From positions 145,685-209,684 of the forward strand of contig JBAZKF010000001.1 of the NCBI GenBank assembly GCA_041650895.1: a stretch of 64,000 nucleotides of DNA, read 5' to 3'. This document shows, piece by piece, positions 1-64,000 of this stretch. This stretch comes from Patescibacteria group bacterium (GTDB lineage: Bacteria > Patescibacteriota > Patescibacteriia > 2-01-FULL-39-33). The position numbers were made by a program, and so were the translations under genes. Within the stretch, counting starts at the first letter, position 1; each line of letters begins with the position of its first letter. Below the pieces are notes generated by a model that worked only from the letters and a program-made list of their open reading frames with translations, did not search any database and was not told where the DNA came from.

Positions 1-2108
1 CGCAGTTTGACTTTGCTCCCAATCTCCGGCGGCAAGCCTTCAGCTTCTGCCGGCTCAGTGATTCTCCGAGCGACCAAACAACAGATTTCCTCAAACTCGG
101 CTTCGGTCATCTCGCCGGAGTCAACCAGCGCCTTGAGCTCGTCAAAGCTCATATACTGGCGATCGGGCAACTCAAAACGAGCATCCTCCAAAGTCAAAAC
201 CAACGAACACGAAATACTGTTAGATTCCCAACGCCAATTGTAACGTTGGATCTTCGCGCAATGCGGAGCATGGCGCACGACTATCTGCGGGTCACTGATG
301 ATCGTCGCCATAGTCAGGAGCTTCAATATCTTTGGGAGGTCGAACCGTCCTTTCACGGTGAGGTCGACCGGTTCCCCGACCACTAATTGGCCGGACGACG
401 AACTCGAGATGACCGAACGGTTGCTCAACTGCCTCTGTTCAAACCCATACATGGGATAACTTTCTCGGCCAGTGCTGACTTTGGCGCTAAGACCATCAGA
501 AACCATGTGAAGCTTGTCCAACATGCCGCTAACCACCAGCTCGGCCATTAGGTCATCGTTAATGTCGGGAGATTTGTTCTGTCCCCTGTCATCAGCCGAC
601 AGATATTGCAGTTTGCGCTCTATCTCTTGAACGCGCCGATAATGCTTCAAAGACAGTCCATGGTCAGAGAACGTCTGTGGATCCTTCCGTAAACCGTCTG
701 CGAAACAGCAATAATGATATTGCGCAACCGCGTCAGAAATCCCGACGTAAGGCGGCAACTTTATCCAGCTATCCTTGACCCGCGACTGGATTCCGCCCAC
801 CTCCCTACAAGCAACAATACGACGCATGGCCGGCAACTGGCCGACTTTCTTTGCCAACACTAATGATTTTGCTGAGTTCACAGAAACCGGCCACCGGGAT
901 ATTAATTCACCCAGCGACGACGCCGTGCCATCAGCCATTACTGCTCCCAGAATTCGCAGAGTCCGATAAGACTCGGCCATAGCAGATCTGTTCGGCTGAT
1001 GGAAGAATTCCAACTCCATCACATTAATACCATGGCAGGCCAGGCGTAGGATGAGTTGATCCAGACGAACCCGCTCAATCTCCGCCTTGGGAAAATCTTC
1101 TTGGTCCTCCCAACCGCTATAACAATTGATATATACCCCTTCCGAGTCCCTACCGGCTCGTCCCCTGCGTTGATCGACTTGAGCCTTGGAAATACGGCGT
1201 AGATAAAGCCCCTCTACGCCATCCTTGGTTTCGATGCGCTTTTCCAATTGCGTATCAAGTACCCCGTTAATTCCGGGTACTGTGACCCCGGATTCAGCTA
1301 TATTAGTGGTTACGATAATTTTCGGTTTGCCGTAATCCACAAAAACCAAATCTTGTTCCTCCGGGGGCAAGTCCCCATGGAGGGGTAGAATTACCGCATC
1401 AGTATCAACGCCCATTTGGCGCAATCGATCAATACAATCATAAACTTCCCTTTTACCGGGCTGGAACAACTTGATAGTGCGGCCCTCCTTGACTAACAGT
1501 GCCGCTTCTTCTTCAATTGACCCTGTTGTCATGGGACGATCCACTACCGGAAACAACCTGCCTTCAACGCTCAATACGGGCGCATTGTCAAAATATTCCG
1601 ACAAGCGCTCAGCTTCAAGCGTTGCTGACATAATGACCAAACGAAAATTAGCTCCTTCCTTCAGGCGCTTTTTGGCCCAGGCCACCAAGGCCTCGGTCTC
1701 CACGCCCCACTCATGGACCTCGTCAATAATCAAGACTTCCGGTTGCCAGTCAAAGACGATCTCACGAATCGACTCCGCTCCATCAGTGCTATACAGCAAT
1801 CTGGTATCTGCGGAGCAATTCCGTTCAAATCCGGTACGGTAACCAATTTCCCCGCCTAACTTGCAACCATTCTGTCGCGCCACATAACACGCGACCGAAC
1901 GAGCAAGGAAACGCCGTGGCACAGTGCATACCACTTTGAATCCGGCCCGCCAAAACATTGGCGGTATTAAGGTGGTTTTACCGGAGCCGGTCTTCGCCGT
2001 AATAATAACCACCGGGTTATCCAAAACCAACTCAGTAATCTCTGCTTCACGAGCCGCGACCGGCAGGGTTGATGGATTAACTAAAGAGATCAATATCTTA
2101 TCCTCCAT
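1..2108 (-). CDS. ATP-dependent DEAH-box helicase, HrpA/HrpB-like (C-terminus lies beyond the left edge; not in the ORF track)
   Basis: Manual minus-strand translation from ATG at 2108 (TGA in frame just upstream). It gives MEDKILISLVNPSTLPVAAREAEITELVLDNPVVIITAKTGSGKTT (Walker A), IIDEVHEW (DEAH box), IMSATLEAERL (motif III), TNIAESGVTVPGI (motif V) and QRRGRAGR (motif VI). The frame is open to position 1. Confidence 0.8.
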   Translation of the reverse strand, partial: MEDKILISLVNPSTLPVAAREAEITELVLDNPVVIITAKTGSGKTTLIPPMFWRAGFKVVCTVPRRFLARSVACYVARQNGCKLGGEIGYRTGFERNCSADTRLLYSTDGAESIREIVFDWQPEVLIIDEVHEWGVETEALVAWAKKRLKEGANFRLVIMSATLEAERLSEYFDNAPVLSVEGRLFPVVDRPMTTGSIEEEAALLVKEGRTIKLFQPGKREVYDCIDRLRQMGVDTDAVILPLHGDLPPEEQDLVFVDYGKPKIIVTTNIAESGVTVPGINGVLDTQLEKRIETKDGVEGLYLRRISKAQVDQRRGRAGRDSEGVYINCYSGWEDQEDFPKAEIERVRLDQLILRLACHGINVMELEFFHQPNRSAMAESYRTLRILGAVMADGTASSLGELISRWPVSVNSAKSLVLAKKVGQLPAMRRIVACREVGGIQSRVKDSWIKLPPYVGISDAVAQYHYCCFADGLRKDPQTFSDHGLSLKHYRRVQEIERKLQYLSADDRGQNKSPDINDDLMAELVVSGMLDKLHMVSDGLSAKVSTGRESYPMYGFEQRQLSNRSVISSSSSGQLVVGEPVDLTVKGRFDLPKILKLLTMATIISDPQIVVRHAPHCAKIQRYNWRWESNSISCSLVLTLEDARFELPDRQYMSFDELKALVDSGEMTEAEFEEICCLVARRITEPAEAEGLPPEIGSKVKL

Positions 2109-2313
2109 TAATCATGAGAGAAATTTGAGTTCTCTCCGACAATGGAGAGAACGACCGTTGGGCCGTCAAATTTTATCTCCCTACTTTAAAGTATTCAATT
2201 TTTAGGTACGCCGCTAACTTTTAAGTTGAGCGGTTAACTCTGACTTTAACCGTCTATACATCCGATTAAAAACAGGCAAAAACCGTTCAAATTAGACATA
2301 AATTCAATATGTA

Positions 2314-2342
2314 ATTATATCACACATTAATTATTTTGTCAA
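2314..2342 (-). promoter_or_regulatory. sigma70-type promoter reading toward the helicase gene (minus strand: TTGACA, 17 bp, TGATATAAT extended -10)
   Basis: Reverse complement of 2314-2342 reads TTGACAAAATAATTAATGTGTGATATAAT, with -35 at 2337-2342 and -10 at 2314-2319. This is in the AT-rich divergent intergenic region between the helicase and murA. Confidence 0.5.
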
Positions 2343-2487
2343 GATAGTTATCCACAATATAAAACATGACTTCTGGTGTATGGTTTATAATATCTAAATT
2401 TAGATAAAAAAATATGATAATTTAGCCAATATATTTGCTTTAAATGCTCAATAATGTTATTATTAAACTAATAAATACTTATTTTAT

Positions 2488-3741
2488 ATGGAAAAATACA
2501 TCATCGAAGGCGGGCATAGATTGTCCGGCGAAATTAGCGTCCCCGGCGCCAAGAATCAAGTAGGCAAAATGCTGGCCGCCAGCATCCTCTCCTCCGAACC
2601 ATGCGAGCTGACTAATGTACCGGCGATTGAAGACGTAACGCACATGCTGGAGCTTTTGGAAGATATCGGCGCCAAAATTGAACGGAGCGAAGGCCGCCTA
2701 ATAATTGATCCGTCAGGCGTCAATAAATCAGAACCGTCGGCCGAGCTGGTCAAACGTCTCAGATCTTCGGTTATGCTGGCCGGGCCGCTTCTGGCGCGCT
2801 TCGGCAAAGTGACCATGGCGCATCCCGGAGGCTGCGTCATTGGCAAACGTCCGATTGATATGTTTCTTGCCGGCTTCAAAGCTTTAGGAGCCAAAATTGA
2901 AGAAAACGAAAACCACTACACCCTACACGCCAAAAAATTAATCGGTGCTAAAATCGTCATGCCTTGGATAGCTGTTACCGCCACTGAGTCACTGATGATG
3001 ACTGCAACTTTAGCTGAAGGCGTCACGCAAATCATTAACGCGGCCATGGAACCGGAAATCCCGGCTTTGGCTGATTACCTTAATTCCTGCGGCGCCAAAA
3101 TCACCGGCGCCGGCACGCCAGTTATCACAATTGAAGGTGTAAAAAAAATCAGCGGCGGCAAATGCCAACTAATCCCCGACCGCATTGAAGCGGGAACTTT
3201 CGTCATCATGGGACTTCTGACTGGCAGTGAAATTACAATCACTAATTGCGAGCCCAAGCACTTGGACGTGGTTCTAGCCACACTGGAAAAAGCCGGAGCC
3301 AAATTGGATGTGGGAGAAAATTACATCAAAACCAAACGCAGCAAAGTAAAAGCGGTGGAATTACGCACCCATGAGTATCCGGGTTTTCCTACCGACCTGC
3401 AAGCGCCTTTTACCGTGCTTATGACTCAAGGCGAAGGATTATCTTTGATCCATGAAGTAATTTATGAAGGCCGGCTGTTTTATACCGACAAGCTTAATGC
3501 CATGGGAGCTAACATTATTATGTGCGACCCTCATCGAGTAATTGTCTCCGGGCCGACAACTTTACACGGCAAAAAACTGGAATCGCCTGACCTGCGCGCC
3601 GGTATGGCCTTAGTCTTAGCCGGCCTTGCCGCCCAAGGGAAAACTACGATTGACAATATTTATCAAGTTGAACGAGGCTATCAGGATCCGATCGGCCGCC
3701 TGCGGGCATTAGGCGCCAAAATTGAAAAAATCAAGGAGTAA
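2488..3741 (+). CDS. murA: UDP-N-acetylglucosamine 1-carboxyvinyltransferase
   Basis: 417 aa. The N-terminus MEKYIIEGGHRLSGEISVPGAKNQ...NVPAIEDV...LELLEDIGAKI matches the MurA/EPSP-synthase fold N-terminus, and the length is typical. Confidence 0.93.
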   Translation: MEKYIIEGGHRLSGEISVPGAKNQVGKMLAASILSSEPCELTNVPAIEDVTHMLELLEDIGAKIERSEGRLIIDPSGVNKSEPSAELVKRLRSSVMLAGPLLARFGKVTMAHPGGCVIGKRPIDMFLAGFKALGAKIEENENHYTLHAKKLIGAKIVMPWIAVTATESLMMTATLAEGVTQIINAAMEPEIPALADYLNSCGAKITGAGTPVITIEGVKKISGGKCQLIPDRIEAGTFVIMGLLTGSEITITNCEPKHLDVVLATLEKAGAKLDVGENYIKTKRSKVKAVELRTHEYPGFPTDLQAPFTVLMTQGEGLSLIHEVIYEGRLFYTDKLNAMGANIIMCDPHRVIVSGPTTLHGKKLESPDLRAGMALVLAGLAAQGKTTIDNIYQVERGYQDPIGRLRALGAKIEKIKE

Positions 3742-3742
3742 T

Positions 3743-5071
3743 ATGACCTTATTATATCGTCGTATAACTTACATTTCCTTCATTATAATTTTCCTGATTA
3801 TTACGCCTCTTATCATCGCCTATACGGCCGGTTATCGTTATAATTTCAGCAAAGGCCGGGTGCAAAAAACCGGCATCCTGCGCATTACTTCTATTCCTCG
3901 TGGCGCCAACATCTACCTGAATAGCCAAATACAAAACACACAGACTCCGGCCAAAATCCAATATCTGATGCCGGGTGATTACGAGATTAAACTAACCAAA
4001 GAGGGATATTTTGATTGGCAAAAAAAACTGCCGATTACAGAAAATAATACCACCTTCGCTGAAAAAATAATCCTCTGGAAAAAACCAGCGGCAAAAAAAT
4101 TAAACGCCACCACCAGCGTCTCCTCTTGGCTTATTTCACCCGATAAAAACATTATCGCCTTCAGCCAGCTGGACGGATCTATTGGTATTATTGACGTCAA
4201 TTCCGGCTTATTCGGCGAGCTATCAGGCGGTTCACTGGAAATAATCACTAAAATTTCTGATTACGGCGAAGTTAAGTTAATCAGCTACTCCCCAACCGGC
4301 CGTTATCTGATCGCTGAAAGTGGTAAAAGCAACGCTAAAACCTATTTCCTCATCGACGCTTTTTTAAAAAAATACGATAAATTGCCGATAAAAAACTATT
4401 CTGCCATTAAATGGGACAGAAACTCCGACACGCTTTATGCCAACGATAAAACAAGTTTGTGGCAAATTAATGTTTCCAACTCAACAGCCAAACAATTATT
4501 AAAAAGCTTTACCGGCGATTTTTATTTTGATAATCAAAACTTTTACATCTTTAAAAATTCCATTTTAAGCCGAGGCACTCTGACTAATGCTAATATCAGC
4601 GATATAGCAGCTATCACCTGCGATGCTTGCCGAATTGAAACGATTAAAGGCAACCGCCTGTATCTTTTTAACCGGCTCAGCGGCGACTTGCGTATTATTG
4701 ATTTATCCGGCAAAACCAAATCCGCCAGCCTGAAAGCCAAGTCTTTTGATTTTCTAGCTAATAATTCAGCTTTGATTTATAATGATTTTGAACTATCAAT
4801 TTATAACAGCGCCAAAGATGAACCAGAACTTATCACCCGGCTGGGCCAGCCTATTTCCGCCGCCGCCTGGCACCCAACCGGACGCTATATTTTCTTTGTT
4901 ACTGAAGGACAATTAAAAGTCATTGAATTGGATAACCGCGAATTGCGCAATATCATTACTATAATTGACGCCCCTGCTGATTTCATCCAATTGGATCGTG
5001 CCGGCAATAATGTTTATTTCAGCGGGTTAATAGACAAACAGGAAGGCATTTACAAACTGGACATCCAATAA
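3743..5071 (+). CDS. membrane-anchored PEGA-domain protein with C-terminal beta-propeller-like region
   Basis: Start moved to ATG 3743, preceded by AGGAG; the track start at 3722 is a TTG inside the murA end. There is an N-terminal TM helix, then a PEGA-like segment (GILRITSIPRGANIYLNSQ...PGDYEIKLTKEGYFDW), then repeated beta-strand-rich segments. Confidence 0.6.
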   Translation: MTLLYRRITYISFIIIFLIITPLIIAYTAGYRYNFSKGRVQKTGILRITSIPRGANIYLNSQIQNTQTPAKIQYLMPGDYEIKLTKEGYFDWQKKLPITENNTTFAEKIILWKKPAAKKLNATTSVSSWLISPDKNIIAFSQLDGSIGIIDVNSGLFGELSGGSLEIITKISDYGEVKLISYSPTGRYLIAESGKSNAKTYFLIDAFLKKYDKLPIKNYSAIKWDRNSDTLYANDKTSLWQINVSNSTAKQLLKSFTGDFYFDNQNFYIFKNSILSRGTLTNANISDIAAITCDACRIETIKGNRLYLFNRLSGDLRIIDLSGKTKSASLKAKSFDFLANNSALIYNDFELSIYNSAKDEPELITRLGQPISAAAWHPTGRYIFFVTEGQLKVIELDNRELRNIITIIDAPADFIQLDRAGNNVYFSGLIDKQEGIYKLDIQ

Positions 5072-5101
5072 TCCCTAAAATCATAAGGCAAATTAATAAT
5101 A

Positions 5102-5135
5102 AACCGCCACTATTGACAAATGGCGGTTTTTGAGT
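5102..5135 (+). terminator. rho-independent terminator after the PEGA-domain gene
   Basis: AACCGCCA ctattgacaaa TGGCGGTT followed by TTTTTGAG. A 7-8 bp GC-rich stem with a T-tract. Confidence 0.6.
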
Positions 5136-5136
5136 T

Positions 5137-5158
5137 ATCATAGAACAATCATAGAACT
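5137..5158 (+). repeat. tandem 11-bp direct repeat (ATCATAGAACA / ATCATAGAACT)
   Basis: Two exact 10-bp copies with one-helical-turn spacing, between the terminator and the dCMP deaminase RBS (AAGGAG at 5204-5209). Confidence 0.4.
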
Positions 5159-5218
5159 TTAAAAACAATAAAAAATTGTCTCGGTCAGTGCCTCGACCAA
5201 ACAAGAAGGAGAACCCAG

Positions 5219-5806
5219 ATGGATTCATCGCCAGAATTAGTGGAAGAAATAAAAAGATTCAGAGTGGGATTTGCTTATCTAATGGATGTTATGTATTCAT
5301 GTGCGGCGAAGAGCAATGATCCGGACACGCATATCGGAGCAGTTATAGTTCGACCCGAGTTTAATAAAACTGTTTTAACGGCCGATTTGCGTAGAAGCAT
5401 AGTTTCCACCGGCTGTAATCATTTTCCTCGCAACATAAAAATTACTCCGGCAATGCTGGAGCGCCCGGAAAAACACCTTTGGACTGTTCATGCCGAAACT
5501 GATGCTATTTGTTGCGCCGCCCGTTACGGCGGATCTTTACAGGGTTGCCACCTTTTTACCAATGGCCTGCCCTGCTCCGAATGCGCCAAAGTGATTGTTG
5601 AGAGTGGCATCGCTTCAATTTATATTGACCGAGGCTGGGAATCATTCGGTGATCCCGGTTTCCAGAAGACCTGGGCGGAAAAATTTAGGGTCAGTAGAAT
5701 CATGCTTGATGCGGCCAATATTCCGGTTATTCCTATCCCTTACCTCCATAACATCTGCAGTGAAGTACGAAGAGTGCCACGCTTCAAGCGCGGCCAATGG
5801 TTTTAA
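5219..5806 (+). CDS. dCMP/CMP deaminase (cytidine/deoxycytidylate deaminase zinc-binding family)
   Basis: HAETDAI ... PCSECAKVI gives the H(A)E ... PCxxC zinc-binding signature. AAGGAG RBS 9 nt upstream of the ATG. Confidence 0.8.
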   Translation: MDSSPELVEEIKRFRVGFAYLMDVMYSCAAKSNDPDTHIGAVIVRPEFNKTVLTADLRRSIVSTGCNHFPRNIKITPAMLERPEKHLWTVHAETDAICCAARYGGSLQGCHLFTNGLPCSECAKVIVESGIASIYIDRGWESFGDPGFQKTWAEKFRVSRIMLDAANIPVIPIPYLHNICSEVRRVPRFKRGQWF

Positions 5807-5843
5807 AAGGATCAATGATCTTAAACCGATAAAGGAAAATACC

Positions 5844-6269
5844 ATGAGAAAATTACTCTTGATAGAATTTGACAAAGAAGCCAGATCGGCGCTAGGACGA
5901 ACACTTGGCGATGCCGGCTACATCGTACACGCCAGCGATATGTCGCGAGCTGAGCTGGGAACAGCCAGGGAAGCGTTACTCGGAGATAAGTTTGACGCCA
6001 TCGTTATTGAGCCGGAAATGCCCTTGGATGAATTGGCTAAGGGCCCGGAAGCGTTGAGCGGGATAAAACTCTTAGCAAAATGGCGAGAACAAGGTCTGAC
6101 CCTGCCACCGATAGTCGCCTTGACCTGGCGCAATTACAGTTATTTTTTTGGCGACGAGAAACTATACCAACACGGCATTGGTTGCGTGGTGGATAAGATT
6201 GGCGGTTCAGATTCATTGCTTAATGCGCTTGAATGCCTGTGGGAGAAAGAAGAAGAGGAATTTGATTGA
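5844..6269 (+). CDS. stand-alone CheY-like receiver domain protein, atypical (Glu at the phospho-acceptor position)
   Basis: Start placed at ATG 5844 after AAAGGAAAAT; the longer track ORF overlaps the deaminase in another frame. LLLIEFD (beta1 acidic pair), AIVIEPEMP (position of the conserved Asp occupied by Glu), IVALTW (conserved Thr), VVDK (conserved Lys). Acidic tail EKEEEEFD. No output domain. Confidence 0.65.
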   Translation: MRKLLLIEFDKEARSALGRTLGDAGYIVHASDMSRAELGTAREALLGDKFDAIVIEPEMPLDELAKGPEALSGIKLLAKWREQGLTLPPIVALTWRNYSYFFGDEKLYQHGIGCVVDKIGGSDSLLNALECLWEKEEEEFD

Positions 6270-6275
6270 ACAAAA

Positions 6276-6310
6276 CAACGCCCCCTATTAAGGGAGCGTT
6301 TTAATTTTGC
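6276..6310. terminator. bidirectional terminator between convergent genes
   Basis: AACGCCCCCT atta AGGGAGCGTT hairpin flanked by A-rich sequence on the 5' side and TTTTAATTTT on the 3' side. It lies between the receiver gene (+) and the HIT gene (-). Confidence 0.6.
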
Positions 6311-6312
6311 CT

Positions 6313-6720
6313 TTAAGTTATTTGCGTTTTAATTTTCTCCGCTAATTCCTGTTGCCGGCCTGGTTCATATTCTTTACCCGGCCAGAGCTTGAGGCCATCA
6401 CCCTCAGACCGGGGCACAATATGAAAATGCACATGGCCGACAACCTGACCTGATGCCCCGCCATTATTAAGCATCAAATTGAAAGCATTGGTTCCGGTGG
6501 CGGATAGAACCGCCGGCGCAATCTTCTGCGCCAAACCCAAAAGCTGGCAAGCGTCATCAGCCGGCAAATCCAGCAAAGTTTCATAATGGGCCTTAGGAAT
6601 GATCAAGGTGTGACCCGGGTTGACCGGCGCAATATCCAAAAAAGCCAAAAACTTATCATCCTCATAAACTTTGGCTGAGGGGATTTCTCCGGCAATGATT
6701 TTACAAAAGATACAGTCCAT
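6313..6720 (-). CDS. HIT-family (histidine triad) nucleotide hydrolase
   Basis: HVHFHIVPR histidine-triad motif; N-terminus MDCIFCKII; about 135 aa, typical of HinT. Confidence 0.9.
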   Translation of the reverse strand: MDCIFCKIIAGEIPSAKVYEDDKFLAFLDIAPVNPGHTLIIPKAHYETLLDLPADDACQLLGLAQKIAPAVLSATGTNAFNLMLNNGGASGQVVGHVHFHIVPRSEGDGLKLWPGKEYEPGRQQELAEKIKTQIT

Positions 6721-6757
6721 ATGGTTTGATTATAAATTAAAAATAACAAGTTAATGA

Positions 6758-8620
6758 TTATTTGCTGCAAATAATATTATTAGTTGTCTCCTGAAACTCC
6801 TTGGCAGAGACAGCTTCCAAAGACAAAATTATCGGCAAAGACTCTTTGATGCATGGCCTTTCGGGCAAGTCCTTTATTTCTTGCCAGACAACTTGCGCTT
6901 TCTGCCAATCGGCATCGGTTATCACCAAGTCCATGACCGGCCCGGAATAGTAGTTGGCCACAATCAACAAGGAAAGAATAACCACGGCTAATTCCGCCTG
7001 ATGGCGCCTTTTAATAGCCGAGATGATCAACTGGCAAAACAATAAAAGCAAAGGCAGAATGGCAAAAAGCGTCAAACGACGCGCCAAGGAGTGCTCGCCC
7101 GATAAAAATCCCCAGCTAATAAAGTAAGCGCCGAGAGTGATCAGAGAAAAATAAGAGACTAAGCGCCACGCCGCGTCATTGCGTTGCCAGGCGACAATCA
7201 AGGAAACCAAATAAACTAAGATAAAAATTGTAGCCACGGCTAAATCAAAGATTTTGGGCATCAAACCCCACTGCGGCCATAACTTCAAACCGGAATTAAA
7301 ATACCATAAATTGCCGGCGGTCCAGGCCTGATATAAACCGCCTAAATGAAAACTGACTTGCCGGCTGGAAACAAAATCCAGAGCTACCAATCCTATTATC
7401 GCCAACAAAGCCACGATTGCCGACCAATCGCGTTTTCTGGCAGTCAATGTTAATAAACCAAAAATTATCAGCAAAATAAAGGCCAACGAATAATTAAAAT
7501 AATTAAGTGCCGTAAAAGCCAAGGCCAATAAGGCCATTTTATTATTCGGGCGCCTCAAATAGGCCAGCCAAAGCATGACGCCGAAAGCAAAATTGAGCAA
7601 CCCCCAACTTGCCGGCAAACCCTGTCCGCCATAATACTGCCATAAATAAAAACCGGAACTTAAAACGGCTGCCAGCAGGGCAAACTGCCGATTAGGGTAT
7701 AATAACGAAGCAATAACAAAAATAATTAACGGCAAAAATAAAGACCAAAGAAACGGTAAAAGAAAACGATTGAGCTGAAACACATCAATTGAAGTTATCT
7801 TGGAAACAACAGCCTCCAGCGACCATTGGGCGCCATAAGACAACTTGGCCGGATCCGCTAAGGCTTGCGGAACTTTTATTCCACTAACAGCAACGTACCA
7901 GACATCACCGGCCAATAATGTCGGCTGATATTCCAAACCCGATAATAAGCGGTATTCCGATCCAAGATGACGGAAACGATCACCACCAAAACCATTCGGA
8001 TAAACCAATAAATAAGAATGGATTAATAAAGAAAAAATAATAACGGAAAATAATGCCACCGCCAAAGATATGCGACTCTGCGACAAATATAGGGCAGCCA
8101 AAGAGCAGACAAAAACGATTACTAAAAACAACGGACTGAGAGTTTGCCAGGGACTGACTAATCCACTGCTATTTATACCAGCAAAAACAAAATAACCGCC
8201 GATAACAGCCAAGACCAATAGGATAGCGGCATAACCGAAATAAGCGGGCAAAAACGGCTCGCTCGAGTAACTTCCGGCGCCGCAGGCAGGCAATTTAGCA
8301 TAATAAAAATACAAAACAACAATAAAGACTAAAGAGATGATGAAAGCGGCAATAATGAAAATGTTAGAAAAAGACAACCAAGCCGTGAAAATATTAGTTA
8401 CCAACGACAAAATAGCCAAACTAAAAAAAATCCCCAACGCCATGGCCAATTGCCTATTGACGGGCAGGATTCTCAAAAGGACTCTACCTGCGAAGTAAGT
8501 TGAGATAAATAACCAGACAAAGGATAAAATAAGATAGAGAATCATAAATAACAAATCATAAATATCAAATACCGAATAATTCTTTGGCATTTTTGGTTGT
8601 GGCTTCGGCCACTTCGCCAT
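6758..8620 (-). CDS. large polytopic membrane protein, unknown function (possibly a GT-C-like glycosyltransferase)
   Basis: 620 aa and overwhelmingly hydrophobic, with at least 12 predicted TM segments. AAAGGA RBS before the ATG at 8620. No recognisable catalytic motif. Confidence 0.5.
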   Translation of the reverse strand: MAKWPKPQPKMPKNYSVFDIYDLLFMILYLILSFVWLFISTYFAGRVLLRILPVNRQLAMALGIFFSLAILSLVTNIFTAWLSFSNIFIIAAFIISLVFIVVLYFYYAKLPACGAGSYSSEPFLPAYFGYAAILLVLAVIGGYFVFAGINSSGLVSPWQTLSPLFLVIVFVCSLAALYLSQSRISLAVALFSVIIFSLLIHSYLLVYPNGFGGDRFRHLGSEYRLLSGLEYQPTLLAGDVWYVAVSGIKVPQALADPAKLSYGAQWSLEAVVSKITSIDVFQLNRFLLPFLWSLFLPLIIFVIASLLYPNRQFALLAAVLSSGFYLWQYYGGQGLPASWGLLNFAFGVMLWLAYLRRPNNKMALLALAFTALNYFNYSLAFILLIIFGLLTLTARKRDWSAIVALLAIIGLVALDFVSSRQVSFHLGGLYQAWTAGNLWYFNSGLKLWPQWGLMPKIFDLAVATIFILVYLVSLIVAWQRNDAAWRLVSYFSLITLGAYFISWGFLSGEHSLARRLTLFAILPLLLLFCQLIISAIKRRHQAELAVVILSLLIVANYYSGPVMDLVITDADWQKAQVVWQEIKDLPERPCIKESLPIILSLEAVSAKEFQETTNNIICSK

Positions 8621-9440
8621 AAGTCAGATCCTTTAGTTGTGCAACTTTTTTAGCCACAAATTCCACGTATTGCGGAACATTCCTGGCTCCGCGGTGCGGC
8701 TCCGGAGACAGGAAGGGCGCATCGGTTTCAATCAAAATCCTATCAAGCGGCGTCTCCCGAACTATCTGTTGGAGTTCTTCGGATTTTTTCTTGAATGTTA
8801 TAATGCCGGTAAAACCCAAATATAAACCGAGTCGCAAAAATTGCTTGGCTTGTTCGGCATTACCGCCAAAGCAATGCACTACTCCTTTGACTTTCCTATC
8901 GGAGCCAATCTTGTCTTGTAAAATGCGCAAAATATCATCATAGGCATCAGTCGGGTTAGCAACAGAGCCTCGGCTGTGGATAACCAAGGGCAGATTAAGT
9001 TCTTCAGCCAAAGCGATAAAACCACGGAAGGCCTGCTCTTGTTTAATCTTCAATTGCGCGATCTCCGCAACAGAAAATTTACCGAAATAAAAATAATCCA
9101 ATCCGGTTTCGCCGACAGCCACGACTTTCTTGGATGATCGGGCTAACTGGCGGTATTTATTAGCATCAAAATCCTCTTGCGCGGTCTTAAAAGTCTGCGG
9201 TTTGCCTTCAATAATAATAGTTTCTTCCCCCGCTTCAATTAAATGAAGCGGGTGCAATCCGACTACGGCATAAACCCCGCGCGGAAATTTTTCCGCCAAA
9301 TTAATCGCCCGTTCGGAAGTGGAATATTGCGCGCCCACATTCAATAAGGCGTAATTAGACGATAAAAAATCAGCCGCCACTTTAGTGGCGTCATCTCTAA
9401 AGGAAATGAAGTTTAGATGGCAATGAGAGTCTACCAACAT
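8565..9440 (-). CDS. TatD-family metal-dependent hydrolase/DNase
   Basis: N-terminus MLVDSHCHLNF with HxH metal ligands, and the TIM-barrel TatD length (291 aa). Confidence 0.9.
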   Translation of the reverse strand: MLVDSHCHLNFISFRDDATKVAADFLSSNYALLNVGAQYSTSERAINLAEKFPRGVYAVVGLHPLHLIEAGEETIIIEGKPQTFKTAQEDFDANKYRQLARSSKKVVAVGETGLDYFYFGKFSVAEIAQLKIKQEQAFRGFIALAEELNLPLVIHSRGSVANPTDAYDDILRILQDKIGSDRKVKGVVHCFGGNAEQAKQFLRLGLYLGFTGIITFKKKSEELQQIVRETPLDRILIETDAPFLSPEPHRGARNVPQYVEFVAKKVAQLKDLTYGEVAEATTKNAKELFGI

Positions 9441-9443
9441 ACA

Positions 9444-9968
9444 TTAAAATATTGACTGTATTCTATTAAACGCCTCGGGCAAAAGCTTAGTCAGCCAAGT
9501 GGCCGACAAAACCAGCCAATAAGCTATCTGGGAATTGCCCAAAAAATTCTTAACTAAAGAAATATCTGGAGCAATTTTGGCTAAAACGAATATTATAATG
9601 CCGGAAGTCAAAACACCTTCCACTAACCCCAATAGCGCGCCGCCCAGCCGATTCAAAGAACCCAAAAAAGGAATAATGGAAATCAACTTAAAGCCACGAT
9701 CAACCAGATAAAATAATAAAACCGTCAAACGGTTTACTGCAATAAAAACAAATAAGAAGGCAACGATTCTAGCGGCGATAGCATGGCCCATCAGCACCGG
9801 CGTCAGCCAATCGGCTACCGGCATAAAATAATGGCCGGCCACCCAAGTGCCAAAGATCATGCCGACCAAAGCGCCAATCGTGCGTATCAGTCCCATAACA
9901 AAGCCCCACATCACGAAAATTAAAACAATAATAATCAAAATGACGTCGACAAGCGTAAAAACCATCAT
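9444..9968 (-). CDS. CvpA-family membrane protein
   Basis: 174 aa with four TM helices starting MMVFTLVDVILIIIVLIFVMWGFVMG, typical of CvpA. Confidence 0.7.
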   Translation of the reverse strand: MMVFTLVDVILIIIVLIFVMWGFVMGLIRTIGALVGMIFGTWVAGHYFMPVADWLTPVLMGHAIAARIVAFLFVFIAVNRLTVLLFYLVDRGFKLISIIPFLGSLNRLGGALLGLVEGVLTSGIIIFVLAKIAPDISLVKNFLGNSQIAYWLVLSATWLTKLLPEAFNRIQSIF

Positions 9969-9993
9969 ATAGATAGCTTATGATTAATATTTA

Positions 9994-11490
9994 CTATATC
10001 CTGGGGAATAAGCCAGTGATCTTCTCTACTTTACTCTGGGGCTCCAAAAGACCCCAAACAGTCAAGGTTTTATAATCTTGGCCAAAAAAGCCTGCTTGAC
10101 CCAAGGCGGTCATAATCCTTTCTCCACTTTCCGGCATAATCGGCCAAAGCAAGACACCGACATGACGCAATAACTCCAGTAAGTTATAGATTACTTCTTC
10201 TAATCTTTTAACATCGGTCTTAGCCAGTTCCCAAGGCTTATTTTTTTCCACATAAGCGTCACCCAAAGCGACTAAGCCCTTAACCGCTTCAATGCCGTTA
10301 TCAGGCAGGAAATCACTCATAGCTTGATTATATTGCCCGATGAGCTTTTCAGTTTCCGCTTTCAATTCGTTATCGCGATTCGGCACTAAACCAGCAAAAT
10401 ATTTTTCGGCCATGGCCGTAACGCGGGAAGAAAAATTACCGATACCATTGGCCAAATCTGAATTATACTGAATAACAAACTTATCCGCCTTGATATCTCC
10501 GTCCTGTCCGAACGGAAATTGCGACAGCAACAAATACCTGATAGCGTCAACGCCAAATCCTTTAGCTAATTCTAAGGGGTCAATAATATTACCCAAAGAT
10601 TTGCCCATCTTATGCCCGTCAACCGTAAAGAAACCATGGGCAAAAATAGTCATGGGGGGTTGGATTTCCGCGGCCAATAGCATGGCCGGCCAAAAAATAC
10701 AATGAAACTTAATAATGTCCTTGCCGATAACGTGTACATCAGCCGGCCAAAACTTATCCAGCTTAGCTTCGTCGCCGGAACCATAACCCAAAGCATTAAT
10801 ATAATTACTTAGAGCATCGGCCCAAACATAAGTAACTTGTGTCGGATCCCAAGGCAAAGGTATGCCCCATTTGAGATTTTGACGAGAAATGGAAAAATCA
10901 GACAACTCCTGTTTGAATAAGCCCAGCACTTCTTTCTTTTTGCTGGCAGGCAGGATCCTAATTTTATCCGTATCAATTAATCGCTCTACTTCCGGCAAAT
11001 ACTTCTTCAAATTGAAAAAGTAATTCTTTTCTTCAATAAGCTCCGGCTTGGTTTGGTGCACCGGACATAAACCGCCGACCAAATCCTTTTCTGTCACAAA
11101 AGCCTCACAACCCTTACAATAATAACCCTCATACTTGCCCTCGTAAATCGCTTCGGCCTCTTTTAACCTTAACAGCAGTTTAGTGACGCCATCCTTGTGG
11201 CGGTCGGAAGTAGTGCGAATAAAATCATCATTAGAAATATTAAGCGCGTCCCAAGCGAATTGCCATTTAGCCGCCATAGCGTCGCAGAATTCCTGCGGCG
11301 ATGCATTAGCGGCCGCAGCCGAATCTGACATTTTCTGGCCATGCTCATCCACACCGGTTAGATAGTAAACTTCATCGCCGAGTAAACGATGATAACGTGC
11401 CAGAACATCAGCAGCGATTGTCGGATAAGCCGAGCCGATATGCGGTTCGGCGTTAGAATAATAAATTGGGGTGGTTATGTAAAACTTCAT
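9994..11490 (-). CDS. metG: methionine--tRNA ligase (short form)
   Basis: HIGS-type motif (PIYYSNAEPHIGSAY) and KMGKS (KMSKS motif). 498 aa, so it lacks the C-terminal tRNA-binding extension. Confidence 0.93.
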   Translation of the reverse strand: MKFYITTPIYYSNAEPHIGSAYPTIAADVLARYHRLLGDEVYYLTGVDEHGQKMSDSAAAANASPQEFCDAMAAKWQFAWDALNISNDDFIRTTSDRHKDGVTKLLLRLKEAEAIYEGKYEGYYCKGCEAFVTEKDLVGGLCPVHQTKPELIEEKNYFFNLKKYLPEVERLIDTDKIRILPASKKKEVLGLFKQELSDFSISRQNLKWGIPLPWDPTQVTYVWADALSNYINALGYGSGDEAKLDKFWPADVHVIGKDIIKFHCIFWPAMLLAAEIQPPMTIFAHGFFTVDGHKMGKSLGNIIDPLELAKGFGVDAIRYLLLSQFPFGQDGDIKADKFVIQYNSDLANGIGNFSSRVTAMAEKYFAGLVPNRDNELKAETEKLIGQYNQAMSDFLPDNGIEAVKGLVALGDAYVEKNKPWELAKTDVKRLEEVIYNLLELLRHVGVLLWPIMPESGERIMTALGQAGFFGQDYKTLTVWGLLEPQSKVEKITGLFPRI

Positions 11491-11554
11491 AAATTAATAT
11501 TTATTTCTTCCATTTTTATAATTCGTAGTTCGTAATTATTGATTCATAATTGGC

Positions 11555-12241
11555 CTACTTTCCTTCCACTACCACAACAAACTCGCCTTTGGTAGTATCG
11601 GACTTTAATTGATCTAAAATTTGCTTGATATTGCCGCGATAAACGGTTTCAAATTTCTTCGTCAGTTCGCGACCCACAACGATTCGCCTGCCATTATCCG
11701 CCCCGGGGGGCATCATCTCGTTTAACTTTTCCAAAGATTTGATAATCCGATGAGTAGATTCATAAAACACTGTCGTCTCTCCACTGTCAATTATTCTTTT
11801 CAGTATTGTCTCCTTGCCTTTCTTATGAGGCAAAAAGCCCAAGAACAGAAAACGATCGGTCGGCAAGCCGGAAATAGACAAAAGGGCGACAATAGCTGAC
11901 GGACCGGGAATAGGGATAATCTCGCACTGACTGCCAAATCTTTTGACTGCCGCTTCCACCAACAAATTGCCCGGATCGGAAATTCCCGGAGTCCCTGCGT
12001 CAGTAATAACCGCCATCTCCCCCGTCTCGGCCAGCTTATCCAACAAAAAATCCACCTTGCCGGCTGAGCTATGCTGGTGATAGGAAACTGTTTTGGTTTT
12101 GATATCGTAAGCCGCTAAAAGCTTGCTGGAAACACGCGTGTCTTCGCAAGCAATCAAAGGCACGGACTTGAGTACCTCCAAAGCCCGGAGAGTTATATCT
12201 TTTAAATTTCCCAGCGGCGTCGCGACAATATAGAGTTTCAT
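11555..12241 (-). CDS. rsmI: 16S rRNA (cytidine1402-2'-O)-methyltransferase
   Basis: MKLYIVATPLGNLKDITLRALEVLKSVPLIACEDTR is the tetrapyrrole-methylase-fold RsmI N-terminus. Confidence 0.88.
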   Translation of the reverse strand: MKLYIVATPLGNLKDITLRALEVLKSVPLIACEDTRVSSKLLAAYDIKTKTVSYHQHSSAGKVDFLLDKLAETGEMAVITDAGTPGISDPGNLLVEAAVKRFGSQCEIIPIPGPSAIVALLSISGLPTDRFLFLGFLPHKKGKETILKRIIDSGETTVFYESTHRIIKSLEKLNEMMPPGADNGRRIVVGRELTKKFETVYRGNIKQILDQLKSDTTKGEFVVVVEGK

Positions 12242-12283
12242 AAAAAAACTATACCATTTTTAAGCAAAAAAAGCAACTTTAAT

Positions 12284-12321
12284 TATAAAACCCGCACGAC
12301 GATATGGCGTACGGGTTTTTA
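12284..12321 (-). terminator. putative rho-independent terminator downstream of the 12347..13270 gene
   Basis: CCCG(C/T)ACG stem with one mismatch, flanked by A- and T-tracts. Confidence 0.4.
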
Positions 12322-12346
12322 ACTTTTCAATAACTGTAATACCTGT

Positions 12347-13270
12347 TTATTTGGTGGTTGCCGTAGTCTGGGTTGTGGCCGAACCGGAAGCCTTAGTCGC
12401 ATCCGCTTTCACCTCTGTACCGGTCGTCAGATCCTTATAATCTCCCATCAGATCTAAATTAGTGAAGATATAAGTACCGTCATCAGCGACAATTCCCACA
12501 TCCGCCCAAGCCTGAGTGAACACCAGGTACTCGCTGACTTCTCCGCTGATTAATATTGTCGGCGCTTTGGTTATCTTGTACTTCTCAACCAAATCTTTGC
12601 CGGCAGGCGAAGAAATATCTACAGTTTTAGCTCGGTTAGTCGGCACGCCTAAGTTTTCCAAAGCCGTTGCATGAGTCTTGACATCATAACAAGTCTTGCA
12701 AGATTCATCAGTCAAATAAGTAACCAATATTTCTCCTTTGAGTTTATTTAAAGCCAAGTCATAATACGGCGCTAAAATTTTGGTCAAGACAAATTGATTA
12801 TCAACAGTATTACCCAAAGTGCTGGTGAAAAAAGCAGCTAAATCAGGATTTTTGCTAAAATCTGTTTCTACTACGACAGTCGGGACTTTGGTTACTTGTA
12901 ACTTCTTAGCTAACGCCTTGCCTTTACTCCAGGGCCACCAACCATCAACCTTGAGGGTTTCCACATCGGTGATTTTGATGCTTCTGCTTTTTAAAGCGTC
13001 AATAAATAAGCTAGTATCCCAGCATTTATTACCACAATGCGTAGAAGTTAAAACAATCACTTTGGCTTCAGCAATAGGATTAGCCGGTTGGGAATCGTCT
13101 TTCTTTCCGTCCCACACGCCGGATAGCCACAAGACCAACACCAAAATAACAATAATGACTAAAGCAATGGCCAAACCGATTATCAAACCGCGCTTGAAAT
13201 TGCTTTGCCCTTCGCGTTTAGCGCAAACATTCTTGCACCAGTCAGAAATTTTAGAAATAATTTTCTTCAT
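12347..13270 (-). CDS. membrane-anchored protein with two thioredoxin/glutaredoxin-like domains
   Basis: Start placed at MKKIISK, 30 nt after the lutB-like stop. One TM helix, then two segments with Cys pairs (HCGNKC and SCKTC) in thioredoxin-fold-like context, then a Thr/Ser-rich tail. Confidence 0.45.
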   Translation of the reverse strand: MKKIISKISDWCKNVCAKREGQSNFKRGLIIGLAIALVIIVILVLVLWLSGVWDGKKDDSQPANPIAEAKVIVLTSTHCGNKCWDTSLFIDALKSRSIKITDVETLKVDGWWPWSKGKALAKKLQVTKVPTVVVETDFSKNPDLAAFFTSTLGNTVDNQFVLTKILAPYYDLALNKLKGEILVTYLTDESCKTCYDVKTHATALENLGVPTNRAKTVDISSPAGKDLVEKYKITKAPTILISGEVSEYLVFTQAWADVGIVADDGTYIFTNLDLMGDYKDLTTGTEVKADATKASGSATTQTTATTK

Positions 13271-13302
13271 ATTTTTTAACGATAAATATATAATCTGATT
13301 AA

Positions 13303-14454
13303 TTAACAGCAAAATAGCTCATCTGGTGTAGCACCTTCTGGGACTTCGCCGAAAGGATTGCCGTAGTGCTTTAAGTTTTTAAGCATTTTGGCATTAACCT
13401 CGCTAATCTTGCCTTCGGCGGTAAATTTCTCGCGATAAACTCTGGTAATATTCTGCCAATCAATCTTGGCCGGACAGTTGACTGTGCAATTCTGGCACAG
13501 AGTGCAAGTAGAATTAGTTTTATTGTTTGAGACCTTGGGCATGGTCAAAGTCAGATTCCAAGCCGGGCAAAGGTTATAACAAGCTCCACAATGGATACAG
13601 TATAACATACTTTCCAACTCGGTGCCAACTTTTTTATAGGATTGCCCTTCAATCAGAATTACCGCCAAATCCTGAGCTCCTTGCACACCGGTAATTAACT
13701 CGTTTTCAATATCGGCTGTTTGCGACGGTCCGCCAATAAACGACACGTAAGACGTCCAACTCTGACCGGTCCCCCAAACCGCAGCCGCCTTGGCAATTTT
13801 AATCGCGTCGTCATACGAGGCCACGACTTTTTCCACGTTAGCCACAGCAATATGCAGCTTGGGCAAACGAGTGATCAGAGAAATATTGCCTTCGTTCTCA
13901 AGTAGCATGATTTGCCCGTCGGCGGTAACGGCGTTAACGCCGGTCAACCCCACTTCGGCGGATAAGATCTTCTCCCTGATAACAGTTTTCAATTTATTCA
14001 CTAATTCTTTAGGGTTAGCCGGCAAATCAATCCCTTTCTGTTTGAATCTCGCAACGATTTCTTCCACCCGTAAATCAATAGCCGGCAAAACCGGATGATC
14101 GCTGTCACCGCCGATTTGCGAGACAATATAAGCACCCAAATCGGTCTCTGTCAATTTATCGCCCAGGATTTCTTTTAAACTTAATTTATCCAAAGTGTTG
14201 GACTTGCTTTTGACTGCCTGGCTTGAGCCGACTAACTCTTTAATTAATGCGGTAGCGGCAATATTGTCCTTGACCACATAAACCTTAGCGCCGGCTTGCT
14301 CTAATTTGTTCTTGGCCTTTTCTACTAATTCTGCCAGCCTGGCTGCTGCATTTTTTTTCAAATCAAAAATCTGATCGCGCAGCTTCTCCTGATCTTCACG
14401 GCTTAAGGCGGTATCTCGCTTGCTAAGATAATTGTAAACAAAATCGCGATTCAT
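13303..14454 (-). CDS. LutB/LldF-like Fe-S protein (LUD domain plus 2x 4Fe-4S ferredoxin motifs)
   Basis: CIHCGACYNLCP and CTLCQNCTVNCP ferredoxin-type Cys clusters at the C-terminus. It sits downstream of the LutA-like gene. Confidence 0.7.
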   Translation of the reverse strand: MNRDFVYNYLSKRDTALSREDQEKLRDQIFDLKKNAAARLAELVEKAKNKLEQAGAKVYVVKDNIAATALIKELVGSSQAVKSKSNTLDKLSLKEILGDKLTETDLGAYIVSQIGGDSDHPVLPAIDLRVEEIVARFKQKGIDLPANPKELVNKLKTVIREKILSAEVGLTGVNAVTADGQIMLLENEGNISLITRLPKLHIAVANVEKVVASYDDAIKIAKAAAVWGTGQSWTSYVSFIGGPSQTADIENELITGVQGAQDLAVILIEGQSYKKVGTELESMLYCIHCGACYNLCPAWNLTLTMPKVSNNKTNSTCTLCQNCTVNCPAKIDWQNITRVYREKFTAEGKISEVNAKMLKNLKHYGNPFGEVPEGATPDELFCC

Positions 14455-14456
14455 AA

Positions 14457-15194
14457 TTATATTTTTCCTAATAGCACTTCGGAAAACTCTACGACTTTAA
14501 TTTTATCGCCCACGCCATTGCGCAAATTATAGGTACACATAGGGCAAGGCGTAACTAAATATTCGGCAGCTGTGTCCACGGCTTGACTCACTCGCTCGGT
14601 TGCGATCTTTTCCGCCAATTCCTTATGATTGGATTGCACTCCCCCGCCCGCTCCGCAACAAAAAGCATGTTCGCGGTTCAGTACCATCTCTTGCAAATCA
14701 ACGCCCAGAAGTTTAAGCAATTCCCGCGGTTCCTCATAAATCCGGCCATGCCGCCCCAAATGGCAGGGATCATGGTAAGTGGCTTTGATTTTTGCTGCCG
14801 GCAAATTCAGTTTCCCACTTTTCAATTTCTTCAGTAGATAAGTAGTCATGTGCTCAACCTCAATATCCCACAAGTCTGACAGAATTTTAGGATATTCATG
14901 GCTGAATACGCGATAGCAAGCCGGACAGCCCGTAATGATTTTTGTAATATTATACTGCTTGAACAATTGCAGATTTTTCTCGGCTAAAGATTCGGCCTCG
15001 GCCTTAAAACCGGCATTAATGGCCGGCGAACCGCAGCAAACCTCCTTATCCGGCAGAACAATGGGATCCTCTCCGCACATTTCCAATAGTTTTTTGTAAT
15101 TATCAAAAATATCCTTAGCCACGTATTTGGTCAGGCAGCCGGGATAATATAAGGTATTGCCGGAAGATTTTAAGACTTTATCTAAAAAAGACAT
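14457..15194 (-). CDS. LutA/GlcF-like (Fe-S) oxidoreductase with cysteine-rich CCG domains
   Basis: Two CCG-type motifs (PGCLTKY ... CCGSP and HDPCHLGRH ... CCGAGGG). ATG at 15194 (MSFLDK) preferred over the track's TTG at 15209. Confidence 0.75.
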   Translation of the reverse strand: MSFLDKVLKSSGNTLYYPGCLTKYVAKDIFDNYKKLLEMCGEDPIVLPDKEVCCGSPAINAGFKAEAESLAEKNLQLFKQYNITKIITGCPACYRVFSHEYPKILSDLWDIEVEHMTTYLLKKLKSGKLNLPAAKIKATYHDPCHLGRHGRIYEEPRELLKLLGVDLQEMVLNREHAFCCGAGGGVQSNHKELAEKIATERVSQAVDTAAEYLVTPCPMCTYNLRNGVGDKIKVVEFSEVLLGKI

Positions 15195-15219
15195 AATTTT
15201 AACTGGCAATTATGTAAAT

Positions 15220-15248
15220 ATCTTATCAAAAATATGTTAATTTGGCAA
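15220..15248 (-). promoter_or_regulatory. putative promoter for the lutA-lutB-like operon (TTGCCA, 17 bp, TAAGAT)
   Basis: Reverse complement reads TTGCCAAATTAACATATTTTTGATAAGAT, ending about 25 nt upstream of ATG 15194. Confidence 0.3.
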
Positions 15249-15304
15249 TTTGGCCCTGTAAATTATGAAGTTAAAACCATCCGGCTGGAATTAACAAATT
15301 ATCA

Positions 15305-15343
15305 TCAAAATAAAAGCCGCGCGACAACATACGTCATCGCACG
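15305..15343 (-). terminator. rho-independent terminator after the 15410..16100 gene
   Basis: Minus-strand CCGTGCGA (12-nt loop) TCGCGCGG is an 8-bp stem with one G-U, followed by CTTTTATTTTGA. Confidence 0.5.
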
Positions 15344-15409
15344 GAAAATTCAAGGGATTAAGGTTCAGGGATCCAGGGAGCCAAGGATCCAAGGTGTCAG
15401 ATTGTCTAC

Positions 15410-16100
15410 CTACCGGCAAGCAGGCTCGCGGACAACCGCAAAACACCAGTCGCTACTGAAGTTACCCCCGAGCTTATCCATATCCAAACAGCGCCCCAAA
15501 CCAATCATACGAAGACAAGCAAAACCACGGCCGAAGGTAAACTCCAAAATTGAGCCCAAAGCGGCAATGGGAAATAGCCGTTGGAGTCCGGGTTGAGCCG
15601 CGCCCAACGCCAGGAGTTCTTCAATCTGAACGAAACGATAACGATAACCCGCTCCCCGACGCAACAACAAATCATTAACTTCTTTCAATTTGTCGATAAC
15701 CTGTTCGCCATTGTCAAAATTCTGACCAAAACAAAGCAACTCAACTATAATTTTTCGTTTGCCTGGTAGTGATCCCTTAATAATGCGTAACTGCTTGATG
15801 TCCGAATCTTCCCTGTCATAATGGCCAGCATAAATCATCTGTTCAATATTCTGACTAAGATCCACAACCACCTCGTAGCTGTTGACTGTATAAAGCAATA
15901 TAGCTTGCTTTGCAACGGTCTTAGCGTCACACACTTTGGCCATAACCAATTCGGCGATTTGCCGTCGCAGGCCACTGTCCGTCTCAATGAGACGAATCGC
16001 CTCGTCATCACCACCCAAGGACAGAATTTCGTCCGTCAGAGACTTCCAAATTTGCCACATAGTACCCAAGGCGCCCAAAAACTCACTCTTCTTTTTCATG
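15410..16100 (-). CDS. hypothetical protein, apparently monocistronic
   Basis: Start set to ATG 16100 (MKKKSEFLG), preceded by GGGAGAAAGACC. No recognisable motif. It is flanked by its own strong promoter (16178-16206) and terminator (15305-15343). Confidence 0.5.
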
Positions 16101-16177
16101 GTCTTTCTCCCATGCTGCGGCTTACCTCCTACTAGAGAACTATTCTCCAGCCTAAGGCCTACCAATGTACTGCACAC

Positions 16178-16206
16178 ATTATCTCACAATATTAATATTT
16201 TGTCAA
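16178..16206 (-). promoter_or_regulatory. sigma70-type promoter (TTGACA, 17 bp, TGAGATAAT) driving the 15410..16100 gene
   Basis: Reverse complement reads TTGACAAAATATTAATATTGTGAGATAAT. It is a near-copy of the promoter module at 2314-2342, including the upstream TGGATAA(A/C)TATC. Confidence 0.5.
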
Positions 16207-16331
16207 GATATTTATCCACTTCACTGAGCAAATAATATTTTTATCTAATTTTGAACAAAAAAATACGTTAAATCTGGAGTTTGACGTATTTTTAACTGAC
16301 AGCGATAAAAATATAAAAACAACAACTAAAT

Positions 16332-17402
16332 TTAAAACAAAAAGATCAAACTCAGGCCCAATGCCACCAACACTAATCCCATAATGAGCCGTAGCCACTT
16401 GCGTTTAGACGTACGCCAGGATTCCAGCTGTTGGGGCGATACGCCCTTATAAACAATCGCCAGAATAATAAACAAGGGCGCCACAAAAACAACGTTATAA
16501 AACAGCAAATAAACCACCCCGCTCCAATAAGTGGTTTCTTGCGCCAGTAGCGCCAGAATGGCCAAGTAGAATCCGCCAGTGCAAGGCAACTCAAACAGGG
16601 CGACCAAAAATCCTAAAACAATTGCCGCCGGCAAGGAAGCGTGTTTGATATATTTTTCTAATAATGACCTCTTGCCTTCGGGAATAGCCAGAGTGATCCC
16701 CTGGCCGTACCAAAAAAAATCTTTGATATTAATAAGTCCGGCAATAATCGCCAGCCCCGCCGCCAGCCACAAAACATATTTACTAATAACGCTAAGCCAC
16801 TGAAGGGCTGCCAAAAGACCCAGCCCCGCCGCCAAATAAACGACATAAACAGTAATAACATAAGTAATACCGACCTTAAGCATCCGCTTCTTGGCGCCAA
16901 TGGCCAGAAGTGACAGCATCAAAAAGATCATAACCGAAAAGGCGCAGGGATTAATAGAATCAGCCAAGGCCGCCACAGTTACCGCCCAGACAGTCAGCTT
17001 GTGCGGACTATTGGTTGATACGGCAACGGTTTTAGACGAATCATCGCCAATCAAACCCAATTTAACTTTAAAAAAATCAATGATCGGCTGATCCCCGGAC
17101 AAGCACTGGCCCTCAAAATGCAAATAAGGCACGCCGATATCTTCGGGCGGCACGCTCTTTGCCACGCACAAATCATAAAACTCCTTGGCATTTTTGGGAT
17201 TTTGCGATACTTCCTTCTCTATGATGTTGTATTTTTTTAATATATCATATTGATCAAAAAACTCGTGGACCTTAAGGCAATGCGGGCAAGTGGCTGAATA
17301 ATAATAAATATTCTGATCATCACCGACCGGCGAATATTGAGCCAGCGTCAAGGCCGGCCAAAACATTGACAGCAAAACAATCAGATATATGATTTTTTTC
17401 AT
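16332..17402 (-). CDS. thioredoxin-like domain fused to CcdA/DsbD-type transmembrane thiol-disulfide transporter
   Basis: Signal peptide MKKIIYLIVLLSMFWPALTLA; SATCPHCLKV (CxxC). The C-terminal half is polytopic, with NPCAFSV and ELPCTGG conserved-Cys motifs of the CcdA/DsbD core. Start placed at ATG 17402. Confidence 0.7.
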   Translation of the reverse strand: MKKIIYLIVLLSMFWPALTLAQYSPVGDDQNIYYYSATCPHCLKVHEFFDQYDILKKYNIIEKEVSQNPKNAKEFYDLCVAKSVPPEDIGVPYLHFEGQCLSGDQPIIDFFKVKLGLIGDDSSKTVAVSTNSPHKLTVWAVTVAALADSINPCAFSVMIFLMLSLLAIGAKKRMLKVGITYVITVYVVYLAAGLGLLAALQWLSVISKYVLWLAAGLAIIAGLINIKDFFWYGQGITLAIPEGKRSLLEKYIKHASLPAAIVLGFLVALFELPCTGGFYLAILALLAQETTYWSGVVYLLFYNVVFVAPLFIILAIVYKGVSPQQLESWRTSKRKWLRLIMGLVLVALGLSLIFLF

Positions 17403-17433
17403 AGTTTTGTTTGGTGGTATTAGGGGAAAAAGG

Positions 17434-18183
17434 TTACTCAAACAGCACTTTCATAAAGTACATAAAAATCAAAGCCAGGATGAATAGAACATAAGATAGG
17501 ACGGCGCGGGTCAGATTTTTATCCTTATGCAATTCGGGAATCAAATCCGAGGAAGCGATATAAATAAAACCACCGGCAGCAAAAGGCAAAAGCAAGGCGG
17601 AAATCAATTCGCTTTGCCGGTAAAACATCCAGCCCAATAATATGCCGATAAAAGCCATGCAGGCGGAAAGTAGATTATAGAATAAAGCGCGTTTTTTGGT
17701 GAATCCGGAATACAACAGAACGGCAAAATCACCCAGCTCTTGAGGAATCTCATGAAGGATGATTGACAGGGTTACAGGTATGCCCAGAGCCGGACCGCCC
17801 AAAAAAGAAGCGAATATCACCATACCGTCAATCATGTTATGGAAACCGTCACCGATAAGATTGAGCCAACCCAAATGGCTGTGTGTTTCGCATTCTTCAT
17901 TATGGCAATGATGCCAACGCAGAAATCTTTCCAAAACGAAAAAAAGCGAAAAGCCGACTAGGACGGCAATAAAAACATCTAACGAAGGGATAGTTTCCAA
18001 AACTTCAGGCAACAGATGGAAAAAGGCGGCGCCGATCATTGATCCGGCCGCGAAAGATACAAAATAAATCAAAATCTTGTTCAACCGCTTTTCATTAAGA
18101 AACAGACTGAGCGCGCCGGAAAATGACAATAAACTGACAACGGCTACTGCCAAGATTGACCATAAAAGATTTGATACAACCAT
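17434..18183 (-). CDS. zupT: ZIP-family divalent metal (zinc) transporter
   Basis: HEIPQELGDFAVLL is the ZIP signature H-E-x-P-x-E-x-G-D. Eight TM helices, 249 aa. Confidence 0.8.
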   Translation of the reverse strand: MVVSNLLWSILAVAVVSLLSFSGALSLFLNEKRLNKILIYFVSFAAGSMIGAAFFHLLPEVLETIPSLDVFIAVLVGFSLFFVLERFLRWHHCHNEECETHSHLGWLNLIGDGFHNMIDGMVIFASFLGGPALGIPVTLSIILHEIPQELGDFAVLLYSGFTKKRALFYNLLSACMAFIGILLGWMFYRQSELISALLLPFAAGGFIYIASSDLIPELHKDKNLTRAVLSYVLFILALIFMYFMKVLFE

Positions 18184-18201
18184 AAGGATAAAATGATAAT
18201 G

Positions 18202-18275
18202 TGGACATTACAGGATTCGAACCTGTGACCTTTCGAATGTGAATCGAACGCTCTAACCAACTGAGCTAAATGTCC
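18202..18275 (-). tRNA. tRNA-Val (anticodon CAC)
   Basis: Reverse complement GGACATTTAGCTCAGTTGGTTAGAGCGTTCGATTCACATTCGAAAGGTCACAGGTTCGAATCCTGTAATGTCCA folds as a canonical cloverleaf. Anticodon loop TTCACAT, T-loop GGTTCGAAT, no encoded CCA. Confidence 0.8.
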
Positions 18276-18280
18276 ATTAT

Positions 18281-18351
18281 TGGACCTAGGCGGAATCGAA
18301 CCGCCGCCTCTACAATGCGAATGTAGCGTCGTACCACTAGACTATAGGCCC
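18281..18351 (-). tRNA. tRNA-Ala (anticodon CGC)
   Basis: Reverse complement GGGCCTATAGTC...CTACATTCGCATTGTAG...GGTTCGATTCCGCCTAGGTCCA. G3:U70 identity pair in the acceptor stem, anticodon loop TTCGCAT, T-loop TTCGATT. Confidence 0.75.
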
Positions 18352-18355
18352 TTAA

Positions 18356-18380
18356 AGGGGATGTTTTGGCAACATCCCCT
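18356..18380 (-). other. perfect 10-bp hairpin between the SIMPL stop and the tRNA-Ala 5' end (terminator/attenuator or processing structure)
   Basis: AGGGGATGTT ttggc AACATCCCCT, with the stem ending 5 nt upstream of the mature tRNA-Ala 5' end. Only a weak T-run follows on the minus strand. Confidence 0.4.
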
Positions 18381-18387
18381 GAAAAAT

Positions 18388-19164
18388 TTATTTTAATCTG
18401 TAATTTACATTCATTTCCACTACGATTTCGTAACTGCCGGTCGGAATCGTGGCACCGCCACTACTACTGCCGCCGCCCAGTCCGCCTTTATCGGCATAAT
18501 AAGAAGCGCCTTGTCCCGGACCTTGCACATAATTCTCCCACCAGCCAGTAATCTTTCCTAATTTAACTTCGGCCACAGAAGCCATTTTGATTGCTTTATT
18601 ATTGGCATCACCTAAAGCTTCCACTCTAGCCTGTTGTTTTAAATCATCCACATTGGAAACATCAAAAGAAATTCCCAAAACCTGATTGATGCCGGCCTTA
18701 CTGGCTTCGGCCAAAACCTTACTAACCTTATCCGGGCTGGCTTTGATATCCCTCACCTTAACGGTAATTTGTTGATTAGCGTTATAGCCAGATAAGCTAC
18801 TGGTGTTGTTAATATAATCGTACTGCGGATACAAAGAATAATTCTGTGTAACAATATCTTCCGGCGCTATGCCCAAAGCTTTGATGACCGCAACGATCTT
18901 GGTGATTTTATCATTCAATTGGTTTAGAGCTTCATCCGGCTTAGCTACCTTGTCAATCTGGACGCCCAAAGTGACGATAGCGATATCCGGCTGGTAAGTC
19001 ACCTTACCTTGACCGGTAACGGAAACCGAGTTCTGCGGATAATTGACGATACGATCACGCACGATAGAAACAACGGCCACGGAGGCTAGCGCCAGGATTA
19101 AAATGATGTAAACAGCGATCTTGCCGCCGCCCATTCTCTTAATCGGCTGTGTAATTTGATCCAT
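18388..19164 (-). CDS. SIMPL-domain (DUF541) protein, membrane-anchored
   Basis: N-terminal TM helix and typical SIMPL architecture (QGKVTYQPDIAIVTLGV ... ITVKVRD). Gly/Ser-rich C-terminal region. Confidence 0.7.
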   Translation of the reverse strand: MDQITQPIKRMGGGKIAVYIILILALASVAVVSIVRDRIVNYPQNSVSVTGQGKVTYQPDIAIVTLGVQIDKVAKPDEALNQLNDKITKIVAVIKALGIAPEDIVTQNYSLYPQYDYINNTSSLSGYNANQQITVKVRDIKASPDKVSKVLAEASKAGINQVLGISFDVSNVDDLKQQARVEALGDANNKAIKMASVAEVKLGKITGWWENYVQGPGQGASYYADKGGLGGGSSSGGATIPTGSYEIVVEMNVNYRLK

Positions 19165-19257
19165 AATTTTTACCCTTCTTTATCACTGTATTATGTTTAA
19201 ATACGGTGAATTTTGTGTTTTTAATTATAATGTAAAATTAAGAAAAAATCAAGCCCC

Positions 19258-20310
19258 CTACCAAAAAACAACTAACCGGACTAACAAGAAATAAGCTTCC
19301 AAAAGCGGATTTGCCACCCAAGACAATAACTTATTCTCTACTTCCTGATTGGTAATCGGACCGACAAACAAACTAAGGATCTCCCGATCAGAAACTCGCC
19401 GTAAATCCTGGATTTTCCGACGCTCGCTCATAATATAACCGAAGTTTTTTATCAGCCACAACCAACCTTTGAACTTTTCCTTAGACCACTCGTTCTTGAT
19501 AGAAAAAGCCGTAATGCCCACTTCCATTATCAGTAACATGGGTGCTAACAAAACTATGGTCGCCAAACGGTAGTTCTTCAGTAAGACAATCCAACGATTG
19601 CGATCCATGTAATAAAACTTGTATCTGGCCTTGGAATAACTGTATTTATGATAAACCACGGAAAGCGGGTCAATAACCACACGATAACCCGATAGCCGTA
19701 AACGCCAACCCAAATCCACATCCTCGTGATACATGAATAATTTTTCATCAAACAAGCCGATTTCCTGAAGCGCCGACAATTTTAACAGTACGGCCGCACC
19801 CGAGGCGTAAGGCAAATCAAACAAAGCCGTATAAGCATGGCTATCCGGCTCGCGGTAATGATCGCAAAAGGCGAAGCCTAAGAATTGGAGGGAATTACCC
19901 AAGCTATTAATCAGGTTCTTCTCCGGATAAAGCAATAGTTTTGATTGCACAGCGGCGATTTTCTCATCGCCGGAAACAGCATTAACCAAGCGCGACAGCC
20001 AATACGGCTCCACAATCGTATCATCATTAAGCAAAACCAGATAATCCGCCTGGTCTTTAGCCCAGGAATAAATCTGGTTATTAGCCGCGGCAAAACCCGC
20101 GTTTCTATCATTGGCGATAACCGTTACTTGCGGCCAAACTTCGGCCAGATATTCTTTGGTTGAATCATGACTGCTGTTATCCACTACCACTACCTGAACC
20201 AACTCGCGCGGATAATTCTGCCGGTTGACGCTATCAAGACAATCAGCGATCTTATGGCGTGAGTTATAGGTAACAATGCCAATGACAACTTTTTTATGAG
20301 GATGAATCAT
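19258..20310 (-). CDS. glycosyltransferase family 2 (rhamnosyl/GalNAc-transferase-like)
   Basis: VVIGIVTYNSRHKIADCLDSV...VVVDNSSHD and DDT (DxD-type). GT-A fold N-terminus; C-terminal hydrophobic segment. Confidence 0.85.
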   Translation of the reverse strand: MIHPHKKVVIGIVTYNSRHKIADCLDSVNRQNYPRELVQVVVVDNSSHDSTKEYLAEVWPQVTVIANDRNAGFAAANNQIYSWAKDQADYLVLLNDDTIVEPYWLSRLVNAVSGDEKIAAVQSKLLLYPEKNLINSLGNSLQFLGFAFCDHYREPDSHAYTALFDLPYASGAAVLLKLSALQEIGLFDEKLFMYHEDVDLGWRLRLSGYRVVIDPLSVVYHKYSYSKARYKFYYMDRNRWIVLLKNYRLATIVLLAPMLLIMEVGITAFSIKNEWSKEKFKGWLWLIKNFGYIMSERRKIQDLRRVSDREILSLFVGPITNQEVENKLLSWVANPLLEAYFLLVRLVVFW

Positions 20311-20629
20311 CTTTTTCCTTTAAGGCTTCGGCCCGAACGACTTTGGTCAGGTCTTTTTCCAATCTCTCAATGCGCCAAAACAAACGAGATAAAATATAAA
20401 ACAAAAAAACCAAAGCCAAATAAACCACCAAGTCAGAACCGCGGCCCACGCCCACGCGATTGGCGATGTCCACTGTCAACTGAGGCCAAATAACAGCCAG
20501 CCCGGCCAAAAACCACAATAACAACCAGCCGATAAATTGCTTGCCTGGCAATTCTTTGGCACGATACTTGGCTGCCAAACGCAGGACAATAACAGCAATA
20601 ATGATTAAAAGAATAATTTGTATAAGCAT
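20294..20629 (-). CDS. DUF2304-family small membrane protein (GT2 partner)
   Basis: 111 aa with three TM helices. Its position immediately downstream of a short polyprenyl-phosphate GT2 is the conserved DUF2304 context. Confidence 0.6.
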   Translation of the reverse strand: MLIQIILLIIIAVIVLRLAAKYRAKELPGKQFIGWLLLWFLAGLAVIWPQLTVDIANRVGVGRGSDLVVYLALVFLFYILSRLFWRIERLEKDLTKVVRAEALKEKDDSSS

Positions 20630-20704
20630 ATTTTGTCTGATGATAATGATTAATTGTTAATTGATAGATAATCAAGGCTACCGGCAAAAACCAACTATTG
20701 ATGA

Positions 20705-21367
20705 CTACTTAATCAGCAAATCCCATAAAATACCAAACGCATTCCAAATGCTTTGGCCTTTCTTGATGGAATAATCGGTATAATGAATTGTTACCGGCAC
20801 TTCACAATATTTGAGTTTGAGACGCTTAATCTCATGCAACACCTCACTGGCATAGGCCTGCCGATCCTGTCCTAAATCCAGAAGTTTTAAAGCTGTTCCG
20901 GCCCAGGCCTGAAAGCCGTTATGCGTATCGGTCAGTTTTAAACCGGTAGTCCAGCAGGTAAAATATAAAGCCAGCTTTTTAGTGATTCTTTTCATTAACG
21001 GCATATTCAAGGCGCGACCCAGATTCCTGGAGCCCAACACCGCGTCATAACCTTCAGCCAATTTAGCGGCCAATAATTTAATCTCTTGCGACTCCATCTG
21101 CCCGTCCGCGTCAAAAAAAACAGCCGCGTCAACGTGGCGGCGAAGAGCATACTCAATTCCGGTTTTAAGCGCCGCTCCCTGGCCACGATTAATTTTGTGC
21201 CGTAAGACATCGGCGCCGGCCGAAGCGGCTAGTTCAGCCGTCGCGTCGCTTGAGCCATCGTCAATAATTACAATCAGAGATTCAGGCTGAGCGGCCTTGA
21301 CTGCCAAAACAACAGAACTGATTTTTTCCGCTTCATTGTAAGCCGGAATAATTATCGCCAATTTCAT
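20705..21367 (-). CDS. glycosyltransferase family 2, polyprenyl-phosphate sugar synthase-like (DPM1/GtrB-type)
   Basis: MKLAIIIPAYNEAEKI...IIDDGSSDAT...FFDADGQ is the classic DPM1-like GT2 core. Confidence 0.85.
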   Translation of the reverse strand: MKLAIIIPAYNEAEKISSVVLAVKAAQPESLIVIIDDGSSDATAELAASAGADVLRHKINRGQGAALKTGIEYALRRHVDAAVFFDADGQMESQEIKLLAAKLAEGYDAVLGSRNLGRALNMPLMKRITKKLALYFTCWTTGLKLTDTHNGFQAWAGTALKLLDLGQDRQAYASEVLHEIKRLKLKYCEVPVTIHYTDYSIKKGQSIWNAFGILWDLLIK

Positions 21368-21370
21368 AAG

Positions 21371-22411
21371 CTAAACCATCTTGACGGAACCAAGGGTTGT
21401 TTCCGGACGCCTTATTCCCTTTTGCGCGCTTAAATAATCAATGGTTTTCTGCAAGCCTTCATCCATCAGAATTATCGGGAACCAGCCCAACTTTTCTTTG
21501 ACCAAAGAGATATTGGCTAAAGGCTGAACCTCAAAATGAGCCGGGCGATTTTTAAATTCAATAATTGACTTGGAGTTAGTCAGGGTGATTATTTTTTTAG
21601 CGATTTCATTGATGCTCATTTTCCATTCCGACGCCATATTGACCGGGCCGCTCTCCCCGCTTTCCATTAACTTCATTAAACCGCGGATTAAATCTGTAAT
21701 ATAAAAATAAGAAGCAAATTCGCTTTCGCGGCCGTAGATGGTAATGGTTGTCCCGCTGTAAGCGGCAGAAATCATTTCTGGAATCATTCGACCGTCAGTT
21801 AAGCTTAGACGCGGACCGTAACAATTGAAAATCCTGGCGATTTTGGTATTAAGCTTATGAGCTAAGCGGTAATTATTAACCAAGGCTTCGCCAAAACGCT
21901 TAGCCTCGGCATAGCAGGCGCGGGGGCCAAATTGATCAACCGGGCCGACATAATCTTCTTTGATCGGCATAGGGCCAGTACCGGCACCGTAGACCGCAGG
22001 CGCCGAAGCGAATAAAATTGAAGCTTCGTATTTAACCGCTAAATCCAAAGCATAACGTAAACCAACCGAGTTTACCAACAGTGTCTCCACCGGATGAGCC
22101 ATATAAGCTTTGGGTGATGTCGGGGAAGCCAAAAAATAAATTTCTTGCACTCCCTGAAAAGCGACTTTGAACTCGGCTAATTCCGGACGACTCTCCAATT
22201 CAATAGGATTTATAATATCATGATTAATAAACTTGAAATCAGGATTGGCCAGCAAGTGGGCGATATTGGACTGATCGCCGGTAAGAAAATTATCAAGACA
22301 GATAACCTTAGCGGTTTTGACCAGCTCATCGCAAAGGTTAGAACCGACGAATCCGGCTCCTCCAATGACTAAAATATTCTTTTTATCAAATATCGCCTTT
22401 TTGACGGGCAT
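21371..22411 (-). CDS. NAD-dependent epimerase/dehydratase (UDP-glucuronate decarboxylase / UDP-sugar 4,6-dehydratase-like SDR)
   Basis: ILVIGGAGFVGSNLCDEL Rossmann GxxGxxG, extended-SDR length (346 aa), and a YxxxK catalytic motif later in the sequence. Confidence 0.78.
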   Translation of the reverse strand: MPVKKAIFDKKNILVIGGAGFVGSNLCDELVKTAKVICLDNFLTGDQSNIAHLLANPDFKFINHDIINPIELESRPELAEFKVAFQGVQEIYFLASPTSPKAYMAHPVETLLVNSVGLRYALDLAVKYEASILFASAPAVYGAGTGPMPIKEDYVGPVDQFGPRACYAEAKRFGEALVNNYRLAHKLNTKIARIFNCYGPRLSLTDGRMIPEMISAAYSGTTITIYGRESEFASYFYITDLIRGLMKLMESGESGPVNMASEWKMSINEIAKKIITLTNSKSIIEFKNRPAHFEVQPLANISLVKEKLGWFPIILMDEGLQKTIDYLSAQKGIRRPETTLGSVKMV

Positions 22412-22494
22412 ACAGTTAAAAGTTACAAATTACTAATTACTTAATTAATTCAATCAAATACGTTACTGCCTTAATCTAATATTCACTCCCTTAT

Positions 22495-22503
22495 ATTATA
22501 CCA
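22495..22503 (-). promoter_or_regulatory. extended -10 element (TGGTATAAT) just downstream of the GtrA stop, reading into the SDR-GT2-DUF2304-GT2 cassette
   Basis: The minus strand reads TTTTGTGGTATAATATAAGGGAG. There is no good -35. Confidence 0.35.
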
Positions 22504-22524
22504 CAAAATAATAACCCCAGACAA

Positions 22525-22944
22525 CTATCTCTTGAAAGTCCAGAAACGATTTAAACTGAAATTAAAAATAGCGACAATAAACGAAGAGACGGCTTTGGCC
22601 AACAAGTCTGGAATATGCACCAATTCGATCAATAAGCTCAAAAGGCATAAATTCAATGACAAACTTATAATATTGGCAACAAAAAATTTAGCATACTGCC
22701 ATTTCAAACCAGCGCTATGATGACGGAAGGTCCACTTGCGATTCAACTCAAAACTCCAGGTTACAGCCACAGCAAAAGAAATAATGGAAGCGACAAGATA
22801 GTGCAGACCGAATAGGCGGGTCATCAGCCAATAGACGCCCAAATCAACCAAAAAATTAGATGTGCCAACCAGGCAGAATTTGATAAACTGCCGGAACAGT
22901 GACTGTTTGAATAACGGCAACTGATAAATCCTTTCTTTTATCAT
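22525..22944 (-). CDS. GtrA-family membrane protein (polyprenyl-phosphate sugar translocation-associated)
   Basis: FRQFIKFCLVGTSNFLVDLGVYWLMTRLF ... NRKWTFR matches the GtrA family consensus; four TM helices. Start uncertain (22944 or 22992). Confidence 0.72.
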   Translation of the reverse strand: MIKERIYQLPLFKQSLFRQFIKFCLVGTSNFLVDLGVYWLMTRLFGLHYLVASIISFAVAVTWSFELNRKWTFRHHSAGLKWQYAKFFVANIISLSLNLCLLSLLIELVHIPDLLAKAVSSFIVAIFNFSLNRFWTFKR

Positions 22945-23010
22945 TTTTAACATAAAAGTCAGAACCATTAACTTTATTCCATTATAACACAAATCAAATT
23001 AAGTCAAAAC

Positions 23011-23039
23011 TTGTTTTTTCTCCTTAAATATGGTATAAA
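23011..23039 (+). promoter_or_regulatory. candidate promoter for the plus-strand glycan operon (TTGTTT, 17 bp, TGGTATAAA)
   Basis: Sequence-level match only. The predicted transcription start would lie very close to the annotated start codon, so either the CDS start is a later Met or the mRNA is near-leaderless. Confidence 0.3.
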
Positions 23040-23050
23040 TAGTTCTGTAA

Positions 23051-24400
23051 TTGATTAATATTATGACCAGTTTTATTATAAAAACCAAAAAATTACTTCT
23101 AATTTTAGGCGATATCGGCTGTCTTTATCTGGCGCTCTACCTGACTCTTTGGCTCCGTTACGGCTCGAGTTTCGACGCCAATTCCTGGCAAATCCACTAT
23201 CGCGCCTTGACTTTTATTTTTATTTTGTGGCTATTGGTTTTTTACATCAGTGATTTTTATGATCTAAAAACCAGCTATAATAACTTTTCCTTATTTTCCA
23301 TCTTATCCAAGGCCACAATAATCAACGGCATTATTGCGGTTTTAGCTTTTTATTTTCTAACTCCGTTTTTCCCCGCCATCAAACCGCAGAAAGTCTTGAT
23401 TATTGATTTGGTTATTACCTTCGCTATACTTTTTGCCTGGCGCAAAATTTTTTACGGCTTGATTAAATCGCCACAGATCGCCAACCATCTTTTGGTCATC
23501 GGACAAAAAAACCTAGCCGAAGAATTAATGAGAGAGCTGGCGCGCCGGCCCCAGTTAGGTTATAGAGCGACGCACCTCAACCAAGTTCCGGAAAATCTAA
23601 AAAAATACTGCCTGGACAGCAACATTGACATCGTTATTGCCGATAATAGCCTGCACACTGACGCCGTTACGGCAAAAAAAATCTTTGATTGTTTGTCTTT
23701 GGGCATTGATGTGCATCAACTGACTGACTTCTATGAAATCATTACGCAAAAAGTGCCGGTGGAATCGATTGAACTAGGATGGTTTCTGGAAAATCTAACT
23801 GAGAATTCCAAAAAATCATACGAGATACTCAAGCGTCTGATAGACATACTCCTATCCGGCATCGGCTTAATCGTAACAGCACCTTTCGTACCCCTTATCG
23901 CTCTCATCATTAAATTAGAAAGCCCCGGACCGATTCTCTTCCGACAGATTAGGGTGGGCAAAAACGGCAAAGAGTTTTTAGCCATTAAATTCCGCTCAAT
24001 GATTGAAAATGCAGAAAAAAACGGCGCTCAATGGGCGACAAAGAATGATTCCCGCGTTACCCGTTTCGGACGCCTAATGCGTAAAACCAGATTAGATGAA
24101 ATTCCCCAGTTGCTTAATATCCTCCGTGGCGAAATGTCCCTAATCGGTCCCAGACCGGAACGGCCGGAATTCATCCAGTCTCTCTCGCAGGAAATCCCCT
24201 TCTATAGCGAACGACTCTTAGTTAAGCCGGGTTTAGCCGGCTGGGCACAACTGCTGGGTCCAGCCTATGGCGGTTCCAAAGAAGAAACATTAGAAAAACT
24301 CAAATATGACCTATACTACGTCAAAAACCGCTCTCTGCTTCTTGATTTAAGTATTATTTTAAAGACAATTAGAGTTGTCTTAGGCGGTAGAGGCCAATAA
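23051..24400 (+). CDS. polyprenyl-phosphate hexose-1-phosphate transferase (bacterial sugar transferase, WbaP/CpsE/EpsB-like initiating enzyme)
   Basis: C-terminal domain PGPILFRQIRVGKNGKEFLAIKFRSM ... DEIPQLLNILRGEMSLIGPRPERPEF is the Bac_transf signature. N-terminal four TM helices. Confidence 0.88.
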   Translation: MINIMTSFIIKTKKLLLILGDIGCLYLALYLTLWLRYGSSFDANSWQIHYRALTFIFILWLLVFYISDFYDLKTSYNNFSLFSILSKATIINGIIAVLAFYFLTPFFPAIKPQKVLIIDLVITFAILFAWRKIFYGLIKSPQIANHLLVIGQKNLAEELMRELARRPQLGYRATHLNQVPENLKKYCLDSNIDIVIADNSLHTDAVTAKKIFDCLSLGIDVHQLTDFYEIITQKVPVESIELGWFLENLTENSKKSYEILKRLIDILLSGIGLIVTAPFVPLIALIIKLESPGPILFRQIRVGKNGKEFLAIKFRSMIENAEKNGAQWATKNDSRVTRFGRLMRKTRLDEIPQLLNILRGEMSLIGPRPERPEFIQSLSQEIPFYSERLLVKPGLAGWAQLLGPAYGGSKEETLEKLKYDLYYVKNRSLLLDLSIILKTIRVVLGGRGQ

Positions 24401-24413
24401 AACATTTTACTTT

Positions 24414-25292
24414 ATGAATACATTCCCGGCTTTATCAATAATCATCCCTAATTTCAATGATGGCGAAGCCCTTCCCAAAGTCATTGATTCTTTAGTTAAA
24501 GAATTAACCGAAAACCAGATAACCCACGAGATTATCATTGTTAATGACGGCTCGACCGATCAAAGTGGAGAGTTATTAAGATCAGACAATAGAGTGCGGC
24601 TGCTTAATCATCCCTATAACAAGGGCTACGGCGCCAGCTTGAAAACCGGAGCTAAAAATGCTCGCCACGAATGGCTGGCATTCTTTGACGCTGATGGACA
24701 GCATCAAGCCGAGGATATCAAAAAAATGCTTGCTTATACGGAGAACTTTGACTTGATTTCCGGTGAACGAACCGGTTACCAAGGACCCTGGATTCGCCAA
24801 CCCGGGAAAAAATTGATCCACTTATTGGCTATATATTTGTTAGACAAAAAGATAACTGACTTCAACTGCGGTTTAAGAATCATCAAAAAGAAAGATTTTT
24901 TAAGATTTGTCCATATTTTACCTAATGGTTTTTCCTGTTCAACTACAACATTATTCGCTTTTTTAAGGGAAGGATTGAATGTCAAATTCGTGCCAATTCA
25001 AATAAATAAGAGGGAAAGTGGACAAAGCATGGTCAAACCGAAGGAGTTCATAACTTACTTATTCTTAATCTTGCGGCTAATCATGCTTTTTTCACCCTTA
25101 AGGATATTTCTGCCTATCGGCCTATTATTATTTTTATTAGGCGGAAGTTTATTGGCATTTGACGTTATTAATCAGGGCCGGATTAGCGCCAGTACGGTAT
25201 TAGTCTCATTATCTTCAATATTAATATTTTTCTTCGGCCTGATAGCCGACCAGATTTCCGCCCTCCGAAGAGAGATTAATAACCGTCAATAA
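24414..25292 (+). CDS. glycosyltransferase family 2 with C-terminal TM anchor (DPM1/GtrB-like)
   Basis: LSIIIPNFNDGEALPKVI...IIIVNDGSTDQS...FFDADGQH, then two C-terminal TM helices. Confidence 0.85.
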   Translation: MNTFPALSIIIPNFNDGEALPKVIDSLVKELTENQITHEIIIVNDGSTDQSGELLRSDNRVRLLNHPYNKGYGASLKTGAKNARHEWLAFFDADGQHQAEDIKKMLAYTENFDLISGERTGYQGPWIRQPGKKLIHLLAIYLLDKKITDFNCGLRIIKKKDFLRFVHILPNGFSCSTTTLFAFLREGLNVKFVPIQINKRESGQSMVKPKEFITYLFLILRLIMLFSPLRIFLPIGLLLFLLGGSLLAFDVINQGRISASTVLVSLSSILIFFFGLIADQISALRREINNRQ

Positions 25293-25306
25293 AACATCAC
25301 GCATTT

Positions 25307-26011
25307 ATGCCAACCGGAGATCTGCAAGAAAAATTCTGGAGCCAAGACAAATCAGCGCGTCGCTCTCCAGAACATCCCATTGTGAACTATATTTTCAAAG
25401 ATAAAGCGAAAAAAGTAAAAAATATATTGCCGAACGATATTGGCAGTATTCTTGATTGTGGCTGTGGCAACGGCTTTTTCCAAAAAGCCCTATCCGATAT
25501 CTTTCAGATAGAATGTGTGGGGATAGATTATTCAAAAGAAATGATTGATAACAACCCCAATCCGCAAAAAATGGTTGCTTCAGTTACGGCCATACCTTTT
25601 CCGGACAACTCCTTTGATTTAGTAACCTGCAGTGCGTTGCTTCACCATATGAACAAGCAAGAAAGGATTGAAGCCGTAAAAGAAATGTCCAGAGTGGCAA
25701 AAAAATATATTTTCTTATGCGAACCGAACGGAAAAAATCCGGCGGTAGCGGTCTTCTCTCTCCTAAATCGAGAAGAGTTGGGTGGCCTTGATTTTTCCTT
25801 GGGTTACTTAAAAGGATTAGGTAGGGCAGCCGGATTACAGCCGACAAAAGCCTTTATTGACGCCATGGTTCCACCCAATAAAACACCGTTATGGGCTTTC
25901 CCTGTCATACGGTATCTGGACCAAACAAAACTCAATTCGCTTCTAGGATTAGACGCGAATGTGTTATTTGAAAAAATATACTTAAACGATCCGCATAATG
26001 AACGACAATAA
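25307..26011 (+). CDS. class I SAM-dependent methyltransferase
   Basis: ILDCGCGNGFF (motif I) and FDLVTCSALLHH (motif II/post I). Confidence 0.8.
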   Translation: MPTGDLQEKFWSQDKSARRSPEHPIVNYIFKDKAKKVKNILPNDIGSILDCGCGNGFFQKALSDIFQIECVGIDYSKEMIDNNPNPQKMVASVTAIPFPDNSFDLVTCSALLHHMNKQERIEAVKEMSRVAKKYIFLCEPNGKNPAVAVFSLLNREELGGLDFSLGYLKGLGRAAGLQPTKAFIDAMVPPNKTPLWAFPVIRYLDQTKLNSLLGLDANVLFEKIYLNDPHNERQ

Positions 26012-26837
26012 GCCCAAAATTATTCTTTCCTTTGATTTGGAATATTGGCATTCAAGCAAATTTTTGGAAAAATATTTAGCCGGAAAACAGGCTGACACTC
26101 CGCTACTGAACATAACTCTCTTGGAAAAAATTCTATCTCGGCTTAGCGACTATCCGAATGCCAGTGCCACTTTTTTTGTTCTGGCTGATTTAATGGATCG
26201 CTTCCCCGACTTACTGAAAAAAATCAAAGCTAGCGGCCAAGAAATCGCATTGCATGGTCTTAATCACACACCGATAGATCGCTTAAGCCCCGATGAATTC
26301 CAAAGGGATATAACCAAATCAACGGAAATCTTCCAACGTGTAATTAATGAAGCGCCAAAGGGATTCAGGGCGCCTAATTTTTCAATAAACAAAAGCAACA
26401 AATGGGCCTGGGAAACACTGGGGAAAAACGACTTTGTTTATGATTCAAGTTATTTCCCGTTCTCCTCTGATCCGACAGGGTTAACGCCGATCCAACCCTA
26501 CAAATTAATGACTGAAGCCGCACTCTTAGAATATCCCATTTCAACTTTCCGCTGGCTCGGGATCAATTGGCCAATATCGGGCGGTCTTTATTTCCGCCTG
26601 TTGCCTTATCCGATTTTCTCTTACTTGTTAAAGAAAAAAATCTCAAAAAACCAATTAGTGGTGCTTTATTTCCACTTAATGGATTTGGATGAATCAATAC
26701 CAAACATAAAAATCCCTCACTGGCGCAAAACTTTAAAATATTTCGGCGTCAAAAAAAGTTGGAATAAATTCAACCGACTGCTGAATGATTTTTCCGTTGA
26801 GAGCATTGAACAACATAGGATTAACCATGGCCATTAA
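25998..26837 (+). CDS. polysaccharide deacetylase-family protein (CE4-related, PEP-CTERM-locus subtype-like)
   Basis: KIILSFDLEYWH ... TFFVLADL ... IALHGLNHT resembles the DUF3473/CE4 deacetylase family found in EPS loci. Confidence 0.65.
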   Translation: MNDNKPKIILSFDLEYWHSSKFLEKYLAGKQADTPLLNITLLEKILSRLSDYPNASATFFVLADLMDRFPDLLKKIKASGQEIALHGLNHTPIDRLSPDEFQRDITKSTEIFQRVINEAPKGFRAPNFSINKSNKWAWETLGKNDFVYDSSYFPFSSDPTGLTPIQPYKLMTEAALLEYPISTFRWLGINWPISGGLYFRLLPYPIFSYLLKKKISKNQLVVLYFHLMDLDESIPNIKIPHWRKTLKYFGVKKSWNKFNRLLNDFSVESIEQHRINHGH

Positions 26838-27828
26838 AGAGCTGACAAAAGACCAAGAACAAGCTTGGGAAAATTTCTTAAACAATTGCGAAGAATCTAA
26901 CTTCTCCCATAGTCTTAGAATGCGAAAAATTATCCGCGACAATTATGGATTCGCTGATAATTACCTGGTTAGCACCAACGACCGAGGATTAATCGTCGGG
27001 ATTCTGCCGCTTTTTAAGATCAACAAGAAAAAGTCAGTCTCATTGCCCTTCACTGACTCAGCCGGCTTTATCGGCAATGAATCAGCCTTATCGGAATTTG
27101 CTGATTACCTGATGAGACAAACTGCTAAGGATAGCAAGGAATATGAATTACGCCAAGCTGAGGCGAGAAACTTTAGCCAGGCATCGCTAAGCACCGACAA
27201 TATATCTTCGATGATTGATTTAAAAGAAGATTCAGACAACTTATGGAAGAGAATTGATAAAAAAGCCAGAAACCAGGTGCGCAAAGCCGAAAAATACAAT
27301 CCGGAATATTTAAGACAAAAAGAATTATTAGCCGATTTTTACCTGCTCTATCTCAAATCAATGAAACGGCACGGCACGCCAGCCCATAAAGTGACTTTCT
27401 TTGCCAACATAATGGAACAATTTGACGGCATCATCTGCGCCGTTAAATACAATAATCAGACAGTCGCCGCCGCTTTGACTTTTATCCATAAGAATATATT
27501 GCATATTCCTTGGGCGGCCTCTGACAGAAAGTTTAAATCATTAAATTTTAATGACTACCTCTACTGGCGGATGATTTCTGAATCATGCGACAGGGGGCTT
27601 GACGGAGTAGATCTCGGCAGATCGCAAGTTGATTCCCCTGTAGCCAAATTCAAAAATCAATGGGATTGCCGCGATACCGTTCTGCAATACTATTTAATAT
27701 CATCAAAAAGAAAAAATAATAAAGCACCACAAAAATCCGGGTTACGTTATTTAGCAAAGATTTACCGTTTATTGCCATTAAATATCACTGCCCTAATCGG
27801 TCCCCGACTAAGGAAATACCTGCCCTAA
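26827..27828 (+). CDS. FemAB-like / GNAT-fold acyl(aminoacyl)transferase (EPS-locus associated)
   Basis: Start at ATG 26827 (MAIKELTKDQ) with AGGA upstream. The architecture resembles the FemAB-related proteins that accompany deacetylases in PEP-CTERM EPS loci. Weak, fold-level call. Confidence 0.5.
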   Translation: MAIKELTKDQEQAWENFLNNCEESNFSHSLRMRKIIRDNYGFADNYLVSTNDRGLIVGILPLFKINKKKSVSLPFTDSAGFIGNESALSEFADYLMRQTAKDSKEYELRQAEARNFSQASLSTDNISSMIDLKEDSDNLWKRIDKKARNQVRKAEKYNPEYLRQKELLADFYLLYLKSMKRHGTPAHKVTFFANIMEQFDGIICAVKYNNQTVAAALTFIHKNILHIPWAASDRKFKSLNFNDYLYWRMISESCDRGLDGVDLGRSQVDSPVAKFKNQWDCRDTVLQYYLISSKRKNNKAPQKSGLRYLAKIYRLLPLNITALIGPRLRKYLP

Positions 27829-27832
27829 AACT

Positions 27833-29251
27833 ATGACAAAAAAAATACTGCTAATTAACCCTGCCCAGTTTCAACCGATCGCCGCCAATCAGCCAGAAAT
27901 CTACGACAAAGAAATAGATTACCTGCCGTCATTGGGAATTTTATATTTGGCTTCCTATTTGAAAAAATTCGGTAATCATGAAATCAAAATTGCGGATTGC
28001 GGCGTAGAAAATATCAGTTACGACGGAATTGGCGATATCGCCAAAGATTTTAAACCGGATATAGTCGGTATAACCGCTTTAACTTTCGTCCTATTAGACG
28101 TCATAGCCATTATTAAAGCGATCAAAACGTCATTTCCCGGGACTTTAATCGTTCTAGGCGGTCCTCATCCGAATTTATACCCCAATGAAACCATTAACCT
28201 GCCCGGAGTGGATTTCATTGTCCTGGGCGAAGGCGAAAAACCGTTTAAGGAGTTGATTGATAATATTGATGATCGCGAAAAATTAAAAACAACACCTGGA
28301 TTGATCTTTAAACTTAATGGAGAAATAATCAACACCGGCCATTGCGAATTAATCAGCAATTTGGACGAATTGCCTTTTCCAGCTCGACAACTGACAAAAT
28401 ATGACAAGTATTTTTCTATCATCGCGCAAAAATCTCCGGTTACCACTATGTTCACTTCTCGCGGCTGTCCTTACCGCTGCCTGTTTTGCGATCGGCCGTA
28501 TTTAGGGAAAATTTTCCGCGCTCGCAGCGCCAAAAACGTCGTTGATGAAATGGCAGAGATTAAAAAAATGGGGATTGAAGAAATCTTCATCTATGACGAC
28601 ACCTTCACCATTAATCGCCAGAGAACTATCGACATTTGCCACGAAGTAATTAACAGAAAATTAGAAATCAATTGGGATATCCGCGCTCGCGTCAATACGG
28701 TTGATGAAGAGGTGCTTCACTGGCTAAAAATAGCCGGCTGCCGGAGAATCCATTTCGGCGTTGAAGCGGGAACTCAAAAGATACTTGATATACTCAAAAA
28801 AGATATCACGCTGGAGATGGTGGAAAAAGTAATCGGCTGGACAAAAAAAGAGGGCATTGAAACCCTCGCCTACTTCATGATCGGCAATCCTTCGGAAACC
28901 TTGGCCGACATTGAACAAACAATAGCATTCGCCAAAAAGATTGATCCGGATTATATTAATGTTTCTATTACCACTCCTTTCCCGGGCACCCAGTTATACG
29001 ATCAGGCTCTGGAAACAGGCATCATCAAAAGCGATGTCTGGAGGGAATTCGCGGCCAACCCTTCAACGCAATTCATTCCGCCGTTATGGACGGAGAATTT
29101 CTCCCGCGACGAGCTGATCGGCTTAATGCGTCAATTCTACGGTTCTTTCTACCGACGCCCCAAATATATCATCAAAAAACTTCTGGCCGTCAAATCCTGG
29201 GGCGAGTTAGTCAGAAAAGCCAAGGCCGGCTGGCAAGTATTAAAATTCTAA
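27833..29251 (+). CDS. cobalamin-binding (class B) radical SAM enzyme, paralog 1
   Basis: N-terminal Rossmann-like B12-binding region (KILLINPAQ...GILYLASYLKK...DIVGITA), DELPFPARQL, then TSRGCPYRCLFCD (CxxxCxxC) and the radical SAM TIM core. Confidence 0.9.
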   Translation: MTKKILLINPAQFQPIAANQPEIYDKEIDYLPSLGILYLASYLKKFGNHEIKIADCGVENISYDGIGDIAKDFKPDIVGITALTFVLLDVIAIIKAIKTSFPGTLIVLGGPHPNLYPNETINLPGVDFIVLGEGEKPFKELIDNIDDREKLKTTPGLIFKLNGEIINTGHCELISNLDELPFPARQLTKYDKYFSIIAQKSPVTTMFTSRGCPYRCLFCDRPYLGKIFRARSAKNVVDEMAEIKKMGIEEIFIYDDTFTINRQRTIDICHEVINRKLEINWDIRARVNTVDEEVLHWLKIAGCRRIHFGVEAGTQKILDILKKDITLEMVEKVIGWTKKEGIETLAYFMIGNPSETLADIEQTIAFAKKIDPDYINVSITTPFPGTQLYDQALETGIIKSDVWREFAANPSTQFIPPLWTENFSRDELIGLMRQFYGSFYRRPKYIIKKLLAVKSWGELVRKAKAGWQVLKF

Positions 29252-29254
29252 AAC

Positions 29255-30682
29255 CTATTTAAGGACGTTTTTAAAAATGTTAAGTCCCAGCAGAATATCT
29301 TTCAAGTCTGCCAGGGACTTGATTTTTTTTAGCCGATAAATAATATATTTCGGACGTAAATAAAACTTAATAAAGGCTTTGCGTTTTAATTTCAGCAGGG
29401 TATCACTGCTTAAATCGGGCAAATCCATCGGCGGTATATGATTGGAGACTGAACAAAAATCACTCCAATCAAAATCTTTCCTGATGTATCCGCGAGCCTT
29501 TGCTTCTTCATACATGGGAGTTCCCGGATAAGGAATGGCAACAAAAAAGGCTGCTGTGTCCAGATCCAAGCTACAAGCAAAATCAATCGTCTGATTAACC
29601 GTCCAAGGATCTTCGTCAATATAACCAATAATGAATGCTCCGGAAACCAAGATGTCGTTTTTACGGCATAAGTCAACGGCTATTCTAGCTTGTTCCAGTG
29701 TGGCGCCCTTGCACATCTTATCTAAAATTCTCTGCGAGCCCGATTCAAAACCAAAACCGATCCTTTTACAGCCGGCCCGTCTCATTAACTTGAGCATTTC
29801 ATTATTTACCGAATCAACTCTGGCCATAACCACCCAAGAGATATCCAGCTTCCGCCGGATAATCTCTTCACAAAATTCCTTCACTCTATCTTTATTAGCC
29901 GTAAAGAGTTCGTCATGGAAATTAAAAGAAGTAGCCTGGTAATTTTTCATGCATTCTTCAATCTCGGCCAAAACATTACTCACACTCCTAGTACGATAGC
30001 GCCTTTTCCAAACTGATTCCGCCATGCAAAAACCGCAACGATAAGGACAGCCGCGGCCGGATATGATATTAATCGCCTGCCCCGAGTCCGTCGTTCTGGT
30101 CGGCGGCAAGTAATACTTTTCAACCGGCAATAAATCACGAGCCGGGAACGGTATGGTATCAAGATTATCAATCAGCGGGCGGGGTTCTGTTATTAATATT
30201 TCAGCATTATCGCGATAAGCGATGCCTTTAATCACCCCGAAATCGACTTGCTCGGATATTAAGGCGCGGATTAATTCCAAAAAAGTGACTTCCCCTTCGC
30301 CCAAGACGCAAAAATCTATTGCCGGCATACCCCGCATTGTTTCTTCGGCGGCAATTGTCGGATGTGGCCCGCCGACAATGATTTTTATTGCGGGATTAAT
30401 GACTTTTATCCGCCGCGTAATTTCTTTGAGTTGTTTATAGACAGGCGTGGGGAAAGTCAAAGCGATAAATTGCGGCATGATTTCCTTAATCTTTTCATCT
30501 ATCTGATCATAGGACATTTCCAATGCCTCACCGTCAAGAATTGTTATTTCTACTTCCTGTTCATATTGGCGCAAATAAGCCGCCAGATAAGCCAAATTAA
30601 GCGGAGCGGTTTTCCCACCCTGCCCTTCGATACCGTCATAATTAGTGAAAGGCGGATTAATCAATAAAAGTTTATACTTCAT
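29255..30682 (-). CDS. cobalamin-binding radical SAM enzyme, paralog 2
   Basis: MKYKLLLINPP..., DTIPFPARDLLP, SGRGCPYRCGFC. Confidence 0.9.
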   Translation of the reverse strand: MKYKLLLINPPFTNYDGIEGQGGKTAPLNLAYLAAYLRQYEQEVEITILDGEALEMSYDQIDEKIKEIMPQFIALTFPTPVYKQLKEITRRIKVINPAIKIIVGGPHPTIAAEETMRGMPAIDFCVLGEGEVTFLELIRALISEQVDFGVIKGIAYRDNAEILITEPRPLIDNLDTIPFPARDLLPVEKYYLPPTRTTDSGQAINIISGRGCPYRCGFCMAESVWKRRYRTRSVSNVLAEIEECMKNYQATSFNFHDELFTANKDRVKEFCEEIIRRKLDISWVVMARVDSVNNEMLKLMRRAGCKRIGFGFESGSQRILDKMCKGATLEQARIAVDLCRKNDILVSGAFIIGYIDEDPWTVNQTIDFACSLDLDTAAFFVAIPYPGTPMYEEAKARGYIRKDFDWSDFCSVSNHIPPMDLPDLSSDTLLKLKRKAFIKFYLRPKYIIYRLKKIKSLADLKDILLGLNIFKNVLK

Positions 30683-31653
30683 AAGTCGGTCTTTTTAAAA
30701 AAATTCTTTACGGGTAAAAAAATAGCAATTAAAATTAATAAATAAGCGAGACTAAACAAATGTACTATGAAACCAGAAATAATAGACGCTTCCTTATTTA
30801 AGCCTAATAGTCCGAAGCTGATAGCCCAACCTGTTTCATAAGTTCCGAAGTCCCACAATCCCTGGATAGGCAAAAAACTTATTAATTGACTAAAAATCAA
30901 ACCCAGAGTTACTTTAAGCCAGTTAAAATCTATATTTAGGGCACGGAAAAAAACTACGATCATTAAAGAAGCGGACGCCAGCCACAAGAACGAAATCAAC
31001 AAATTAGTCAAGTAAACGGGCCAGGAACGAATTGTTTTGACGCTTGTTGCAACCTCTTCCAACTTAGTAGCCAGCTTAGCGCCAAATTGAAATTTAGTCA
31101 ATCTTGCCCAATGCATTAAAATAACAACCGCTTTAACCAGCCAATCAAGGTAGAATAATATGGCAATCGTGGCTAACCCAAGCATAAAACAGCTTAGATA
31201 GATTCTATTAGGCGGAATGTAGCCGGGGTTAAGCAAAATAAAACCGATCAGAAAAGAAAAAGCCACTGCCAAAAGATCAAAAAATCTGGCTACCAACAGG
31301 ACACTAAGCCCTTCTGCTATGGCTACATTCTCACGTTTTTTTATGAAATAAACAAAACTTAACTCACCGCTTCTAAACGGCATTAAATTACAAAAAAAAG
31401 TATAACCCAAAGTAATTTTCAAGGAACTCAAAAAACTTATTTTCTTAGAAAGAATCAAGACTTGCCAGCGCCAAGCCCGCAAACAAACGCCGATAAAATA
31501 AAAAATAAACGCGATTAAAGCGTAAGTCCATGATATATTTGAAATAATATCCCTGGCTTGAGTGAAATCAATCTGAGTTAAAAGCAAACACAATAAAATT
31601 ATGGTTACGGCCAAGGAGATTGTTTTTTTGCGCTTGGTTATCTTTTTCAACAT
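30679..31653 (-). CDS. UPF0104 / LPG-synthase-TM-like flippase-like membrane protein
   Basis: 324 aa with eight TM helices. The N-terminus MLKKITKRKKTISLAVTIILLCLLL...LRAWRWQVLL is characteristic of this family, which is commonly paired with polyprenyl-phosphate GT2s. Confidence 0.6.
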   Translation of the reverse strand: MLKKITKRKKTISLAVTIILLCLLLTQIDFTQARDIISNISWTYALIAFIFYFIGVCLRAWRWQVLILSKKISFLSSLKITLGYTFFCNLMPFRSGELSFVYFIKKRENVAIAEGLSVLLVARFFDLLAVAFSFLIGFILLNPGYIPPNRIYLSCFMLGLATIAILFYLDWLVKAVVILMHWARLTKFQFGAKLATKLEEVATSVKTIRSWPVYLTNLLISFLWLASASLMIVVFFRALNIDFNWLKVTLGLIFSQLISFLPIQGLWDFGTYETGWAISFGLLGLNKEASIISGFIVHLFSLAYLLILIAIFLPVKNFFKKTDL

Positions 31654-33488
31654 TATTTTATCAAGTTAAGAAACCACATCTTGCCGGGACTGGTTTCAGC
31701 TTCTATTATTCCCGCCTGAGGCCAATCGACAATGTTTATCGCTTGGCTACTGGAGGAAATCTGCCCCGCTAATTCAGCATCATAACCAATTATATATTTT
31801 ACATTATAAACGTCAAAAGCCGACTGAAGTTTTTGCTCCTGCAATAAATGGTTGATAGTATTCGGAGAAAAATAGACAGTTGATACTCCGGTTAAATAAT
31901 TCAACAGAGGATGCAATGACCTATTGCCTACGGCCACCGCCTCTTCCGGTTTGATGGCGACACCCCAAGAACTGATTTGCTCAGCTGAATAAGCAATTTT
32001 CAAATTTATATTATTATCATATCCCCGGCCCCAATAGACATGATTAGCCTGGACTAAGCCATAAATGATTAAAAGAATAATCACCCCGCCGGCCAGCCGA
32101 CTAAATCTCTTTGCAACATAATAATCGCTGATCATCTTAGCTAAGCTCATCAAGCCCAGACTGATAAAAAGAGCAATCACCCAACCCCAATCCATTAAAT
32201 GATTGCGTGAGGCCAGAACGACGTAACTGGAAATAAAAATAGAAAACACCAGCCAACTGACAAAAAGATTGGTTAGATTCTTGTCTCGACGACTCAAGTC
32301 TTTAATACCCAATAACATTAAAATAAAAAACAGTGATCCGCCAATATACTCCAAGGCGAGAAATCGAGAAAGATGCGCCAGCAGATTATTGGATCCGACA
32401 AGAGCCCGCTCCGCCAAATTGATGGGGCGTATGCCGATATTGGCCCCCACCTTAATCAAGTCAATGCTCTTCAATAATCCTCGACCAGCTATGTCGGAAT
32501 TAAATTTGTCTAAAACCGTTTTCTGATCAAAATAAAAAGTATAGGGATCGGGGAAAAGATGGCCGTAAAAATTAAACTCAGACCAATTATTGGTTTGCGT
32601 CTCGCTGGCAAAAAACACCCTGAAATAATCATTATTACCGCTAAAACCGAATATCGCCGGCAACCAGAAAAAAGCTAATATTACAAAAAAAGGAACAAAC
32701 ACCAAACTGATGTTTCCAAGACTGCTTTTGACGGCATTGTTCCTTAAACCGGTTAAGACGGTTTTAAAACGTAACCAAATCAATCGGAAAAAAGACAAAT
32801 CCGTACGGGAATCGATAATAAGGGGTTGCTCTGAGGACTGAAAAATCAACCAAAAAAATAAAACTGGCGGAAATAAGAACATCACTTCCCGCGACAGGCA
32901 AGCTAGCGACAAAAAGACTCCGGACAAAGGCAGAAAAAAATATCTGCCCTTGACTTTACGGCCGATAAAAAACAAAACGCAAAAAACTGAAAAATACAGC
33001 ATCGCGAATTCGTAGGTGCCGATAGTTTGAACCATCTGGGAATTAAACGGCAATAAGATATAAACCAAAGAAAATATTGCGGCTATTTCCCAATCAAACA
33101 AATAAAACACGACGGCCGCAAATAAAACCAAAGCCAATGCCTGAATAATTACGGCAATGACTATTAAAGTGTTGAAATCTGGCAAGCCGATCAACTGAAA
33201 TAATGCAGCATAAGACCAGGTAGTAAACTTATTGCCCTGGGTACTGAGCTGAGCCCGCTGGCTGACTAAAGACGGCGCCAAAACGACATTGCGGCTGTCC
33301 TCCATGCCGTAAACCCCCGTTTGGACAAGATTCCTGGCCAAAATAAAATTCTCCGCTTCGGCCGGTTGGGCAGTACTGCCCTTAAAAAAAACCGGAAAAT
33401 ACCAAAAACCGGCTGCAACAAAAAAAACTACGGGCAATAAAACAAAAAGAATCGAGCTCTTAAACCTAAAATTTGGCTGTTGCGACAT
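31653..33488 (-). CDS. large polytopic membrane protein, unknown function (candidate GT-C-like glycosyltransferase or polymerase)
   Basis: 611 aa with more than 12 TM helices and a C-terminal soluble region of about 150 aa. No recognisable motif. Confidence 0.5.
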   Translation of the reverse strand: MSQQPNFRFKSSILFVLLPVVFFVAAGFWYFPVFFKGSTAQPAEAENFILARNLVQTGVYGMEDSRNVVLAPSLVSQRAQLSTQGNKFTTWSYAALFQLIGLPDFNTLIVIAVIIQALALVLFAAVVFYLFDWEIAAIFSLVYILLPFNSQMVQTIGTYEFAMLYFSVFCVLFFIGRKVKGRYFFLPLSGVFLSLACLSREVMFLFPPVLFFWLIFQSSEQPLIIDSRTDLSFFRLIWLRFKTVLTGLRNNAVKSSLGNISLVFVPFFVILAFFWLPAIFGFSGNNDYFRVFFASETQTNNWSEFNFYGHLFPDPYTFYFDQKTVLDKFNSDIAGRGLLKSIDLIKVGANIGIRPINLAERALVGSNNLLAHLSRFLALEYIGGSLFFILMLLGIKDLSRRDKNLTNLFVSWLVFSIFISSYVVLASRNHLMDWGWVIALFISLGLMSLAKMISDYYVAKRFSRLAGGVIILLIIYGLVQANHVYWGRGYDNNINLKIAYSAEQISSWGVAIKPEEAVAVGNRSLHPLLNYLTGVSTVYFSPNTINHLLQEQKLQSAFDVYNVKYIIGYDAELAGQISSSSQAINIVDWPQAGIIEAETSPGKMWFLNLIK

Positions 33489-33497
33489 AATTTAGAG

Positions 33498-34586
33498 TTA
33501 CTTTAAATGAAAATTCCCAAAAACCGCCCTAAACAAATGCCAAGGGCTCATCATAATATTAGGAAGTTGATAACAATAATGAGTACACCAACATTTCTTA
33601 TTCTTAATATCTAACCGTTGCTGTTTCGCAAGGGATGACTGCCAGGCCTTTCTAAAATCATAATCATAATCCCGCAGATTACCTATCTTGGGCAACATTT
33701 CGCAATTATACATATTACCCCAAGCGTCAATAACGGGGAAAAATAAAGCTGAGCGGCAAGGTAGGATTTGTTTTTTTTGCTTCATTATTTTTAATGCTAT
33801 CTTATGGTAATAAGCATAAAACAGCTTATTGGCCAAATCATTGGCCAATGTCTTACTCTTGAATAAAACACGGCTAAGCAATTCCTCATATTGCCCCAAA
33901 TCTACGGGTGCGATTTTTTGCGGGTCAAACGAACCGCGGATTACTTCAATCGTATGATATGTGATGCCGGGATGCTGATCAACAAAATCAATCACCGCGG
34001 CGATATTATCTTGGTTTACATTAGAAATAGTGGTATTAACACTGACCTGCAACAACTCATTAGTCTTAGCGATAGCCGTCAATTTCTCATACGTATCCAA
34101 AAAAAGCTTAAAGTTTCCAGCTATTCCTCTTACCCGATCATGCACCTCTCCGATTCCGTCCAGAGATAGGACTACTTTTAGTTTTATTGGCACGCGAACC
34201 AGTATCCTTTCGACTTGATCCGCTATCTTATCCGGCAAAAGACAATTAGTCGGTATGGCAATTTTTCTAGTGGCGCTGCAACGGTAAAAAATCTCGCAAA
34301 TTTCCGGCAAATCCGGCCGCAAAAACGGTTCACCTCCACCCAAAGTAACGCTTCTTATGTCGCCAATGGTTTGGGTAAATTTTTCTATTTCCGCTAAAGA
34401 AAGCTCCTTAGTTTCCGTGTTTATCACTTGCCAGTTAAAACACATTAGACAACGGGAGTTGCACTTGTTGGTTACTTGAAAAATTAATCCGTAAAGCGGC
34501 CATTCCCTTTTTGATAAAGAATAGAAATAGAACTTGCTTACAGGAAAATATTGTTTAATTATTTTTAATCGTTTAATAAAATCCAT
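33498..34586 (-). CDS. radical SAM protein with C-terminal SPASM/twitch-like Cys cluster
   Basis: VTNKCNSRCLMCFNW (CxxxCxxC) near the N-terminus, GGGEPFL glycine-rich SAM motif, and a C-terminal CWCTHYC cluster. Confidence 0.8.
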   Translation of the reverse strand: MDFIKRLKIIKQYFPVSKFYFYSLSKREWPLYGLIFQVTNKCNSRCLMCFNWQVINTETKELSLAEIEKFTQTIGDIRSVTLGGGEPFLRPDLPEICEIFYRCSATRKIAIPTNCLLPDKIADQVERILVRVPIKLKVVLSLDGIGEVHDRVRGIAGNFKLFLDTYEKLTAIAKTNELLQVSVNTTISNVNQDNIAAVIDFVDQHPGITYHTIEVIRGSFDPQKIAPVDLGQYEELLSRVLFKSKTLANDLANKLFYAYYHKIALKIMKQKKQILPCRSALFFPVIDAWGNMYNCEMLPKIGNLRDYDYDFRKAWQSSLAKQQRLDIKNKKCWCTHYCYQLPNIMMSPWHLFRAVFGNFHLK

Positions 34587-34589
34587 AAA

Positions 34590-35546
34590 TTAATCTAGAT
34601 TAAATAACTGCTCTAATTGGTTATTGCTGATCTTTTTTAATCGGCTATTCCTCATTCTGGCATGAAAAATATCAAATGAATTAATAATTATGGAGACAAG
34701 GCTTTTCATAAAGGGCTGGAGATCGGCGGGTTGTCTAAGGCAATGGGCGATATTAAAACGGATATTAAGAGGCAATGATCTGATCAAAAGCAATGCCGGA
34801 TAATTCCTTAGCATAATCAATAGCCGATTACGCATCCACAGGTAGACCGTCCGCTTATTGCCTATTGTCTTATTTACGGTCACGCTCAAACCATGATAGC
34901 TAACGCTGTTTGGCTGATAAACAACTTGATATCCGGCAATATTAACCCTCAACGACAAATCAGTATCTTCATAACCATGATAATATTTTTCGCAGAAACC
35001 ACCGATTTTCTCCAAAACACTGCGCCTGATAATCATGGAAGCGCTACAGGCATAAAGAACCTGCCGACGCTGATTATATTTTGGATCGCTTGATTCTGCG
35101 CCAATACCAATATCATAGCCTTTACCGCGAAACAATATACTACCGCCGGCAGCAGCGATTTTTTCCGGCATACCAGCGAAAAGAATCTTACCTACAGCCT
35201 GGCCGACATTACCATTTGAATCCATTAATCGCACCATCTCAGCCAACCAGGTTTTAGAAAGAACGGCGTCATTATCCATAGTCACTACATATTCAGCTCG
35301 GCCGGAATCAATCCCTTTATTACGCGCCGCCGCCGGACCCAGGTTAGCCTTATTCTCAATAACGGTAATTCCAGGATAGTGCCGTCGAAAATAATCCACT
35401 GAGTCATCCGGAGAATGGTCATCAACCAAAATAATATTATAGTCAATATACGTTGAATCCAACAAAGAGTCAAGGCATTTCGCGGTCAATTCCTTGTTCT
35501 TGTAATTACAAACCACAATATCAATTTTGGGATTAATTTGATTCAT
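34590..35546 (-). CDS. glycosyltransferase family 2
   Basis: IDIVVCNYKNKELTAKCLDSL ... ILVDDHSPDDS ... TMDNDA. Confidence 0.85.
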   Translation of the reverse strand: MNQINPKIDIVVCNYKNKELTAKCLDSLLDSTYIDYNIILVDDHSPDDSVDYFRRHYPGITVIENKANLGPAAARNKGIDSGRAEYVVTMDNDAVLSKTWLAEMVRLMDSNGNVGQAVGKILFAGMPEKIAAAGGSILFRGKGYDIGIGAESSDPKYNQRRQVLYACSASMIIRRSVLEKIGGFCEKYYHGYEDTDLSLRVNIAGYQVVYQPNSVSYHGLSVTVNKTIGNKRTVYLWMRNRLLIMLRNYPALLLIRSLPLNIRFNIAHCLRQPADLQPFMKSLVSIIINSFDIFHARMRNSRLKKISNNQLEQLFNLD

Positions 35547-35550
35547 AAAA

Positions 35551-36975
35551 TTACGACGGTTTCCTGTGACCTTTAAATAATTTAGGAATCGCCCTTAGCA
35601 ATTTTCGCCATAAAACTTGCGGAGCGTATAACAGTAAAAAATACGCCATCTTCAATCTGAATATAGTCGGACTTTTCGGTATCTTAAAAACAGCAGAGTA
35701 TGATTCAGTGGATAAATTAGCTATTTTCCAAGCCTTCAACCGATCCTTAGCGCTAAAATCAGCGGTTTCAAAAATCGGAATAATCTTATCCCCTGTTTTG
35801 GAAAAATGGCGGCCGAGCGCAAAATCATTCAATAATTTACCATTGTTTTTAACCCAGTCCCATAACTCCGTATGAGGATAGGGAATCAAAAAATTCCACT
35901 TAATGCCGCCGTTTAATTTTAATTGATCAAAAAACTTCACTGTTTCCCTGGTATGTCTAAGATTATCACCGGGTAGGCCGACAATAAAAAATCCCGTAAC
36001 TTTGATGCCGCTTCCCATTAATATTTTAGTGGCCCTGACAATATCTTCTAGTTTCTCACCTTTTTTTATCCGATCAAACACTTCAGGCACGCCGCTTTCT
36101 ATGCCTAAGGAGACATGACGGCAACCAGACTCATACATAGCAACGGAAAGTTCTTGGGTAATCCTGTCGGCCCTGACGCCATTGGGGCAGCCCCAGACAA
36201 GCTCCAATTTTTGGCCGGCTAATGACCGGCAAAATTGCAAAGCCCGGTTGATATCCATAGTGAAATTATCATCAACCAGTTCAAAGCTATTTATCAGGTA
36301 TTTCTCCTTGGCCAGAACTAATTCTTTAATAATATTTTCTACACTTCGGGATCTCCAATTGCGCCCACTGACAAATTTAACCGAACAATAAACGCAGTTG
36401 TAAGGACAGCCGCGGCTGGTTAGAAGCGGATAAGGTCGATCTTTAAAATATTCCCGAGGATCCAATTCTGAAAAATGATCATAATCGGGAAAACTTAATT
36501 TATCCAAATCAGTAACAAAAGAATAATGATTAACCCGGCATTCGCCACCGACTCGGTAAACCAACCCGGGAACTTCGTTGATTTGCTTTTTGCCGGATAG
36601 AAAATCAAAAAAAAGCGGCAAGGACTGTTCGGCCTCAAACTGCAAGCCATAATCAATATCGGGATTCGTCTGCAAATATTCCACCCCCAATAAACTGACA
36701 TGGGGTCCGCCGACGATAATTAAACTGTCAATCTTGCCTTTTAATTCGGCAATAAAATCGCCAATTACCGCTACGTTAGTAGACTTTACGGAGAAACCCA
36801 AAACTCTGGGATTAATTGCAATAATAAAATCTTTCAAATGATCAGGCGACCAAGCCAAAAAGTTCAAATCAATAATGTTAAAAGAGAGGCGCCCGGCAAG
36901 CGAACCGCCTAAATAGGCCAAGCCATTATTGATGTATTTATTTGTCCCCCTAACTTCAATAAGCAACAAATCCAT
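35551..36975 (-). CDS. cobalamin-binding radical SAM enzyme, paralog 3
   Basis: DKLSFPDYDHF then TSRGCPYNCVYCS; B12-binding-like N-terminal region. Confidence 0.85.
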   Translation of the reverse strand: MDLLLIEVRGTNKYINNGLAYLGGSLAGRLSFNIIDLNFLAWSPDHLKDFIIAINPRVLGFSVKSTNVAVIGDFIAELKGKIDSLIIVGGPHVSLLGVEYLQTNPDIDYGLQFEAEQSLPLFFDFLSGKKQINEVPGLVYRVGGECRVNHYSFVTDLDKLSFPDYDHFSELDPREYFKDRPYPLLTSRGCPYNCVYCSVKFVSGRNWRSRSVENIIKELVLAKEKYLINSFELVDDNFTMDINRALQFCRSLAGQKLELVWGCPNGVRADRITQELSVAMYESGCRHVSLGIESGVPEVFDRIKKGEKLEDIVRATKILMGSGIKVTGFFIVGLPGDNLRHTRETVKFFDQLKLNGGIKWNFLIPYPHTELWDWVKNNGKLLNDFALGRHFSKTGDKIIPIFETADFSAKDRLKAWKIANLSTESYSAVFKIPKSPTIFRLKMAYFLLLYAPQVLWRKLLRAIPKLFKGHRKPS

Positions 36976-36983
36976 AATAATAA

Positions 36984-38213
36984 TTATTTATCTATAAACT
37001 TATTATACCAGTCAAGAGTTTCAGCCACCTGTTTATCAAGAGAAAATTCCTTTACCACTCTTTGTCTGCCGGCTTGACCAAATTTTTTTGCCAAATCCGG
37101 ATGCTTTAACAGATCAATAATCTTGCCTGCCAGCTCCTCAGTCTTCAATGGGTTGACTATATAACCGGTCTCACCGTCAACTACGATTTCCGAAGTCCCG
37201 CCGAAGCATGTTCCCACGACCGGCTTGCCAGCTGACATGGCTTCAATATTAAACAAATTAAACGGATCAAAATAAATTGATGGCGTAACACAAACTTCCG
37301 CTGAAAAAAAAGCCAAGCCCATTTCCGAACGACTCAGCCAGCCCGTAAATAAAACCTTGTCCGTGAGCTTGGCGGCATTGCTTTTATCCATTAAGTACTC
37401 TGCGTAGCCGGTCATTTCCCCGACTATCATTAGTACCGCATTGTCAACCTCCTTTACCACCTGAATCATGGCTTCAATAATGGCGCTGCCGCCCTTGGCT
37501 TCGCTCAAACGTCCGCCGAACATAATTACTCTTTTGCCGATTAATTTGAATTTTTCCTTAAACGCTTCAATTGCCGAATCGTCCTTCTGCCAATAATCGC
37601 CGGCAATGGCGTTATGAATAGTGGCGGTGTTGGTAATGCCATTCAAAGCCAAGACATCTTTTTGTATATTAGTGATACAAAAAATCTTGTCTATATATTT
37701 GAGATAATGCCTAATCAGAACATTGCGCAAGGGGTTATATCTTTTTTTGGCGTTCCTTAAATTATCCCAGAGAGTGACTTTATAATTACAAGCGCCATTT
37801 TTTAAATTAAGTTTACCGTAATTAAAAAGCATCATATCGTGCGCCGTCAAAAAAACCGCTCGAGAATACCGACTACCGAGAAAAAACGTGTGGTAAGATA
37901 TGTGGCCGTGGACATTATGAAAATGACAAACATCGGGCTTAATCCGACTAATTATCTTTTTAAACTCAAAAATGGTTTGGGGATTGAACAAGCTAAGATA
38001 ACTAATCCAGCGATCCGGATAATGGGCGTAAATCCGATGAACTTCTATACCATCGTAAACCCCCACACCGGCCTGCTGCTTATCCTGAACGCTAGCGATA
38101 ACAAAAACACTATGGCCTAATTTTATTAAACCCTGAGCTAAATTATAAACCACTATGGACGGACCGGTATGCGTTATGGGAGGAAAATCATCAGAAACGA
38201 ATAGTATTTTCAT
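36984..38213 (-). CDS. glycosyltransferase family 4 (GT-B)
   Basis: MKILFVSDDFPP...; C-terminal FNIEAMSAGKPVVGT...GETGYIV (EX7E region). Confidence 0.85.
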   Translation of the reverse strand: MKILFVSDDFPPITHTGPSIVVYNLAQGLIKLGHSVFVIASVQDKQQAGVGVYDGIEVHRIYAHYPDRWISYLSLFNPQTIFEFKKIISRIKPDVCHFHNVHGHISYHTFFLGSRYSRAVFLTAHDMMLFNYGKLNLKNGACNYKVTLWDNLRNAKKRYNPLRNVLIRHYLKYIDKIFCITNIQKDVLALNGITNTATIHNAIAGDYWQKDDSAIEAFKEKFKLIGKRVIMFGGRLSEAKGGSAIIEAMIQVVKEVDNAVLMIVGEMTGYAEYLMDKSNAAKLTDKVLFTGWLSRSEMGLAFFSAEVCVTPSIYFDPFNLFNIEAMSAGKPVVGTCFGGTSEIVVDGETGYIVNPLKTEELAGKIIDLLKHPDLAKKFGQAGRQRVVKEFSLDKQVAETLDWYNKFIDK

Positions 38214-38216
38214 AGT

Positions 38217-39551
38217 TTAGTTTAGTTTAGAAAAGTATCCTCTCAAATAAGAAAAATGGGCTACTAAACTGAAAAATGACCAATAAACTATCAATGAGAT
38301 AATGGCATTCAACGGGGAAGTCAACTTCAAAACAAAAAATATCAGAATAAACCCAGAAACAAGATTGACGAGGTTTATAGCAATAGCATAGATATTTTTA
38401 TTGATTGTCCGATAAACTGACCCCAAACCAATCGTAAAACCGGAAAAAATAATGCTTAATGACAGCGGATAAACCAGCTTAATGCTTAAATTAAATTCCG
38501 GGCCATAAACAATTCTAATAAGGTAAGGAGCGACAGCCAAAGACGCTAAGACAATGAAAAAAAATATAAACCCGGCAAAAAGCGACGATTTATAAAAATT
38601 GGCTTTTAGATCTTTAATCCCGGCAACCTTGGCTTTAGGCAACTGCACCTGCAATAAACGACTGATCGGGGTCAGAAAAACATTAGACAAAGCCAAATAA
38701 GCCAAGGCTATTTTCAGGTTAGCCACCTCCGCCGATGAAGCCAAGTAACCAAGGATTAATAAAGGCAGAATATTAAACAAACTAGCGATATTTTTATCCA
38801 CAGCCATGACAAAACCGAAATTAAAGTATTTCTTAATTTTGACCTGATAAAAATTAGATAGAATCTCACCAAACGCTGGTACTAATTCATTGCGACGAGA
38901 AAAATTACGATAGACTAAAATAGAAAAAACCATGGATCCGATAATCGTTAATAAATAACCCCAAACGATTCCGGCTAAGCCAAAACCCATAAAAACAAAA
39001 ATCACCGGTAAAAACACGGCAAAAAATTTATTAATATTCTCTGCAATAGTCAGATATTTTATCTTTCGCATGACTTGAAGCAGGTTCACTAATAAACCAA
39101 AAAATATTTGGAAGATGTAGCCGACGATTATTAATCTGGCTAATTCGCCGATCAAGCGGTTATGATAAAACCACTGGGCTAAGGCGGGAGCTAAAATAAT
39201 AGCGGCCAAGCCGAAAGTAAAGGAGATGATTAAGTTCAATTTAAAAAAATAGGTGATGATATCCTTGATATCCTGACGGCTTCTTCTGGCGTAAGCCTCA
39301 GCCAAAAGCGTCAAAGTAGCATAACCGGTGCCCCAATCCATAAATAACCCGGCAAAGCTGGCTAAAGCAAAAATCAAGGCGTAATCACCGTACGTGCCGA
39401 CGCCCAAAACCCTGGCATAAATAACAGAGGCGATCAGCGACAGACCCAAATCCCAAAAGGAGCCCCATTGCAAAACCAATAGGTCACGAAAAAATTTCAG
39501 CTTCCATAAATATTGCCAACCGGAGATGATTTTTTCTTTAATTACTTTCAT
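38217..39551 (-). CDS. oligosaccharide flippase, Wzx/MOP-superfamily (polysaccharide biosynthesis protein)
   Basis: 444 aa with 12-14 TM helices. The loop pattern and composition match Wzx-like PST transporters. Confidence 0.7.
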   Translation of the reverse strand: MKVIKEKIISGWQYLWKLKFFRDLLVLQWGSFWDLGLSLIASVIYARVLGVGTYGDYALIFALASFAGLFMDWGTGYATLTLLAEAYARRSRQDIKDIITYFFKLNLIISFTFGLAAIILAPALAQWFYHNRLIGELARLIIVGYIFQIFFGLLVNLLQVMRKIKYLTIAENINKFFAVFLPVIFVFMGFGLAGIVWGYLLTIIGSMVFSILVYRNFSRRNELVPAFGEILSNFYQVKIKKYFNFGFVMAVDKNIASLFNILPLLILGYLASSAEVANLKIALAYLALSNVFLTPISRLLQVQLPKAKVAGIKDLKANFYKSSLFAGFIFFFIVLASLAVAPYLIRIVYGPEFNLSIKLVYPLSLSIIFSGFTIGLGSVYRTINKNIYAIAINLVNLVSGFILIFFVLKLTSPLNAIISLIVYWSFFSLVAHFSYLRGYFSKLN

Positions 39552-39561
39552 TGTTTTAATA

Positions 39562-41058
39562 TTAGAAATTAATCATCTTTTTAATGCAAATCAAAGCTTT
39601 GACTAAGGGTTTAGGAATTTTATTTTTCTTAACGAAAAATAGATGCAAAATAGAAACACCTAAACGCACAATAGGATTCCTGCGATTTTTTATCAAGAAT
39701 TCAATCTGGATCTTCTTAAGTCGGGGAATAAGATAAATAACCTTATTCAAATAGCCTTTATTCAACAAGTGGAACTGTTTCTTTAAGTATGCTTGCCCAT
39801 CGGTCAGATGACCGTCAGCGATGGCTCGACGGTATAATTCCGTGCCAGGATAAAAAGTCAAGGAGAAAAGCGATAAATGAAATGGCTTTCTAATTCGATT
39901 AAGAATGTCAATGGTTAAAAGCAAATCATCCTCGGTCTCGTAAGGATTATCCAAAATTACATCAATAATGACATTTAATCTCCCCCGATATTTATCCAAA
40001 AGCGACATGGCCGTTAAAAATTGGCTGGATTTGGCATGCCTCAGATAGATATCCTGATTTACTCGATCGCTACCGCTCTGCAGACCCATTTGGATCATAT
40101 CTAATCCAGCATCAACTAACAGTTCTAATTTAGCGGCATCAATAGTGGTGGGACTAGCCAAACAGAAAAACGGCAAATCAATCTCTGCCTTATAGCGCCG
40201 ATTAAATTCCCTGATCCAATCCAAATCATTGACAGCAAAGCTGTCATCCATGATTTTAAATGATCGAATAAAAGGGAATTTATTTTTTATCATTTTCATT
40301 TCCGTGACCAATTGATCAACGGAACGTTTTCTCAAAAAAATACCGCTATAGATGTTACGAAAAACAGAATTGCAGCAGTAGGCGCAGGCATGGGGGCAAC
40401 CGCGCGAAGATAATAAACGATGGTCGCCCCGCGCCGCCGGATAATACTGCCGAAAAACACTTTCCGTCATAGGCAGTAATTCGCCCTGATGAATAATGTA
40501 ATGGTCGAAAAAATCATAGTCTGGAAAAGGCAATTCATCAATCGCGCTGATTAGAATTGATTTTCCGCCACTAATAATTTGACTGCCATTCTTATGCCAT
40601 AAGCCGGGAATATTAACGTTCTTATAATTAAGCCAATTATCATTCTCTGTTAATTGCAAAAGGGCCGACTCGCCCTCTCCAACGCAAACCAAGTCGGCGT
40701 AAACCAAACAATTTTCCGGATCAATGGTGGGATGAATTCCGCCCCAAATTACCGGCACGCTTGGAAAATTATCTTTGATTGACTTAGTGATATTTTTTGC
40801 GCGGAAGAAATGGTTGGACATCAAACTCAAACCAATTAAATCTGGTTTATATTTATTGATCAACTCTGCAATCTGTTTTAATTCCTGTTCATTCTCCAAC
40901 TCGCCATAAGGTTTGGCCAAAAATAAAATCGCCACATCCCGGCCGAATTTTTTTAAATAAGAAGAAAGATACCTGACGCCTAAAGCGCTGATATCGGTCG
41001 GAGCCTTTTTGAATTCCTCCACATCCTGCTGATTGAGTGAAATTAACAGAATCTTCAT
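39562..41058 (-). CDS. cobalamin-binding radical SAM enzyme, paralog 4
   Basis: DELPFPDYDFF then SSRGCPHACAYCCNSV. Confidence 0.85.
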   Translation of the reverse strand: MKILLISLNQQDVEEFKKAPTDISALGVRYLSSYLKKFGRDVAILFLAKPYGELENEQELKQIAELINKYKPDLIGLSLMSNHFFRAKNITKSIKDNFPSVPVIWGGIHPTIDPENCLVYADLVCVGEGESALLQLTENDNWLNYKNVNIPGLWHKNGSQIISGGKSILISAIDELPFPDYDFFDHYIIHQGELLPMTESVFRQYYPAARGDHRLLSSRGCPHACAYCCNSVFRNIYSGIFLRKRSVDQLVTEMKMIKNKFPFIRSFKIMDDSFAVNDLDWIREFNRRYKAEIDLPFFCLASPTTIDAAKLELLVDAGLDMIQMGLQSGSDRVNQDIYLRHAKSSQFLTAMSLLDKYRGRLNVIIDVILDNPYETEDDLLLTIDILNRIRKPFHLSLFSLTFYPGTELYRRAIADGHLTDGQAYLKKQFHLLNKGYLNKVIYLIPRLKKIQIEFLIKNRRNPIVRLGVSILHLFFVKKNKIPKPLVKALICIKKMINF

Positions 41059-41096
41059 GAATATTTAAAAATTATAAAACCGATTTAATGTGTTTA

Positions 41097-41125
41097 ATTA
41101 TAACAGAAAATACACAATTAATCAA
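41097..41125 (-). promoter_or_regulatory. internal promoter within the minus-strand super-operon (TTGATT, 17 bp, TGTTATAAT extended -10)
   Basis: Reverse complement reads TTGATTAATTGTGTATTTTCTGTTATAAT. The -35 overlaps the GT9 stop codon (41122-41124). It would drive paralog 4 and the genes downstream. Confidence 0.45.
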
Positions 41126-42258
41126 TGGCCTATTAATTCTCGGCAAGCAACTAAAACCTGTTCTGGCTTTATAGCCGAGAAGCAAATTTCCACCTCAGCA
41201 ATATCAATGTCACCGTTATACAACATCTTGCATTGTGGCCGGCAAACCCGACGATCAGTGACTAAACGATAATTATTTTCCGGCCGCTGGTTGTTATCGT
41301 CGCAAGGGCCCAGGATATCAACTACGGGGACTGACAGAGCATCGGCGATATATAATAAACCAGTGTCAACGCCAATAAACAAACGGCATTTCTTCAGGTA
41401 GTATGGCAAGATATTCAGATTTTTACCCAAAATCAAATAACTTTCTCCGCCCGCTTCTTGCCTAATTTGCTCTAAGTATTCCTCTTCATCCTTGAGGCCA
41501 AAAATAAAAAAAATCGGTTGATACTCGGCATTTATCTTCTGTATTAATTCAATCCAATAATCTTTAGGCCAGACTTTATAGTCTTTGCCGGATGAAATAA
41601 CGGCACCGAAAATCATTTTATCGTCTAAGGAATTGATATGAAAAAAATCCTCTACTTCCGGGCAAGTCGCGAAGAAAAACAGCTGATTGCTTTTATTCTC
41701 AACGCTGAAACCAGCTTCCCGCAATAATTCAAAATAAAACTCCTTAATTGAGCGGTCAAATTTGTAATCTTTAGTTTTGTAATACGGATAAAGCAGACGT
41801 AATGATCTGCCGTCTAATCGCGTGGCAACCGAATAAGATTTGGCAGCATTTAAAGATAAACCTAAAATGCCGCCCTCAAAATTATTCACTAAATTAAAAT
41901 AAGCTGTAAGCTCAAATCGGCTTAAATATAGCCACTGCTTAAGCAGCCATTTCAGGCTACCTGCCTCCCGCTCATGGACAAAGCCAATTCTCTCATCAAT
42001 AAAGGGATTGCCTTGCCAAATATCCAAAAATTTATTCCTCGCAAAAACAATCAGTTTCGTTCCCTGGTTAGCTTTTTTTAAGGCCTCTAAAACCGGCGTT
42101 AAACAAACCATATCGCCCAATTTGCCCGTATAAAAAACCACTATCGCCCGACCGATTTTTCTCCCCCGATAAAACCGTCCCAATAAGCGTAGCAATAAAG
42201 CCAGAGGCAATAAAAATATTTTTCTGATTGAGTCAAATGAATAAACCCTCATAATCAA
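41122..42258 (-). CDS. glycosyltransferase family 9 (heptosyltransferase-like)
   Basis: IVVFYTGKLGDMVCLTPVLEALKKA matches the GT9 N-terminal consensus (GxLGDxxxxTP); 378 aa. Confidence 0.78.
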   Translation of the reverse strand: MIMRVYSFDSIRKIFLLPLALLLRLLGRFYRGRKIGRAIVVFYTGKLGDMVCLTPVLEALKKANQGTKLIVFARNKFLDIWQGNPFIDERIGFVHEREAGSLKWLLKQWLYLSRFELTAYFNLVNNFEGGILGLSLNAAKSYSVATRLDGRSLRLLYPYYKTKDYKFDRSIKEFYFELLREAGFSVENKSNQLFFFATCPEVEDFFHINSLDDKMIFGAVISSGKDYKVWPKDYWIELIQKINAEYQPIFFIFGLKDEEEYLEQIRQEAGGESYLILGKNLNILPYYLKKCRLFIGVDTGLLYIADALSVPVVDILGPCDDNNQRPENNYRLVTDRRVCRPQCKMLYNGDIDIAEVEICFSAIKPEQVLVACRELIGH

Positions 42259-43670
42259 GAAGTTTTAGTGGTAAACCATTTTATTATATTTTTCCTATTT
42301 TTCCATAGCTTACGCGTTGAGAAAAACGGGTGCGACAAATAATATTCTATTTTGGCTCGCCGGGCGAACTGAAAAATCTTTTCATAGCTTAAATCCGGCT
42401 GCTCAAAAATCGGCACATTAGCGCAGGACACTAATGGAGGATACGATCGTTTTTCTTCATAAAATTCCGCCCAGGAAAAATCATTTGGCAGGGTGCCGAT
42501 TTTTTTGGCCTCCAGCTCAATCGCAGTATGAGGATAAATCATCGTTAGGGTTTGAGTTGTCTCATCAACGCCCAGTTTGTTCTCCAAGTACCGACTCAAA
42601 AAAACAGTCTTCTTGATATCCGCGTAAGTTTCTCCCGGCAAACCATGCATGAAAAATACTTTTAATTTTATCCCCGCCCCCTTGATTATTTTTATAGCCT
42701 CAATCACCTGGCTGACGGTAATGGCCTTCCTGATATTCTTTAAAATTTCATCACTGCCTGACTCCGCCGCCATGGCAATATGCTCGCAACCGGCTCGCTT
42801 CATCCAATCAACCAACTCGGCATCAATATTATTGGCTCGAGCCTCGCACCACCAACTGACCTTTAATTCTCTGGCGATTATCTCCTGGCAAATTTCAATG
42901 ACACGCTGTTTATTCATCGTAAAACAATCATCAAAAAATCCAACGCCATCAAGTTTGTAAGTATTTAGCAGGAACTGTATTTCATCCACGACATTTTTAG
43001 CGCTCCGATAGCGGATGTTATGGCCCCACTGCTCCGCTGTGGAACAATAAACGCAATTATACGGACAGCCGCGACTACTGATAACACTGGTACAAATCTT
43101 CGTTGATAATGGTATAGTCTGGCGATATTCATTAATCGGAAGCAAGTCTCTGGCTGGCAACGGCAAACTGTCTAAATCGGCAATTGCTTGACGGTTGGCA
43201 TTATGGATTATCTCCCCCTGATTATTGCGATAAGATAAACCATTAACGCCAGATAGATCTTCCTTATTCGCAATAGCTTTAATTAATTCTAAAAAGGTCA
43301 ACTCCCCCTCTCCCCTGACAATCATATCAATTGACTTAATATGCTTTAGAGTATCACCGGCGGTCAGTGTTGGATGAGGTCCGCCGGCCACAATCGGCAC
43401 TGCCGGCAGATTGTTTTTAATCAGTTCGGCCAACTCAAAAGCATAAAAACGATTTTGCGTGCCAAACGACAACCCGACAATATCAGCGCCTTGTTCTTCT
43501 AGGATTTCAATAATCTTTTTGTTGTCGTACCTGTTGATAACACTATCAATAATATAAACATCATTAAAACCGTTTTCCCGCAAAACCGCAACTAACCACG
43601 CCAAACCGAGTGGCGGCATGGTTTCTTTTGTTTGATAAAGGGAGGGAGGAAAAATTAAAGCTATTTTCAT
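42255..43670 (-). CDS. cobalamin-binding radical SAM enzyme, paralog 5
   Basis: MKIALIFPP..., DSLPLPARDLLP, SSRGCPYNCVYCS. Confidence 0.9.
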   Translation of the reverse strand: MKIALIFPPSLYQTKETMPPLGLAWLVAVLRENGFNDVYIIDSVINRYDNKKIIEILEEQGADIVGLSFGTQNRFYAFELAELIKNNLPAVPIVAGGPHPTLTAGDTLKHIKSIDMIVRGEGELTFLELIKAIANKEDLSGVNGLSYRNNQGEIIHNANRQAIADLDSLPLPARDLLPINEYRQTIPLSTKICTSVISSRGCPYNCVYCSTAEQWGHNIRYRSAKNVVDEIQFLLNTYKLDGVGFFDDCFTMNKQRVIEICQEIIARELKVSWWCEARANNIDAELVDWMKRAGCEHIAMAAESGSDEILKNIRKAITVSQVIEAIKIIKGAGIKLKVFFMHGLPGETYADIKKTVFLSRYLENKLGVDETTQTLTMIYPHTAIELEAKKIGTLPNDFSWAEFYEEKRSYPPLVSCANVPIFEQPDLSYEKIFQFARRAKIEYYLSHPFFSTRKLWKNRKNIIKWFTTKTS

Positions 43671-43671
43671 A

Positions 43672-45021
43672 TTATTTTTTAAAAATCACTTCCTGCCAAA
43701 AAACCGGTTTATACCAATATCCTCGGCCGTATTTAAGGCGATTCTTATAATCCCTTAAGAACAATAAACTCCAAAAAGGCTTCAATTCGGTATTAATCAA
43801 TCCCGCATATTTTTCAATATTATTCCAATGCAACCTTTTACCGGGGAATTTATTTTTTATCCGCTCGAATAAAACGGTTCCAGGATAAGGGATAACGGGC
43901 AAAAATTGTTTAACTTGCAAATTATTTTCGACAATAAAATCTATAGTTTCTTTAATGGTCTGCCGATTTTCTCCCGGTGCGTTCAATAAAACACAATACC
44001 CTCCGGCTACGCCGTTCTCTTTTAAGATATCAATCGCCGATCGTAAATCTGCCGAAGTTATTTTTTTATTAATTTCAATTAAAACCCTGTCACTGGCGGA
44101 CTCCATGCCTAAATTTACATTAATACATCCGGCTCGCTTGACTAAAGGCATAATCCCCCTACTCTTAATGATATCAGTCGCCCGGGCATTGGCGCCCCAA
44201 GAAAACCTGAGGCCTCGATCAATGATAGCTGAACAAATCCTCTCTACCCTGTCGCCATCAATAAAAAATTCCCAGTCCTGAAAAAAAACTGATTTAATTT
44301 GAAAATTATTTATCAAGTACTCAATCTCTTCTATTACTTTTTCAACACTCCTAACAATATAACGTCCGGGCATCATGGCCTTAAGGCAGAAAACACAATT
44401 GTAAGGGCAGCCGCGCGAAGTCATTATGACAGAAAAAGGCTTCTCATAATCATTGCTGGAATATTTATCCATCGGCAACAGATCATAGGCCGGCAAAGGC
44501 AAAACATCCAGATCAATGATTCTCTCACTTGGATTATTCACGATTTTGCCGCCTTGACGATAAGACAAGCCGGAAACTTTCGAAAATGCCTGCTCTGCGG
44601 CCAGGGTAACAATCAAATCAGACGCGGATAATTCTGGCTCACCCCTGATAATAAAATCAACTTGGCAATTATCAAACACCCATTCTGGCATAGTGGTGCC
44701 GTGACTGCCGATCAATATTTTGTACTTAACCTTTACCCGGTCTATAATCTTAAAAATGTTTTCAATATGGGAATTAGGGCACTCCCAGCGGTCAATCGGC
44801 GTAGAGGTAATAATGAAGGCCTCGGGACCGAAATCATTGACTGCCTGGTAAATGGATTCTAACGGCAAATTCAAAACATTGGCATCCAATAATTTGATAT
44901 CGTGGCCGGCCTGCCTTAAAATAGAGGCGATAATAGCCATCGACAACGGCTGCCTGGCCCTGACATTCATAATTGACTTCTTCTCCTGGTTAAAATTAGG
45001 AATTAATAAAAATATTTTCAT
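43672..45021 (-). CDS. cobalamin-binding radical SAM enzyme, paralog 6
   Basis: Start moved to ATG 45021 (MKIFLLIPNF), which removes the 173-nt overlap with the upstream gene. DVLPLPAYDLLP, TSRGCPYNCVFC. Confidence 0.85.
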   Translation of the reverse strand: MKIFLLIPNFNQEKKSIMNVRARQPLSMAIIASILRQAGHDIKLLDANVLNLPLESIYQAVNDFGPEAFIITSTPIDRWECPNSHIENIFKIIDRVKVKYKILIGSHGTTMPEWVFDNCQVDFIIRGEPELSASDLIVTLAAEQAFSKVSGLSYRQGGKIVNNPSERIIDLDVLPLPAYDLLPMDKYSSNDYEKPFSVIMTSRGCPYNCVFCLKAMMPGRYIVRSVEKVIEEIEYLINNFQIKSVFFQDWEFFIDGDRVERICSAIIDRGLRFSWGANARATDIIKSRGIMPLVKRAGCINVNLGMESASDRVLIEINKKITSADLRSAIDILKENGVAGGYCVLLNAPGENRQTIKETIDFIVENNLQVKQFLPVIPYPGTVLFERIKNKFPGKRLHWNNIEKYAGLINTELKPFWSLLFLRDYKNRLKYGRGYWYKPVFWQEVIFKK

Positions 45022-45034
45022 TTTATCGATTAAG

Positions 45035-47599
45035 TTAATCATTGATATAAACCGCTTTGCAACATCTGGAACAAATCGGTAACGAATGCTTGAATAAATA
45101 TTGACGGAATTTTTGGTAATCATTGGACAGCCAAATCTCATCAGGAGTCTTATCCAATAAGCTCCCGAAAGATTTTTCAATGATATCGCACCAAACAACT
45201 TCGCCACGCTGATTAATGCGCAACTCGGGCTGCAATAATTTCAAACAAAAAGGCCGGGACGGTTTCTGACCCAAATACTGCGGTAAGTTATGATAATAAT
45301 TCAACGGAGAGAAATTAACAAAACAGCCAGTCTTAAGTCCGTACAATCTGATTTTAGCCAATTTTTTCTTCAACTCTACGGCGTCAGTATCAGGAGGAAA
45401 AATAGGATCCCTAATCTGCGTATTAAGGCGGTAATCGCGGCCCTCTTCCCAGCCAAACTCCCGATTAAAAATACTCTTGGCTTGAGCTACGTCGGCAGAT
45501 GAATAAACTTGCTCAAATAAGACATTAATTGTTGTAATGCCTAATTTTTTAGTGGTATCAATCAATTCAAAAAATTTATCTACATTATCATTAATTAACA
45601 AGGTGGCGAAAATGGTAATAGGAACTTTAGGCATTTTGGCCTGCAAAAGCTTAATGGCCCGCTCCAACCGATCAAAAGTACCCGGTACGCCCCTAATAGC
45701 GTCATGTAACTCCTTGGGACCGTCCAGCGAGGTTAGAATATCAGTCAGATGCTTATAACCCGCTAATTGATCAATATTACGCTCATTAATAAGCGTACAG
45801 TTAGTTTGAAGGATTACCCGTTTACCGAGAGAATCCCAAAAAGCAATAAGCTGCAAAATATCTTGGCGGGCGAATGGTTCGCCGCCGACTAATTTTATTT
45901 CTTCCACCTGGCTGGACATTTTTTTAAACACCTCAAGAATCTGTTCAGCTGACAATTCCTGCTGGCGTAAATTCCTATTCTCTCCTTGATAACACATCTT
46001 ACAACGCAAATTGCATCTGATGGTCGGTTCATAGCCGACTTCATAAACTAGCGGGGACTCGGTTTGAAAAGGCAGAGCCGGCGCTTGAATAAATTTTTTA
46101 ACCCTGATAATCGCCAACCTATTCCGCCGCCAATCATAAAATATTTTTGCCAGCGGAGAGATTATTGGCACGGCTTTTACCGCTTTTTTAAGCTGATGCT
46201 TATTATTTTTCAAATAAGTTAAGAATAATCCGCAATCATAAACTAAAGGCGAAAAGAAAAAGACATAAACCGGCAGGCGATAACGCGCCAAGACAAAGGG
46301 CGAGACCATCAAAGCGGTATACAGAATTATCATCACTGCAAAAATGAAAAATAGCAGTTTATCCCGATCTTTAAAATAAGAATAAATTAAGGCGATAGCC
46401 AAGGCCAGAGAACTAATACCCCATAAAGCAACACCGGCCAAATAAGTTAATAGTTTAAGATTAATCTGTTTGATGAAGTCAAAAATTCCCTGCCAGTTGC
46501 CATTCAAGATAAATCCGGTGATATCCGGTTTAGAAAACTCCCCAGTGCAAGCCGACCACATCTCGAAGTATCCGGGCTGAAAAAAGAAAGGTATTGTCCT
46601 AATCAGATGAACCTTAAGATAGCCGCCCAGATTGCCTAATATATAAGCCTTGGCCGTTTGACTGTAATAATCCAGCTCGCGATTGAATTCAGATAAGCTG
46701 ACTGACAGGCAATCGCCTTGATTGCCGATATTTTTCCCCAGAGCGCTATCGGCTTGCCGGACAATAAGATTATAAGCATCAGCGTAAGGAATTTGTCTCT
46801 GATAAGAGATCAGCGCTGGCAGATTATAAAAATAAATATTAGTATCAAATAGATTGACCAAAGCCGGCCGATTATAAACAACCTTATTCCTAATAATGAT
46901 CGGCGAAATCACCGCAAAAAATACAATCATGAAAGCAACACAACTTAACAAAATCTTGCGCCAACTCAACTTCGCCAATCCGCCGGTCGGTACGAGTTTC
47001 CGAACCAAATAAACTAAAACAAGACCGGCTGGAAATATTAAAAGCAAGGGGGAAGTATTTTGCCTAGCTAATGTTGAAATGCCGAGCCAAAAAGCGCTCA
47101 GCAACAAATCCCTGCTCTTAGCGCTGGAGAAAAATTTCAAAAAATAATATGTGCCGCCTAAAAATAACGGGATGGCCAAATTCTCGCTGACCAACAAAAA
47201 ATTATGCCAAGCCCAATAAGGTTCAATGGCAATCAAAAAAGTAACCAACAAAGAAATCTTCTCGTTAAAAAACAAGCGAACCAGCTTATAGCCGATGATT
47301 AAGGTCACGAAAGCCAAAACTACTTGCGCCAAATAAATCGTCCATTCCCCTCCCAACCAATGCAATAAGACCGAAGTCGTCAAGTAATACAATGGCGGAT
47401 GCCAATCACAGTAATCGTGAAAAATACCCAATAAAACAGAAACAGCCGGCTGAGCCTGGTTATAAAAATTCTGCCAACCGCCTTTATTTAAGCTGGCCTG
47501 CCAAAAAGTGATAAAAATTGAAATACGCACCGCCAGAAAAGCGGCGACAATGACCAGCCATGACCGATATTTAAAAACGATATTTCTTATATTTGACAT
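45035..47599 (-). CDS. fusion protein: N-terminal polytopic membrane domain (about 480 aa, GT-C-like) plus C-terminal radical SAM/SPASM domain (about 350 aa)
   Basis: The first roughly 480 aa are hydrophobic with 11-13 TM helices. Then come EPTIRCNLRCKMCYQG (CxxxCxxC), VGGEPFARQD, and a C-terminal LPICSRCCKA cluster. The C-terminal domain is similar to the stand-alone 33498..34586 protein. Confidence 0.75.
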   Translation of the reverse strand: MSNIRNIVFKYRSWLVIVAAFLAVRISIFITFWQASLNKGGWQNFYNQAQPAVSVLLGIFHDYCDWHPPLYYLTTSVLLHWLGGEWTIYLAQVVLAFVTLIIGYKLVRLFFNEKISLLVTFLIAIEPYWAWHNFLLVSENLAIPLFLGGTYYFLKFFSSAKSRDLLLSAFWLGISTLARQNTSPLLLIFPAGLVLVYLVRKLVPTGGLAKLSWRKILLSCVAFMIVFFAVISPIIIRNKVVYNRPALVNLFDTNIYFYNLPALISYQRQIPYADAYNLIVRQADSALGKNIGNQGDCLSVSLSEFNRELDYYSQTAKAYILGNLGGYLKVHLIRTIPFFFQPGYFEMWSACTGEFSKPDITGFILNGNWQGIFDFIKQINLKLLTYLAGVALWGISSLALAIALIYSYFKDRDKLLFFIFAVMIILYTALMVSPFVLARYRLPVYVFFFSPLVYDCGLFLTYLKNNKHQLKKAVKAVPIISPLAKIFYDWRRNRLAIIRVKKFIQAPALPFQTESPLVYEVGYEPTIRCNLRCKMCYQGENRNLRQQELSAEQILEVFKKMSSQVEEIKLVGGEPFARQDILQLIAFWDSLGKRVILQTNCTLINERNIDQLAGYKHLTDILTSLDGPKELHDAIRGVPGTFDRLERAIKLLQAKMPKVPITIFATLLINDNVDKFFELIDTTKKLGITTINVLFEQVYSSADVAQAKSIFNREFGWEEGRDYRLNTQIRDPIFPPDTDAVELKKKLAKIRLYGLKTGCFVNFSPLNYYHNLPQYLGQKPSRPFCLKLLQPELRINQRGEVVWCDIIEKSFGSLLDKTPDEIWLSNDYQKFRQYLFKHSLPICSRCCKAVYIND

Positions 47600-47610
47600 A
47601 GTATTTTCTG

Positions 47611-49050
47611 TTATTGCTGCTTTTTACCGCTAAGGATCCACTCGCACAGTGCTAGAAATCCTAAAAAATAAATTTTAACGTGTTTCGGGCTTCTTAGACG
47701 TTTCACATAATTAAGGATAATCCGCGGACGAAAATAAAATTTACGGAAAAACAAGCGATTAGAAGCTATAAGTTCCTCCCGCGTCAAGCCGAACGGCACG
47801 AAAACCGGCTCCCATTCGTTCATTTTTTTCCAATCCTTATCAAAAGTCCCATACTGGGAATAATTGCCGCTGATTTCCGAACCGGGCAATGGCGTCATTA
47901 GAGTGCAATGGAATTCGTCAATTTTAAGTGACAGCGCAAAATCGATCGTTTCTTTGATCGTCTCGCGGGTTTCCCCGGGATGGCCCATGATAAAAAACGC
48001 GCCCACATCAATTCCTGCCCCCTTAGTCCAGTTGATAGCGCTTCTAATCTGCTCCTTAGTGGTGTTTTTCTTAATTAATTTTAAAATGTTTTCATTGCCT
48101 GATTCCACGCCATACCAAACCTGCCAACAGCCCGCCTCCTTCATTACTTTAAACATTTCCGGCTCAACCATATCAACGCGGGCTAAGGCTGTCCAGACCA
48201 AATCCAATTTTTTTTCTTTCAGCAGTTCGCAAAATTTGTAAAGACGCGGCTTAAAAACCGTAAAATTATCATCGCGAAACTGAATCTCCCTGATGCCGTA
48301 TTTATAATAAAGCAACAAGACCAGCTCCATCATATATTCCGCAGAATGAGCCGACAGGACGTTGCCATAAACGCTTCTAGTGCAGAATGTGCACTGACCA
48401 GGACAACCTCTTGAAGTAACTAAAGTTGAAGCGGGAAATTTTTTAACCGTATGAACCGGCGGAGAATATTTGACTAAATCGGGCAATAAATCAAAAGCCG
48501 GTTGAGGTAAGGCGTCAAGATCAATAATTCTGGCACGCGGCGCTGTAATAATAAATTCATCCGACACATCAGATTTAAAAATCAATCCATTAACCTGTCT
48601 TAACTGATCCTTGCTCAAGCCGTTTTGAGATAATATCGATAATAACTCAACCAAGGTCCTCTCACCCTCGCCGATAATCCCCAAATCGAATTTGGGATAA
48701 AGCTTCAGGGTTTCTTCCGGCGCCGTGCTCAAATGATGGCCGCCGATCAAAGTGATTATGCCAGGTTTGATCTTTTTAATTTCCCGAGCAACCGCCGCCG
48801 CGTTATCAATAGAGATAGTAACTGCCGTAAAACCAACAATGGCGGGATCGGCTGCCAAGACTCGTTCTGTAGTTGCAACGGTGCCCAAATCCATAATTTC
48901 CGCATCAATAATACTAACCTCATGACCCGCCGCCCTGACGGCAGCCGCCAAATATACCAGTCCCAAAGGAATAGACTCTCCCCCGCTTTTGCTTTTTATC
49001 CCATATCTTTCTTCTAAAGTTAATGGGGGTTGGACTAAAATTATTCTCAT
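47611..49050 (-). CDS. cobalamin-binding radical SAM enzyme, paralog 7
   Basis: MRIILVQPP..., DALPQPAFDLLP, TSRGCPGQCTFCTRSV. Confidence 0.9.
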   Translation of the reverse strand: MRIILVQPPLTLEERYGIKSKSGGESIPLGLVYLAAAVRAAGHEVSIIDAEIMDLGTVATTERVLAADPAIVGFTAVTISIDNAAAVAREIKKIKPGIITLIGGHHLSTAPEETLKLYPKFDLGIIGEGERTLVELLSILSQNGLSKDQLRQVNGLIFKSDVSDEFIITAPRARIIDLDALPQPAFDLLPDLVKYSPPVHTVKKFPASTLVTSRGCPGQCTFCTRSVYGNVLSAHSAEYMMELVLLLYYKYGIREIQFRDDNFTVFKPRLYKFCELLKEKKLDLVWTALARVDMVEPEMFKVMKEAGCWQVWYGVESGNENILKLIKKNTTKEQIRSAINWTKGAGIDVGAFFIMGHPGETRETIKETIDFALSLKIDEFHCTLMTPLPGSEISGNYSQYGTFDKDWKKMNEWEPVFVPFGLTREELIASNRLFFRKFYFRPRIILNYVKRLRSPKHVKIYFLGFLALCEWILSGKKQQ

Positions 49051-49068
49051 AATAGAAAATACTAAAAA

Positions 49069-49764
49069 TTAAAAACGATATTTAATCAGGGTCCAAATAG
49101 CAATTAAACCGTCGCGAAGTTTTATCTTTTTACCTTCTTCTTGCGAGCGGGGAATATAGGAAATCGGCACTTCATGAATCTTAACGCCCTGCCGAGAAAT
49201 CTTGGCTGTTATTTCCGGACAGAATTCAAAACCCTTGGCTTCAATATTTATCTTATCCAAAACTTGTTTGCTGACCATTTTATAGCAAGTCGCCTCATCT
49301 GTTATGGCAGTGCCGTAAAGAAAATTAGTCAACCAAGTCAGATAGACTCCACCCAAATAATAAAACCAGCCGGCCTTAGGACTTTTCTTTCTGGTCAATC
49401 CTAAACGCCTAGAACCATAAACCGCTTGAGCGCCGCATTCTTCTGCTTCATTTATCAATCTTTTCAGATCATTGGGATTATATTCTAAATCAGCATCCTG
49501 AACGACAGCATAATCGCCGGTTGACACTTTGTAACCGGCAGCTACGGCCGCGCCCTTGCCTTGATTTTCAGGCAGATGGATAATGATATATTTATCCTGA
49601 TAGCGATCAAGCACTTCTCGGGAATTATCGGTGGAACCGTCATTGACTATAATAATTTCTTTGTTAACGCCTAAATCAGCTTCCGACAATTTTTGTAAAA
49701 TAGCCCCGATGGTTTTTGCTTCGTTGTAGGCCGGAATAACAATGGAAAGTTTATTGATTTTCAT
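49069..49764 (-). CDS. glycosyltransferase family 2, soluble DPM1-like (paralog of 57163..57858)
   Basis: LSIVIPAYNEAKTI ... IIVNDGSTDNS ... QDADLEYNP. Confidence 0.85.
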   Translation of the reverse strand: MKINKLSIVIPAYNEAKTIGAILQKLSEADLGVNKEIIIVNDGSTDNSREVLDRYQDKYIIIHLPENQGKGAAVAAGYKVSTGDYAVVQDADLEYNPNDLKRLINEAEECGAQAVYGSRRLGLTRKKSPKAGWFYYLGGVYLTWLTNFLYGTAITDEATCYKMVSKQVLDKINIEAKGFEFCPEITAKISRQGVKIHEVPISYIPRSQEEGKKIKLRDGLIAIWTLIKYRF

Positions 49765-49768
49765 AATA

Positions 49769-50425
49769 TTATTTCTTTTTGCAAACTAAATAATAACCGC
49801 TAGTTAAAATGCCATTTTCCGGCCGGGAATGCCTGATATCGCCGAACTCACTCTTTATCGGCGAAGGCAGCCAAACCAATAATTTAACTAATAAAAATAA
49901 CGGGATTTTCATTAAGCGACCGCCGAATAAATTGGCTTGAAAACCTATTCTTTGTAATAAAGCGGCCAAAGTATCCTTAGTTGACAACTCATTGCGCAAT
50001 TCGATTATTTCCCAGCCGTCACTAAATAAAAACCTTAGGCCATACTTGGTAAAACGATAGTAATCATTGGGAATATCATGAAGAGGAAAAATAAACCTGG
50101 TAGTCAAAAGCAACACTCCGCCTGATTTCAGGACTCTTTTCATCTCGGCGACGGCTAAGTGAGGCGAATGCAAATGCTCCAGCAATTCAGTACATAAAAT
50201 CAGATCGAATTTATCATCGGTAAAAGGCAACTGATGAGCGTCGCCCACCACATCAACATTAATCCCCGGCCGATGGTCAAAACCGATGCGGTTGGGAAAT
50301 AAACTTTTGTAAGAACCGTCACCACAACCCAAATCAAGCACCAATTTTTCCGTTGACTGGTACTGGGCGATGAAAGCATCGATTTTTTTTCTGGTTATTT
50401 TGGCAGTTAGAAATTCTTTAATCAT
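49769..50425 (-). CDS. class I SAM-dependent methyltransferase
   Basis: VLDLGCGDGSY and LILCTELLEHL. Confidence 0.8.
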   Translation of the reverse strand: MIKEFLTAKITRKKIDAFIAQYQSTEKLVLDLGCGDGSYKSLFPNRIGFDHRPGINVDVVGDAHQLPFTDDKFDLILCTELLEHLHSPHLAVAEMKRVLKSGGVLLLTTRFIFPLHDIPNDYYRFTKYGLRFLFSDGWEIIELRNELSTKDTLAALLQRIGFQANLFGGRLMKIPLFLLVKLLVWLPSPIKSEFGDIRHSRPENGILTSGYYLVCKKK

Positions 50426-50434
50426 TTTTGCCGT

Positions 50435-51553
50435 TTATGAATTAATGAAAGAGACGATTTTTTCAGCGCGCTTCTTCCAAGTATATTTTTCCGCATCGCT
50501 CCGGGCGCAACGAGAGATATTCTCGGCTAATTGCCGTTGCGTCAAAGCCCGGTTAATGCCCGCCGCTAAAAGATCAGAATTATCCGGCTCAACTAAAATA
50601 GCATTATTATCATTTAAAATTTCCCTCAAAGAAGGCAAATTAGAAGCGACTATAGGTACGCCACTGGCTAAATATTCAAAAAGTTTAAGCGGTGAAGTAT
50701 AAAATTGCGATATTTTTTCCTGCCCGGAATTAGGCAAAACCAAAACATCAGCGGCCTTCAGATAGAACGGGATTTGCTTATGCGGCTGATGGCCGAGAAT
50801 TAAGACATTAGCGCTATTGACATTTTTTTTCTTAAAAGCTTCAACATCTTCCTTAGTACCGCCGATAAAAACAACCAGGGATTCATTAGACAGATACCGG
50901 GCGGCTTCAGCCAAAACCTGCGCTCCTTTCCAACCATAAAGATGGCCGGTGTAAACAATCAATTTTTTATCCAACGGCAAATTAATTTTTTTCCTGGACT
51001 CCGTGGCGGTAATATTCAGATCAAACTCAGCCAAATCAACGCCATCGGGAGCAATTAATATTTTATCAGCAGCGATTCCGTTGCTGGCCAGAGCGGATTT
51101 AATAAAATCAGTCAGAACAACAATCCGTTGAAAACACCGCCAAAAAAGACGATGATACGATTTGATTGTTGCAGGCAAGGAGTGAAGTTCCAAAAAAGAC
51201 GATTTAAAAAATAAGCCGAACTGTTCTTCGCGTGTATATATAATATCATACTCCCTGAAAGACACGTAGATTCTGCTGGCTAACAAAAAAGTTGCAGTCG
51301 CCAGCCAAAAAGCCAGATTACCAATTGTTTTATCCAAAAAAATCAAATCTAAACAGGGTAATTCGGTAATCTTAAAATTAGCCGGTAAACCGTAATAGTT
51401 GAAGGGATCGGCTTTAAGATTATTAGAACGCCGCGGTACCACCAATTCAACTTGATGACCCAAAACAGAGAAAGTCTCGCACATTTTCATGATTTGCCAG
51501 CCATGAGCCTTCTCGGTCGGTATTCTGATGTTTGCCAAATAAATTATTTTCAT
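50435..51553 (-). CDS. glycosyltransferase family 4
   Basis: Start at MKIIYLANI directly after the upstream stop. C-terminal FEYLASGVPIVASN. Confidence 0.8.
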   Translation of the reverse strand: MKIIYLANIRIPTEKAHGWQIMKMCETFSVLGHQVELVVPRRSNNLKADPFNYYGLPANFKITELPCLDLIFLDKTIGNLAFWLATATFLLASRIYVSFREYDIIYTREEQFGLFFKSSFLELHSLPATIKSYHRLFWRCFQRIVVLTDFIKSALASNGIAADKILIAPDGVDLAEFDLNITATESRKKINLPLDKKLIVYTGHLYGWKGAQVLAEAARYLSNESLVVFIGGTKEDVEAFKKKNVNSANVLILGHQPHKQIPFYLKAADVLVLPNSGQEKISQFYTSPLKLFEYLASGVPIVASNLPSLREILNDNNAILVEPDNSDLLAAGINRALTQRQLAENISRCARSDAEKYTWKKRAEKIVSFINS

Positions 51554-53709
51554 TTTTTTGTTTTTACTAAATAACACATTTGATGGCCGAACATATTAGG
51601 CCAAATATCTTTAAGACGAAAACCATTAGACGATTTAAATCTAACAACATCTAGACCCAAATCATTCAGCCAAATCAAAAAATCCTTATGGCTCCAAAAC
51701 CGCAGGTGTTCTGACGGATGTGTCATCCATTGGGTAAAAAATCTTCCTCCAAACATTAAGCCGAAACGATAACGGTAAAAAGCGGAATTAGGAACTGAAA
51801 TTGCCAAATAGTCGGCATTATCTTTTATTTTAGAGATTAAATCCTCGGGATATTTGATGTGTTCCAAAACCTCTGAAATCACAATGTAATCATATCGGTC
51901 GTCCAAATTAAAATCAGCGCTCTCGATATCGGCTTTTACTCCGTCAATGCCGGCTTGCTTTAAGTTATTGATTACTAATCCGGAAATATCCAAACCACTG
52001 ACCCGGCAACCCTTCTTTTCTTTTAATTCATAAGGCAGACGCGAACTGCCACAGCCAAGATCCAGAATTTTAGCTCCGGGCTTAATCCAATCCATAAAAA
52101 TCACTTCCCTTTCCATTAATTTGCTACGCATCTTGAAGCCGCGCTCTGACCAATACTGATCATAATCAAGTTGTTTGGTGATATTTTTGAAATCAGGGCG
52201 ACGCGTACCCTCAAAGAAGAACGATTTCGAGACGCGAGCTATGATTTTGTCAAAATAATACTTAAGCGCGCGCTTGACTTTGAATAATATAAAATCTAAA
52301 CGCTCTTTTTTGTTACCCAACTTAAGCCAGATTTTTGCCAGCTTCAAAAAGTGGGTTAAGCCTCTCTTTTTTACGCCCTCAAATATCTCCTGACGCCAAC
52401 TCTCAAATAATTTTCCCAACTCCTGGGAATCACTGACGCCAGAACGATTGAATTTGTCCTGGCTTTGGAAAAAAGAGAAATTACAATAATCGGAGGTATT
52501 GATACGACCCTTAAAAAAATCATTAAAAAGCTTCGTCCCTGGCAGGGCGGTAAAGATACTGAAAGAATAATGATCAGCTTTGATTTTCTTGGCGAATTCA
52601 AAGGTTTGCCGCATTTCTTCTTTAGTTTCGCCGGGCAGGCCGATCATAAAGCCGGCTTCGCGACGGATGCCGTGTTTCCGGCAAAGTTCCAGGGCTTTTT
52701 CCACATCGGATAATTTTATCCTTTTATTAATGATTTCATCTAAAACGCGCTGATTACCCGATTCAACGCCAAAATCAAGCTGTAAACAGCCACTTTCGGC
52801 CATTAACTTGATGATTTCTTCATTAACCAAATCCACTCGCGATTGAGCCCCCCAATACAGACCGGCTTCCTTCATAATCTGGCAAACCTTCCTAACATGA
52901 TCGTAATTAGCCGTTAAGGTATCATCAGCAAACCAAATTCCTTCAACGCCATATTTATCCCTTAAAAGATAGATTTCTTTTTTGATGTTTTCCAAACTGC
53001 GATAACGCACCTGACGCCCAAAAACCTGATTGCAGGCGCAAAAAGTGCAGCTGTAGGGACAGCCCCGGGAAGCCATAACCATCACCGCTTTCATAGGGAT
53101 GCCTCGGATAATATCGTCCCAGATCTTAGTATAGTAGGTCATATTCACCTTATCATAAGCCGGCAAGCTTAAATCAGTCAGATCCATATACTCCCGCCGT
53201 TCATTGATGACAACTTCATTATTCTGATCCGGCCAGGCGATGCCCTTCACCTTCCTTAGATCGGGCGACTCCTGCTGTAATTCCTTAATTAATTCAAAAG
53301 TAGTTTGTTCGCCTTCGCCGATAATGGCGGCATCAAAGCCGGAATTAACTACGCCAATCGGATCGGCTGTAGCTTGAGGCCCGCCGATAATCGAAAAAAC
53401 TTTGAGTTCTTTTTTAATCCTCTGATTCATTTCCACAGCTTCGGCAATTTCCATGGTCGTGGCAGTAAAACCGATTACTTGCGGCTTAAACTCTAAAACA
53501 GCCTTAATGATCTCCTCCTTGGCTCTTTCACGATTATCGTATTGATAGCCTCTGTCCGCGAATATTTTCCCGTCGATAATCAAATTATCAAAACCATGAT
53601 CCCGCAAATATCCGGAAATATACATCAAACCCAAAGAATAACGATGCTCCTTGAGCCGTTTAGGGGGAAGAATAAAAATCAAATCTTTATCTTGGCTAAT
53701 TTTTATCAT
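51550..53709 (-). CDS. fusion: cobalamin-binding radical SAM (paralog 8) plus C-terminal class I SAM-dependent methyltransferase domain
   Basis: TDLSLPAYD and ASRGCPYSCTFCACNQ in the N-terminal 470 aa. The C-terminal 200 aa carry ILDLGCGSSRLPY ... YDYIVISEVLEHI (MT motifs I and II). Confidence 0.85.
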   Translation of the reverse strand: MIKISQDKDLIFILPPKRLKEHRYSLGLMYISGYLRDHGFDNLIIDGKIFADRGYQYDNRERAKEEIIKAVLEFKPQVIGFTATTMEIAEAVEMNQRIKKELKVFSIIGGPQATADPIGVVNSGFDAAIIGEGEQTTFELIKELQQESPDLRKVKGIAWPDQNNEVVINERREYMDLTDLSLPAYDKVNMTYYTKIWDDIIRGIPMKAVMVMASRGCPYSCTFCACNQVFGRQVRYRSLENIKKEIYLLRDKYGVEGIWFADDTLTANYDHVRKVCQIMKEAGLYWGAQSRVDLVNEEIIKLMAESGCLQLDFGVESGNQRVLDEIINKRIKLSDVEKALELCRKHGIRREAGFMIGLPGETKEEMRQTFEFAKKIKADHYSFSIFTALPGTKLFNDFFKGRINTSDYCNFSFFQSQDKFNRSGVSDSQELGKLFESWRQEIFEGVKKRGLTHFLKLAKIWLKLGNKKERLDFILFKVKRALKYYFDKIIARVSKSFFFEGTRRPDFKNITKQLDYDQYWSERGFKMRSKLMEREVIFMDWIKPGAKILDLGCGSSRLPYELKEKKGCRVSGLDISGLVINNLKQAGIDGVKADIESADFNLDDRYDYIVISEVLEHIKYPEDLISKIKDNADYLAISVPNSAFYRYRFGLMFGGRFFTQWMTHPSEHLRFWSHKDFLIWLNDLGLDVVRFKSSNGFRLKDIWPNMFGHQMCYLVKTKK

Positions 53710-54775
53710 ATTTGTTTTTGGGGCCTAATAACTCTTCAATAAGACCGCCATCTAACAATTGTTTGACTAAAATTTCCGGCCGGCATAATCGGCAATAAAT
53801 CTCATAACCATTATCGGCGATTTTTTCATAATTTATTCTACCCTCTTTCAGCGCTAAGATTTTAGACGCCAAATCCTGGGCATCGGCCAAACGGCAAAAA
53901 ACCGCATCTTGGCCGTCCGTAAGCAATTCCCTGATAGCCGAAGAATCACCGGTCAAAACCGGCCGCTTGGCCGCTAAGCCCTCATAAACCTTATTAGGGA
54001 TAACTCTTTTAGCTTTATCAGTATGGCCGAATATACCTAGGCAAACATCAGCCTCCGCCAAATAGCCCCTTAAATTATCAATGGACACGGGCTCTATAAA
54101 ATTAACATTACTGACTTTAAGCCGGCTCGCCAAGTCAATTATTTCCCGGTAAGTCTGACCGTGGCCGATAATATTAAATTTGATATTTTCCCCCTCTAGA
54201 ATTTTCGTCGCTTCAATAATATACTCTATGCCCTGTAAAGGAATAAAACTGCCATGAAAATGAACCAAAAAATAATCTTTTTTCTTAGGAGTAATAGGAA
54301 AAATAACCTTATCATCACAACCGACTAAAACCCGATAAAACTTTTTTCTCTCCAACTTTAATTCTTTTACAAAATAGTCAATCTGGGCATTGGTATCCAA
54401 TAAAATTTTATCCGCCAAACGGCAGGATAACCAATCCAATAACCAGTAATACCTTCCTTTAAGGCTTTGCGCTTTAACGATTTTCCTATCTTCAACCATG
54501 GAATCAAAAAAAGAGTAAAAAGCGTCAAAAACAATCGGTTTAACGGTTAAAAGCCTGGCCAAAATCATGGCCTGAAACCCCGGAAAACCAACGATCATAA
54601 TATCATATTTCTTACGGATTGACCAGTGTTTTTTAATTAAATCCCAATACTTCAACGGCCCTTTGACGCTTGTTCGGCATTCAATCACATCAACGCCGTT
54701 TAACTTAAAACCGCCAAGCAAAATCCTATTGCGGCTATAATCAGGATCATAAATTCCGAAATAACAAATAATCAT
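53696..54775 (-). CDS. GT-B fold glycosyltransferase (GT4-like)
   Basis: C-terminal half NFIEPVS ... VIPNKVYEGLAAKRPVL with GT-B nucleotide-sugar-binding character. The N-terminus is divergent. Confidence 0.6.
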   Translation of the reverse strand: MIICYFGIYDPDYSRNRILLGGFKLNGVDVIECRTSVKGPLKYWDLIKKHWSIRKKYDIMIVGFPGFQAMILARLLTVKPIVFDAFYSFFDSMVEDRKIVKAQSLKGRYYWLLDWLSCRLADKILLDTNAQIDYFVKELKLERKKFYRVLVGCDDKVIFPITPKKKDYFLVHFHGSFIPLQGIEYIIEATKILEGENIKFNIIGHGQTYREIIDLASRLKVSNVNFIEPVSIDNLRGYLAEADVCLGIFGHTDKAKRVIPNKVYEGLAAKRPVLTGDSSAIRELLTDGQDAVFCRLADAQDLASKILALKEGRINYEKIADNGYEIYCRLCRPEILVKQLLDGGLIEELLGPKNKYDKN

Positions 54776-54779
54776 AATA

Positions 54780-55514
54780 TTATAGTTTGCCGAATTTAAT
54801 CATGGCTCTGAATTGAACCGGGCTGACGGCAGAATCGACGGCATTGCGTTTGAGCAACCATCGGTCGCTCTTAGGTCTGACAACGCCCTTAGCCACAGTC
54901 AAAGCCGCCTTAAAGCCGCTAGCTTTCAGTAACCCAATGATTTGCTGGTTATAGCGACCATAGGGATAGGCAAAATAAGACACCGGTTTGCAATATTCCC
55001 GTTCAATGAAGGCTTTGGACTCGATAATTTCCTGCCTAGCCTCAGTCAAACTGATTTTAGTCAGCTTGGCATGGCTGACGGTGTGGGGTTCAAAATCAAT
55101 CAAACCGGAAGCGGCCATCTCCGAAACCTGATCCTTGTCCAACAATGGCAGATCAATAGACGGCAAACCGGTCGCTAAAAAAATCGTAGCGGGAAAATTA
55201 TATTTTTTCAATAAAGGAAAAGCTATGGAATAATTGTCTGTATAACCGTCATCAAAAGTAATGGCGACTGTCCGAGGTGGAATTTTACCTGCCGTAAGAT
55301 AGTCCAATAATGCAGACAAAGAAACAATATTATATCGCTGTTGTTTCAGATAAGCCAACTGAGCTGAAAAATCCTGGGACTCAACGGTGAAAAATCTGCC
55401 ATTATCGCCTACGGAATGATACATCAAAATAACTGCGCGATTAGGCAGGGCGGGGAGAAAGGCCAGTAAGCTAGATAAAATATTTTTTAAAAAAAACTTA
55501 ATTCTCTTCGCCAT
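54780..55514 (-). CDS. polysaccharide deacetylase (CE4, NodB-homology)
   Basis: VILMYHSVGD ... AITFDDGYTDNY ... EPHTVSHAKL give the conserved Asp-Asp and His motifs. Confidence 0.8.
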   Translation of the reverse strand: MAKRIKFFLKNILSSLLAFLPALPNRAVILMYHSVGDNGRFFTVESQDFSAQLAYLKQQRYNIVSLSALLDYLTAGKIPPRTVAITFDDGYTDNYSIAFPLLKKYNFPATIFLATGLPSIDLPLLDKDQVSEMAASGLIDFEPHTVSHAKLTKISLTEARQEIIESKAFIEREYCKPVSYFAYPYGRYNQQIIGLLKASGFKAALTVAKGVVRPKSDRWLLKRNAVDSAVSPVQFRAMIKFGKL

Positions 55515-56589
55515 AGGCTTTTTTGATATTAACGACTAAATTTTTAATACTATAAGAAGCTACGACAATGCGACGCAACTCAACAGCCATAACCTGCTTC
55601 TCGGATGAATCCAATTCAGACAATTTCTTTATTTTGACCGCCAATTCCCGACTGTCAGCTTTTTCCAATAATAACAAATCTTGGTAGTCGCCCAGGATCA
55701 CGGAAAAAGTTTGATTATAAACTACGGCCGGCACGCCACAGGCCAACGATTCCAAAACCACTTTGTCCAATCCCCCGGTGGGGCACAAGTTAATGCTTAA
55801 ATCGGCTTGCTGATAATAATAAGGCAGGTCCTTATTGGGGATATTGCCTATCCAATCAATATAATCTTCCAGTCGGCGTTTTTTTATTTCCTCTTTCAAT
55901 AAGGCAGCGTATCTCAAACCATCAAGATTCGGCGGTGAGCCGATAAAAGACAAGGTGATATTTTTTATTCCTAATTCATGCACCAAAATATCAACAGCTT
56001 TAATCAATAATAATTGATTTTTTATTTCGCTGATCCGGCCGACGCTGACGATTTGTAATTTATCCTGTCGAGCCGTCGCCCAATCTTTAAGACAGAATTT
56101 ATCAATATCAATGCCATGGCCGACGATTTTCACTTTGGCACTAGCAAGCCGGAAACTTTCGGGCGAGGCGGTAAAAATAATATCAGCCAACAATTCAGCT
56201 AATCTTAATTTAAAATTAACCGCTTTATGCGCATACCAGAGGCCGATAATTTTGCCCTGCAAACGCCAGATCAAACCAGCCAGAATGACATAAACAACAT
56301 TCATGTGAACAAAAACAGCATCATAATCATGGCGAACCAACCATAAATATTTATAAAAACGCCACAAGTAACGCCAACGCGACGGCCTGTCTTCCTTGCC
56401 CAAAGATAAAACCCTGACATTGGCAGGCAAATCATACTTACCTTTATATAGGCAGATAACAGTCACTTGAGAAAAATTATTGGCAAACTCTTTAAGCCAA
56501 TCATGAAAAAATCCCAACAGACCGTCGGCGTCATCCACTTTCTGAGTCAAGATTAATAATTTCAATTTTTTATTTTTTGGCAATGGCAT
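55498..56589 (-). CDS. glycosyltransferase family 4
   Basis: KVVLESLACGVPAVVYN near the C-terminus; about 363 aa. Confidence 0.75.
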   Translation of the reverse strand: MPLPKNKKLKLLILTQKVDDADGLLGFFHDWLKEFANNFSQVTVICLYKGKYDLPANVRVLSLGKEDRPSRWRYLWRFYKYLWLVRHDYDAVFVHMNVVYVILAGLIWRLQGKIIGLWYAHKAVNFKLRLAELLADIIFTASPESFRLASAKVKIVGHGIDIDKFCLKDWATARQDKLQIVSVGRISEIKNQLLLIKAVDILVHELGIKNITLSFIGSPPNLDGLRYAALLKEEIKKRRLEDYIDWIGNIPNKDLPYYYQQADLSINLCPTGGLDKVVLESLACGVPAVVYNQTFSVILGDYQDLLLLEKADSRELAVKIKKLSELDSSEKQVMAVELRRIVVASYSIKNLVVNIKKAYGEEN

Positions 56590-57172
56590 ATAAATTCAAA
56601 CCTAATTCGAAGCTGCCGCCGGTGATTTTATCGGCCGCAAAGCCGGTGGCGGAAAACTGTTTAAATAATTCCTGTCGACTATAGAACTGCTGATGCTCAC
56701 CGATCTCATCCGGTGAAACTATTTTAAACGCGGCCAATAACGACAGCAGACCCTTAGTTTTTCCCCAGGGAGTCGTCACTATAAGCAACCCGCCGGGAAC
56801 AAGCGCTCGATAAGATTGAGCCAGAATATTTAAAGCCGCGGTTTCATCCAAATGTTCCAAAACTGCCAGCATGGTTACAACATTAAAACAACTGGGACTG
56901 ACCGGCAAATTATCGCCGGTTTTGAATTCGTATTTTTTTAAGCTAACTCCGTCGATCATTCCTTCGCTGACCGATTTATCCAATCCGACTTTGGCCGAAA
57001 ACTTAACCTGCGCCAAAAAATAAGGATAAGAACCGCAGCCGATATCAAGAATAGCTCCCGACCTTAAATCAGCAGGAATCAACCTGTCAACTTTATTAGC
57101 CCGACGCCGGGCCAAGTATTTCTCTAAGACGCCATACCCCCTGGTAGGAGCGGCGGAACCGGTTATTTCCAT
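56570..57172 (-). CDS. class I SAM-dependent methyltransferase
   Basis: ILDIGCGSYPY and VVTMLAVLEHL. Confidence 0.8.
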   Translation of the reverse strand: MEITGSAAPTRGYGVLEKYLARRRANKVDRLIPADLRSGAILDIGCGSYPYFLAQVKFSAKVGLDKSVSEGMIDGVSLKKYEFKTGDNLPVSPSCFNVVTMLAVLEHLDETAALNILAQSYRALVPGGLLIVTTPWGKTKGLLSLLAAFKIVSPDEIGEHQQFYSRQELFKQFSATGFAADKITGGSFELGLNLYAIAKK

Positions 57173-57858
57173 AAGTTAAACTTAATAATATACCAAATCG
57201 CCGCCAAACCATCTTTCCAGCTTATTTTCTTGCCCTCTTCATAAGTGCGGCCGGCATAAGAAATACCGACTTCATAAATCCGGAATTTACCCCTGGCTAT
57301 CAGGGCGGTAATCTCCGGTTCAACGCCGAATCGATTGGCAGTCAGGCGAGTTTTCAGATAATCAATAACCGGACGATTGAACGCCTTATAGCAAGTCTCC
57401 ATATCTGTTAAGGTCAAATTACTCATAATATTGGAAAAAATAGTCAAAAAAGTATTACCCAGATAATGCCAAAAAAAGAAAACACGGTGAGGTTTGCTGG
57501 TAATGAAACGAGAACCATAAACAACATCAGCCTTGCCGTCAATTATCGGCCCCAATATTTCCTGGTACTCTTGCGGATTGTATTCTAAGTCAGCGTCTTG
57601 AATAATCAATAGATCGCCGGTTGCCACATTAAGGCCACGTTTGATGGCCGAGCCTTTGCCCTCGTTCTTATCCTTTAGAATTACGACGCATTTATCCCGC
57701 GGGCTTGAAATAATATCTCTAGTGCCGTCGGTGGAACCATCATCAATAATAATAATTTCCTTCTCTACGCCGGCAAGCGGCGCTGCCTCCACCTGGCGCA
57801 GTAGTTCCAAGATAGTTTTATGTTCATTATAGACTGGTATGATAACTGACAATTTCAT
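57163..57858 (-). CDS. glycosyltransferase family 2, soluble DPM1-like (paralog of 49069..49764)
   Basis: LSVIIPVYNEHKTI ... IIIDDGSTDGT ... QDADLEYNP. Roughly 45% identical by eye to 49069..49764. Confidence 0.85.
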   Translation of the reverse strand: MKLSVIIPVYNEHKTILELLRQVEAAPLAGVEKEIIIIDDGSTDGTRDIISSPRDKCVVILKDKNEGKGSAIKRGLNVATGDLLIIQDADLEYNPQEYQEILGPIIDGKADVVYGSRFITSKPHRVFFFWHYLGNTFLTIFSNIMSNLTLTDMETCYKAFNRPVIDYLKTRLTANRFGVEPEITALIARGKFRIYEVGISYAGRTYEEGKKISWKDGLAAIWYIIKFNLWK

Positions 57859-57873
57859 AAAAATAATTAATAT

Positions 57874-59346
57874 TTAATCGCGTTTAGTATTGATGTCCGG
57901 AGATTTAGGCAAGAAAAAAGAGACTAAAGCCATAAAACCATCAAACAAAATTTTTATATCGTCTAATGATCTAATGCTAAAAATCTTCTTAAGGATGAAT
58001 TTCGGACGAAAATAAAAACTGCGATACATGATTTTATATAAATTCTTTATTTCTTCCGCTGAAAGATTCTCCAATCTCATAACCGGCTTAGCCAAATTAA
58101 AATCATCCCAATTTTCGCTCAACAACAAATCACGTTCCTTGGCCCAATTAAACATGGCCGTGCCGGGAAACGGCGTAGTAATATTGACGATCAGCAAATC
58201 GGGATTTATTTTCTTAACAAAACGGATGTTCTTTTCAATCACTTGGCGACTGTCGCCGGGATTGCCGACCATGAAAGCCAGACGGCATTCTATCCCCGCC
58301 TGCTTAGTCCATTTGACGGCATTGATCACTTGCGGCAAATTGATTTTTTTATTGATATTCTTCAATACGGCCTCATCAACATTTTCCACCCCATACATGA
58401 TCTGATGACAACCGGCGTCTGACATTTTCCGCAACATGGCCTCGTCAACATAATCAACTCGGGCAAAACACGTCCAAGACAAATCCATTTTATTTTTTAT
58501 CAGCAGATCGCACAAGTCAATGACGTTCTGACGAAAAACAGTAAAAGTATCATCATAAAACATGATCTGCCTGATACCGTAATTATCGGCCAAGTATTTT
58601 ATCTCGGCAAAAATCCCGGTGGCCGACTTAAAGATCATCTGATCACCCAAGGTTTTATTGCAGAAAGTGCAACGCCCCGGACAACCTCGGCTAGTCATTA
58701 AACTCATGGCCGGCAACTTCTTATACGAGCCCTTAGCCGGCCGATATTTATCAATCGGCAATAAATCATAAGCCGGCAAAGGCAGATCATCCAAATTGGC
58801 AATCCGCCGACGCGGCGCGTTACGGATTATTTGTTTTTCGCCATTCAATTCTTTCTTATAAACCACGCCGTCAATCTCTTCAATCTTCTTGCCGGATAAT
58901 ATTTCTCCCAAAGTAATCTCCCCTTCGCCGATAACCACCGCATCAACAAATGGTTGATTAATAACCTCATCAGTAACAAAGGTTGCATGAACGCCACCGA
59001 AAATAATCAAAGCATTAGGATAATATAATCGGCAAATTTCCGCCGCCTGATAAGCCTTTTTAATTTGTCCGGTGGTGGCAGTAAAGCCGATCACTCTAAT
59101 ATCCCTGTGATGATCAACAAAATTTTCCTTTAGATAATCGCCGAAGGCCTGGACCGAGGGGCAGGAAACTTCACAATCAATTATCTCTACACTTTGATCC
59201 TGTTGACGGACATAGCCGGCAATGGAAGCCAGCCCCAAAGGAGGGAAATTTGAGTTAATCTCACGCCAAATATTATTCTCATCGCCATAATAATCAGGCG
59301 GAGCGATCAACAAACAATCCAAATTTTTTTGATTATCTTGCGACAT
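57874..59346 (-). CDS. cobalamin-binding radical SAM enzyme, paralog 9
   Basis: DDLPLPAYDLLP, TSRGCPGRCTFCNKTL. Confidence 0.9.
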   Translation of the reverse strand: MSQDNQKNLDCLLIAPPDYYGDENNIWREINSNFPPLGLASIAGYVRQQDQSVEIIDCEVSCPSVQAFGDYLKENFVDHHRDIRVIGFTATTGQIKKAYQAAEICRLYYPNALIIFGGVHATFVTDEVINQPFVDAVVIGEGEITLGEILSGKKIEEIDGVVYKKELNGEKQIIRNAPRRRIANLDDLPLPAYDLLPIDKYRPAKGSYKKLPAMSLMTSRGCPGRCTFCNKTLGDQMIFKSATGIFAEIKYLADNYGIRQIMFYDDTFTVFRQNVIDLCDLLIKNKMDLSWTCFARVDYVDEAMLRKMSDAGCHQIMYGVENVDEAVLKNINKKINLPQVINAVKWTKQAGIECRLAFMVGNPGDSRQVIEKNIRFVKKINPDLLIVNITTPFPGTAMFNWAKERDLLLSENWDDFNLAKPVMRLENLSAEEIKNLYKIMYRSFYFRPKFILKKIFSIRSLDDIKILFDGFMALVSFFLPKSPDINTKRD

Positions 59347-59351
59347 AGCTT

Positions 59352-61559
59352 TTAAAGGAATCGACTAAAAAACGCTCTGAATCCGTCACTGGTCAACAAC
59401 CATAAATAGTCAACCAAAACAATAACGATAACGACCGCAACCCGACTCGGCCAGCGGTAAAAATATTTTCTTAACCCGTTAACGGCCAACAAGGTTAATA
59501 GCAAAGCCAGGACAAAATACAAACGAGATGACACACCGGTCCAAAGCAAAAACATAAACGACGGCAGAATCAGGCACTTAACCAGGAACCTCTGATCGGC
59601 GGTAAACTCCCGCCATTTAATCAATCCTAACGGCACCAAAAGCCAAGCAGCCAGATAAACGCCGACGATACTCTTAACAACAAAAAACGGCTGATATTCG
59701 GAACCGCTGGGAGCGCTAATGCCCAGTTTATACCAATCCAAATATGAATAATGATAAATGAAATAAACCACGATTTGCCAAGCGATTAAGGGCAAGCCGA
59801 CCGCTAAGGTTGATAAAAATAATTTTTTGAGTTTTTCGGCTCGAGGCAGTTGCGGATGGAAACATATCACCAGATACAGGAAAGCCATACCCAAACTGCT
59901 ATATTCTTTCCATAACATGCCAACAACAACCATCAACGAAGTTAAAAATAAATTAAAGTTGTTAGGCCGTTTATAAAATCTAATGACGCCGATAGCGGCC
60001 AAAACCCAGAATAATTGGGCGCCCGACTCGGTAAACAAATCCAAGCCATACTTAAGTAACGGATAGGAAGAAATATAAATCAACGCTCCCAGAAGCGCCA
60101 TTCCTCTATTTTTAAAAAACAAATAAAATAAAACGTAAACGGCTAAAGCCAAAAAAACATAAAATATAATCGCCTCTATCTCAAAAGCTAACGATAGATT
60201 GCCACCGGTTAAAAACGACAGTCCGGCAATACCCATAGGCCCCAACGGTTTTAAAATTCTGGAAGGAAAACTCTCCGCCATTTGTCCCATAAACAGCTTA
60301 GCCGTTTCCATATACTGATAAGCATCGCCGTTAATGCTAAAACCGACAAAATTGAGCCGAATAAACACGTTCAACGCTACCGCGGTTAAGATTAAAAGAA
60401 TCGGCCAAAAATGATTATTGGTCGACTTGGTCGGCCGGCACTTTTTGTCTATGGCTGTTTGCCAGCTTTTCAGATAAAGCGCCAAATTTTCCTCTCGGCC
60501 GGGCAAAATGTTAATCGCCGATTCGGCCGACTGGCTGAGTTGCCGGCGCAAGCCAATATTCTGAATAATCTTTTTCATGGCGTCAGCTAATTTTTCTTCG
60601 TCGCCAACGGGCGTGATTAATGCGCTGACTCCGTCTTTCAACACCTCACCGGCGCAACCGACATCAGTCATCACTACCGCCAAACCGCAACTGGCGGCTT
60701 CTATTATCACCATCCCCCAACCCTCATAATCAGAACTCAAAACATAACTATCGGCTGAGTTGTAATAATCATAAATATTGTCAGTCCAACCGATCAAAAA
60801 GATTTTATCCTCCAAGCCGGATTCTTTTATTTGTTGGGCGAGTTTGTCTTTTTCCGGACCGCGACCGACTATAAGCAAAACCGCCTCCGGCAATTGCCGG
60901 GCAACCGTGGCGAAAGCTCTGATCAGCAACGGCAGATTTTTCTGTTTTACCAATCGAGCCATAGTCAAAAAAACAGTTTTGCCGACTAAGCGGCCGAAAA
61001 TCTCCGGCTTAGTTTCGCTGAATTGCTTCTCGGGCTTAACATAGACAGGAACAACAACAATTTTATCTTCGGCTATATGCAAATCATTAACCAAAGTATC
61101 CTTTATCCGCTCACTGACTGCGCGCACGCTGTCGGCTCGCTTAATCAGCCAGCGCCCCAGATAATAACGGCAAAAGTTAATAGGATTTTCATTGCGCCAA
61201 TAAGTCGCGCTAAAAAAATCGCCATGTTCCTGAATATTCAAAGCGCTCTTGAATTTCCTAGCCAGCAATAATCCCATCAGCGACAATTCAAAAGGATCTT
61301 GAACCGTTATGACATCATAATTATTCTGGCGGAACAGTTTTTTCGCTAACCGATACATATTGAATAGTGCCGCTAATCGGTTGCCGCCACCCGTGCCGTA
61401 AGCCGTTACTTTTTCTGATAATTTAATTTCTTGCGCTGGCGTAGCGGGCACGATAATATCATAAGCGTCCGTCATAACGCCATACTCAATCAAACGCCGA
61501 GTTACGGGTGATGAGGAAACGAATACGCCTTTATCGGTGCCTAAGTTTAATACTTTCAT
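59352..61559 (-). CDS. fusion: N-terminal GT4 glycosyltransferase (about 370 aa) plus C-terminal polytopic membrane domain (about 360 aa)
   Basis: DYEGWGMVIIEAASCGLAVVMTDVG (GT4 EX7E region) at about aa 280-305. From about aa 375 onward there are 10-11 TM helices (WPILLILTAVALNVF ...). Confidence 0.75.
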   Translation of the reverse strand: MKVLNLGTDKGVFVSSSPVTRRLIEYGVMTDAYDIIVPATPAQEIKLSEKVTAYGTGGGNRLAALFNMYRLAKKLFRQNNYDVITVQDPFELSLMGLLLARKFKSALNIQEHGDFFSATYWRNENPINFCRYYLGRWLIKRADSVRAVSERIKDTLVNDLHIAEDKIVVVPVYVKPEKQFSETKPEIFGRLVGKTVFLTMARLVKQKNLPLLIRAFATVARQLPEAVLLIVGRGPEKDKLAQQIKESGLEDKIFLIGWTDNIYDYYNSADSYVLSSDYEGWGMVIIEAASCGLAVVMTDVGCAGEVLKDGVSALITPVGDEEKLADAMKKIIQNIGLRRQLSQSAESAINILPGREENLALYLKSWQTAIDKKCRPTKSTNNHFWPILLILTAVALNVFIRLNFVGFSINGDAYQYMETAKLFMGQMAESFPSRILKPLGPMGIAGLSFLTGGNLSLAFEIEAIIFYVFLALAVYVLFYLFFKNRGMALLGALIYISSYPLLKYGLDLFTESGAQLFWVLAAIGVIRFYKRPNNFNLFLTSLMVVVGMLWKEYSSLGMAFLYLVICFHPQLPRAEKLKKLFLSTLAVGLPLIAWQIVVYFIYHYSYLDWYKLGISAPSGSEYQPFFVVKSIVGVYLAAWLLVPLGLIKWREFTADQRFLVKCLILPSFMFLLWTGVSSRLYFVLALLLTLLAVNGLRKYFYRWPSRVAVVIVIVLVDYLWLLTSDGFRAFFSRFL

Positions 61560-61567
61560 CTCAATAA

Positions 61568-63013
61568 TTATTTAGTAATAAATTTCTTGGCCAATTTAAA
61601 TTCCACCGGCCAGAAAAAAAATTTCAATTTCCAACGCAGTTTACATAAACAAATAAAACAGAATTTGAGTAATTTATTGGAAGAGACAGTTGAATTCATC
61701 GCGCTCTTGAATGACAAGGCGCCGAATCTGACATAGGCCTCCATTGATTCCACAAAGTCCTTGTCCTTAACCCAAGGAAAATTCTCTACTGACATGTAGC
61801 TCAACTCGTTCTCTGAAACCTTTTTCCATTCCTCAAGCGACTGCGGTTCCCGCCAGCCGGCCTTGACGCATTCCTCATATAACTCTGATCCGGGGTAGGG
61901 GCGAAACGCTTGAGGGCCCAAAATCTGGACCTCGTCGCTTAAGGCGATTAAGCGATCAATCAACCTCAGGGTTTCCTGCATATCACTCCGCGACTCGCCA
62001 GGCAAACCAATCATGAATGAATACTGAGGTATGATGCCATGCTTGAGGCAGGCCTTAGCGGAAGCGACTATGTCATCGGCGGTAACGTCTTTTTTGATCA
62101 TTTTTAAGATACGGCTACTGCCGGATTCGGCGCCGAAAGACAACAAATAACAGCCGGACTGCTTTAACTTGGCTAAAAGTTCATCATCCACCATCCCCGG
62201 CTTAAGGTAATCGGCGCGAATAGTGGTTTCCCAAGGCAAAACCAGATCTTCCCTAATCATGCCGTCAATGATCGCCTTAGCGCGGCTGATATCCACAAAA
62301 AAGTTCTCGTCCCAAAAACGCAATTTCTTGCCCTGGAAATACTCCTTGGCCTTAATTATCCGTAAATCCTCAAGCACCTGCTCGGTCGTCCGAGCGCGCC
62401 AATGATTTTTCAAAATCGCATTAATGCAAAAAGTACAACGATGCGGACAACCGCGCGAAGTTAGAGAAGGAATCAAATATAGATGCTCTCTGATTTCCTG
62501 AGGCACTAAATCCCAATTAAATAACGGCATGGCTTGGGGTTGATGCAGGGGTTGCGGCTGATTGACAATAACTCTCCCGTCAGCGCAATAAGCGAGGCCT
62601 TTGATTTCTGCCAGGGATCGGCCTCGCGCCAACTGCAACATGGTTTCTTCGCCTTCGCCGATAACTACTATATCAATCAGCGGATTTTTGGCTGTCTGCT
62701 CAATAAAAAAAGTCGGATGCGATCCGCCCCAAACAATTTGGGCGGCGGGATTGATTCTTCTGGCCAACTCGGAGATTTTCAAGGCATTGGAGATCTGCAT
62801 GGTCATAACTGAAACACCGATCAAATCAAAATCCTTAATCGCTTGCTCCAATAAGCTCAAATAATCCTTCTGCCTGACGCCGTCTATCATCTTGACCTCC
62901 ACTCCTTGACTATCTAAGTAGGTGGCAATACTCAACAAACCGACAGAAATAGAGCTGTCGTAATTATCTTTAACTATATTAAATTCGGGATTGATCAGTA
63001 AAACTTTTTTCAT
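61568..63013 (-). CDS. cobalamin-binding radical SAM enzyme, paralog 10 (most divergent)
   Basis: MKKVLLINPEF, QAMPLFNWDLVP, TSRGCPHRCTFCINAI. Confidence 0.85.
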   Translation of the reverse strand: MKKVLLINPEFNIVKDNYDSSISVGLLSIATYLDSQGVEVKMIDGVRQKDYLSLLEQAIKDFDLIGVSVMTMQISNALKISELARRINPAAQIVWGGSHPTFFIEQTAKNPLIDIVVIGEGEETMLQLARGRSLAEIKGLAYCADGRVIVNQPQPLHQPQAMPLFNWDLVPQEIREHLYLIPSLTSRGCPHRCTFCINAILKNHWRARTTEQVLEDLRIIKAKEYFQGKKLRFWDENFFVDISRAKAIIDGMIREDLVLPWETTIRADYLKPGMVDDELLAKLKQSGCYLLSFGAESGSSRILKMIKKDVTADDIVASAKACLKHGIIPQYSFMIGLPGESRSDMQETLRLIDRLIALSDEVQILGPQAFRPYPGSELYEECVKAGWREPQSLEEWKKVSENELSYMSVENFPWVKDKDFVESMEAYVRFGALSFKSAMNSTVSSNKLLKFCFICLCKLRWKLKFFFWPVEFKLAKKFITK

Positions 63014-64000
63014 TGCATTTTTTTCAATAAATCAACGGTTTGATCCACTGTCTGCCGCCAAGAAAAATCTTTCAGCTTGACTGTTGCCGCTTCGGTCAGC
63101 TTTTGAGCCAAAGGACGGTCAGTCAATAGTCGGAAAATCGCTTCAATTAATTGTTTTTGATTATTGTAGTTTACCAGCAAGCCGTTCTGGCCGTCTGTAA
63201 TAACCTCGGGATTGCCGCCGACGTCAGTGGCGATTACCGGCGCCCCGGCTTTTATGGCTTCCAATAATGTATGGGACAGGCCTTCATAATTGGTGTTTAA
63301 AACAAAAACATCGGCGTGACTGAAATATTCCAAAACTTTTTCATGCGGTACGCGATCAAGAAACTTTATTTGCTCGGCCAGTTTCAAAGACTGAGCCAGG
63401 TTCTGCAGATTCTCTAACTCCGGACCATCGCCCAAAACGATCAAATAGGCCCGACCCAAACGCTTGATGATTTCCGGCATCGCCCGGATTAATTGATCCA
63501 CGCCCTTCCATTTGGTTAACCGGCAAGCCGTCATAATTATGGAACCGTCGTTAGGCAGATTAATGGGGGCTGATTTATTAACGCTAACCTCATCGCCAAA
63601 ATCAATCGCATTATATATGACATTTATTTTGGCTAAGTCAACGCCGATCAGCTTGGCCAAATCGCCCATAAAATTGCTGACGGCAATAATCGCATCGGCT
63701 TCCAATAATATCCGGCGGCGACGCGCTTTCATTCTTTCAATTTGTTGATTATAAATATTCTTTTCAAAGTCGGTGATGTAATCGGTTGTCCAGCCGTTAG
63801 CGGTGGCTGTTTCCCAGGCGGCATCGCCGGCAAACCTGACTAAATATTTTTTCTTGGTTATTTTTTTTATCAAATTGGCAAACCAGCCGACACTGTAGAT
63901 ATCGGTTACATAAATCAGGTCGGCGTTAAAAGACAGGAAAAGCATAGCCAAAAAATAATGCAACCGACTGAAAACTTTATTTTTTGCCACTCGATAAACG
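63010..64000 (-). CDS. glycosyltransferase family 4 (N-terminus probably beyond the right edge)
   Basis: YEGLSHTLLEAIKAGAPVIATDVGGNPE in the C-terminal domain. The visible N-terminal portion looks mid-domain, so the true start is likely past position 64000. Confidence 0.7.
   Translation of the reverse strand, partial: VYRVAKNKVFSRLHYFLAMLFLSFNADLIYVTDIYSVGWFANLIKKITKKKYLVRFAGDAAWETATANGWTTDYITDFEKNIYNQQIERMKARRRRILLEADAIIAVSNFMGDLAKLIGVDLAKINVIYNAIDFGDEVSVNKSAPINLPNDGSIIMTACRLTKWKGVDQLIRAMPEIIKRLGRAYLIVLGDGPELENLQNLAQSLKLAEQIKFLDRVPHEKVLEYFSHADVFVLNTNYEGLSHTLLEAIKAGAPVIATDVGGNPEVITDGQNGLLVNYNNQKQLIEAIFRLLTDRPLAQKLTEAATVKLKDFSWRQTVDQTVDLLKKMQ

Follow-up and report, generated by a model that had tools for sequence, protein, structure and literature searches.

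A putative operator-promoter module ahead of unrelated genes in a subgroup of Buchananbacteria

Two genes within a 64-kb stretch of DNA from the Candidatus Buchananbacteria group (the window, 64,000 nucleotides, whose numbering is used below) are preceded on the minus strand by look-alike promoters. By its conservation in related genomes, each of these is one copy of a module of ~95 bp that is specific to a Buchananbacteria subgroup, that is found ahead of several unrelated genes, and that is neither a recent duplication nor generic AT-rich sequence. We consider it rather likely (a probability of roughly 60%) that selection maintains it as an operator-promoter module and that the genes behind it are co-regulated. 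In the direction of transcription the composite would be ordered as follows: a T-run with the dyad ATCTAAATTTAGATA, a linker of 9–35 bp, the box (T/A)GTGGATAA(A), 5 variable bp, the -35 hexamer with its conserved continuation (TTGACAAAAT), 10 bp, and the extended -10 element TGATATAAT. In many copies the latter is followed by the initial transcribed sequence TATATATTG. Bacteria of the Candidate Phyla Radiation (CPR) are uncultivated and have genomes of ~1 Mb with very few regulators, and to our knowledge almost nothing is known of their transcriptional regulation.

A preliminary description of this DNA had reported two similar promoter modules on the minus strand, and both are present at the coordinates that it gave. 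Site 1 (minus strand 2355 to 2314) reads GTGGATAACTATCTTGACAAAATAATTAATGTGTGATATAAT and site 2 (minus strand 16219 to 16178) reads GTGGATAAATATCTTGACAAAATATTAATATTGTGAGATAAT. The two can be aligned gap-free (2314–2355 with 16178–16219) as GTGGATAA-N5-TTGACA-N14-TGnTATAAT, and a repeat search of the whole window returned them as an ungapped 42-nt pair with 83% identity (pair D19). The indels in the consensus proposed earlier are not needed, since both spacers are 17 bp long and all 12 instances of the module now available align ungapped. Most of the other repeats listed in the same search are within a paralogous gene array at 29–64 kb, and one of them (D20) is another pair of similar promoter regions.

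At site 1 the box (2348–2356; minus strand TGTGGATAA, plus strand TTATCCACA; approximately -50 to -42) is separated by a fixed 5 bp from an exact TTGACA (2337–2342), next to which stands the conserved AAAAT, and after a spacer of 17 bp follows the extended -10 element TGATATAAT (2314–2322, with TG at 2321–2322 and TATAAT at 2314–2319). Site 2 has its box at 16212–16220 (minus strand AGTGGATAA, plus strand TTATCCACT) in the same register, 5 bp from an exact TTGACA (16201–16206), and, likewise after 17 bp, the extended -10 element TGAGATAAT (16178–16186, with GATAAT at 16178–16183), which in the orthologous promoter of locus L069 is kept as CGTGAGATAAT. Scored against TTGACA-17-TATAAT, site 1 reaches 12/12 and site 2 11/12, with TG upstream in both, and a consensus scan ranked them as the two best sigma-70-type matches within positions 1–20000. 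The consensus -35, 17-bp spacer and extended -10 noted before are thus borne out. Indeed, hexamers, spacer, TGn, orientation and location in non-coding DNA all agree at both sites with a sigma-70-type promoter having an extended -10, and by these features both sites are near-consensus promoters of this kind, placed correctly ahead of genes: site 1 is ~200 nt upstream of the helicase ATG at 2108, and site 2 is ~72 nt upstream of the ATG at 16099. Site 1 lies in a 379-bp divergent region between murA (2488, plus strand) and the helicase gene. Site 2 is flanked upstream by a gene for an SfLAP/DsbD-like membrane protein, which has a terminator-like end, and downstream by an open reading frame for 229 amino acids. 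The genes of this genome are tightly packed, with few intergenic regions, and its closest relatives carry the annotation Buchananbacteria or "Patescibacteria group".

A chance resemblance of two AT-rich strong promoters is effectively refuted. Both sites are intergenic and AT-rich, a setting in which hexamers resembling those of promoters are frequent, and the same scan found 51 promoter-like sites versus 38 expected in shuffled sequence. However, the pattern TGGATAANTATCTTGACA has exactly two matches in the 64 kb searched (2337–2354 and 16201–16218), whereas for its 17 specified bases only 0.24 matches would be expected by chance even with 3 mismatches allowed, and at least 6 other genomes show this architecture again at orthologous loci. 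Nor does the module represent the generic promoter of this organism, as far as its promoters can be recognised by sequence. The other recognisable promoters in the window have an extended -10 element (TGGTATAAT, TGTTATAAT, TGGTATAGT) with a weak -35 and no box, and the strong rplJ promoter, consisting of TTGACA and the near-extended -10 GCTATAAT, likewise has no box and, in the genome of the window, no dyad either. Generic AT-rich promoter sequence is on these grounds excluded as the source of the similarity.

The comparison with other genomes (~280 kb of related DNA were examined) is based on 12 complete instances: sites 1 and 2 and those at loci L071, L072, L069, L067, L066, L074, L073b, L005, L013, and L015. 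Nine of these were not found by a pattern search, those outside the window having been reached via the downstream proteins. It should be noted that L005, L013, L015 and all metagenome matches were found with a pattern that forces the core, so that their cores carry no evidence of conservation. Three orthologues of the helicase (P0028–P0030; 72%, 72%, and 64% identity) are encoded in the same order of murA, helicase and rplJ-rplL genes, and the module is located ahead of the helicase gene in L071 (at 9745) and L072 (at 9747), the copy in L073 being cut by the end of the contig. The module is equally present ahead of the orthologues of the site-2 gene in L069 (9875) and L067 (9876), where the Zip-SfLAP synteny is conserved, and ahead of paralogues of this gene in L066 (798; from the window's own sample and genome) and L074 (9846; the genome of L069). 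An extra copy in L073 (2514) precedes an unrelated membrane-protein reading frame of 636 amino acids. When TGGATAANTATCTTGACAAA was looked for in a set with a single genome for each species, 18 loci were obtained, three of which (L005, L013, and L015) are in Buchananbacteria, each ahead of a different unrelated gene; the remaining 15 match by chance or within coding sequence, five of them in one conserved Brocadia gene. The three Buchananbacteria loci also share the G before TGGATAA, the AAAAT after the -35, TGnTATAAT at 17-bp spacing and, upstream of the box, the dyad TCTAAATTTAGA. The genes served by the module are thus the helicase, the site-2 family and four further unrelated genes (L073b, L005, L013, L015), the proteins downstream of L005 and L013 being unrelated to the site-2 protein. 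In the relatives there is about one module per 20–30 kb, and a profile search of 605 kb of DNA revealed no further strong copies. The core-forcing pattern had 42 matches in metagenomes, about half of which are in coding sequence or due to chance, while ~10 are promoter-like and ahead of diverse genes (twice greA). Four matches on viral contigs, one of them a phage-like early promoter (28% GC) and three the same sequence ending a reading frame of ~160 codons, are uninformative.

All 12 instances are aligned without gaps, with the box at a fixed 5 bp from the -35 hexamer and in constant orientation to the gene. Among the nine instances not found by pattern, TTGACAAAAT (the -35 hexamer with AAAAT) and TGATATAAT are nearly invariant, and GTGGATAA is kept in about eight, for example in L071, L072, L069, L066, and L074. 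Degraded boxes are present in two instances, ATAGATAA in L067 and GTTGATAA in L073b. The extended consensus of the box is TGTGGATAAA. By contrast, the 5 bp between box and -35 vary (CTATC, ATATC, ACCTA, ATGCA, ACCCC, ATCTA, AGGTA, GTATC), and the TATC that had been counted as part of the shared element is therefore a variable spacer. A palindrome GATA-N2-TATC, including a CRP/FNR-like class II site, was considered and rejected, because TATC is not conserved in the orthologues and the central bases are never palindromic. Motifs of Fur, CtsR, IHF, MraZ, and H-NS-like proteins were compared by eye, and none fits. A divergent overlapping promoter (TTGTCA on the other strand) would be plausible at site 1 only and not at the other copies.

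That the similarity extends past the hexamers, as was proposed before, is now evident from box, register and dyad, which are conserved at orthologous and paralogous promoters of other genomes. By this conservation box, register and dyad appear to be under selection. Box and dyad are separable from the promoter itself, because distant relatives keep the promoter without either: both in L075 (a member of the site-2 family, 34% identity) and in L076 (helicase, 41% identity) TTGACAA and an extended -10 are found, but box and dyad are absent. Within the box GTGG is conserved although the surrounding DNA has a GC content of only 25–35%, which suggests base-specific recognition.

Also to be considered is that there is no dedicated regulator and that box and dyad are strength elements, which act in an UP-like manner by direct contact with RNA polymerase (sigma region 4 or alpha-CTD) or determine the curvature of the DNA and which are inherited at very strong constitutive promoters. 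We regard this as unlikely, even though several observations are in its favor. Box and dyad always accompany the strongest promoters (perfect TTGACA, 17-bp spacer, TGn), the box stands where a proximal UP subsite would be, the dyad, an A3T3 tract behind a T-run, is prone to curvature, the strong rplJ promoter has a half-dyad ahead of it in L071 and L072, and the promoter of tuf, a highly expressed gene, also has a box. UP elements, however, are A/T tracts with the consensus AAAWWTWTTTT / AAAAAARNR between -59 and -38, whereas positions -50 to -42, approximately, are here taken up by (T/A)GTGGATAA with invariant G residues, GTGG being the invariant part, and no conservation is seen in the linker further upstream. 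The designation "UP-like" in the preliminary description is therefore not tenable for this block, which contains G within a region of 25–35% GC and is not an A/T tract. In addition, the strong rplJ promoter of the window's genome manages without box and dyad, relatives have equally good hexamers in the absence of both, and the box at the tuf promoter in L015 has a different register (10 bp from the -35). Boxes in other registers are found not only at tuf but also upstream of mraZ in L072, where they form an inverted pair, and this is the behavior expected of a transcription-factor site. True MraZ-type GTGGT repeats are also located upstream of mraZ in L072. A dedicated protein-binding element together with co-regulation, which the preliminary description had considered, is consequently the best reading of the conserved box, register and dyad and of a promoter that is not generic.

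The other proposal made at that time, a duplicated promoter cassette, would explain the similarity by common descent rather than by selection, the cause being a recent duplication, gene conversion or a mobile cassette (MITE-like, with an outward promoter). There are some indications of such events. TATC, which varies elsewhere, is common to both window copies and is the one hint of homogenisation within the genome, REP-like repeats (CGCGGGAATGAC) are near some copies, and in the paralogue family of the site-2 gene the duplications evidently included the promoter and leader along with the gene. Nevertheless, each window copy is closer to its own orthologous promoters than to the other window copy. 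Thus, site 1 shares AATTAATGT(A/G)TGATATAAT followed by TATATATTGAATTTATGT with the helicase promoters of L071 and L072, and site 2 shares ATTAATAT(T/C)GTGAGATAAT with L069; GTGAGATAAT is kept in L069 and TGATATAAT in both L071 and L072. The two lineages of the module therefore predate the divergence of these genomes, and their common sequence has been kept since then; a recent event is not supported. Moreover, the copies are at syntenic positions, their conservation is patchy, alternating between conserved blocks and freely diverging linkers, the aligned flanks showed neither target-site duplications nor terminal repeats, and the 64 kb contain only the two copies, the flanks of which cannot be aligned with each other. 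We therefore hold common descent through a recent or mobile copy to be quite improbable as the explanation.

The module is larger than reported and reaches upstream to a dyad at 2391–2406 for site 1 and 16242–16255 for site 2. At site 1 (upstream element 2391–2413, minus strand) a T-run (2407–2413) is followed by a perfect 16-bp dyad, TATCTAAATTTAGATA (2391–2406), which ends 35 bp upstream of the box. At site 2 (16242–16262, minus strand) a T-run is followed by the degenerate dyad TTCAAAATTAGATA (16242–16255), which ends at a distance of 22 bp from the box; here the preceding gene has a terminator-like hairpin, and its tail is also the T-run. In the L069 orthologue the corresponding element is GTTTAAAATTAGGTA behind a clear terminator. 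Across the copies the T-run and ATCTAAATTTAGATA are 9–35 bp upstream of the box, and the same dyad adjoins the core in L005, L013, L071, L072, L066, and L074. The exact 12-mer dyad was found only beside the core among the 65 loci examined. Nearly all occurrences of the strict motif in ~225 kb of Buchananbacteria DNA adjoin the core, and even the relaxed motif TAAAWTTAGRT is nearly confined to core-adjacent sites, the one exception being ahead of the rplJ promoter in L072. The sequence between dyad and box is unalignable and 9–35 bp long, and the distance from the dyad centre to the box ranges from 17 to 43 bp, so that strict helical phasing is absent. Probably the dyad either serves a dimeric protein as a second binding site or introduces a bend.

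Which protein could bind to the box? The TGGATAA had been recognised before as the core of a DnaA box on the opposite strand. This identification is correct: TTATCCACA is exactly present on the plus strand at 2348–2356, site 1 thus matching the DnaA-box consensus in 9/9 positions, while the box of site 2 (TTATCCACT) matches in 8/9, the core is conserved in the orthologues, and perfect DnaA 9-mers are found in 7 of the 12 instances. DnaA is universal and would be the most economical candidate, because the box is its consensus 9-mer. We nevertheless name it only tentatively and with considerable doubt. Against DnaA are the single box per promoter, the two degraded boxes and the lack of a replication theme among the downstream genes. 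Each module has only one 8-mer, and no convincing second box was found nearby, whereas sites bound by DnaA typically have closely spaced clusters; pairs or clusters of boxes are usual at DnaA-regulated promoters, with a preference for closely spaced pairs (PMC11317965). Among the loci examined there was no dnaA gene or oriC, and no candidate gene for another regulator was found near any of the copies.

For E. coli it has been proposed that scattered high-affinity DnaA boxes titrate DnaA (PMC12371093). In analogy, the GTGGATAA boxes might be titration or housekeeping boxes, or sites of a chromosome-structuring protein, that are tolerated near promoters and have no role in transcription, and the perfect 9-mer at site 1 would be in line with this. 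We consider this very improbable, since a fixed 5-bp register in 12/12 instances and a constant orientation would not be expected of pure titration sites. Furthermore, half of the TTATCCAC 8-mers are in the small intergenic fraction of the Buchananbacteria DNA examined, and most of those are within modules.

The gene behind site 1 (1–2108, minus strand; ATG at 2108) encodes an HrpA-like DEAD/DEAH helicase and runs off the window; the full protein, in L001, has 739 amino acids. Pfam and PADLOC revealed nothing informative for the downstream proteins except helicase domains and weak Cas3-like matches. It had been stated that the promoter drives the helicase gene. The promoter is indeed ahead of this gene, but the statement is imprecise, since ~200 nt of a conserved and structured leader separate it from the start of the gene. 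The predicted 5' leader (2109–2310, minus strand, ~200 nt, with a transcription start inferred at ~2307–2310) contains the motif GTACCTAAAAA at 2199–2209 and is 84% identical across four genomes, which is above the identity of the proteins. For this leader RNAalifold predicted 60 pairs, 5 of which show compensatory changes; the tip of a hairpin is variable in length, with a 14-nt insertion in two genomes, and the terminal hairpin covaries in L073. A small open reading frame of 17 codons at the start of the leader was dismissed, as it is not conserved and has a stop in L071.

The gene behind site 2 (15410–16099, minus strand) was thought to be an isolated hypothetical gene. It has a promoter ahead of it, as was said, but by comparison with its homologues and with L069 it belongs to a Buchananbacteria-specific family of variable proteins of diversity-generating retroelements (DGRs). 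The protein of 229 amino acids has no match in Pfam; almost all of its 26 homologues belong to Buchananbacteria or to unclassified Patescibacteria, and a single weak match is in Colwellbacteria. In L069 two paralogues are followed by genes for bAvd and a reverse transcriptase (RVT_1), and there are two variable repeats (10548–10674 and 11220–11346) at the 3' ends of the paralogues and a template repeat (11632–11758), which differ almost only at template adenines. Adenine-specific repeats beside reverse transcriptase and Avd genes, as characteristic of a DGR variable-protein family, are thus found for the members in L069. In the 64-kb window no gene for a reverse transcriptase or Avd was detected. 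An orthologue of the reverse transcriptase (P0152) is encoded on the 957,791-bp contig from which the window is taken, and a partial template repeat in the 2.3-kb fragment with P0152 gave no alignment to the 3' end of the site-2 gene. The predicted 5' leader of the site-2 gene (16100–16173, minus strand, ~72 nt) has a conserved two-tier hairpin before the ribosome-binding site, which in this family comprises 17 pairs, compensatory changes being seen in 8 of them. Rfam gave no match to either leader or to any of the key loci, even at E ≤ 1. The motif G(C/T)ACCTAA(A/C)AA is common to the leaders of the helicase genes and of the variable-protein paralogues, and in its form with a C as fifth base it is absent from the rest of the 283 kb of related DNA, which modestly strengthens the case for joint control. 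The helicase and the four other genes behind the module are unrelated to the variable-protein family.

How could the proposed operator-promoter module work? Judging from the consensus, the -35 hexamer and the extended -10 would be read by RNA polymerase with the housekeeping sigma factor, and transcription would start at ~2307–2310 and at 16171–16173. That the leaders are conserved directly from behind the -10 elements lends no more than indirect support to these starts. The GTGGATAA box at about -50 to -42 would be the operator, because its register to the -35 and its orientation are fixed, and a protein bound there would touch or occlude RNA polymerase. The dyad at about -65 to -95, the distance of which to the box is flexible, could be a second site for a dimeric protein or could provide a bend. 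Such a shared operator would place the helicase, the paralogues of the DGR variable protein, small membrane proteins and hypothetical proteins under common control. For the direction of regulation we can offer only a guess; a near-consensus promoter needs no activator.

DnaA is known to act as activator or repressor at promoters such as those of dnaA and nrdAB; in the case of nrdAB, activation comes from high-affinity boxes at the promoter through which RNA polymerase is stabilised, and repression from high DnaA-ATP (PMC8203912). If DnaA were the protein at the box, it could likewise activate at low and repress at high occupancy, as at nrdAB of E. coli, and the genes of the module would be coupled to the replication status. 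More speculative still, and in our opinion of low probability, is a compact regulon of the subgroup in which DnaA, as global transcription factor, couples the DGR variable proteins and the HrpA-like helicase to replication or the cell cycle. The helicase could then be an unrecognised functional partner of the DGR, because promoter module and leader RNA motif are shared with the variable-protein genes.

The module offers a concrete handle on regulation in CPR bacteria, since it can be recognised and scanned for genome-wide to define the regulon. It also marks promoters that are strong and consensus-like enough to be tried as expression parts, and the link between helicase and DGR variable proteins is a testable hint as to how DGR targets are expressed. 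A literature search for this module and for promoter motifs of Patescibacteria yielded no description. A transcription-factor site attached to a promoter is an ordinary class of element, here in a poorly studied phylum, and not a new kind of system.

When compared with known systems, the family of the site-2 gene resembles the DGR target genes of the Candidate Phyla Radiation with respect to the variable and template repeats, bAvd and reverse transcriptase in L069. This likeness, however, concerns the gene behind the promoter rather than the promoter, and the copy in the window is without reverse transcriptase or Avd within 64 kb. With rRNA-type promoters having UP elements and an extended -10 the module has in common the upstream sequence from -40 to -60 and beyond, the TGn and the occurrence at the strongest promoters; it differs in that the conserved block is GTGGATAA rather than an A/T tract and in that this block is absent from the rplJ promoter. 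In its layout the module would act as promoters do that have a proximal operator and an auxiliary site upstream. Repressor-controlled promoters such as lac (O1/O3) and phage early promoters likewise combine a very strong core with flanking site-like blocks and a second dyad tens of bp upstream, but in the module dyad and box are not phased, the proximal element is asymmetric, and no cognate regulator gene was found. Closest among specific analogues is a promoter under DnaA-box control such as nrdAB. The module differs from these promoters (nrdAB and dnaA of E. coli, sda and dnaA-dnaN of B. subtilis) in having a single box, an added AT-rich dyad and a near-consensus promoter, and its helicase, DGR and small membrane-protein genes are without a known link to replication. 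It agrees with them in that the consensus TTATCCACA adjoins or overlaps a sigma-70 promoter, and the position of the nrdAB box relative to the -35 is similar to that in the module.

The helicase gene (window 1–2108), the GC content of which is 51–52% as compared with ~38–44% across most of the window, is preceded by a 5′ leader of ~200 nt (window 2109–2310, minus strand) that is also found before the orthologous HrpA-like helicase genes of other Buchananbacteria (L071, 9786–10009; L072, 9788–10009; L073, 27–249). Across the four genomes the leader is 84% identical, whereas the helicase proteins are only 64–72% identical. Structure prediction on these four genomes yields 60 pairs, of which 5 are compensatory, together with a hairpin tip that varies in length; a search of the leader against Rfam gave no match. 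The leader is a candidate for a new cis-regulatory RNA of the HrpA-like helicase.

The gene behind the second module copy (window 15410–16099, minus strand), which the preliminary description listed as hypothetical, is a member of the variable-protein family of diversity-generating retroelements. In the orthologue locus L069 (10001–13218) the variable repeats of two paralogues match a template repeat at 11632–11758, which adjoins bAvd and a reverse transcriptase gene, and the mismatches of the variable repeats are adenine-specific. Near the copy in the window neither a reverse transcriptase nor an Avd gene is found; the reverse transcriptase of this genome (P0152) is sited elsewhere, in L077. 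This family has a conserved leader of its own, present in the window at 16100–16173 (minus strand), in the orthologue loci L069 and L067 at ~9912–10004, in the paralogues of the window's genome (L066, 838–950) and of the L069 genome (L074, 9886–10003 and 16906–17030), and in a more distant member (L075, 9914–10004). Directly 5′ of the ribosome-binding site it has a conserved two-tier hairpin of 17 pairs, 8 of which show compensatory changes. An Rfam search with this leader likewise returned no match.

Helicase leaders and leaders of variable-protein paralogues have in common the motif G(C/T)ACCTAA(A/C)AA, which lies at 2199–2209 (minus strand) in the window, at 9904 in L071, 9905 in L072 and 130 in L073, and at 9926 and 16952 in L074. 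In that form it does not occur again in 283 kb of related DNA. The motif may be a control site at the RNA level that is shared by the two leader types.

Immediately 3′ of the helicase terminator lies a separate strong promoter for rplJ, TTGACA-17-GCTATAAT, with a highly conserved leader of ~150 nt (promoter/leader region: L001, the locus with the full-length helicase of the window's genome, 7200–7400, minus strand; L071, 12221–12540; L072, 12236–12530; L073, 5867–6070). This leader, which was not called by Rfam at the gathering threshold, is probably an analogue of the L10 leader. A half-dyad (TAAAATTAGAT or similar) precedes the promoter in L071 and L072 and is absent in the window's genome.

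In L015, a locus found by the module pattern scan, a copy of the module and a membrane ORF of 70 aa are followed 3′ by ~1.5 kb (5477–7030) without any ORF of more than 90 aa and with a GC content that by eye is above that of the surroundings. This region, which matches no Rfam family and resembles none of the other loci compared, may correspond to a large non-coding RNA or to a gene that has degraded. Several intergenic regions of Buchananbacteria (L067, 9498–9750; L071, 12480–12530; L015, 5060–5090) share a REP/MITE-like repeat that includes CGCGGGAATGAC, in many cases within a short hairpin; the repeat is sometimes present as tandem duplicates with units of ~100 nt, and some copies are located immediately 5′ of module copies. 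The window itself carries at 29255–63990 an extended gene array in which almost every gene is on the minus strand and paralogous repeats are numerous (repeat pairs D1–D5).

Outside the module, two further promoter regions resemble each other (window 19210–19252 and 41083–41125; 74% over 43 nt); they read TTGATT-N17-TATAATTAAA(A)ACAC on the minus strand and sit 5′ of a SIMPL-domain gene and of gene 39562–41058. In two unrelated metagenome contigs with GC contents of 30% and 51%, greA is preceded by the identical 19-mer GTGGATAAnTATCTTGACA (L043, 9890; L028, 907–925), and in L043 TCTAAATTTA is found 25 nt upstream of it. In the tuf promoter of L015 (4150–4190, minus strand), TTGATT-17-TGGTATAAT, the −35 element is preceded at a distance of 10 bp by a perfect TGTGGATAA box, a register that differs from that of the module. 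In L072 (20188–20380), 5′ of mraZ, DnaA-box 8-mers form an inverted pair (GTGGATAAG, 32 nt, GTTATCCAC), and ~100 nt beyond it the promoter is flanked by four GTGGT repeats, which resemble an MraZ operator.

What the first reader, a model, noticed from the sequence alone, without database searches (positions are those of the whole stretch)
19258..33488. Multiple polyprenyl-phosphate sugar synthase-like GT2s with GtrA, DUF2304, UPF0104 and large membrane proteins imply extracytoplasmic glycosylation from lipid-linked monosaccharides
Four DPM1/GtrB-like GT2s (20705, 24414, 49069, 57163) accompany a GtrA-family protein, a DUF2304 protein, a UPF0104 flippase-like protein, and at least two stand-alone polytopic membrane proteins (31653..33488 in the locus and 6758..8620 upstream) plus two membrane-domain fusions. 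In established systems (Gtr O-antigen glucosylation, ArnC/ArnT, mycobacterial PPM/GT-C) this combination means sugars are activated on polyprenyl phosphate, flipped, and transferred by GT-C enzymes outside the cytoplasm. This locus probably therefore decorates its glycan on both faces of the membrane.
Basis: inference. Interest (0 to 1): 0.5.

Follow-up and report, generated by a model that had tools for sequence, protein, structure and literature searches.

The report
Two-sided glycan locus with radical-SAM cassettes

Summary
All listed genes exist at the stated coordinates. The four GT2s (20705, 24414, 49069, 57163) are closest to polyprenyl-phosphate sugar synthases (DPMS, ArnC, GtrB, PpgS, AglJ). 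A control GT2 is not.

Only 24414 has the two C-terminal TM helices of GtrB/ArnC. 20705 pairs with DUF2304, as GacI/GacJ and PpgS/Rv3632 do.

All four large membrane proteins or domains classify as GT-C:
- N-terminus of 45035-47599: Pfam PMT_2 above threshold
- C-terminus of 59352-61559: 35 of 49 homologues hit PMT_2; hhalign 90%

6758-8620 belongs to a conserved housekeeping cluster, not to this locus.

The set GT2_49069, B12-rSAM_47611, GT-C and rSAM/SPASM recurs in other Patescibacteria unfused, pairwise fused or triple fused.

This is a new variant of a known kind. Radical-SAM tailoring of the lipid-linked sugar is inferred, not shown.

The parts
19258..20310 (-). GT2, ordinary GT-A type (350 aa); last gene of the GtrA operon
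   Evidence: Pfam Glycos_transf_2. Best NCBIfam matches are MftF, EpsD and PgaC, not DPMS or ArnC.
20294..20629 (-). DUF2304 small membrane protein (3 TM), GacJ/Rv3632-like partner of the adjacent GT2
   Evidence: Pfam PF10066, E 5e-24. TM scan. GacJ and Rv3632 stimulate GacI and PpgS (bioRxiv 10.1101/180810).
20705..21367 (-). Soluble GT2 (220 aa), PpgS/GacI-like polyprenyl-phosphate (amino)sugar synthase candidate
   Evidence: Best NCBIfam match is PpgS: 165 bits, full length, below the equivalog cut-off. Top PDB hits are ArnC and DPMS. FFDADGQ motif present. No TM.
21371..22411 (-). NAD-dependent sugar epimerase/dehydratase (SDR)
   Evidence: Pfam Epimerase, E 3.5e-37. NCBIfam matches lie below all cut-offs.
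22525..22992 (-). GtrA-family small membrane protein; candidate Pol-P-sugar flippase
   Evidence: Pfam GtrA_DPMS_TM, E 1.3e-32, above GA.
23051..24400 (+). Polyprenyl glycosylphosphotransferase (large PGT); initiates the Und-PP-linked glycan
   Evidence: Pfam Bac_transf, E 6e-68. NCBIfam TIGR03025 scores 376 bits, above the 295.55 cut-off.
24414..25292 (+). GT2 (292 aa) with two C-terminal TM helices: GtrB/ArnC-type Pol-P-sugar synthase candidate
   Evidence: TM helices at about 214-249 and 260-281. Top PDB hits are ArnC (E 2.5e-17, aligned to residue 252), GtrB sll0501 and DPMS. FFDADGQ motif present.
25307..26011 (+). Class I SAM methyltransferase
   Evidence: Pfam Methyltransf_11.
25998..26837 (+). 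Polysaccharide deacetylase with DUF3473; cytoplasmic, no TM
   Evidence: Pfam result. NCBIfam TIGR03006 scores 188.6 bits, below cut-off.
26785..27828 (+). FemAB-like/GNAT acyl- or aminoacyl-transferase
   Evidence: Pfam Acetyltransf_6 and FemAB. NCBIfam TIGR03019 scores 184 bits, below cut-off.
27833..29251 (+). B12-binding radical SAM enzyme (HpnJ/BchE-like)
   Evidence: Pfam B12-binding plus Radical_SAM. CPYRCLFC motif. HpnJ match of 252 bits is below cut-off. Orthologues accompany MEM_31653 homologues in L001 and L002.
29255..30682 (-). B12-binding radical SAM enzyme
30679..31653 (-). UPF0104/LPG_synthase_TM flippase-like membrane protein
   Evidence: Pfam E 1e-31. NCBIfam TIGR00374 above cut-off. 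Co-occurs with MEM_31653 homologues.
31653..33488 (-). GT-C-fold membrane glycosyltransferase (611 aa, about 11 TM plus a C-terminal alpha/beta domain); Patescibacteria-specific family without a Pfam model
33498..34586 (-). Radical SAM enzyme (non-B12); paralogue of the rSAM domain of the fusion
   Evidence: Pfam result. 28% identity over 215 aa to the fusion's rSAM domain.
34590..35546 (-). GT2, ordinary GT-A type (control)
   Evidence: Top PDB hits are 3bcv, GalT1 and chondroitin synthase. No DPMS, ArnC or GtrB hit.
35551..36975 (-). B12-binding radical SAM enzyme
36984..38213 (-). GT4 cytoplasmic glycosyltransferase
38217..39551 (-). Wzx-type (Polysacc_synt) flippase
   Evidence: Pfam PF01943 and PF13440. 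About 10 TM.
39562..41058 (-). B12-binding radical SAM enzyme
41122..42258 (-). GT9 (heptosyltransferase-like) glycosyltransferase
42255..43670 (-). B12-binding radical SAM enzyme
43672..45207 (-). B12-binding radical SAM enzyme; the true start is probably near 45027
   Evidence: Orthologues are about 451-455 aa.
45035..47599 (-). Fusion protein (854 aa): PMT_2-type GT-C domain (aa 1 to about 465) plus radical SAM/SPASM domain (about 500-854)
   Evidence: Pfam PMT_2 33.4 bits (above GA 26.1), Radical_SAM and SPASM. The same architecture occurs in 6 homologues from independent contigs, and GT2-GT-C-rSAM triple fusions also exist. C64-D65-W-H-P-P-L-Y-Y72 is invariant. Hydropathy gives 9 strong and 1 weak TM, followed by a K/R-rich linker.
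47611..49050 (-). B12-binding radical SAM enzyme lying between GT2_49069 and the GT-C fusion; orthologues hold the same position elsewhere
   Evidence: Orthologues at 67-74% in L008, L010 and L014, and 47% in L013, each next to the GT2 and GT-C orthologues.
49069..49764 (-). Soluble DPMS-like GT2 (231 aa); split counterpart of the GT2 domain fused to the GT-C in relatives
   Evidence: Top PDB hits are PfDPMS (E 4e-18), ArnC and GtrB. 58-60% identical to the N-terminal domains of P0018, P0020 and P0035. QDADLEYNP motif.
49769..50425 (-). Class I SAM methyltransferase
50435..51577 (-). GT4 glycosyltransferase
51550..53709 (-). B12-binding radical SAM fused to a MetW-like class I methyltransferase (719 aa)
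   Evidence: Conserved at 80-87% in L005 and L006.
53696..54775 (-). GT4 glycosyltransferase
54780..55514 (-). Polysaccharide N-deacetylase with an N-terminal TM or signal segment (IcaB/PgaB-like); probably extracytoplasmic
   Evidence: Pfam result. TM at 12-30. NCBIfam IcaB and PgaB matches are below cut-off.
55498..56589 (-). GT4 glycosyltransferase
56570..57172 (-). Class I SAM methyltransferase
57163..57858 (-). Soluble DPMS-like GT2 (231 aa); paralogue of 49069 (44% identity)
   Evidence: Best NCBIfam matches are AglJ, ArnC, PgfS and PpgS. QDADLEYNP motif. Orthologues sit directly beside stand-alone short GT-C genes in L006 and L008.
57874..59346 (-). B12-binding radical SAM enzyme between GT2_57163 and the GT4-GT-C fusion
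   Evidence: A 72% orthologue holds the same position in L003.
59352..61559 (-). Fusion protein (735 aa): cytoplasmic GT4 (aa 1 to about 365) plus a short PMT_2-like GT-C membrane domain (aa about 375-735, 10-11 TM)
   Evidence: GT4 domain. The C-terminal domain family has 211 representative clusters. 35 of 49 aligned homologues hit PMT_2. hhalign against the PMT_2 family A2 gives 90% probability, E 1.7e-6. D412 is nearly invariant in the first outer loop.
61568..63013 (-). B12-binding radical SAM enzyme
63010..64000 (-). GT4 glycosyltransferase, cut by the window end; the locus continues
   Evidence: The frame is open to 63999.
6758..8620 (-). GT-C-fold membrane protein of a Patescibacteria-wide family; it lies in a conserved housekeeping cluster and is not shown to belong to the locus

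Best explanation
This is the larger part of a surface-glycan locus of at least 45 kb. The source is a Patescibacteria (CPR) bacterium related to Ca. Buchananbacteria. The locus combines two assembly routes.

Route 1, inferred from family membership:
- A polyprenyl glycosylphosphotransferase (23051) starts an Und-PP-linked oligosaccharide.
- Seven GT4s, a GT9 and two ordinary GT2s extend it on the cytoplasmic face.
- A Wzx-type flippase (38217) exports it.

- Four DPMS/GtrB/ArnC/PpgS-like GT2s charge polyprenyl phosphate with single sugars on the cytoplasmic face.
- Small flippase-like proteins (GtrA 22525, UPF0104 30679) move these lipids outward.
- GT-C-fold transferases (31653; the N-terminus of 45035; the C-terminus of 59352) add the sugars to the glycan or to another acceptor outside the cell.

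Comparative context pairs the parts into branches:
- GT2_49069 with GT-C 45035
- GT2_57163 with GT-C 59352
- GT2_24414 with UPF0104 and GT-C 31653
- GT2_20705/DUF2304/GtrA has no adjacent GT-C

Each of the first three branches carries its own cobalamin-type radical SAM gene, and one GT-C is fused to a radical SAM/SPASM domain. I infer that these enzymes tailor the sugars of the branches, most simply by C-methylation or by oxidation/epimerisation. They may act while the sugar is still on the lipid carrier at the cytoplasmic face.

What is shown: gene content, folds, family affinities, TM anchors, fusions and conserved adjacency. What is inferred: the donors, the flippase roles, the acceptor and every radical SAM reaction.
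For: GT2 class:
- The nearest solved structures of 49069, 24414 and 20705 are PfDPMS, ArnC and GtrB. The control GT2_34590 hits none of these.
- The best NCBIfam matches are PpgS, AglJ, ArnC and PgfS.
- All four carry the DAD motif at about residue 90.
- 24414 has two C-terminal TM helices.
- 20705 sits beside a DUF2304 gene, the arrangement shown experimentally for GacI/GacJ and PpgS/Rv3632.

GT-C class:
- PMT_2 scores above GA for the 45035 fusion.
- For the 59352 C-terminal domain, 35 of 49 homologues hit PMT_2 and hhalign gives 90%.

Coupling of GT2 and GT-C:
- GT2-GT-C and GT2-GT-C-rSAM fusion proteins exist in relatives, and their GT2 domain is 58-60% identical to GT2_49069.
- GT2_57163 orthologues lie directly next to stand-alone short GT-C genes in L006 and L008.
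- MEM_31653 homologues co-occur with GT2_24414-like, UPF0104, B12_27833-like and B12_29255-like genes in L001 and L002.

Route 1:
- TIGR03025 PGT scores above cut-off.

Radical SAM link:
- There are ten B12-rSAM genes, all with CxxxCxxC and only 23-37% identical to one another.
- Orthologues of B12_47611 and of the rSAM/SPASM domain accompany the GT2_49069 and GT-C orthologues in L008, L010, L013 and L014, in different fusion states.
- Hydropathy places the rSAM domain on the same side as the N-terminus, where relatives carry a cytoplasmic GT2.
Against: - No biochemical data exist for any of these proteins.
- None of the GT2s reaches a curated equivalog cut-off, and none of the B12-rSAMs does either.
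- 31653 and 6758 have no significant sequence match to GT-C families: PMT_2 scores 18.9 bits, below GA; hhalign gives 12% and 0.7%. Their assignment rests on predicted models, and the model of 31653 was built from only 10 sequences (pLDDT 74).
- Fold alone cannot separate Pol-P-monosaccharide users from oligosaccharyltransferases. AglB, STT3 and PglB are among the top hits.
- Three of the four GT2s lack TM anchors, so their membrane association is assumed.
- The GtrA/GT2_20705 operon has no adjacent GT-C.
- No ligase, polymerase or LCP gene was recognised in the window, so the acceptor is unknown.
- The radical SAM enzymes might instead act on nucleotide sugars or on the Und-PP-oligosaccharide.
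Confidence: 0.75

Rival explanations
1. One or more of the GT-C proteins, most plausibly 31653-33488, is not a Pol-P-monosaccharide-dependent decorating enzyme. It would instead be the terminal transferase of route 1: an AglB/PglB-like oligosaccharyltransferase or ligase that moves the finished Und-PP-glycan en bloc onto a protein (S-layer or pilin) or onto the wall.
For: - 31653 has a C-terminal alpha/beta domain after about 11 TM helices, as OSTs do.
- The window shows a PGT and a Wzx but no recognisable ligase or polymerase.
- In L002 the homologue lies directly beside the Wzx gene.
Against: - ALG12, Pmt4, AftA, ALG9 and ArnT, all Pol-P-monosaccharide users, score equally well or better.
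- No WWDxG-type motif is visible among the invariant residues of the C-terminal domain.
- The conserved neighbours are a GtrB-type GT2 and a UPF0104 flippase-like protein.
Confidence: 0.2
2. The DPMS-like GT2s do not make donors for GT-C enzymes. They would instead prime glycan assembly on polyprenyl monophosphate, as AglJ does in Haloferax N-glycosylation, or act as ordinary cytoplasmic glycosyltransferases on the growing chain. The co-location with GT-C genes would then only reflect a crowded glycan locus.
For: - AglJ is the best NCBIfam match of 49069 and 57163.
- Three of the four GT2s have no TM anchor.
- All scores lie below the equivalog cut-offs.
Against: - Covalent GT2-GT-C fusions exist with 58-60% identity to GT2_49069.
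- GT2_57163 orthologues are immediately adjacent to short GT-C genes in unrelated contigs.
- The DUF2304 partner and the GtrA gene match known donor-synthase systems.
- A separate PGT already provides a primer.
Confidence: 0.08
3. The radical SAM enzymes are unrelated to the Pol-P-sugar branches. They would tailor nucleotide sugars or the Und-PP-oligosaccharide in the cytoplasm, for example by C-methylating sugars. Alternatively they would belong to another pathway (peptide or lipid modification) interleaved with the glycan genes. The GT-C-rSAM fusion would then serve only to tether the enzyme to the membrane.
For: - B12-rSAM genes also lie between GT4, GT9 and Wzx genes, away from any GT2/GT-C pair: 35551, 39562, 42255, 43672 and 61568.
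- The closest curated families are generic: HpnJ, BchE, ApyD and PhpK.
- SPASM enzymes are mostly peptide maturases.
Against: - Orthologues of B12_47611 and of the rSAM/SPASM domain track the GT2_49069/GT-C pair across lineages and fusion states.
- Triple fusions GT2-GT-C-rSAM exist.
- No precursor-peptide or RiPP genes were seen.
Confidence: 0.4

Closest known systems
GacI/GacJ/GacK/GacL of Streptococcus pyogenes (GlcNAc side chain of the group A carbohydrate)
   Same: - A soluble GT2 of about 230 aa and a DUF2304 small membrane protein make a Und-P-sugar.
- A flippase and a GT-C then add the sugar outside to a polymer built on Und-PP.
- GT2_20705 with DUF2304_20294 reproduces the GacI/GacJ pair.
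- The locus also has a Wzx-family protein and GT-C proteins.
   Different: - No GT-C lies adjacent to the 20705 operon.
- The best curated match is PpgS rather than GacI, and it is below cut-off.
- The locus has four such synthases rather than one, plus radical SAM partners that the Gac system lacks.
PpgS (Rv3631)/Rv3632/Rv3779 of Mycobacterium tuberculosis (GalN on arabinogalactan)
   Same: - GT2_20705 aligns with the PpgS model over its full length (E 1e-48).
- It is followed by a DUF2304 gene, as Rv3631 is by Rv3632.
- An SDR epimerase/dehydratase gene lies upstream.
   Different: - The score of 165 bits is well below the 370-bit equivalog cut-off.
- The sugar is unknown, and no Rv3779 orthologue was identified.
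GtrA/GtrB/Gtr(type) O-antigen glucosylation cassettes and ArnC/ArnD/ArnEF/ArnT
   Same: - GT2_24414 is a TM-anchored GT2 that aligns to ArnC and GtrB through the TM region.
- The locus also has a GtrA-family protein, deacetylases of the ArnD superfamily (PF01522) and GT-C transferases.
   Different: - The genes are not arranged as a three-gene cassette: GtrA and GT2_24414 lie in divergent operons.
- The locus is chromosomal and conserved, not phage-borne.
- No equivalog cut-off is met.
- Many more tailoring genes are present.
HpnI/HpnK/HpnJ (hopanoid side chain) and calditol synthase Cds
   Same: - In both systems a sugar sitting on a membrane lipid is rebuilt by a radical SAM enzyme (review PMC13459092). 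In the Hpn pathway a GT2 and a deacetylase act first.
- HpnJ is the best curated match of six of the ten B12-rSAMs.
- The order GT2_24414, deacetylase 25998, B12-rSAM 27833 mirrors HpnI, HpnK, HpnJ.
   Different: - The lipid here would be a polyprenyl phosphate carrier, not a hopanoid or an archaeal lipid.
- Scores are far below the HpnJ cut-off (252 bits at most against 577.6).
- No hopanoid genes are present in the window.

Membership tests
Polyprenyl-phosphate glycosyl synthases of GT2 (DPMS/GtrB/ArnC/GacI/PpgS type) | GT-A catalytic domain with the DAD (DXD) motif near residue 90 | tested here: met
   The motif is FFDADGQ in 20705 and 24414, and QDADLEYNP in 49069 and 57163. The two other GT2s have different motifs.
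Polyprenyl-phosphate glycosyl synthases of GT2 (DPMS/GtrB/ArnC/GacI/PpgS type) | Closest characterised relatives are Pol-P-sugar synthases rather than ordinary GT2s | tested here: met
   Top PDB hits are PfDPMS, ArnC and GtrB. The best NCBIfam matches are PpgS, AglJ, ArnC and PgfS. The control GT2_34590 hits none of them. 57163 was tested by NCBIfam and by its 44% identity to 49069 only.
Polyprenyl-phosphate glycosyl synthases of GT2 (DPMS/GtrB/ArnC/GacI/PpgS type) | Score above a curated equivalog cut-off (PpgS 370, ArnC 529, AglJ 325 bits) | tested here: not met
   The best scores are 165 (20705 against PpgS), 112 (57163 against AglJ), 100 (49069 against AglJ) and 78 (24414 against PpgS) bits. 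They are therefore relatives, not orthologues, of the named enzymes.
Polyprenyl-phosphate glycosyl synthases of GT2 (DPMS/GtrB/ArnC/GacI/PpgS type) | Membrane attachment: C-terminal TM hairpin (GtrB/ArnC) or a DUF2304 partner (GacI/PpgS) | tested here: inconclusive
   24414 has two TM helices. 20705 has an adjacent DUF2304 gene. 49069 and 57163 have neither in this genome, only a C-terminal amphipathic stretch, although 49069 orthologues are fused to a GT-C elsewhere.
Polyprenyl-phosphate glycosyl synthases of GT2 (DPMS/GtrB/ArnC/GacI/PpgS type) | Formation of a polyprenyl-monophosphate sugar from a nucleotide sugar | not testable with these tools
   This needs an enzyme assay.
GT-C glycosyltransferases (GT-C_A fold; ArnT/PMT/ALG/STT3/Aft type) | GT-C transmembrane fold | tested here: met
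GT-C glycosyltransferases (GT-C_A fold; ArnT/PMT/ALG/STT3/Aft type) | Significant match to a GT-C sequence family (Pfam PMT_2/PMT) | tested here: inconclusive
   Met for the 45035 N-domain (33.4 bits, above 26.1). Met at family level for the 59352 C-domain (35 of 49 homologues; hhalign 90%), but the window sequence itself has no hit. Not met for 31653 (18.9 bits) or for 6758, which has no hit.
GT-C glycosyltransferases (GT-C_A fold; ArnT/PMT/ALG/STT3/Aft type) | Conserved carboxylate in an extracytoplasmic loop (the first loop in the three locus proteins) | tested here: met
   D65 is invariant in C-D-W-H-P-P-L-Y-Y of the fusion family. D412 of 59352 is nearly invariant. In 31653, E46 is nearly invariant and E63 invariant. 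D214 is invariant in G-F-G-G-D of 6758. A catalytic role has not been tested.
GT-C glycosyltransferases (GT-C_A fold; ArnT/PMT/ALG/STT3/Aft type) | Use of a polyprenyl-phosphate-linked donor on the outer face | not testable with these tools
   Only genomic coupling to DPMS-like GT2s is available.
Gtr three-gene O-antigen modification cassette (GtrA-GtrB-Gtr type) | Contiguous gtrA-gtrB-gtr(type) operon, usually prophage-borne | tested here: not met
   GtrA (22525, minus strand) and the GtrB-type GT2 (24414, plus strand) lie in divergent operons. The nearest GT-C is 7 kb away. The locus is conserved chromosomally in relatives.
Cobalamin-dependent (class B) radical SAM enzymes | N-terminal B12-binding domain plus a radical SAM core with CxxxCxxC | tested here: met
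   All ten score above the Pfam gathering thresholds for both domains. All have an intact CxxxCxxC.
Cobalamin-dependent (class B) radical SAM enzymes | Membership of a characterised subfamily (HpnJ, BchE, GenK-like C-methylases and others) | tested here: not met
   The nine that were scanned all fall below every NCBIfam cut-off. The best is HpnJ at 252 bits against 577.6. 39562 has no match at E <= 1e-30.

The most novel reading that the evidence does not exclude
A conserved four-part cassette makes, radically tailors and delivers one unusual sugar.

The four parts:
- a DPMS-like GT2
- a cobalamin radical SAM enzyme
- a PMT_2-type GT-C
- a radical SAM/SPASM enzyme

The cassette is found unfused, pairwise fused or as one 1,080-aa polypeptide.

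Proposed sequence of events:
1. The GT2 loads a sugar onto polyprenyl phosphate.
2. The radical SAM enzymes modify that lipid-linked sugar on the cytoplasmic face, by C-methylation and/or oxidation-epimerisation.
3. The GT-C transfers the product outside.

Radical SAM chemistry on a polyprenyl-phosphate sugar carrier has not been described in the literature I could search. With ten cobalamin enzymes in a genome of about 1 Mb, the cell's surface glycan would depend on cobalamin. The organism probably has to scavenge it, although the window does not show this.
Probability: 0.3. Interest if true: 0.75.

Novelty: new variant of a known kind. Interest (0 to 1): 0.58.

Why it matters
Three things give it weight.

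First, the source is a CPR/Patescibacteria bacterium. Its contig is 957,791 bp, so the locus takes about 5% of it. The surfaces of these organisms are almost unstudied.

Second, two Patescibacteria-specific membrane protein families without any Pfam model can now be assigned to the GT-C fold. One of them (6758-8620) sits in a core housekeeping cluster of the group.

Third, the repeated linkage and fusion of Pol-P-sugar synthase, GT-C and radical SAM enzymes gives a concrete hypothesis that can be tested in E. coli. The hypothesis is that unusual (for example C-methylated) sugars are made on a lipid carrier. It also suggests that envelope construction in these symbionts depends on cobalamin.

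Tried and rejected
- Sequence-only searches of the PDB found nothing for 31653, 6758, or the profiles A1-A4.
- Profile-profile comparison of the 31653 family with the PMT_2 family gave only 12% probability. The 6758 family gave 0.7%. Fold assignment therefore had to come from predicted structures.
- Pfam at E <= 10 found nothing for 6758 or for the window's own 59352 C-domain.
- Exact-sequence look-ups of the fusion and of B12_61568 failed, probably because the gene callers used different starts.
- Exact DNA search with the window's last 61 bases found no contig in the metagenome or genome collections. What lies beyond 64000 remains unknown.
- The afdb50 fold library was not available.
- Literature searches for Patescibacteria or CPR with radical SAM, B12 or GT-C returned nothing relevant.
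- I considered that the GT-C-rSAM fusion might be an assembly or frameshift artefact. Six homologues from independent contigs have the same 825-854 aa architecture, and others extend it with a GT2.
- I considered that the ten B12-rSAMs might be recent duplicates or decaying copies. They share only 23-37% identity and all keep the cluster motif.

Full report
**What is in the window**

ORF listing and Pfam/NCBIfam scans divide the window in two.

Positions 1-19164 hold housekeeping genes:
- a helicase-like ORF that runs off the start
- MurA, a PEGA protein, a deaminase and HIT
- a 620-aa membrane protein at 6758-8620
- TatD, CvpA, MetRS and a TP_methylase
- LUD/CCG lactate-utilisation genes, ZIP, tRNA-Val, tRNA-Ala and SIMPL

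From 19258 to the window end there is an uninterrupted glycan locus of 38 genes. The last gene is cut by the window end: its frame is still open at 63999.

The exact protein of 31653-33488 is on record as WC473_00935 of a 'Patescibacteria group bacterium' MAG, on a contig of 957,791 bp. The nearest relative is a Ca. Buchananbacteria MAG. The locus therefore takes about 5% of that contig.

**Checking the observation**

- four GT2s at 20705, 24414, 49069 and 57163
- GtrA at 22525-22992
- DUF2304 at 20294-20629
- UPF0104/LPG_synthase_TM at 30679-31653
- polytopic proteins at 31653-33488 and 6758-8620
- two fusions with membrane domains at 45035-47599 and 59352-61559

**Are the four GT2s of the polyprenyl-phosphate sugar synthase kind?**

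Against all PDB sequences, the best hits of 49069, 24414 and 20705 are Pyrococcus DPMS, ArnC and GtrB (sll0501). The control GT2_34590 hits only ordinary GT-A enzymes.

The best NCBIfam matches are PpgS for 20705 (165 bits, full length) and AglJ, ArnC, PgfS and PpgS for the others. None reaches an equivalog cut-off. 57163 is 44% identical to 49069. All four carry DAD near residue 90.

Only 24414 has the two C-terminal TM helices of GtrB/ArnC, and it aligns to ArnC into that region. 20705, 49069 and 57163 are soluble.

20705 is followed by a DUF2304 gene. In S. pyogenes the soluble GT2 GacI and the DUF2304 protein GacJ form a complex that makes GlcNAc-P-Und for the GT-C GacL. Rv3632 similarly stimulates PpgS (bioRxiv 10.1101/180810).

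**Are the large membrane proteins GT-C?**

Sequence methods mostly failed. The exception is the N-terminal domain of 45035-47599, which passes Pfam PMT_2 (33.4 bits against 26.1).

I collected homologues: 10 for 31653 and more than 50 for 6758, all from Patescibacteria-type sources and all without Pfam domains. I then predicted structures.

For the C-terminal domain of 59352-61559, an exhaustive phmmer search found 211 representative clusters, mostly stand-alone proteins of about 360 aa. Of 49 aligned homologues, 35 hit PMT_2, with a best E-value of 1.6e-12. Their profile aligns to the PMT_2 family of the other fusion at 90% probability, E 1.7e-6.

Each family keeps a carboxylate in an extracytoplasmic loop, the first one in the three locus proteins. 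The prediction holds.

**One correction on 6758-8620**

Homologues at 36-41% identity in unrelated contigs keep the same neighbours: TP_methylase, MetRS, CvpA, TatD, [GT-C], HIT, then PEGA and MurA. No glycan locus lies nearby. The protein has a GT-C fold, but it belongs to a core housekeeping cluster of the group and not demonstrably to this locus.

**Coupling of GT2 and GT-C**

Homologues of the 45035 fusion occur in four forms:
- GT-C alone (about 470 aa)
- GT2 + GT-C (about 700 aa)
- GT-C + rSAM/SPASM (about 850 aa)
- GT2 + GT-C + rSAM/SPASM (about 1,080 aa)

The GT2 domain of those fusions is 58-60% identical over its full length to GT2_49069. So 49069 and 45035 are the split form of a protein that is fused elsewhere.

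Orthologues of GT2_57163 lie directly beside stand-alone short GT-C genes that are orthologous to the 59352 C-domain, in L006 and L008.

Homologues of 31653 at 40-44% identity sit with GT2_24414-like, UPF0104, B12_27833-like and B12_29255-like genes in L001 and L002.

Together with the PGT (TIGR03025 above cut-off), seven GT4s, a GT9, two ordinary GT2s and a Wzx flippase, this supports glycan assembly on both faces of the membrane. A deacetylase with an N-terminal TM segment and IcaB/PgaB affinity (54780) adds a likely external tailoring step.

The locus holds ten B12-binding radical SAM genes: 27833, 29255, 35551, 39562, 42255, 43672, 47611, 51550 (fused to a MetW-like methyltransferase), 57874 and 61568. 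It also holds a plain radical SAM gene (33498) and the rSAM/SPASM domain of the 45035 fusion.
- The ten are old paralogues: 23-37% identity, all with CxxxCxxC.
- None reaches a curated family cut-off. HpnJ and BchE are the usual best matches.

A B12-rSAM gene sits between the GT2 and the GT-C in two branches (49069-47611-45035 and 57163-57874-59352), and two flank the third.

Orthologues of B12_47611 (47-74% identity) and of the rSAM/SPASM domain (51-66%) accompany the GT2_49069 and GT-C orthologues as follows:
- L014 and L008: all four parts are separate genes.
- L010: GT2, B12-rSAM and GT-C (partial contig).
- L013, Ca. Falkowbacteria: a GT2-GT-C fusion followed by the B12 orthologue, with the SPASM orthologue 7 kb away.
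- The window, L005 and L006: GT-C and rSAM are fused.
- L003 and L004: all three of GT2, GT-C and rSAM are fused.

**Topology of the fusion**

Family-averaged hydropathy of the fusion gives nine strong and one weak TM segment, followed by a K/R-rich linker. Relatives carry a cytoplasmic GT2 at the N-terminus. This fits ten TM helices with both ends inside. The loops 34-86 (invariant C-D-W-H-P-P-L-Y-Y) and 240-382 would lie outside, and the radical SAM domain would be in the cytoplasm.

**Mechanism**

Shown:
- gene content and family affinities
- predicted folds and TM anchors
- fusions and conserved adjacency

Inferred from established knowledge of the Gac, Gtr, Arn and mycobacterial PPM/DPA systems:
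- The GT2s load single sugars on polyprenyl phosphate inside.
- GtrA, UPF0104 or Wzx-like proteins flip them.
- The GT-C proteins transfer them outside to a glycan that was started by the PGT and exported by Wzx.

More speculative, at about 0.3: the radical SAM enzymes act on the lipid-linked sugar before flipping. Precedents for tailoring a lipid-linked sugar include:
- ArnD and DprE1/E2 (my own knowledge)
- HpnI, HpnK and HpnJ, and calditol synthase (review PMC13459092)

That review does not mention polyprenyl carriers. My literature searches found nothing on such a system or on these loci in CPR bacteria.

**Rivals**

- 31653 could be an AglB/PglB-like oligosaccharyltransferase or ligase for the finished glycan. 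The fold cannot decide this, and no other ligase was recognised in the window.
- The radical SAM enzymes may act on nucleotide sugars or on the Und-PP-oligosaccharide. Five B12-rSAM genes are not next to any GT2/GT-C pair.
- The GT2s could be primers or ordinary GTs. This is the least likely rival, given the fusions.

**Verdict**

The conserved, variably fused GT2/B12-rSAM/GT-C/rSAM-SPASM cassette in a minimal-genome lineage makes it a new variant worth experimental follow-up.

Noticed in passing
window 27833-63013 (ten genes; see parts): Ten divergent B12-binding radical SAM genes, a plain rSAM gene and an rSAM/SPASM domain lie in one glycan locus of a genome of about 1 Mb. None reaches any curated NCBIfam cut-off. 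The finding as written did not mention them.
   Followed up: partly
window 6758-8620; L011 8001-9794; L012 8001-10112: The Pfam-less GT-C-fold protein keeps the neighbourhood TP_methylase, MetRS, CvpA, TatD, [GT-C], HIT, then PEGA and MurA at 36-41% identity. This suggests a core envelope function in Patescibacteria that is independent of the glycan locus. The motif G-F-G-G-D-x-x-R-H is invariant.
   Followed up: partly
L013 12273-13823 and 14523-14966: In Ca. Falkowbacteria, the gene after the GT2-GT-C fusion and its B12-rSAM encodes a 516-aa protein with SQHop_cyclase_N/C and weak DUF4430 hits. A separate DUF4430 protein follows. From memory, this architecture resembles transcobalamin-type B12 binders, so it may be a cobalamin-capture system beside the B12 enzymes.
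   Followed up: no
window 18201-18351 (-): tRNA-Val(cac) and tRNA-Ala(cgc) lie just outside the low-coordinate edge of the locus. GC content in the locus (0.37-0.45) is slightly lower than in the housekeeping part (0.42-0.52). The locus is nevertheless conserved in relatives, so recent transfer is not indicated.
   Followed up: partly
window 51550-53709 (-): A 719-aa fusion joins a B12-binding radical SAM enzyme to a MetW-like class I SAM methyltransferase. It is conserved at 80-87% in two Buchananbacteria MAGs (L005, L006).
   Followed up: no
window 25998-27828 (+): The deacetylase with DUF3473 and the FemAB-like protein are closest to the XrtA/PEP-CTERM-associated families TIGR03006 and TIGR03019, both below cut-off. 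No exosortase or PEP-CTERM gene was seen in the window.
   Followed up: no
window 43672-45207 (-): The listed ORF start (GTG at 45207) overlaps the upstream fusion gene by 172 nt. Orthologues are about 451-455 aa, so the real start is probably near 45027.
   Followed up: partly
L009 9998-11152 (Ca. Fischerbacteria MFGW01000132.1): A stand-alone rSAM/SPASM protein 52% identical to the C-terminal domain of the fusion occurs in a non-CPR candidate phylum. None of the other locus genes is nearby.
   Followed up: no
L001 8225-9997; L002 9086-10600: Further Pfam-less proteins of 590 and 504 aa lie next to or near the 31653 homologues in related loci. They may be additional unrecognised membrane transferases.
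   Followed up: no
window 3-2111 (-): A reading frame of more than 703 aa runs off the window start. It carries a GSGKT helicase motif and has a higher GC content (0.52) than the rest of the window.
   Followed up: no

Follow-up and report, generated by a model that had tools for sequence, protein, structure and literature searches.

In a chromosomal locus of a CPR bacterium (Patescibacteria, Buchananbacteria-like), whose genome measures about 1 Mb, we found ten B12-binding radical SAM enzymes (R1–R10) lying among genes for glycan assembly. In coordinates of the window (the whole stretch of 64,000 nucleotides analyzed), the locus starts near 19.2 kb and runs past 64 kb, a length of at least 45 kb; it is truncated there because its last gene (63010 onward) has a frame open to base 63999 and continues past the window edge. 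We tentatively favor the reading that the locus encodes a complex cell-surface glycan (a polysaccharide, a glycolipid, or a protein-linked oligosaccharide) and that the radical SAM enzymes tailor its polyprenyl-linked intermediates, with C-methylation as the leading chemistry. C-methylation by the ten enzymes is plausible, and other radical chemistry is also possible.

HMM searches bore out the central claim of a first-pass annotation of this DNA: all ten open reading frames are present with the expected 5′ ends (on the minus strand, which carries nine of them, a start is given by its high coordinate), and each carries PF02310 (B12-binding, 40.7–89.9 bits, cut-off 32.1) and PF04055 (radical SAM, 61.7–109.8 bits, cut-off 29.5) above the Pfam thresholds. 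The catalytic cysteines are intact, with CxxxCxxC invariant in 10 of 10 together with R210, G211, C212, P213, C216, and C219, and GGPHPT, GEGE, and LP.PA.DLLP-type motifs were found in the ten. For R6, whose longest open reading frame begins at GTG 45207, we took ATG 45021 as the start because from there its N-terminus lines up with those of the other paralogs. The AF2 model of R2 (pLDDT 91) has the class-B two-domain fold. True transmembrane helices were found in none of the ten by hydropathy, so the enzymes should be cytoplasmic. These family calls agree with their description as ten paralogs of one family, but the local expansion that it implied does not stand: pairwise identity is 23–37%, and each enzyme is at least equally close to enzymes on unrelated contigs. 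Sequence comparison indicates that R1–R10 are ten old, distinct subfamilies and not local duplicates. Ten such genes within 36 kb are far above chance expectation.

The neighbors of these enzymes (Table 1) comprise 16 genes of glycosyltransferase type, flippases of three types, two CE4 deacetylases, and four class I methyltransferases, three of them stand-alone and one part of a fusion. Two more radical SAM enzymes, a PMT_2/radical SAM/SPASM fusion and a 362-residue protein, both of which had been anticipated, are also present. The GT2, GT4, GT9, Wzx (PF01943), LPG_synthase_TM, CE4, and class I methyltransferase assignments were confirmed, and these families, with a priming transferase above its cut-off, uphold the view of a glycan-assembly locus. 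The families were right but the counts given for 27833–64000 (three methyltransferases and two CE4 enzymes) were not: this interval holds two stand-alone methyltransferases, a further one that is fused to R8, and one CE4, while the third methyltransferase (25307) and second CE4 (25998) lie just upstream of 27833. Neither a Wzy polymerase nor a chain-length regulator nor an acceptor was recognized in the locus. GC content is uniform throughout. Nor do the genes form a single one-strand super-operon, as had been proposed; there are two convergent blocks plus one short divergent block, and the plus-strand block containing R1 (27833) converges on the minus-strand block with 3 nt between their stop codons. 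Packing is indeed tight, but minus-strand gaps are mostly ≤18 nt rather than ≤10 nt, with a single larger one of 63 nt (41058/41122).

Table 1. Genes of the locus, with window coordinates, strand, and supporting matches.
Coordinates	Strand	Feature	Evidence
19258..20310	-	GT2-like, 350 aa, probable locus start	NCBIfam GT2 partial matches, all below cut-off
20705..21367	-	Short GT2, 220 aa, PpgS-like (polyprenyl-phosphate sugar synthases)	NF058614 PpgS 165 bits (cut-off 370), full-length coverage
21371..22411	-	NAD-dependent sugar-nucleotide epimerase/dehydratase	TIGR01181-like, 110 bits, below cut-off
22525..22992	-	GtrA-like small membrane protein (polyprenyl-P-sugar flippase type)	PF04138 112.9 bits (cut-off 26.1)
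23051..24400	+	Priming polyprenyl glycosylphosphotransferase	TIGR03025 376 bits (cut-off 295.55); TIGR03013 (XrtA type) 369.7, below cut-off 393.35
24414..25292	+	GT2, two C-terminal TM helices (GtrB/ArnC-type)	PpgS, PgfS, ArnC partial matches; hydropathy
25307..26011	+	Class I SAM methyltransferase MT0	NCBIfam methyltransferase matches, below cut-offs
25998..26837	+	CE4 polysaccharide deacetylase + DUF3473	PF01522 64.8, PF11959 96.2 bits; TIGR03006 188.6, below cut-off 276.2
26785..27828	+	FemAB-like acyl/aminoacyl transferase	PF13480, PF02388; TIGR03019 184, below 260.35
27833..29251	+	R1, B12-radical SAM, 472 aa	PF02310 83, PF04055 94 bits
29255..30682	-	R2, B12-radical SAM, 475 aa	PF02310, PF04055 (Pfam)
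30679..31653	-	LPG_synthase_TM/flippase-like membrane protein	PF03706 111 bits; TIGR00374 53.5 (cut-off 43.2)
31653..33488	-	Polytopic membrane protein, 611 aa, possible GT-C	About 10 hydrophobic helices; PMT_2 sub-threshold, E = 0.0019
33498..34586	-	Radical SAM without B12 domain, 362 aa, SPASM/twitch-family-like	PF04055 54.7 bits; partial NCBIfam matches over full length to AhbD, NirJ2, PapB
34590..35546	-	GT2, 318 aa	PF00535 100 bits
35551..36975	-	R3, B12-radical SAM	PF02310 40.7, PF04055 76.6 bits
36984..38213	-	GT4	PF00534 108.5 bits
38217..39551	-	Wzx-type (MOP) flippase	PF01943 61.1, PF13440 57.4 bits
39562..41058	-	R4, B12-radical SAM	PF02310 82.1, PF04055 61.7 bits
41122..42258	-	GT9 (heptosyltransferase-family)	PF01075 62 bits
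42255..43670	-	R5, B12-radical SAM	PF02310 77.3, PF04055 91.5 bits
43672..45021	-	R6, B12-radical SAM	PF02310 44.1, PF04055 83.9 bits
45035..47599	-	GT-C (PMT_2) + radical SAM/SPASM fusion, 854 aa	PF13231 33.4, PF04055 85.1, PF13186 30.4 bits; AF2 model
47611..49050	-	R7, B12-radical SAM	PF02310 89.9, PF04055 89.6 bits
49069..49764	-	Short soluble GT2, 231 aa, polyprenyl-P-sugar-synthase-like	PF00535 122.7 bits; AglJ, ArnC, PpgS partial matches
49769..50425	-	Class I SAM methyltransferase MT1	PF13489, PF08241
50435..51577	-	GT4	PF00534 91.8 bits
51550..53709	-	R8, B12-radical SAM + C-terminal MetW-like class I methyltransferase, 719 aa	PF02310 57.2, PF04055 109.8, PF07021 72.2 bits
53696..54775	-	GT4	PF13692, PF00534
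54780..55514	-	CE4 deacetylase, N-terminal TM/signal segment, IcaB/PgaB-like	PF01522 95.8 bits; TIGR03933 109 bits, below cut-off; hydropathy
55498..56589	-	GT4	PF00534 74 bits
56570..57172	-	Class I SAM methyltransferase MT2	PF13489 50.8 bits
57163..57858	-	Short soluble GT2, 231 aa, polyprenyl-P-sugar-synthase-like	PF00535 111.7 bits; AglJ, ArnC, PpgS partial matches
57874..59346	-	R9, B12-radical SAM	PF02310 65.2, PF04055 74.9 bits
59352..61559	-	GT4 + C-terminal polytopic membrane domain, 735 aa	PF00534 138.9 bits; C-terminal 355 aa without Pfam match; about 7–8 hydrophobic helices (hydropathy)
61568..63013	-	R10, B12-radical SAM	PF02310 75.7, PF04055 78.1 bits
63010..64000	-	GT4, 5′ end beyond window edge	PF00534 148.4 bits

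The one-for-one alternation of glycosyltransferase and radical SAM genes that had been described is statistically indistinguishable from shuffled orders of these 27 genes (P = 0.15–0.19), and gene order by itself does not demonstrate pairing in this locus. Support for coupling of GT2, methyltransferase, and B12-radical SAM functions comes instead from fusion proteins and from conserved triads elsewhere. In the GT-C/radical SAM fusion, the AF2 model (pLDDT 84, ten transmembrane helices, N-in/C-in) puts the radical SAM domain on the cytoplasmic side and the conserved GT-C loop on the outer side, with CDWHPP invariant in the first outer loop; homologs are also built as GT2, PMT_2, radical SAM, and SPASM domains in about 1080 residues. 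One uninterrupted open reading frame of 1879 residues joins B12-radical SAM, methyltransferase, GT2, methyltransferase, GT2, and B12-radical SAM domains. At least two cases are known in which a B12-radical SAM enzyme is fused to a methyltransferase: the R8 group, whose orthologs mostly lack the fusion (about 495 residues), and P0239, which is only 29% identical and may be of independent origin. These natural fusions tie the radical SAM enzymes to lipid-linked sugar chemistry.

Gene order is conserved in an independent MAG, at 81–91% amino-acid identity and a dN/dS of 0.04–0.09; this dN/dS, taken between the window and the syntenic Buchananbacteria locus L002, shows that the genes are under purifying selection. 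Variation between related loci is cassette-like: in L003, GT2c and R7 are jointly missing, the adjoining GT-C/radical SAM fusion has diverged to 52%, other genes take the place of R9 and MT2, and additional radical SAM genes are inserted. Related loci were found in other CPR bacteria (L092, GT4-rSAM-GT4-rSAM-GT4-MT), in Elusimicrobia (L007, MT-rSAM-GT2-rSAM-GT2 with RmlC, DegT, and Wzy_C), in DPANN archaea, and on many metagenome contigs, and a Woesearchaeota locus (L008) reads GT2-rSAM-MT with DegT, GFO_IDH_MocA, PMT_2, and LPG_synthase_TM. R2 has orthologs of about 50% identity in the Elusimicrobia and Woesearchaeota glycan loci, and a gene of metagenome locus L015 shares 58% identity with R1. 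Among 44 sampled metagenome loci of at least 10 kb, 30 contain glycosyltransferases and 21 contain at least two B12-radical SAM genes; some relatives lie outside any glycan setting (Dehalococcoidia L010, Acetobacterium L091, and L076). The locus is thus an extreme case of a widespread, uncharacterized type and is not unique.

The priming phosphoglycosyl transferase (TIGR03025) implies that the chain is begun on polyprenyl phosphate. Two routes onward are represented. Soluble GT2, GT4, and GT9 enzymes would extend the chain, which the Wzx flippase would then flip; short polyprenyl-P-monosaccharide-synthase-like GT2s and GtrA-like and MprF-flippase-like proteins would supply flipped lipid-linked sugars, which the GT-C (PMT_2) enzymes would transfer outside the membrane. 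Each radical SAM enzyme would act, before flipping, on a specific sugar or a specific position of a lipid-linked (or nucleotide-linked) intermediate, its 5′-deoxyadenosyl radical functionalizing an unactivated C–H bond, with methylcobalamin-dependent C-methylation as the leading candidate chemistry. The class I methyltransferases may place O- or N-methyl groups on the same sugars, and the deacetylases and FemAB-like enzyme may remodel amino sugars. Together, the radical, methyl, and amino-sugar steps would yield a strain-variable, heavily alkylated surface glycan. There is precedent for such substrates: GenD1 C-methylates a sugar of a pre-assembled pseudotrisaccharide, following the GenD2, GenS2, and GenN steps (PMC4340712), and the substrate of HpnJ is a lipid-linked glucosamine (PMC9204698). 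The proposal is favored by the family calls, the intact soluble enzymes, purifying selection, cassette-like variation, glycan-locus orthologs, the metagenome sample, fusions, topology, and these biochemical precedents; against it count the sub-cut-off scores, the likeness to AprD4, the lack of visible cobalamin uptake genes within the window, the chance-level gene order, the non-glycan relatives, and the missing polymerase, chain-length regulator, and acceptor.

It is very improbable that the locus arose from misassembly or misbinning or represents a non-functional island in decay: the sequence is metagenome-assembled, but identical proteins are recorded on a contig of 957,791 bp, and the shared gene order and dN/dS of the independent MAG, intact catalytic cysteines, and even GC content argue against this. 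Another possibility, unlikely but far from negligible, keeps the glycan substrates and has most of the ten modifying sugars by radical chemistry other than methylation (ring contraction to carbocycles as by HpnJ, diol dehydration to deoxy sugars as by AprD4, epimerization, oxidation, or C–C coupling), in which case some may need no cobalamin. None of the ten reaches the curated NCBIfam cut-off for a characterized enzyme; the nearest families, HpnJ (best score 252 bits, for R1, cut-off 577.6) and BchE (243 bits, cut-off 481), are non-methylases, and the scores fall far short of the cut-offs. Among solved structures, the one closest to R2, as the top structural and sequence PDB match, is AprD4, a cobalamin-free dehydratase acting on a sugar ring. 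The C-methylated product suggested by the first-pass annotation is thus one possibility only. A cobalamin-free mechanism would suit an organism of minimal biosynthesis, and to our knowledge CPR bacteria are not known as cobalamin makers. Ordinary methylation is already covered by the four class I methyltransferase domains, and the triad of HpnI (a GT2), HpnK (a deacetylase), and HpnJ resembles the GT2, CE4, and B12-radical SAM genes here. However, the ten carry PF02310 domains well over the cut-off; the A1 profile aligns across the B12 domain of the cobalamin binders QCMT, OxsB, TsrM, CysS, and TokK, whereas its alignment to AprD4 is confined to the radical SAM half; and no AprD3-like reductase partner is encoded adjoining the ten. 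C-methyltransferases are present in all functionally characterized B12-radical SAM groups, and methylases and non-methylases are not distinguishable from sequence or structure (PMC12931638).

A role for the enzymes in methylating, cyclizing, or cross-linking the lipid part (the polyprenyl carrier, or acyl/alkyl chains of a glycolipid anchor) rather than the sugars seems improbable, since Pfam and NCBIfam calls revealed no lipid-synthesis genes in the locus, the covalent fusion partners are GT2, class I methyltransferase, and GT-C domains and not lipid enzymes, and one lipid would hardly accommodate ten distinct specificities. Lipid-modifying radical SAM enzymes are known (HpnP/HpnR, Tes/GDGT-MAS) and, in a 2026 review (PMC13459092), are said to be a growing set. 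The ten do give partial matches to the ladderane-lipid B12-radical SAM family (up to 143 bits) and HpnR, the radical SAM/SPASM domains match Tes and GDGT-MAS weakly, and the locus includes an MprF-type flippase domain and several membrane proteins, but these scores are far under cut-off and lower than those for HpnJ and BchE. We likewise doubt a protein or peptide target (an S-layer protein, pilin, or secreted glycan acceptor, or a RiPP). QCMT and Mmp10 are protein C-methylases, PoyB and PoyC are proteusin enzymes, peptide maturation is the usual role of SPASM-type enzymes, and protein glycosylation is among the activities of PMT_2 enzymes; in the PDB, QCMT (9CCB) ranks second among the matches, and the RiPP enzyme ApyD is among the top NCBIfam partial matches of the ten. 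The intergenic gaps nevertheless leave no space for a precursor-peptide gene, family searches of the locus found no RiPP-type RRE, protease, or exporter, the fusion partners are GT2 and methyltransferase domains, and in known peptide systems one or two iterative enzymes are enough (PMC9204698), compared to ten divergent ones here.

A full-text literature search found no prior description of such a locus and, in agreement with the first-pass annotation, no comparable locus among characterized polysaccharide loci. A separate 2026 review of B12-radical SAM enzymes nowhere uses the words glycan, polysaccharide, glycosyl, or sugar. The recurrence of these uncharacterized clusters in uncultured microbes suggests an unstudied mode of sugar decoration.

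All ten enzymes in the window that pair a B12 domain with a radical SAM domain (B12-rSAM; R1–R10 in gene order) have a class B radical SAM architecture. As the first-pass annotation had proposed, profile searches recovered both domains in every protein: the B12-binding domain (PF02310) at 40.7–89.9 bits against a cut-off of 32.1, and Radical_SAM (PF04055) at 61.7–109.8 bits, above the Pfam gathering score. The shared motifs it had described were borne out by an alignment in which R210-G211-C212-P213, C216, and C219 are invariant in 10 of 10, the CxxxCxxC cluster motif is present, and GGPHPT, GEGE, and LP.PA.DLLP-type motifs are common to the ten. The enzymes are soluble in character, and R8 carries a MetW-like class I methyltransferase (MT) at its C-terminus. 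The AF2 model of R2 (pLDDT 91.2) has a two-domain fold like that of solved class B members. Its top structural match was AprD4 (TM 0.75/0.78, E = 2.7e-28), the radical SAM 1,2-diol dehydratase of apramycin biosynthesis, whose substrate is a sugar ring, with MgmA/QCMT, TsrM, OxsB, CysS, and TokK at TMq 0.67–0.74. AprD4 was also the best PDB sequence match of a profile built from the ten enzymes (the A1 profile), in the rSAM half only, with QCMT (9CCB), OxsB, TsrM, CysS, and TokK next; the AprD4 N-terminal domain does not align with the profile, and in the B12 domain the profile aligns to QCMT, OxsB, TsrM, CysS, and TokK. None of the ten reaches any NCBIfam cut-off. HpnJ (TIGR03471), the best-scoring curated family for R1, R3, R7, R9, and R10, gave 88–252 bits (highest for R1) against a cut-off of 577.6, BchE (TIGR02026) at most 243 bits (R2) against 481.35, ApyD up to 192 bits against 750, and the AprD4 family (NF033070) at most 130 bits (R1) against 500. 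No sequence motif is known to be diagnostic for cobalamin use, look-alikes without cobalamin exist, and AprD4 does not bind cobalamin (PMC12931638).

Pairwise identity among the ten is only 23–37%, at odds with the local expansion that the phrase 'paralogs of one family' would suggest. For 10 of 10 enzymes, a partner from a sample of 126 external enzymes outscores (in bits) the best paralog in the window, with identities of 58% for R1, 51% for R2, and 43% for R6. The low in-window identity and the closer external partners rule out recent tandem duplication, and the ten are best read from their sequences as ten old lineages with no local expansion. R2 has hundreds of relatives at 45–52% identity, in Elusimicrobia, Omnitrophota, Planctomycetota, Dehalococcoidia, Acidobacteria, other Parcubacteria, and Woesearchaeota, and a search with the A1 profile gave 44,069 clusters (50% identity) at E ≤ 1e-30.

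The locus occupies at least 19.2–64 kb and is truncated, its final GT4 gene running off the window edge. Minus-strand genes at 19258-22992 are divergent from 23051, and plus-strand genes at 23051-29251 converge on an unbroken minus-strand run of 27 ORFs that extends from 29255 to the window end. The families around the B12-rSAM genes are those originally named (GT2, GT4, GT9, Wzx, LPG_synthase_TM, CE4, class I MT, and two extra radical SAM enzymes), and the table marks genes missing from that list. The layout had been described too strictly: R1 lies on the opposite strand from the other nine B12-rSAM genes, and gaps said to be 10 nt or less reach 18 nt, with one of 63 nt. The one-for-one alternation of glycosyltransferase (GT) and rSAM genes was no better than random in a permutation test of the same genes (P = 0.15 and 0.19), and we dropped it as evidence by itself.

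Genes of the glycan locus, with positions in the window
Feature	Position (strand)	Support or remark
B12-rSAM R1	27833-29251 (+)	
B12-rSAM R2	29255-30682 (-)	
B12-rSAM R3	35551-36975 (-)	
B12-rSAM R4	39562-41058 (-)	
B12-rSAM R5	42255-43670 (-)	
B12-rSAM R6	43672-45021 (-)	
B12-rSAM R7	47611-49050 (-)	
B12-rSAM R8	51550-53709 (-)	
B12-rSAM R9	57874-59346 (-)	
B12-rSAM R10	61568-63013 (-)	
GT2	34590, 49069 (GT2c), 57163 (GT2d); additional GT2s 19258, 20705, 24414	
GT4	36984, 50435, 53696, 55498, 59352, 63010	
GT9	41122	
Wzx (MOP) flippase	38217	PF01943, 61.1 bits vs cut-off 28.2
LPG_synthase_TM, flippase-like	30679	TIGR00374 above cut-off
CE4	54780, 25998	
Stand-alone class I MTs	49769 (MT1), 56570 (MT2), 25307	
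Radical SAM enzyme, 362 aa	33498	
PMT_2 + radical SAM + SPASM fusion, 854 aa	45035	PF13231, 33.4 bits vs cut-off 26.1
Priming phosphoglycosyl transferase	23051	TIGR03025, 376 bits vs cut-off 295.55; absent from first-pass list
GtrA-like gene	22525	PF04138, 112.9 bits; absent from first-pass list
FemAB-like gene		Absent from first-pass list
Sugar-nucleotide epimerase/dehydratase		Absent from first-pass list

The flanking genes are of the housekeeping kind (MetRS, TatD, two tRNAs, and a MurA/EPSP-synthase-family gene). Because GC content is even across the region, we regard it as chromosomal DNA, not an obvious foreign island. Rfam and tRNA scans found nothing relevant within the locus; the sole Rfam/ARAGORN matches in the window are tRNA-Val(CAC) and tRNA-Ala(CGC), at 18201-18351 (-), with the first glycosyltransferase gene of the locus following after about 0.9 kb. 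Several further features were seen in the window. The stop codons of R1 (+) and R2 (-) lie 3 nt apart at 29251/29255, and the converging blocks leave no space for a terminator. A helicase-like ORF with a GSGKT Walker A motif, 3-2111 (-), runs off the window start in a stretch with GC of 0.52 versus about 0.42 in the remaining window. At 13303-15209 (-), a LUD-domain + 4Fe-4S protein adjoins a CCG-domain protein. The two are reminiscent of lactate-utilisation LutB/LutA; the genome itself would be expected to have a minimal metabolism. Near the locus are a 449-aa PEGA-domain protein with weak beta-propeller matches, 3722-5071 (+), and a 620-aa ORF without any Pfam match, 6758-8620 (-); both may be surface proteins and could be candidate glycan acceptors.

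Natural fusions join the same activities in single polypeptides. The 854-aa protein of the window combines a GT-C (PMT_2) domain with radical SAM and SPASM domains (the GT-C/rSAM fusion), and its homologs take four forms: PMT_2 (~470 aa), GT2+PMT_2 (~700), PMT_2+rSAM+SPASM (~850), and GT2+PMT_2+rSAM+SPASM (~1080). Its AF2 model (pLDDT 84) has a basic N-terminus and ten hydrophobic helices; the first outer loop contains a CDWHPP motif that is invariant, and the rSAM/SPASM domain comes after the tenth helix; hydropathy and charge point to an N-in/C-in topology with a cytoplasmic rSAM domain. A fold search with this domain returned generic SPASM/twitch relatives only (SuiB, SkfB, anSME, DesII, BlsE, and viperin). 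In locus L004 (10004-12518), from a low-GC (0.34) MAG labelled Saccharibacteria, PMT_2 and rSAM/SPASM are separate adjacent ORFs of 459 and 386 aa, and the window fusion is thus one of several arrangements. Giant proteins that string together two to four B12-rSAM modules, in some cases behind an rSAM/SPASM module, rank among the best matches of the A1 profile; the ~2300-aa proteins P0273 and P0275 have rSAM-SPASM and then three to four B12-rSAM modules. Protein P0276 (1879 aa) reads B12-rSAM - MT - GT2 - MT - GT2 - B12-rSAM; an artefact of stop-codon reassignment was ruled out, there being no internal TGA, TAG, or TAA under the standard code. Beside it, at L093 8596-13362, lies an ORF of at least 1589 aa (the contig end cuts it) with an MT and three GT4-like domains; the GC of that contig is 0.54, so its source is no low-GC, CPR-like genome. 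At least two instances of a B12-rSAM joined to a class I MT are seen: the R8 group, and P0239, whose identity to R8 is so low (29%) that the two fusions may have arisen independently. In the window, comparable triads are found as neighbouring genes: MT1-GT2c-R7-[GT-C/rSAM] and R9-GT2d-MT2. At the level of domain composition, the fusion proteins link GT2, MT, GT-C, and radical SAM activities.

With the 854-aa fusion as query (one genome per species), we retrieved Patescibacteria MAGs only, the best being Candidatus Buchananbacteria bacterium at 81% identity, a lineage placed in the Parcubacteria group of the Patescibacteria group. R2 and R8 have exact counterparts on record as radical SAM protein from a Patescibacteria group bacterium MAG, and the longest contig carrying them is 957,791 bp. 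The Buchananbacteria locus L002 is fully syntenic with the window locus at 74–91% amino-acid identity. Against it, seven radical SAM genes and four others gave dN/dS values of 0.04–0.09 (approximate, dS being near or above 1), and the locus genes are predicted to be functional. A second Buchananbacteria locus, L003, keeps the frame with several parts changed: GT2c and R7 are absent together, the GT-C/rSAM fusion adjacent to the missing pair is only 52% identical, a different B12-rSAM stands in place of R9 and MT2, one extra B12-rSAM is inserted, and an MT is found at the end where the window has R3. O-antigen and capsule loci show cassette variation of this kind.

Neighbourhood comparison also removed the impression of a one-off locus, since related loci occur in CPR, Elusimicrobia, Woesearchaeota, and metagenome contigs. 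The R2 ortholog of an Elusimicrobia contig lies in the order MT-rSAM-GT2-rSAM-GT2-?-GT4-WecG, with RmlC, DegT, epimerases, and Wzy_C nearby. That of Woesearchaeota (locus L008) is accompanied by GT2, a second B12-rSAM, MT, DegT, and a hexapeptide transferase, and also by GFO_IDH_MocA, NeuB, PMT_2, and LPG_synthase_TM. Another Patescibacteria contig has four B12-rSAMs in 21 kb, arranged GT4-rSAM-GT4-rSAM(R8 ortholog, 62%)-GT4-MT, plus two PMT_2 genes. A metagenome scan with the R2 orthogroup alignment, through generic search patterns, gave 80 loci, which sample the family at large and not specifically the orthologs of R2; the 44 loci of at least 10 kb were assessed after annotation with home-made HMMs. 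At least one GT was present in 30 of the 44, at least two B12-rSAMs in 21, and at least three in 7, with a maximum of seven in 18 kb (L015). Among 82 metagenome B12-rSAM genes, 24 adjoin another B12-rSAM, 17 a GT2, and 9 an MT; these counts, like the frequency of GTs, are purely descriptive. Non-glycan contexts, with GTs absent, were found for a Dehalococcoidia ortholog (45%), an Acetobacterium homolog (34%), and the GC-rich cluster L076; the Acetobacterium and Dehalococcoidia homologs were rejected as cultured models, as their context is not glycan. A radical SAM/SPASM enzyme recurs beside or fused with B12-rSAMs (L010 8989-11422, L076, L014, L015, L020, and L054), a partnership seen also in clusters without glycosyltransferases (Dehalococcoidia L010 and GC-rich L076). 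Further genes of L015, at 11246-16240, specify a HAD hydrolase, a hexapeptide transferase, an rSAM/SPASM enzyme, and a TPP enzyme of 389 aa (POR_N + TPP_enzyme_C). The last might be a decarboxylase of the type that acts on phosphonopyruvate or sulfopyruvate, which would be a hint that the glycans bear phosphonate or sulfonate. Together, the window locus appears to be an extreme member of a widespread, uncharacterised type.

Known systems resemble parts of this locus. Like Wzx-dependent heteropolysaccharide loci, the window has a priming polyprenyl-phosphate glycosylphosphotransferase, a Wzx (MOP) flippase, and many GT2 and GT4 genes, but the characterised loci of this type contain no radical SAM enzymes. 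Wzy_C, Wzz, and Wza had no match within the window, whose edge cuts the locus. Membrane domains without a confident family lie at 31653-33488 and at the C-terminus of the GT4 protein 59352-61559 (-). The latter (residues ~380-735, ~355 aa) is polytopic, with about 7–8 hydrophobic helices and no Pfam match even at E ≤ 1, and might represent a polymerase, ligase, or exporter domain of a kind not yet recognised. The deacetylase and FemAB-like pair resembles XrtA-associated families of XrtA/PEP-CTERM EPS loci, but the XrtA-specific models stayed below cut-off (TIGR03013 369.7 vs 393.35, TIGR03006 188.6 vs 276.2, and TIGR03019 184 vs 260.35), and no exosortase was seen among the window ORFs scanned. 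In keeping with three-component extracytoplasmic glycosylation (GtrA/GtrB/GtrV, ArnC/ArnT, and CsbB/GtcA/YfhO), the window has short GT2s, GtrA-like (PF04138) and flippase-like proteins, and a GT-C transferase (PF13231). Similarity of the short GT2s to PpgS, AglJ, and ArnC extends along the entire protein at scores below cut-offs, and a putative polyprenyl-P-sugar role for them draws support from relatives in which GT2 is fused to PMT_2. The known three-component systems transfer an unmodified sugar; in the window, by contrast, B12-rSAM and MT genes flank the GT2s, and the GT-C shares its polypeptide with a radical SAM/SPASM domain predicted to be cytoplasmic, and in relatives with GT2 as well.

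From these parts we propose a scheme in which polyprenyl phosphate would be primed to start the chain, soluble GTs would lengthen it, and Wzx would flip it. For the side branches, the short GT2s would make polyprenyl-P-monosaccharides, which the neighbouring class I MT, B12-rSAM, and rSAM/SPASM domain would tailor in the cytoplasm; GtrA-like or MprF-like proteins would then flip these sugars, and GT-C enzymes would transfer them on the outer side. The remaining B12-rSAMs may act on the growing lipid-linked oligosaccharide or on NDP-sugars, and the FemAB-like enzyme may, together with the CE4 deacetylases, remodel amino sugars.

Radical tailoring of glycan intermediates is, in our judgement, probable; that methylation is its main chemistry falls a little short of an even call. 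Natural-product sugar C-methylases (GenD1, GenK, Fms7, and MoeK5) share the B12 + radical SAM architecture of the window enzymes and act on sugars of intermediates that are already glycosylated. GenD1 itself C-methylates an assembled pseudotrisaccharide once the oxidoreductase, aminotransferase, and class I N-methyltransferase steps are complete (PMC4340712), and a similar gene set (GFO_IDH_MocA, DegT, MT, and B12-rSAM) is found in Woesearchaeota L008. These methylases are single tailoring steps in actinomycete antibiotic clusters, whereas the window has ten enzymes in a Wzx/polyprenyl cell-surface glycan locus of a CPR bacterium, and we liken the latter to GenD1, GenK, and MoeK5 by architecture. 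C-methyltransferases occur in every characterised group of the family, and structure does not separate its non-methylating from its alkylating members (PMC12931638). Tailoring of the same intermediates mainly by chemistry other than methylation we consider unlikely; this architecture has such precedents on sugars in AprD4 diol dehydration and HpnJ ring contraction. In the HpnI-HpnK-HpnJ module, a GT2 attaches HexNAc to a lipid and a deacetylase exposes its amine, after which HpnJ, a B12-domain radical SAM enzyme, remodels the lipid-linked sugar. The HpnJ reaction is a ring contraction of lipid-linked glucosamine (PMC9204698). All window scores for HpnJ are below cut-off, so none of the ten is HpnJ; the window has ten enzymes against one, its carrier lipid would be polyprenyl phosphate where that of HpnJ is a hopanoid, and hopanoid genes are absent.

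The remaining readings place the substrate or the explanation elsewhere. That the enzymes act on lipids is improbable in our estimate, and we give much the same low weight to protein or peptide substrates, of which the RiPP version was ruled out by the absence of a precursor-sized gap and of RiPP accessory genes. An assembly artefact is scarcely credible.

The claim that no characterised polysaccharide locus looks like this one stood: a literature search, which most subscription-journal papers lay outside, found no B12-rSAM-rich glycan locus in CPR or elsewhere. The sole partial mention was a preprint on giant Omnitrophota proteins, fusions of the same kind as found here, which reports a Pfam module joining glycosyl transferase group 1 and radical SAM domains; it catalogues domains without a proposed function and mentions neither B12 domains nor glycan tailoring (10.64898/2026.06.07.730766). 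Two leads were set aside. For the anammox lead (GC about 41%, methylated S-layer glycan), the Kuenenia paper makes no radical SAM gene-cluster claim, and the window organism is a CPR bacterium; the paper on Leptospira rfb does not mention Fe-S, cobalamin, B12, radical, or oxidoreductase. The component families are all known, and a few natural-product pathways are already known to tailor sugars by radical chemistry; for these reasons the locus is not categorically new.

We offer as a tentative proposal, which we are inclined to doubt, that ultra-small symbionts among bacteria (CPR) and archaea (DPANN), and other uncultured anaerobes, diversify their surface glycans by an undescribed general mechanism, in which B12-type radical SAM enzymes within GT2 + MT + radical SAM modules act on polyprenyl-phosphate-linked sugars, adding C-alkyl or other radical modifications sugar by sugar. 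If this is true, glycan tailoring would be the role of a large part of the orphan class B radical SAM enzymes, which number tens of thousands. Within the class B family, the group with the most members is still unexplored (PMC12931638). These orphans gain a concrete, testable context in lipid-linked glycan assembly, and the natural fusions point to enzymes worth assaying together. To our knowledge, radical C-H functionalisation of sugars has so far been seen only in a few antibiotic pathways and one hopanoid pathway; in primary cell-surface glycan assembly it would, if real, be a new source of sugar diversity. The proposal would also make the surfaces of all these organisms dependent on cobalamin from hosts or neighbours; cobalamin synthesis is not known in CPR bacteria. 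A genome of about 1 Mb (the 957,791-bp contig taken as the genome) that spends at least 4–5% of its length on this locus and its ten putatively cobalamin-requiring enzymes points to a surface glycan central to the episymbiotic lifestyle, with a possible dependence on host-derived cobalamin.
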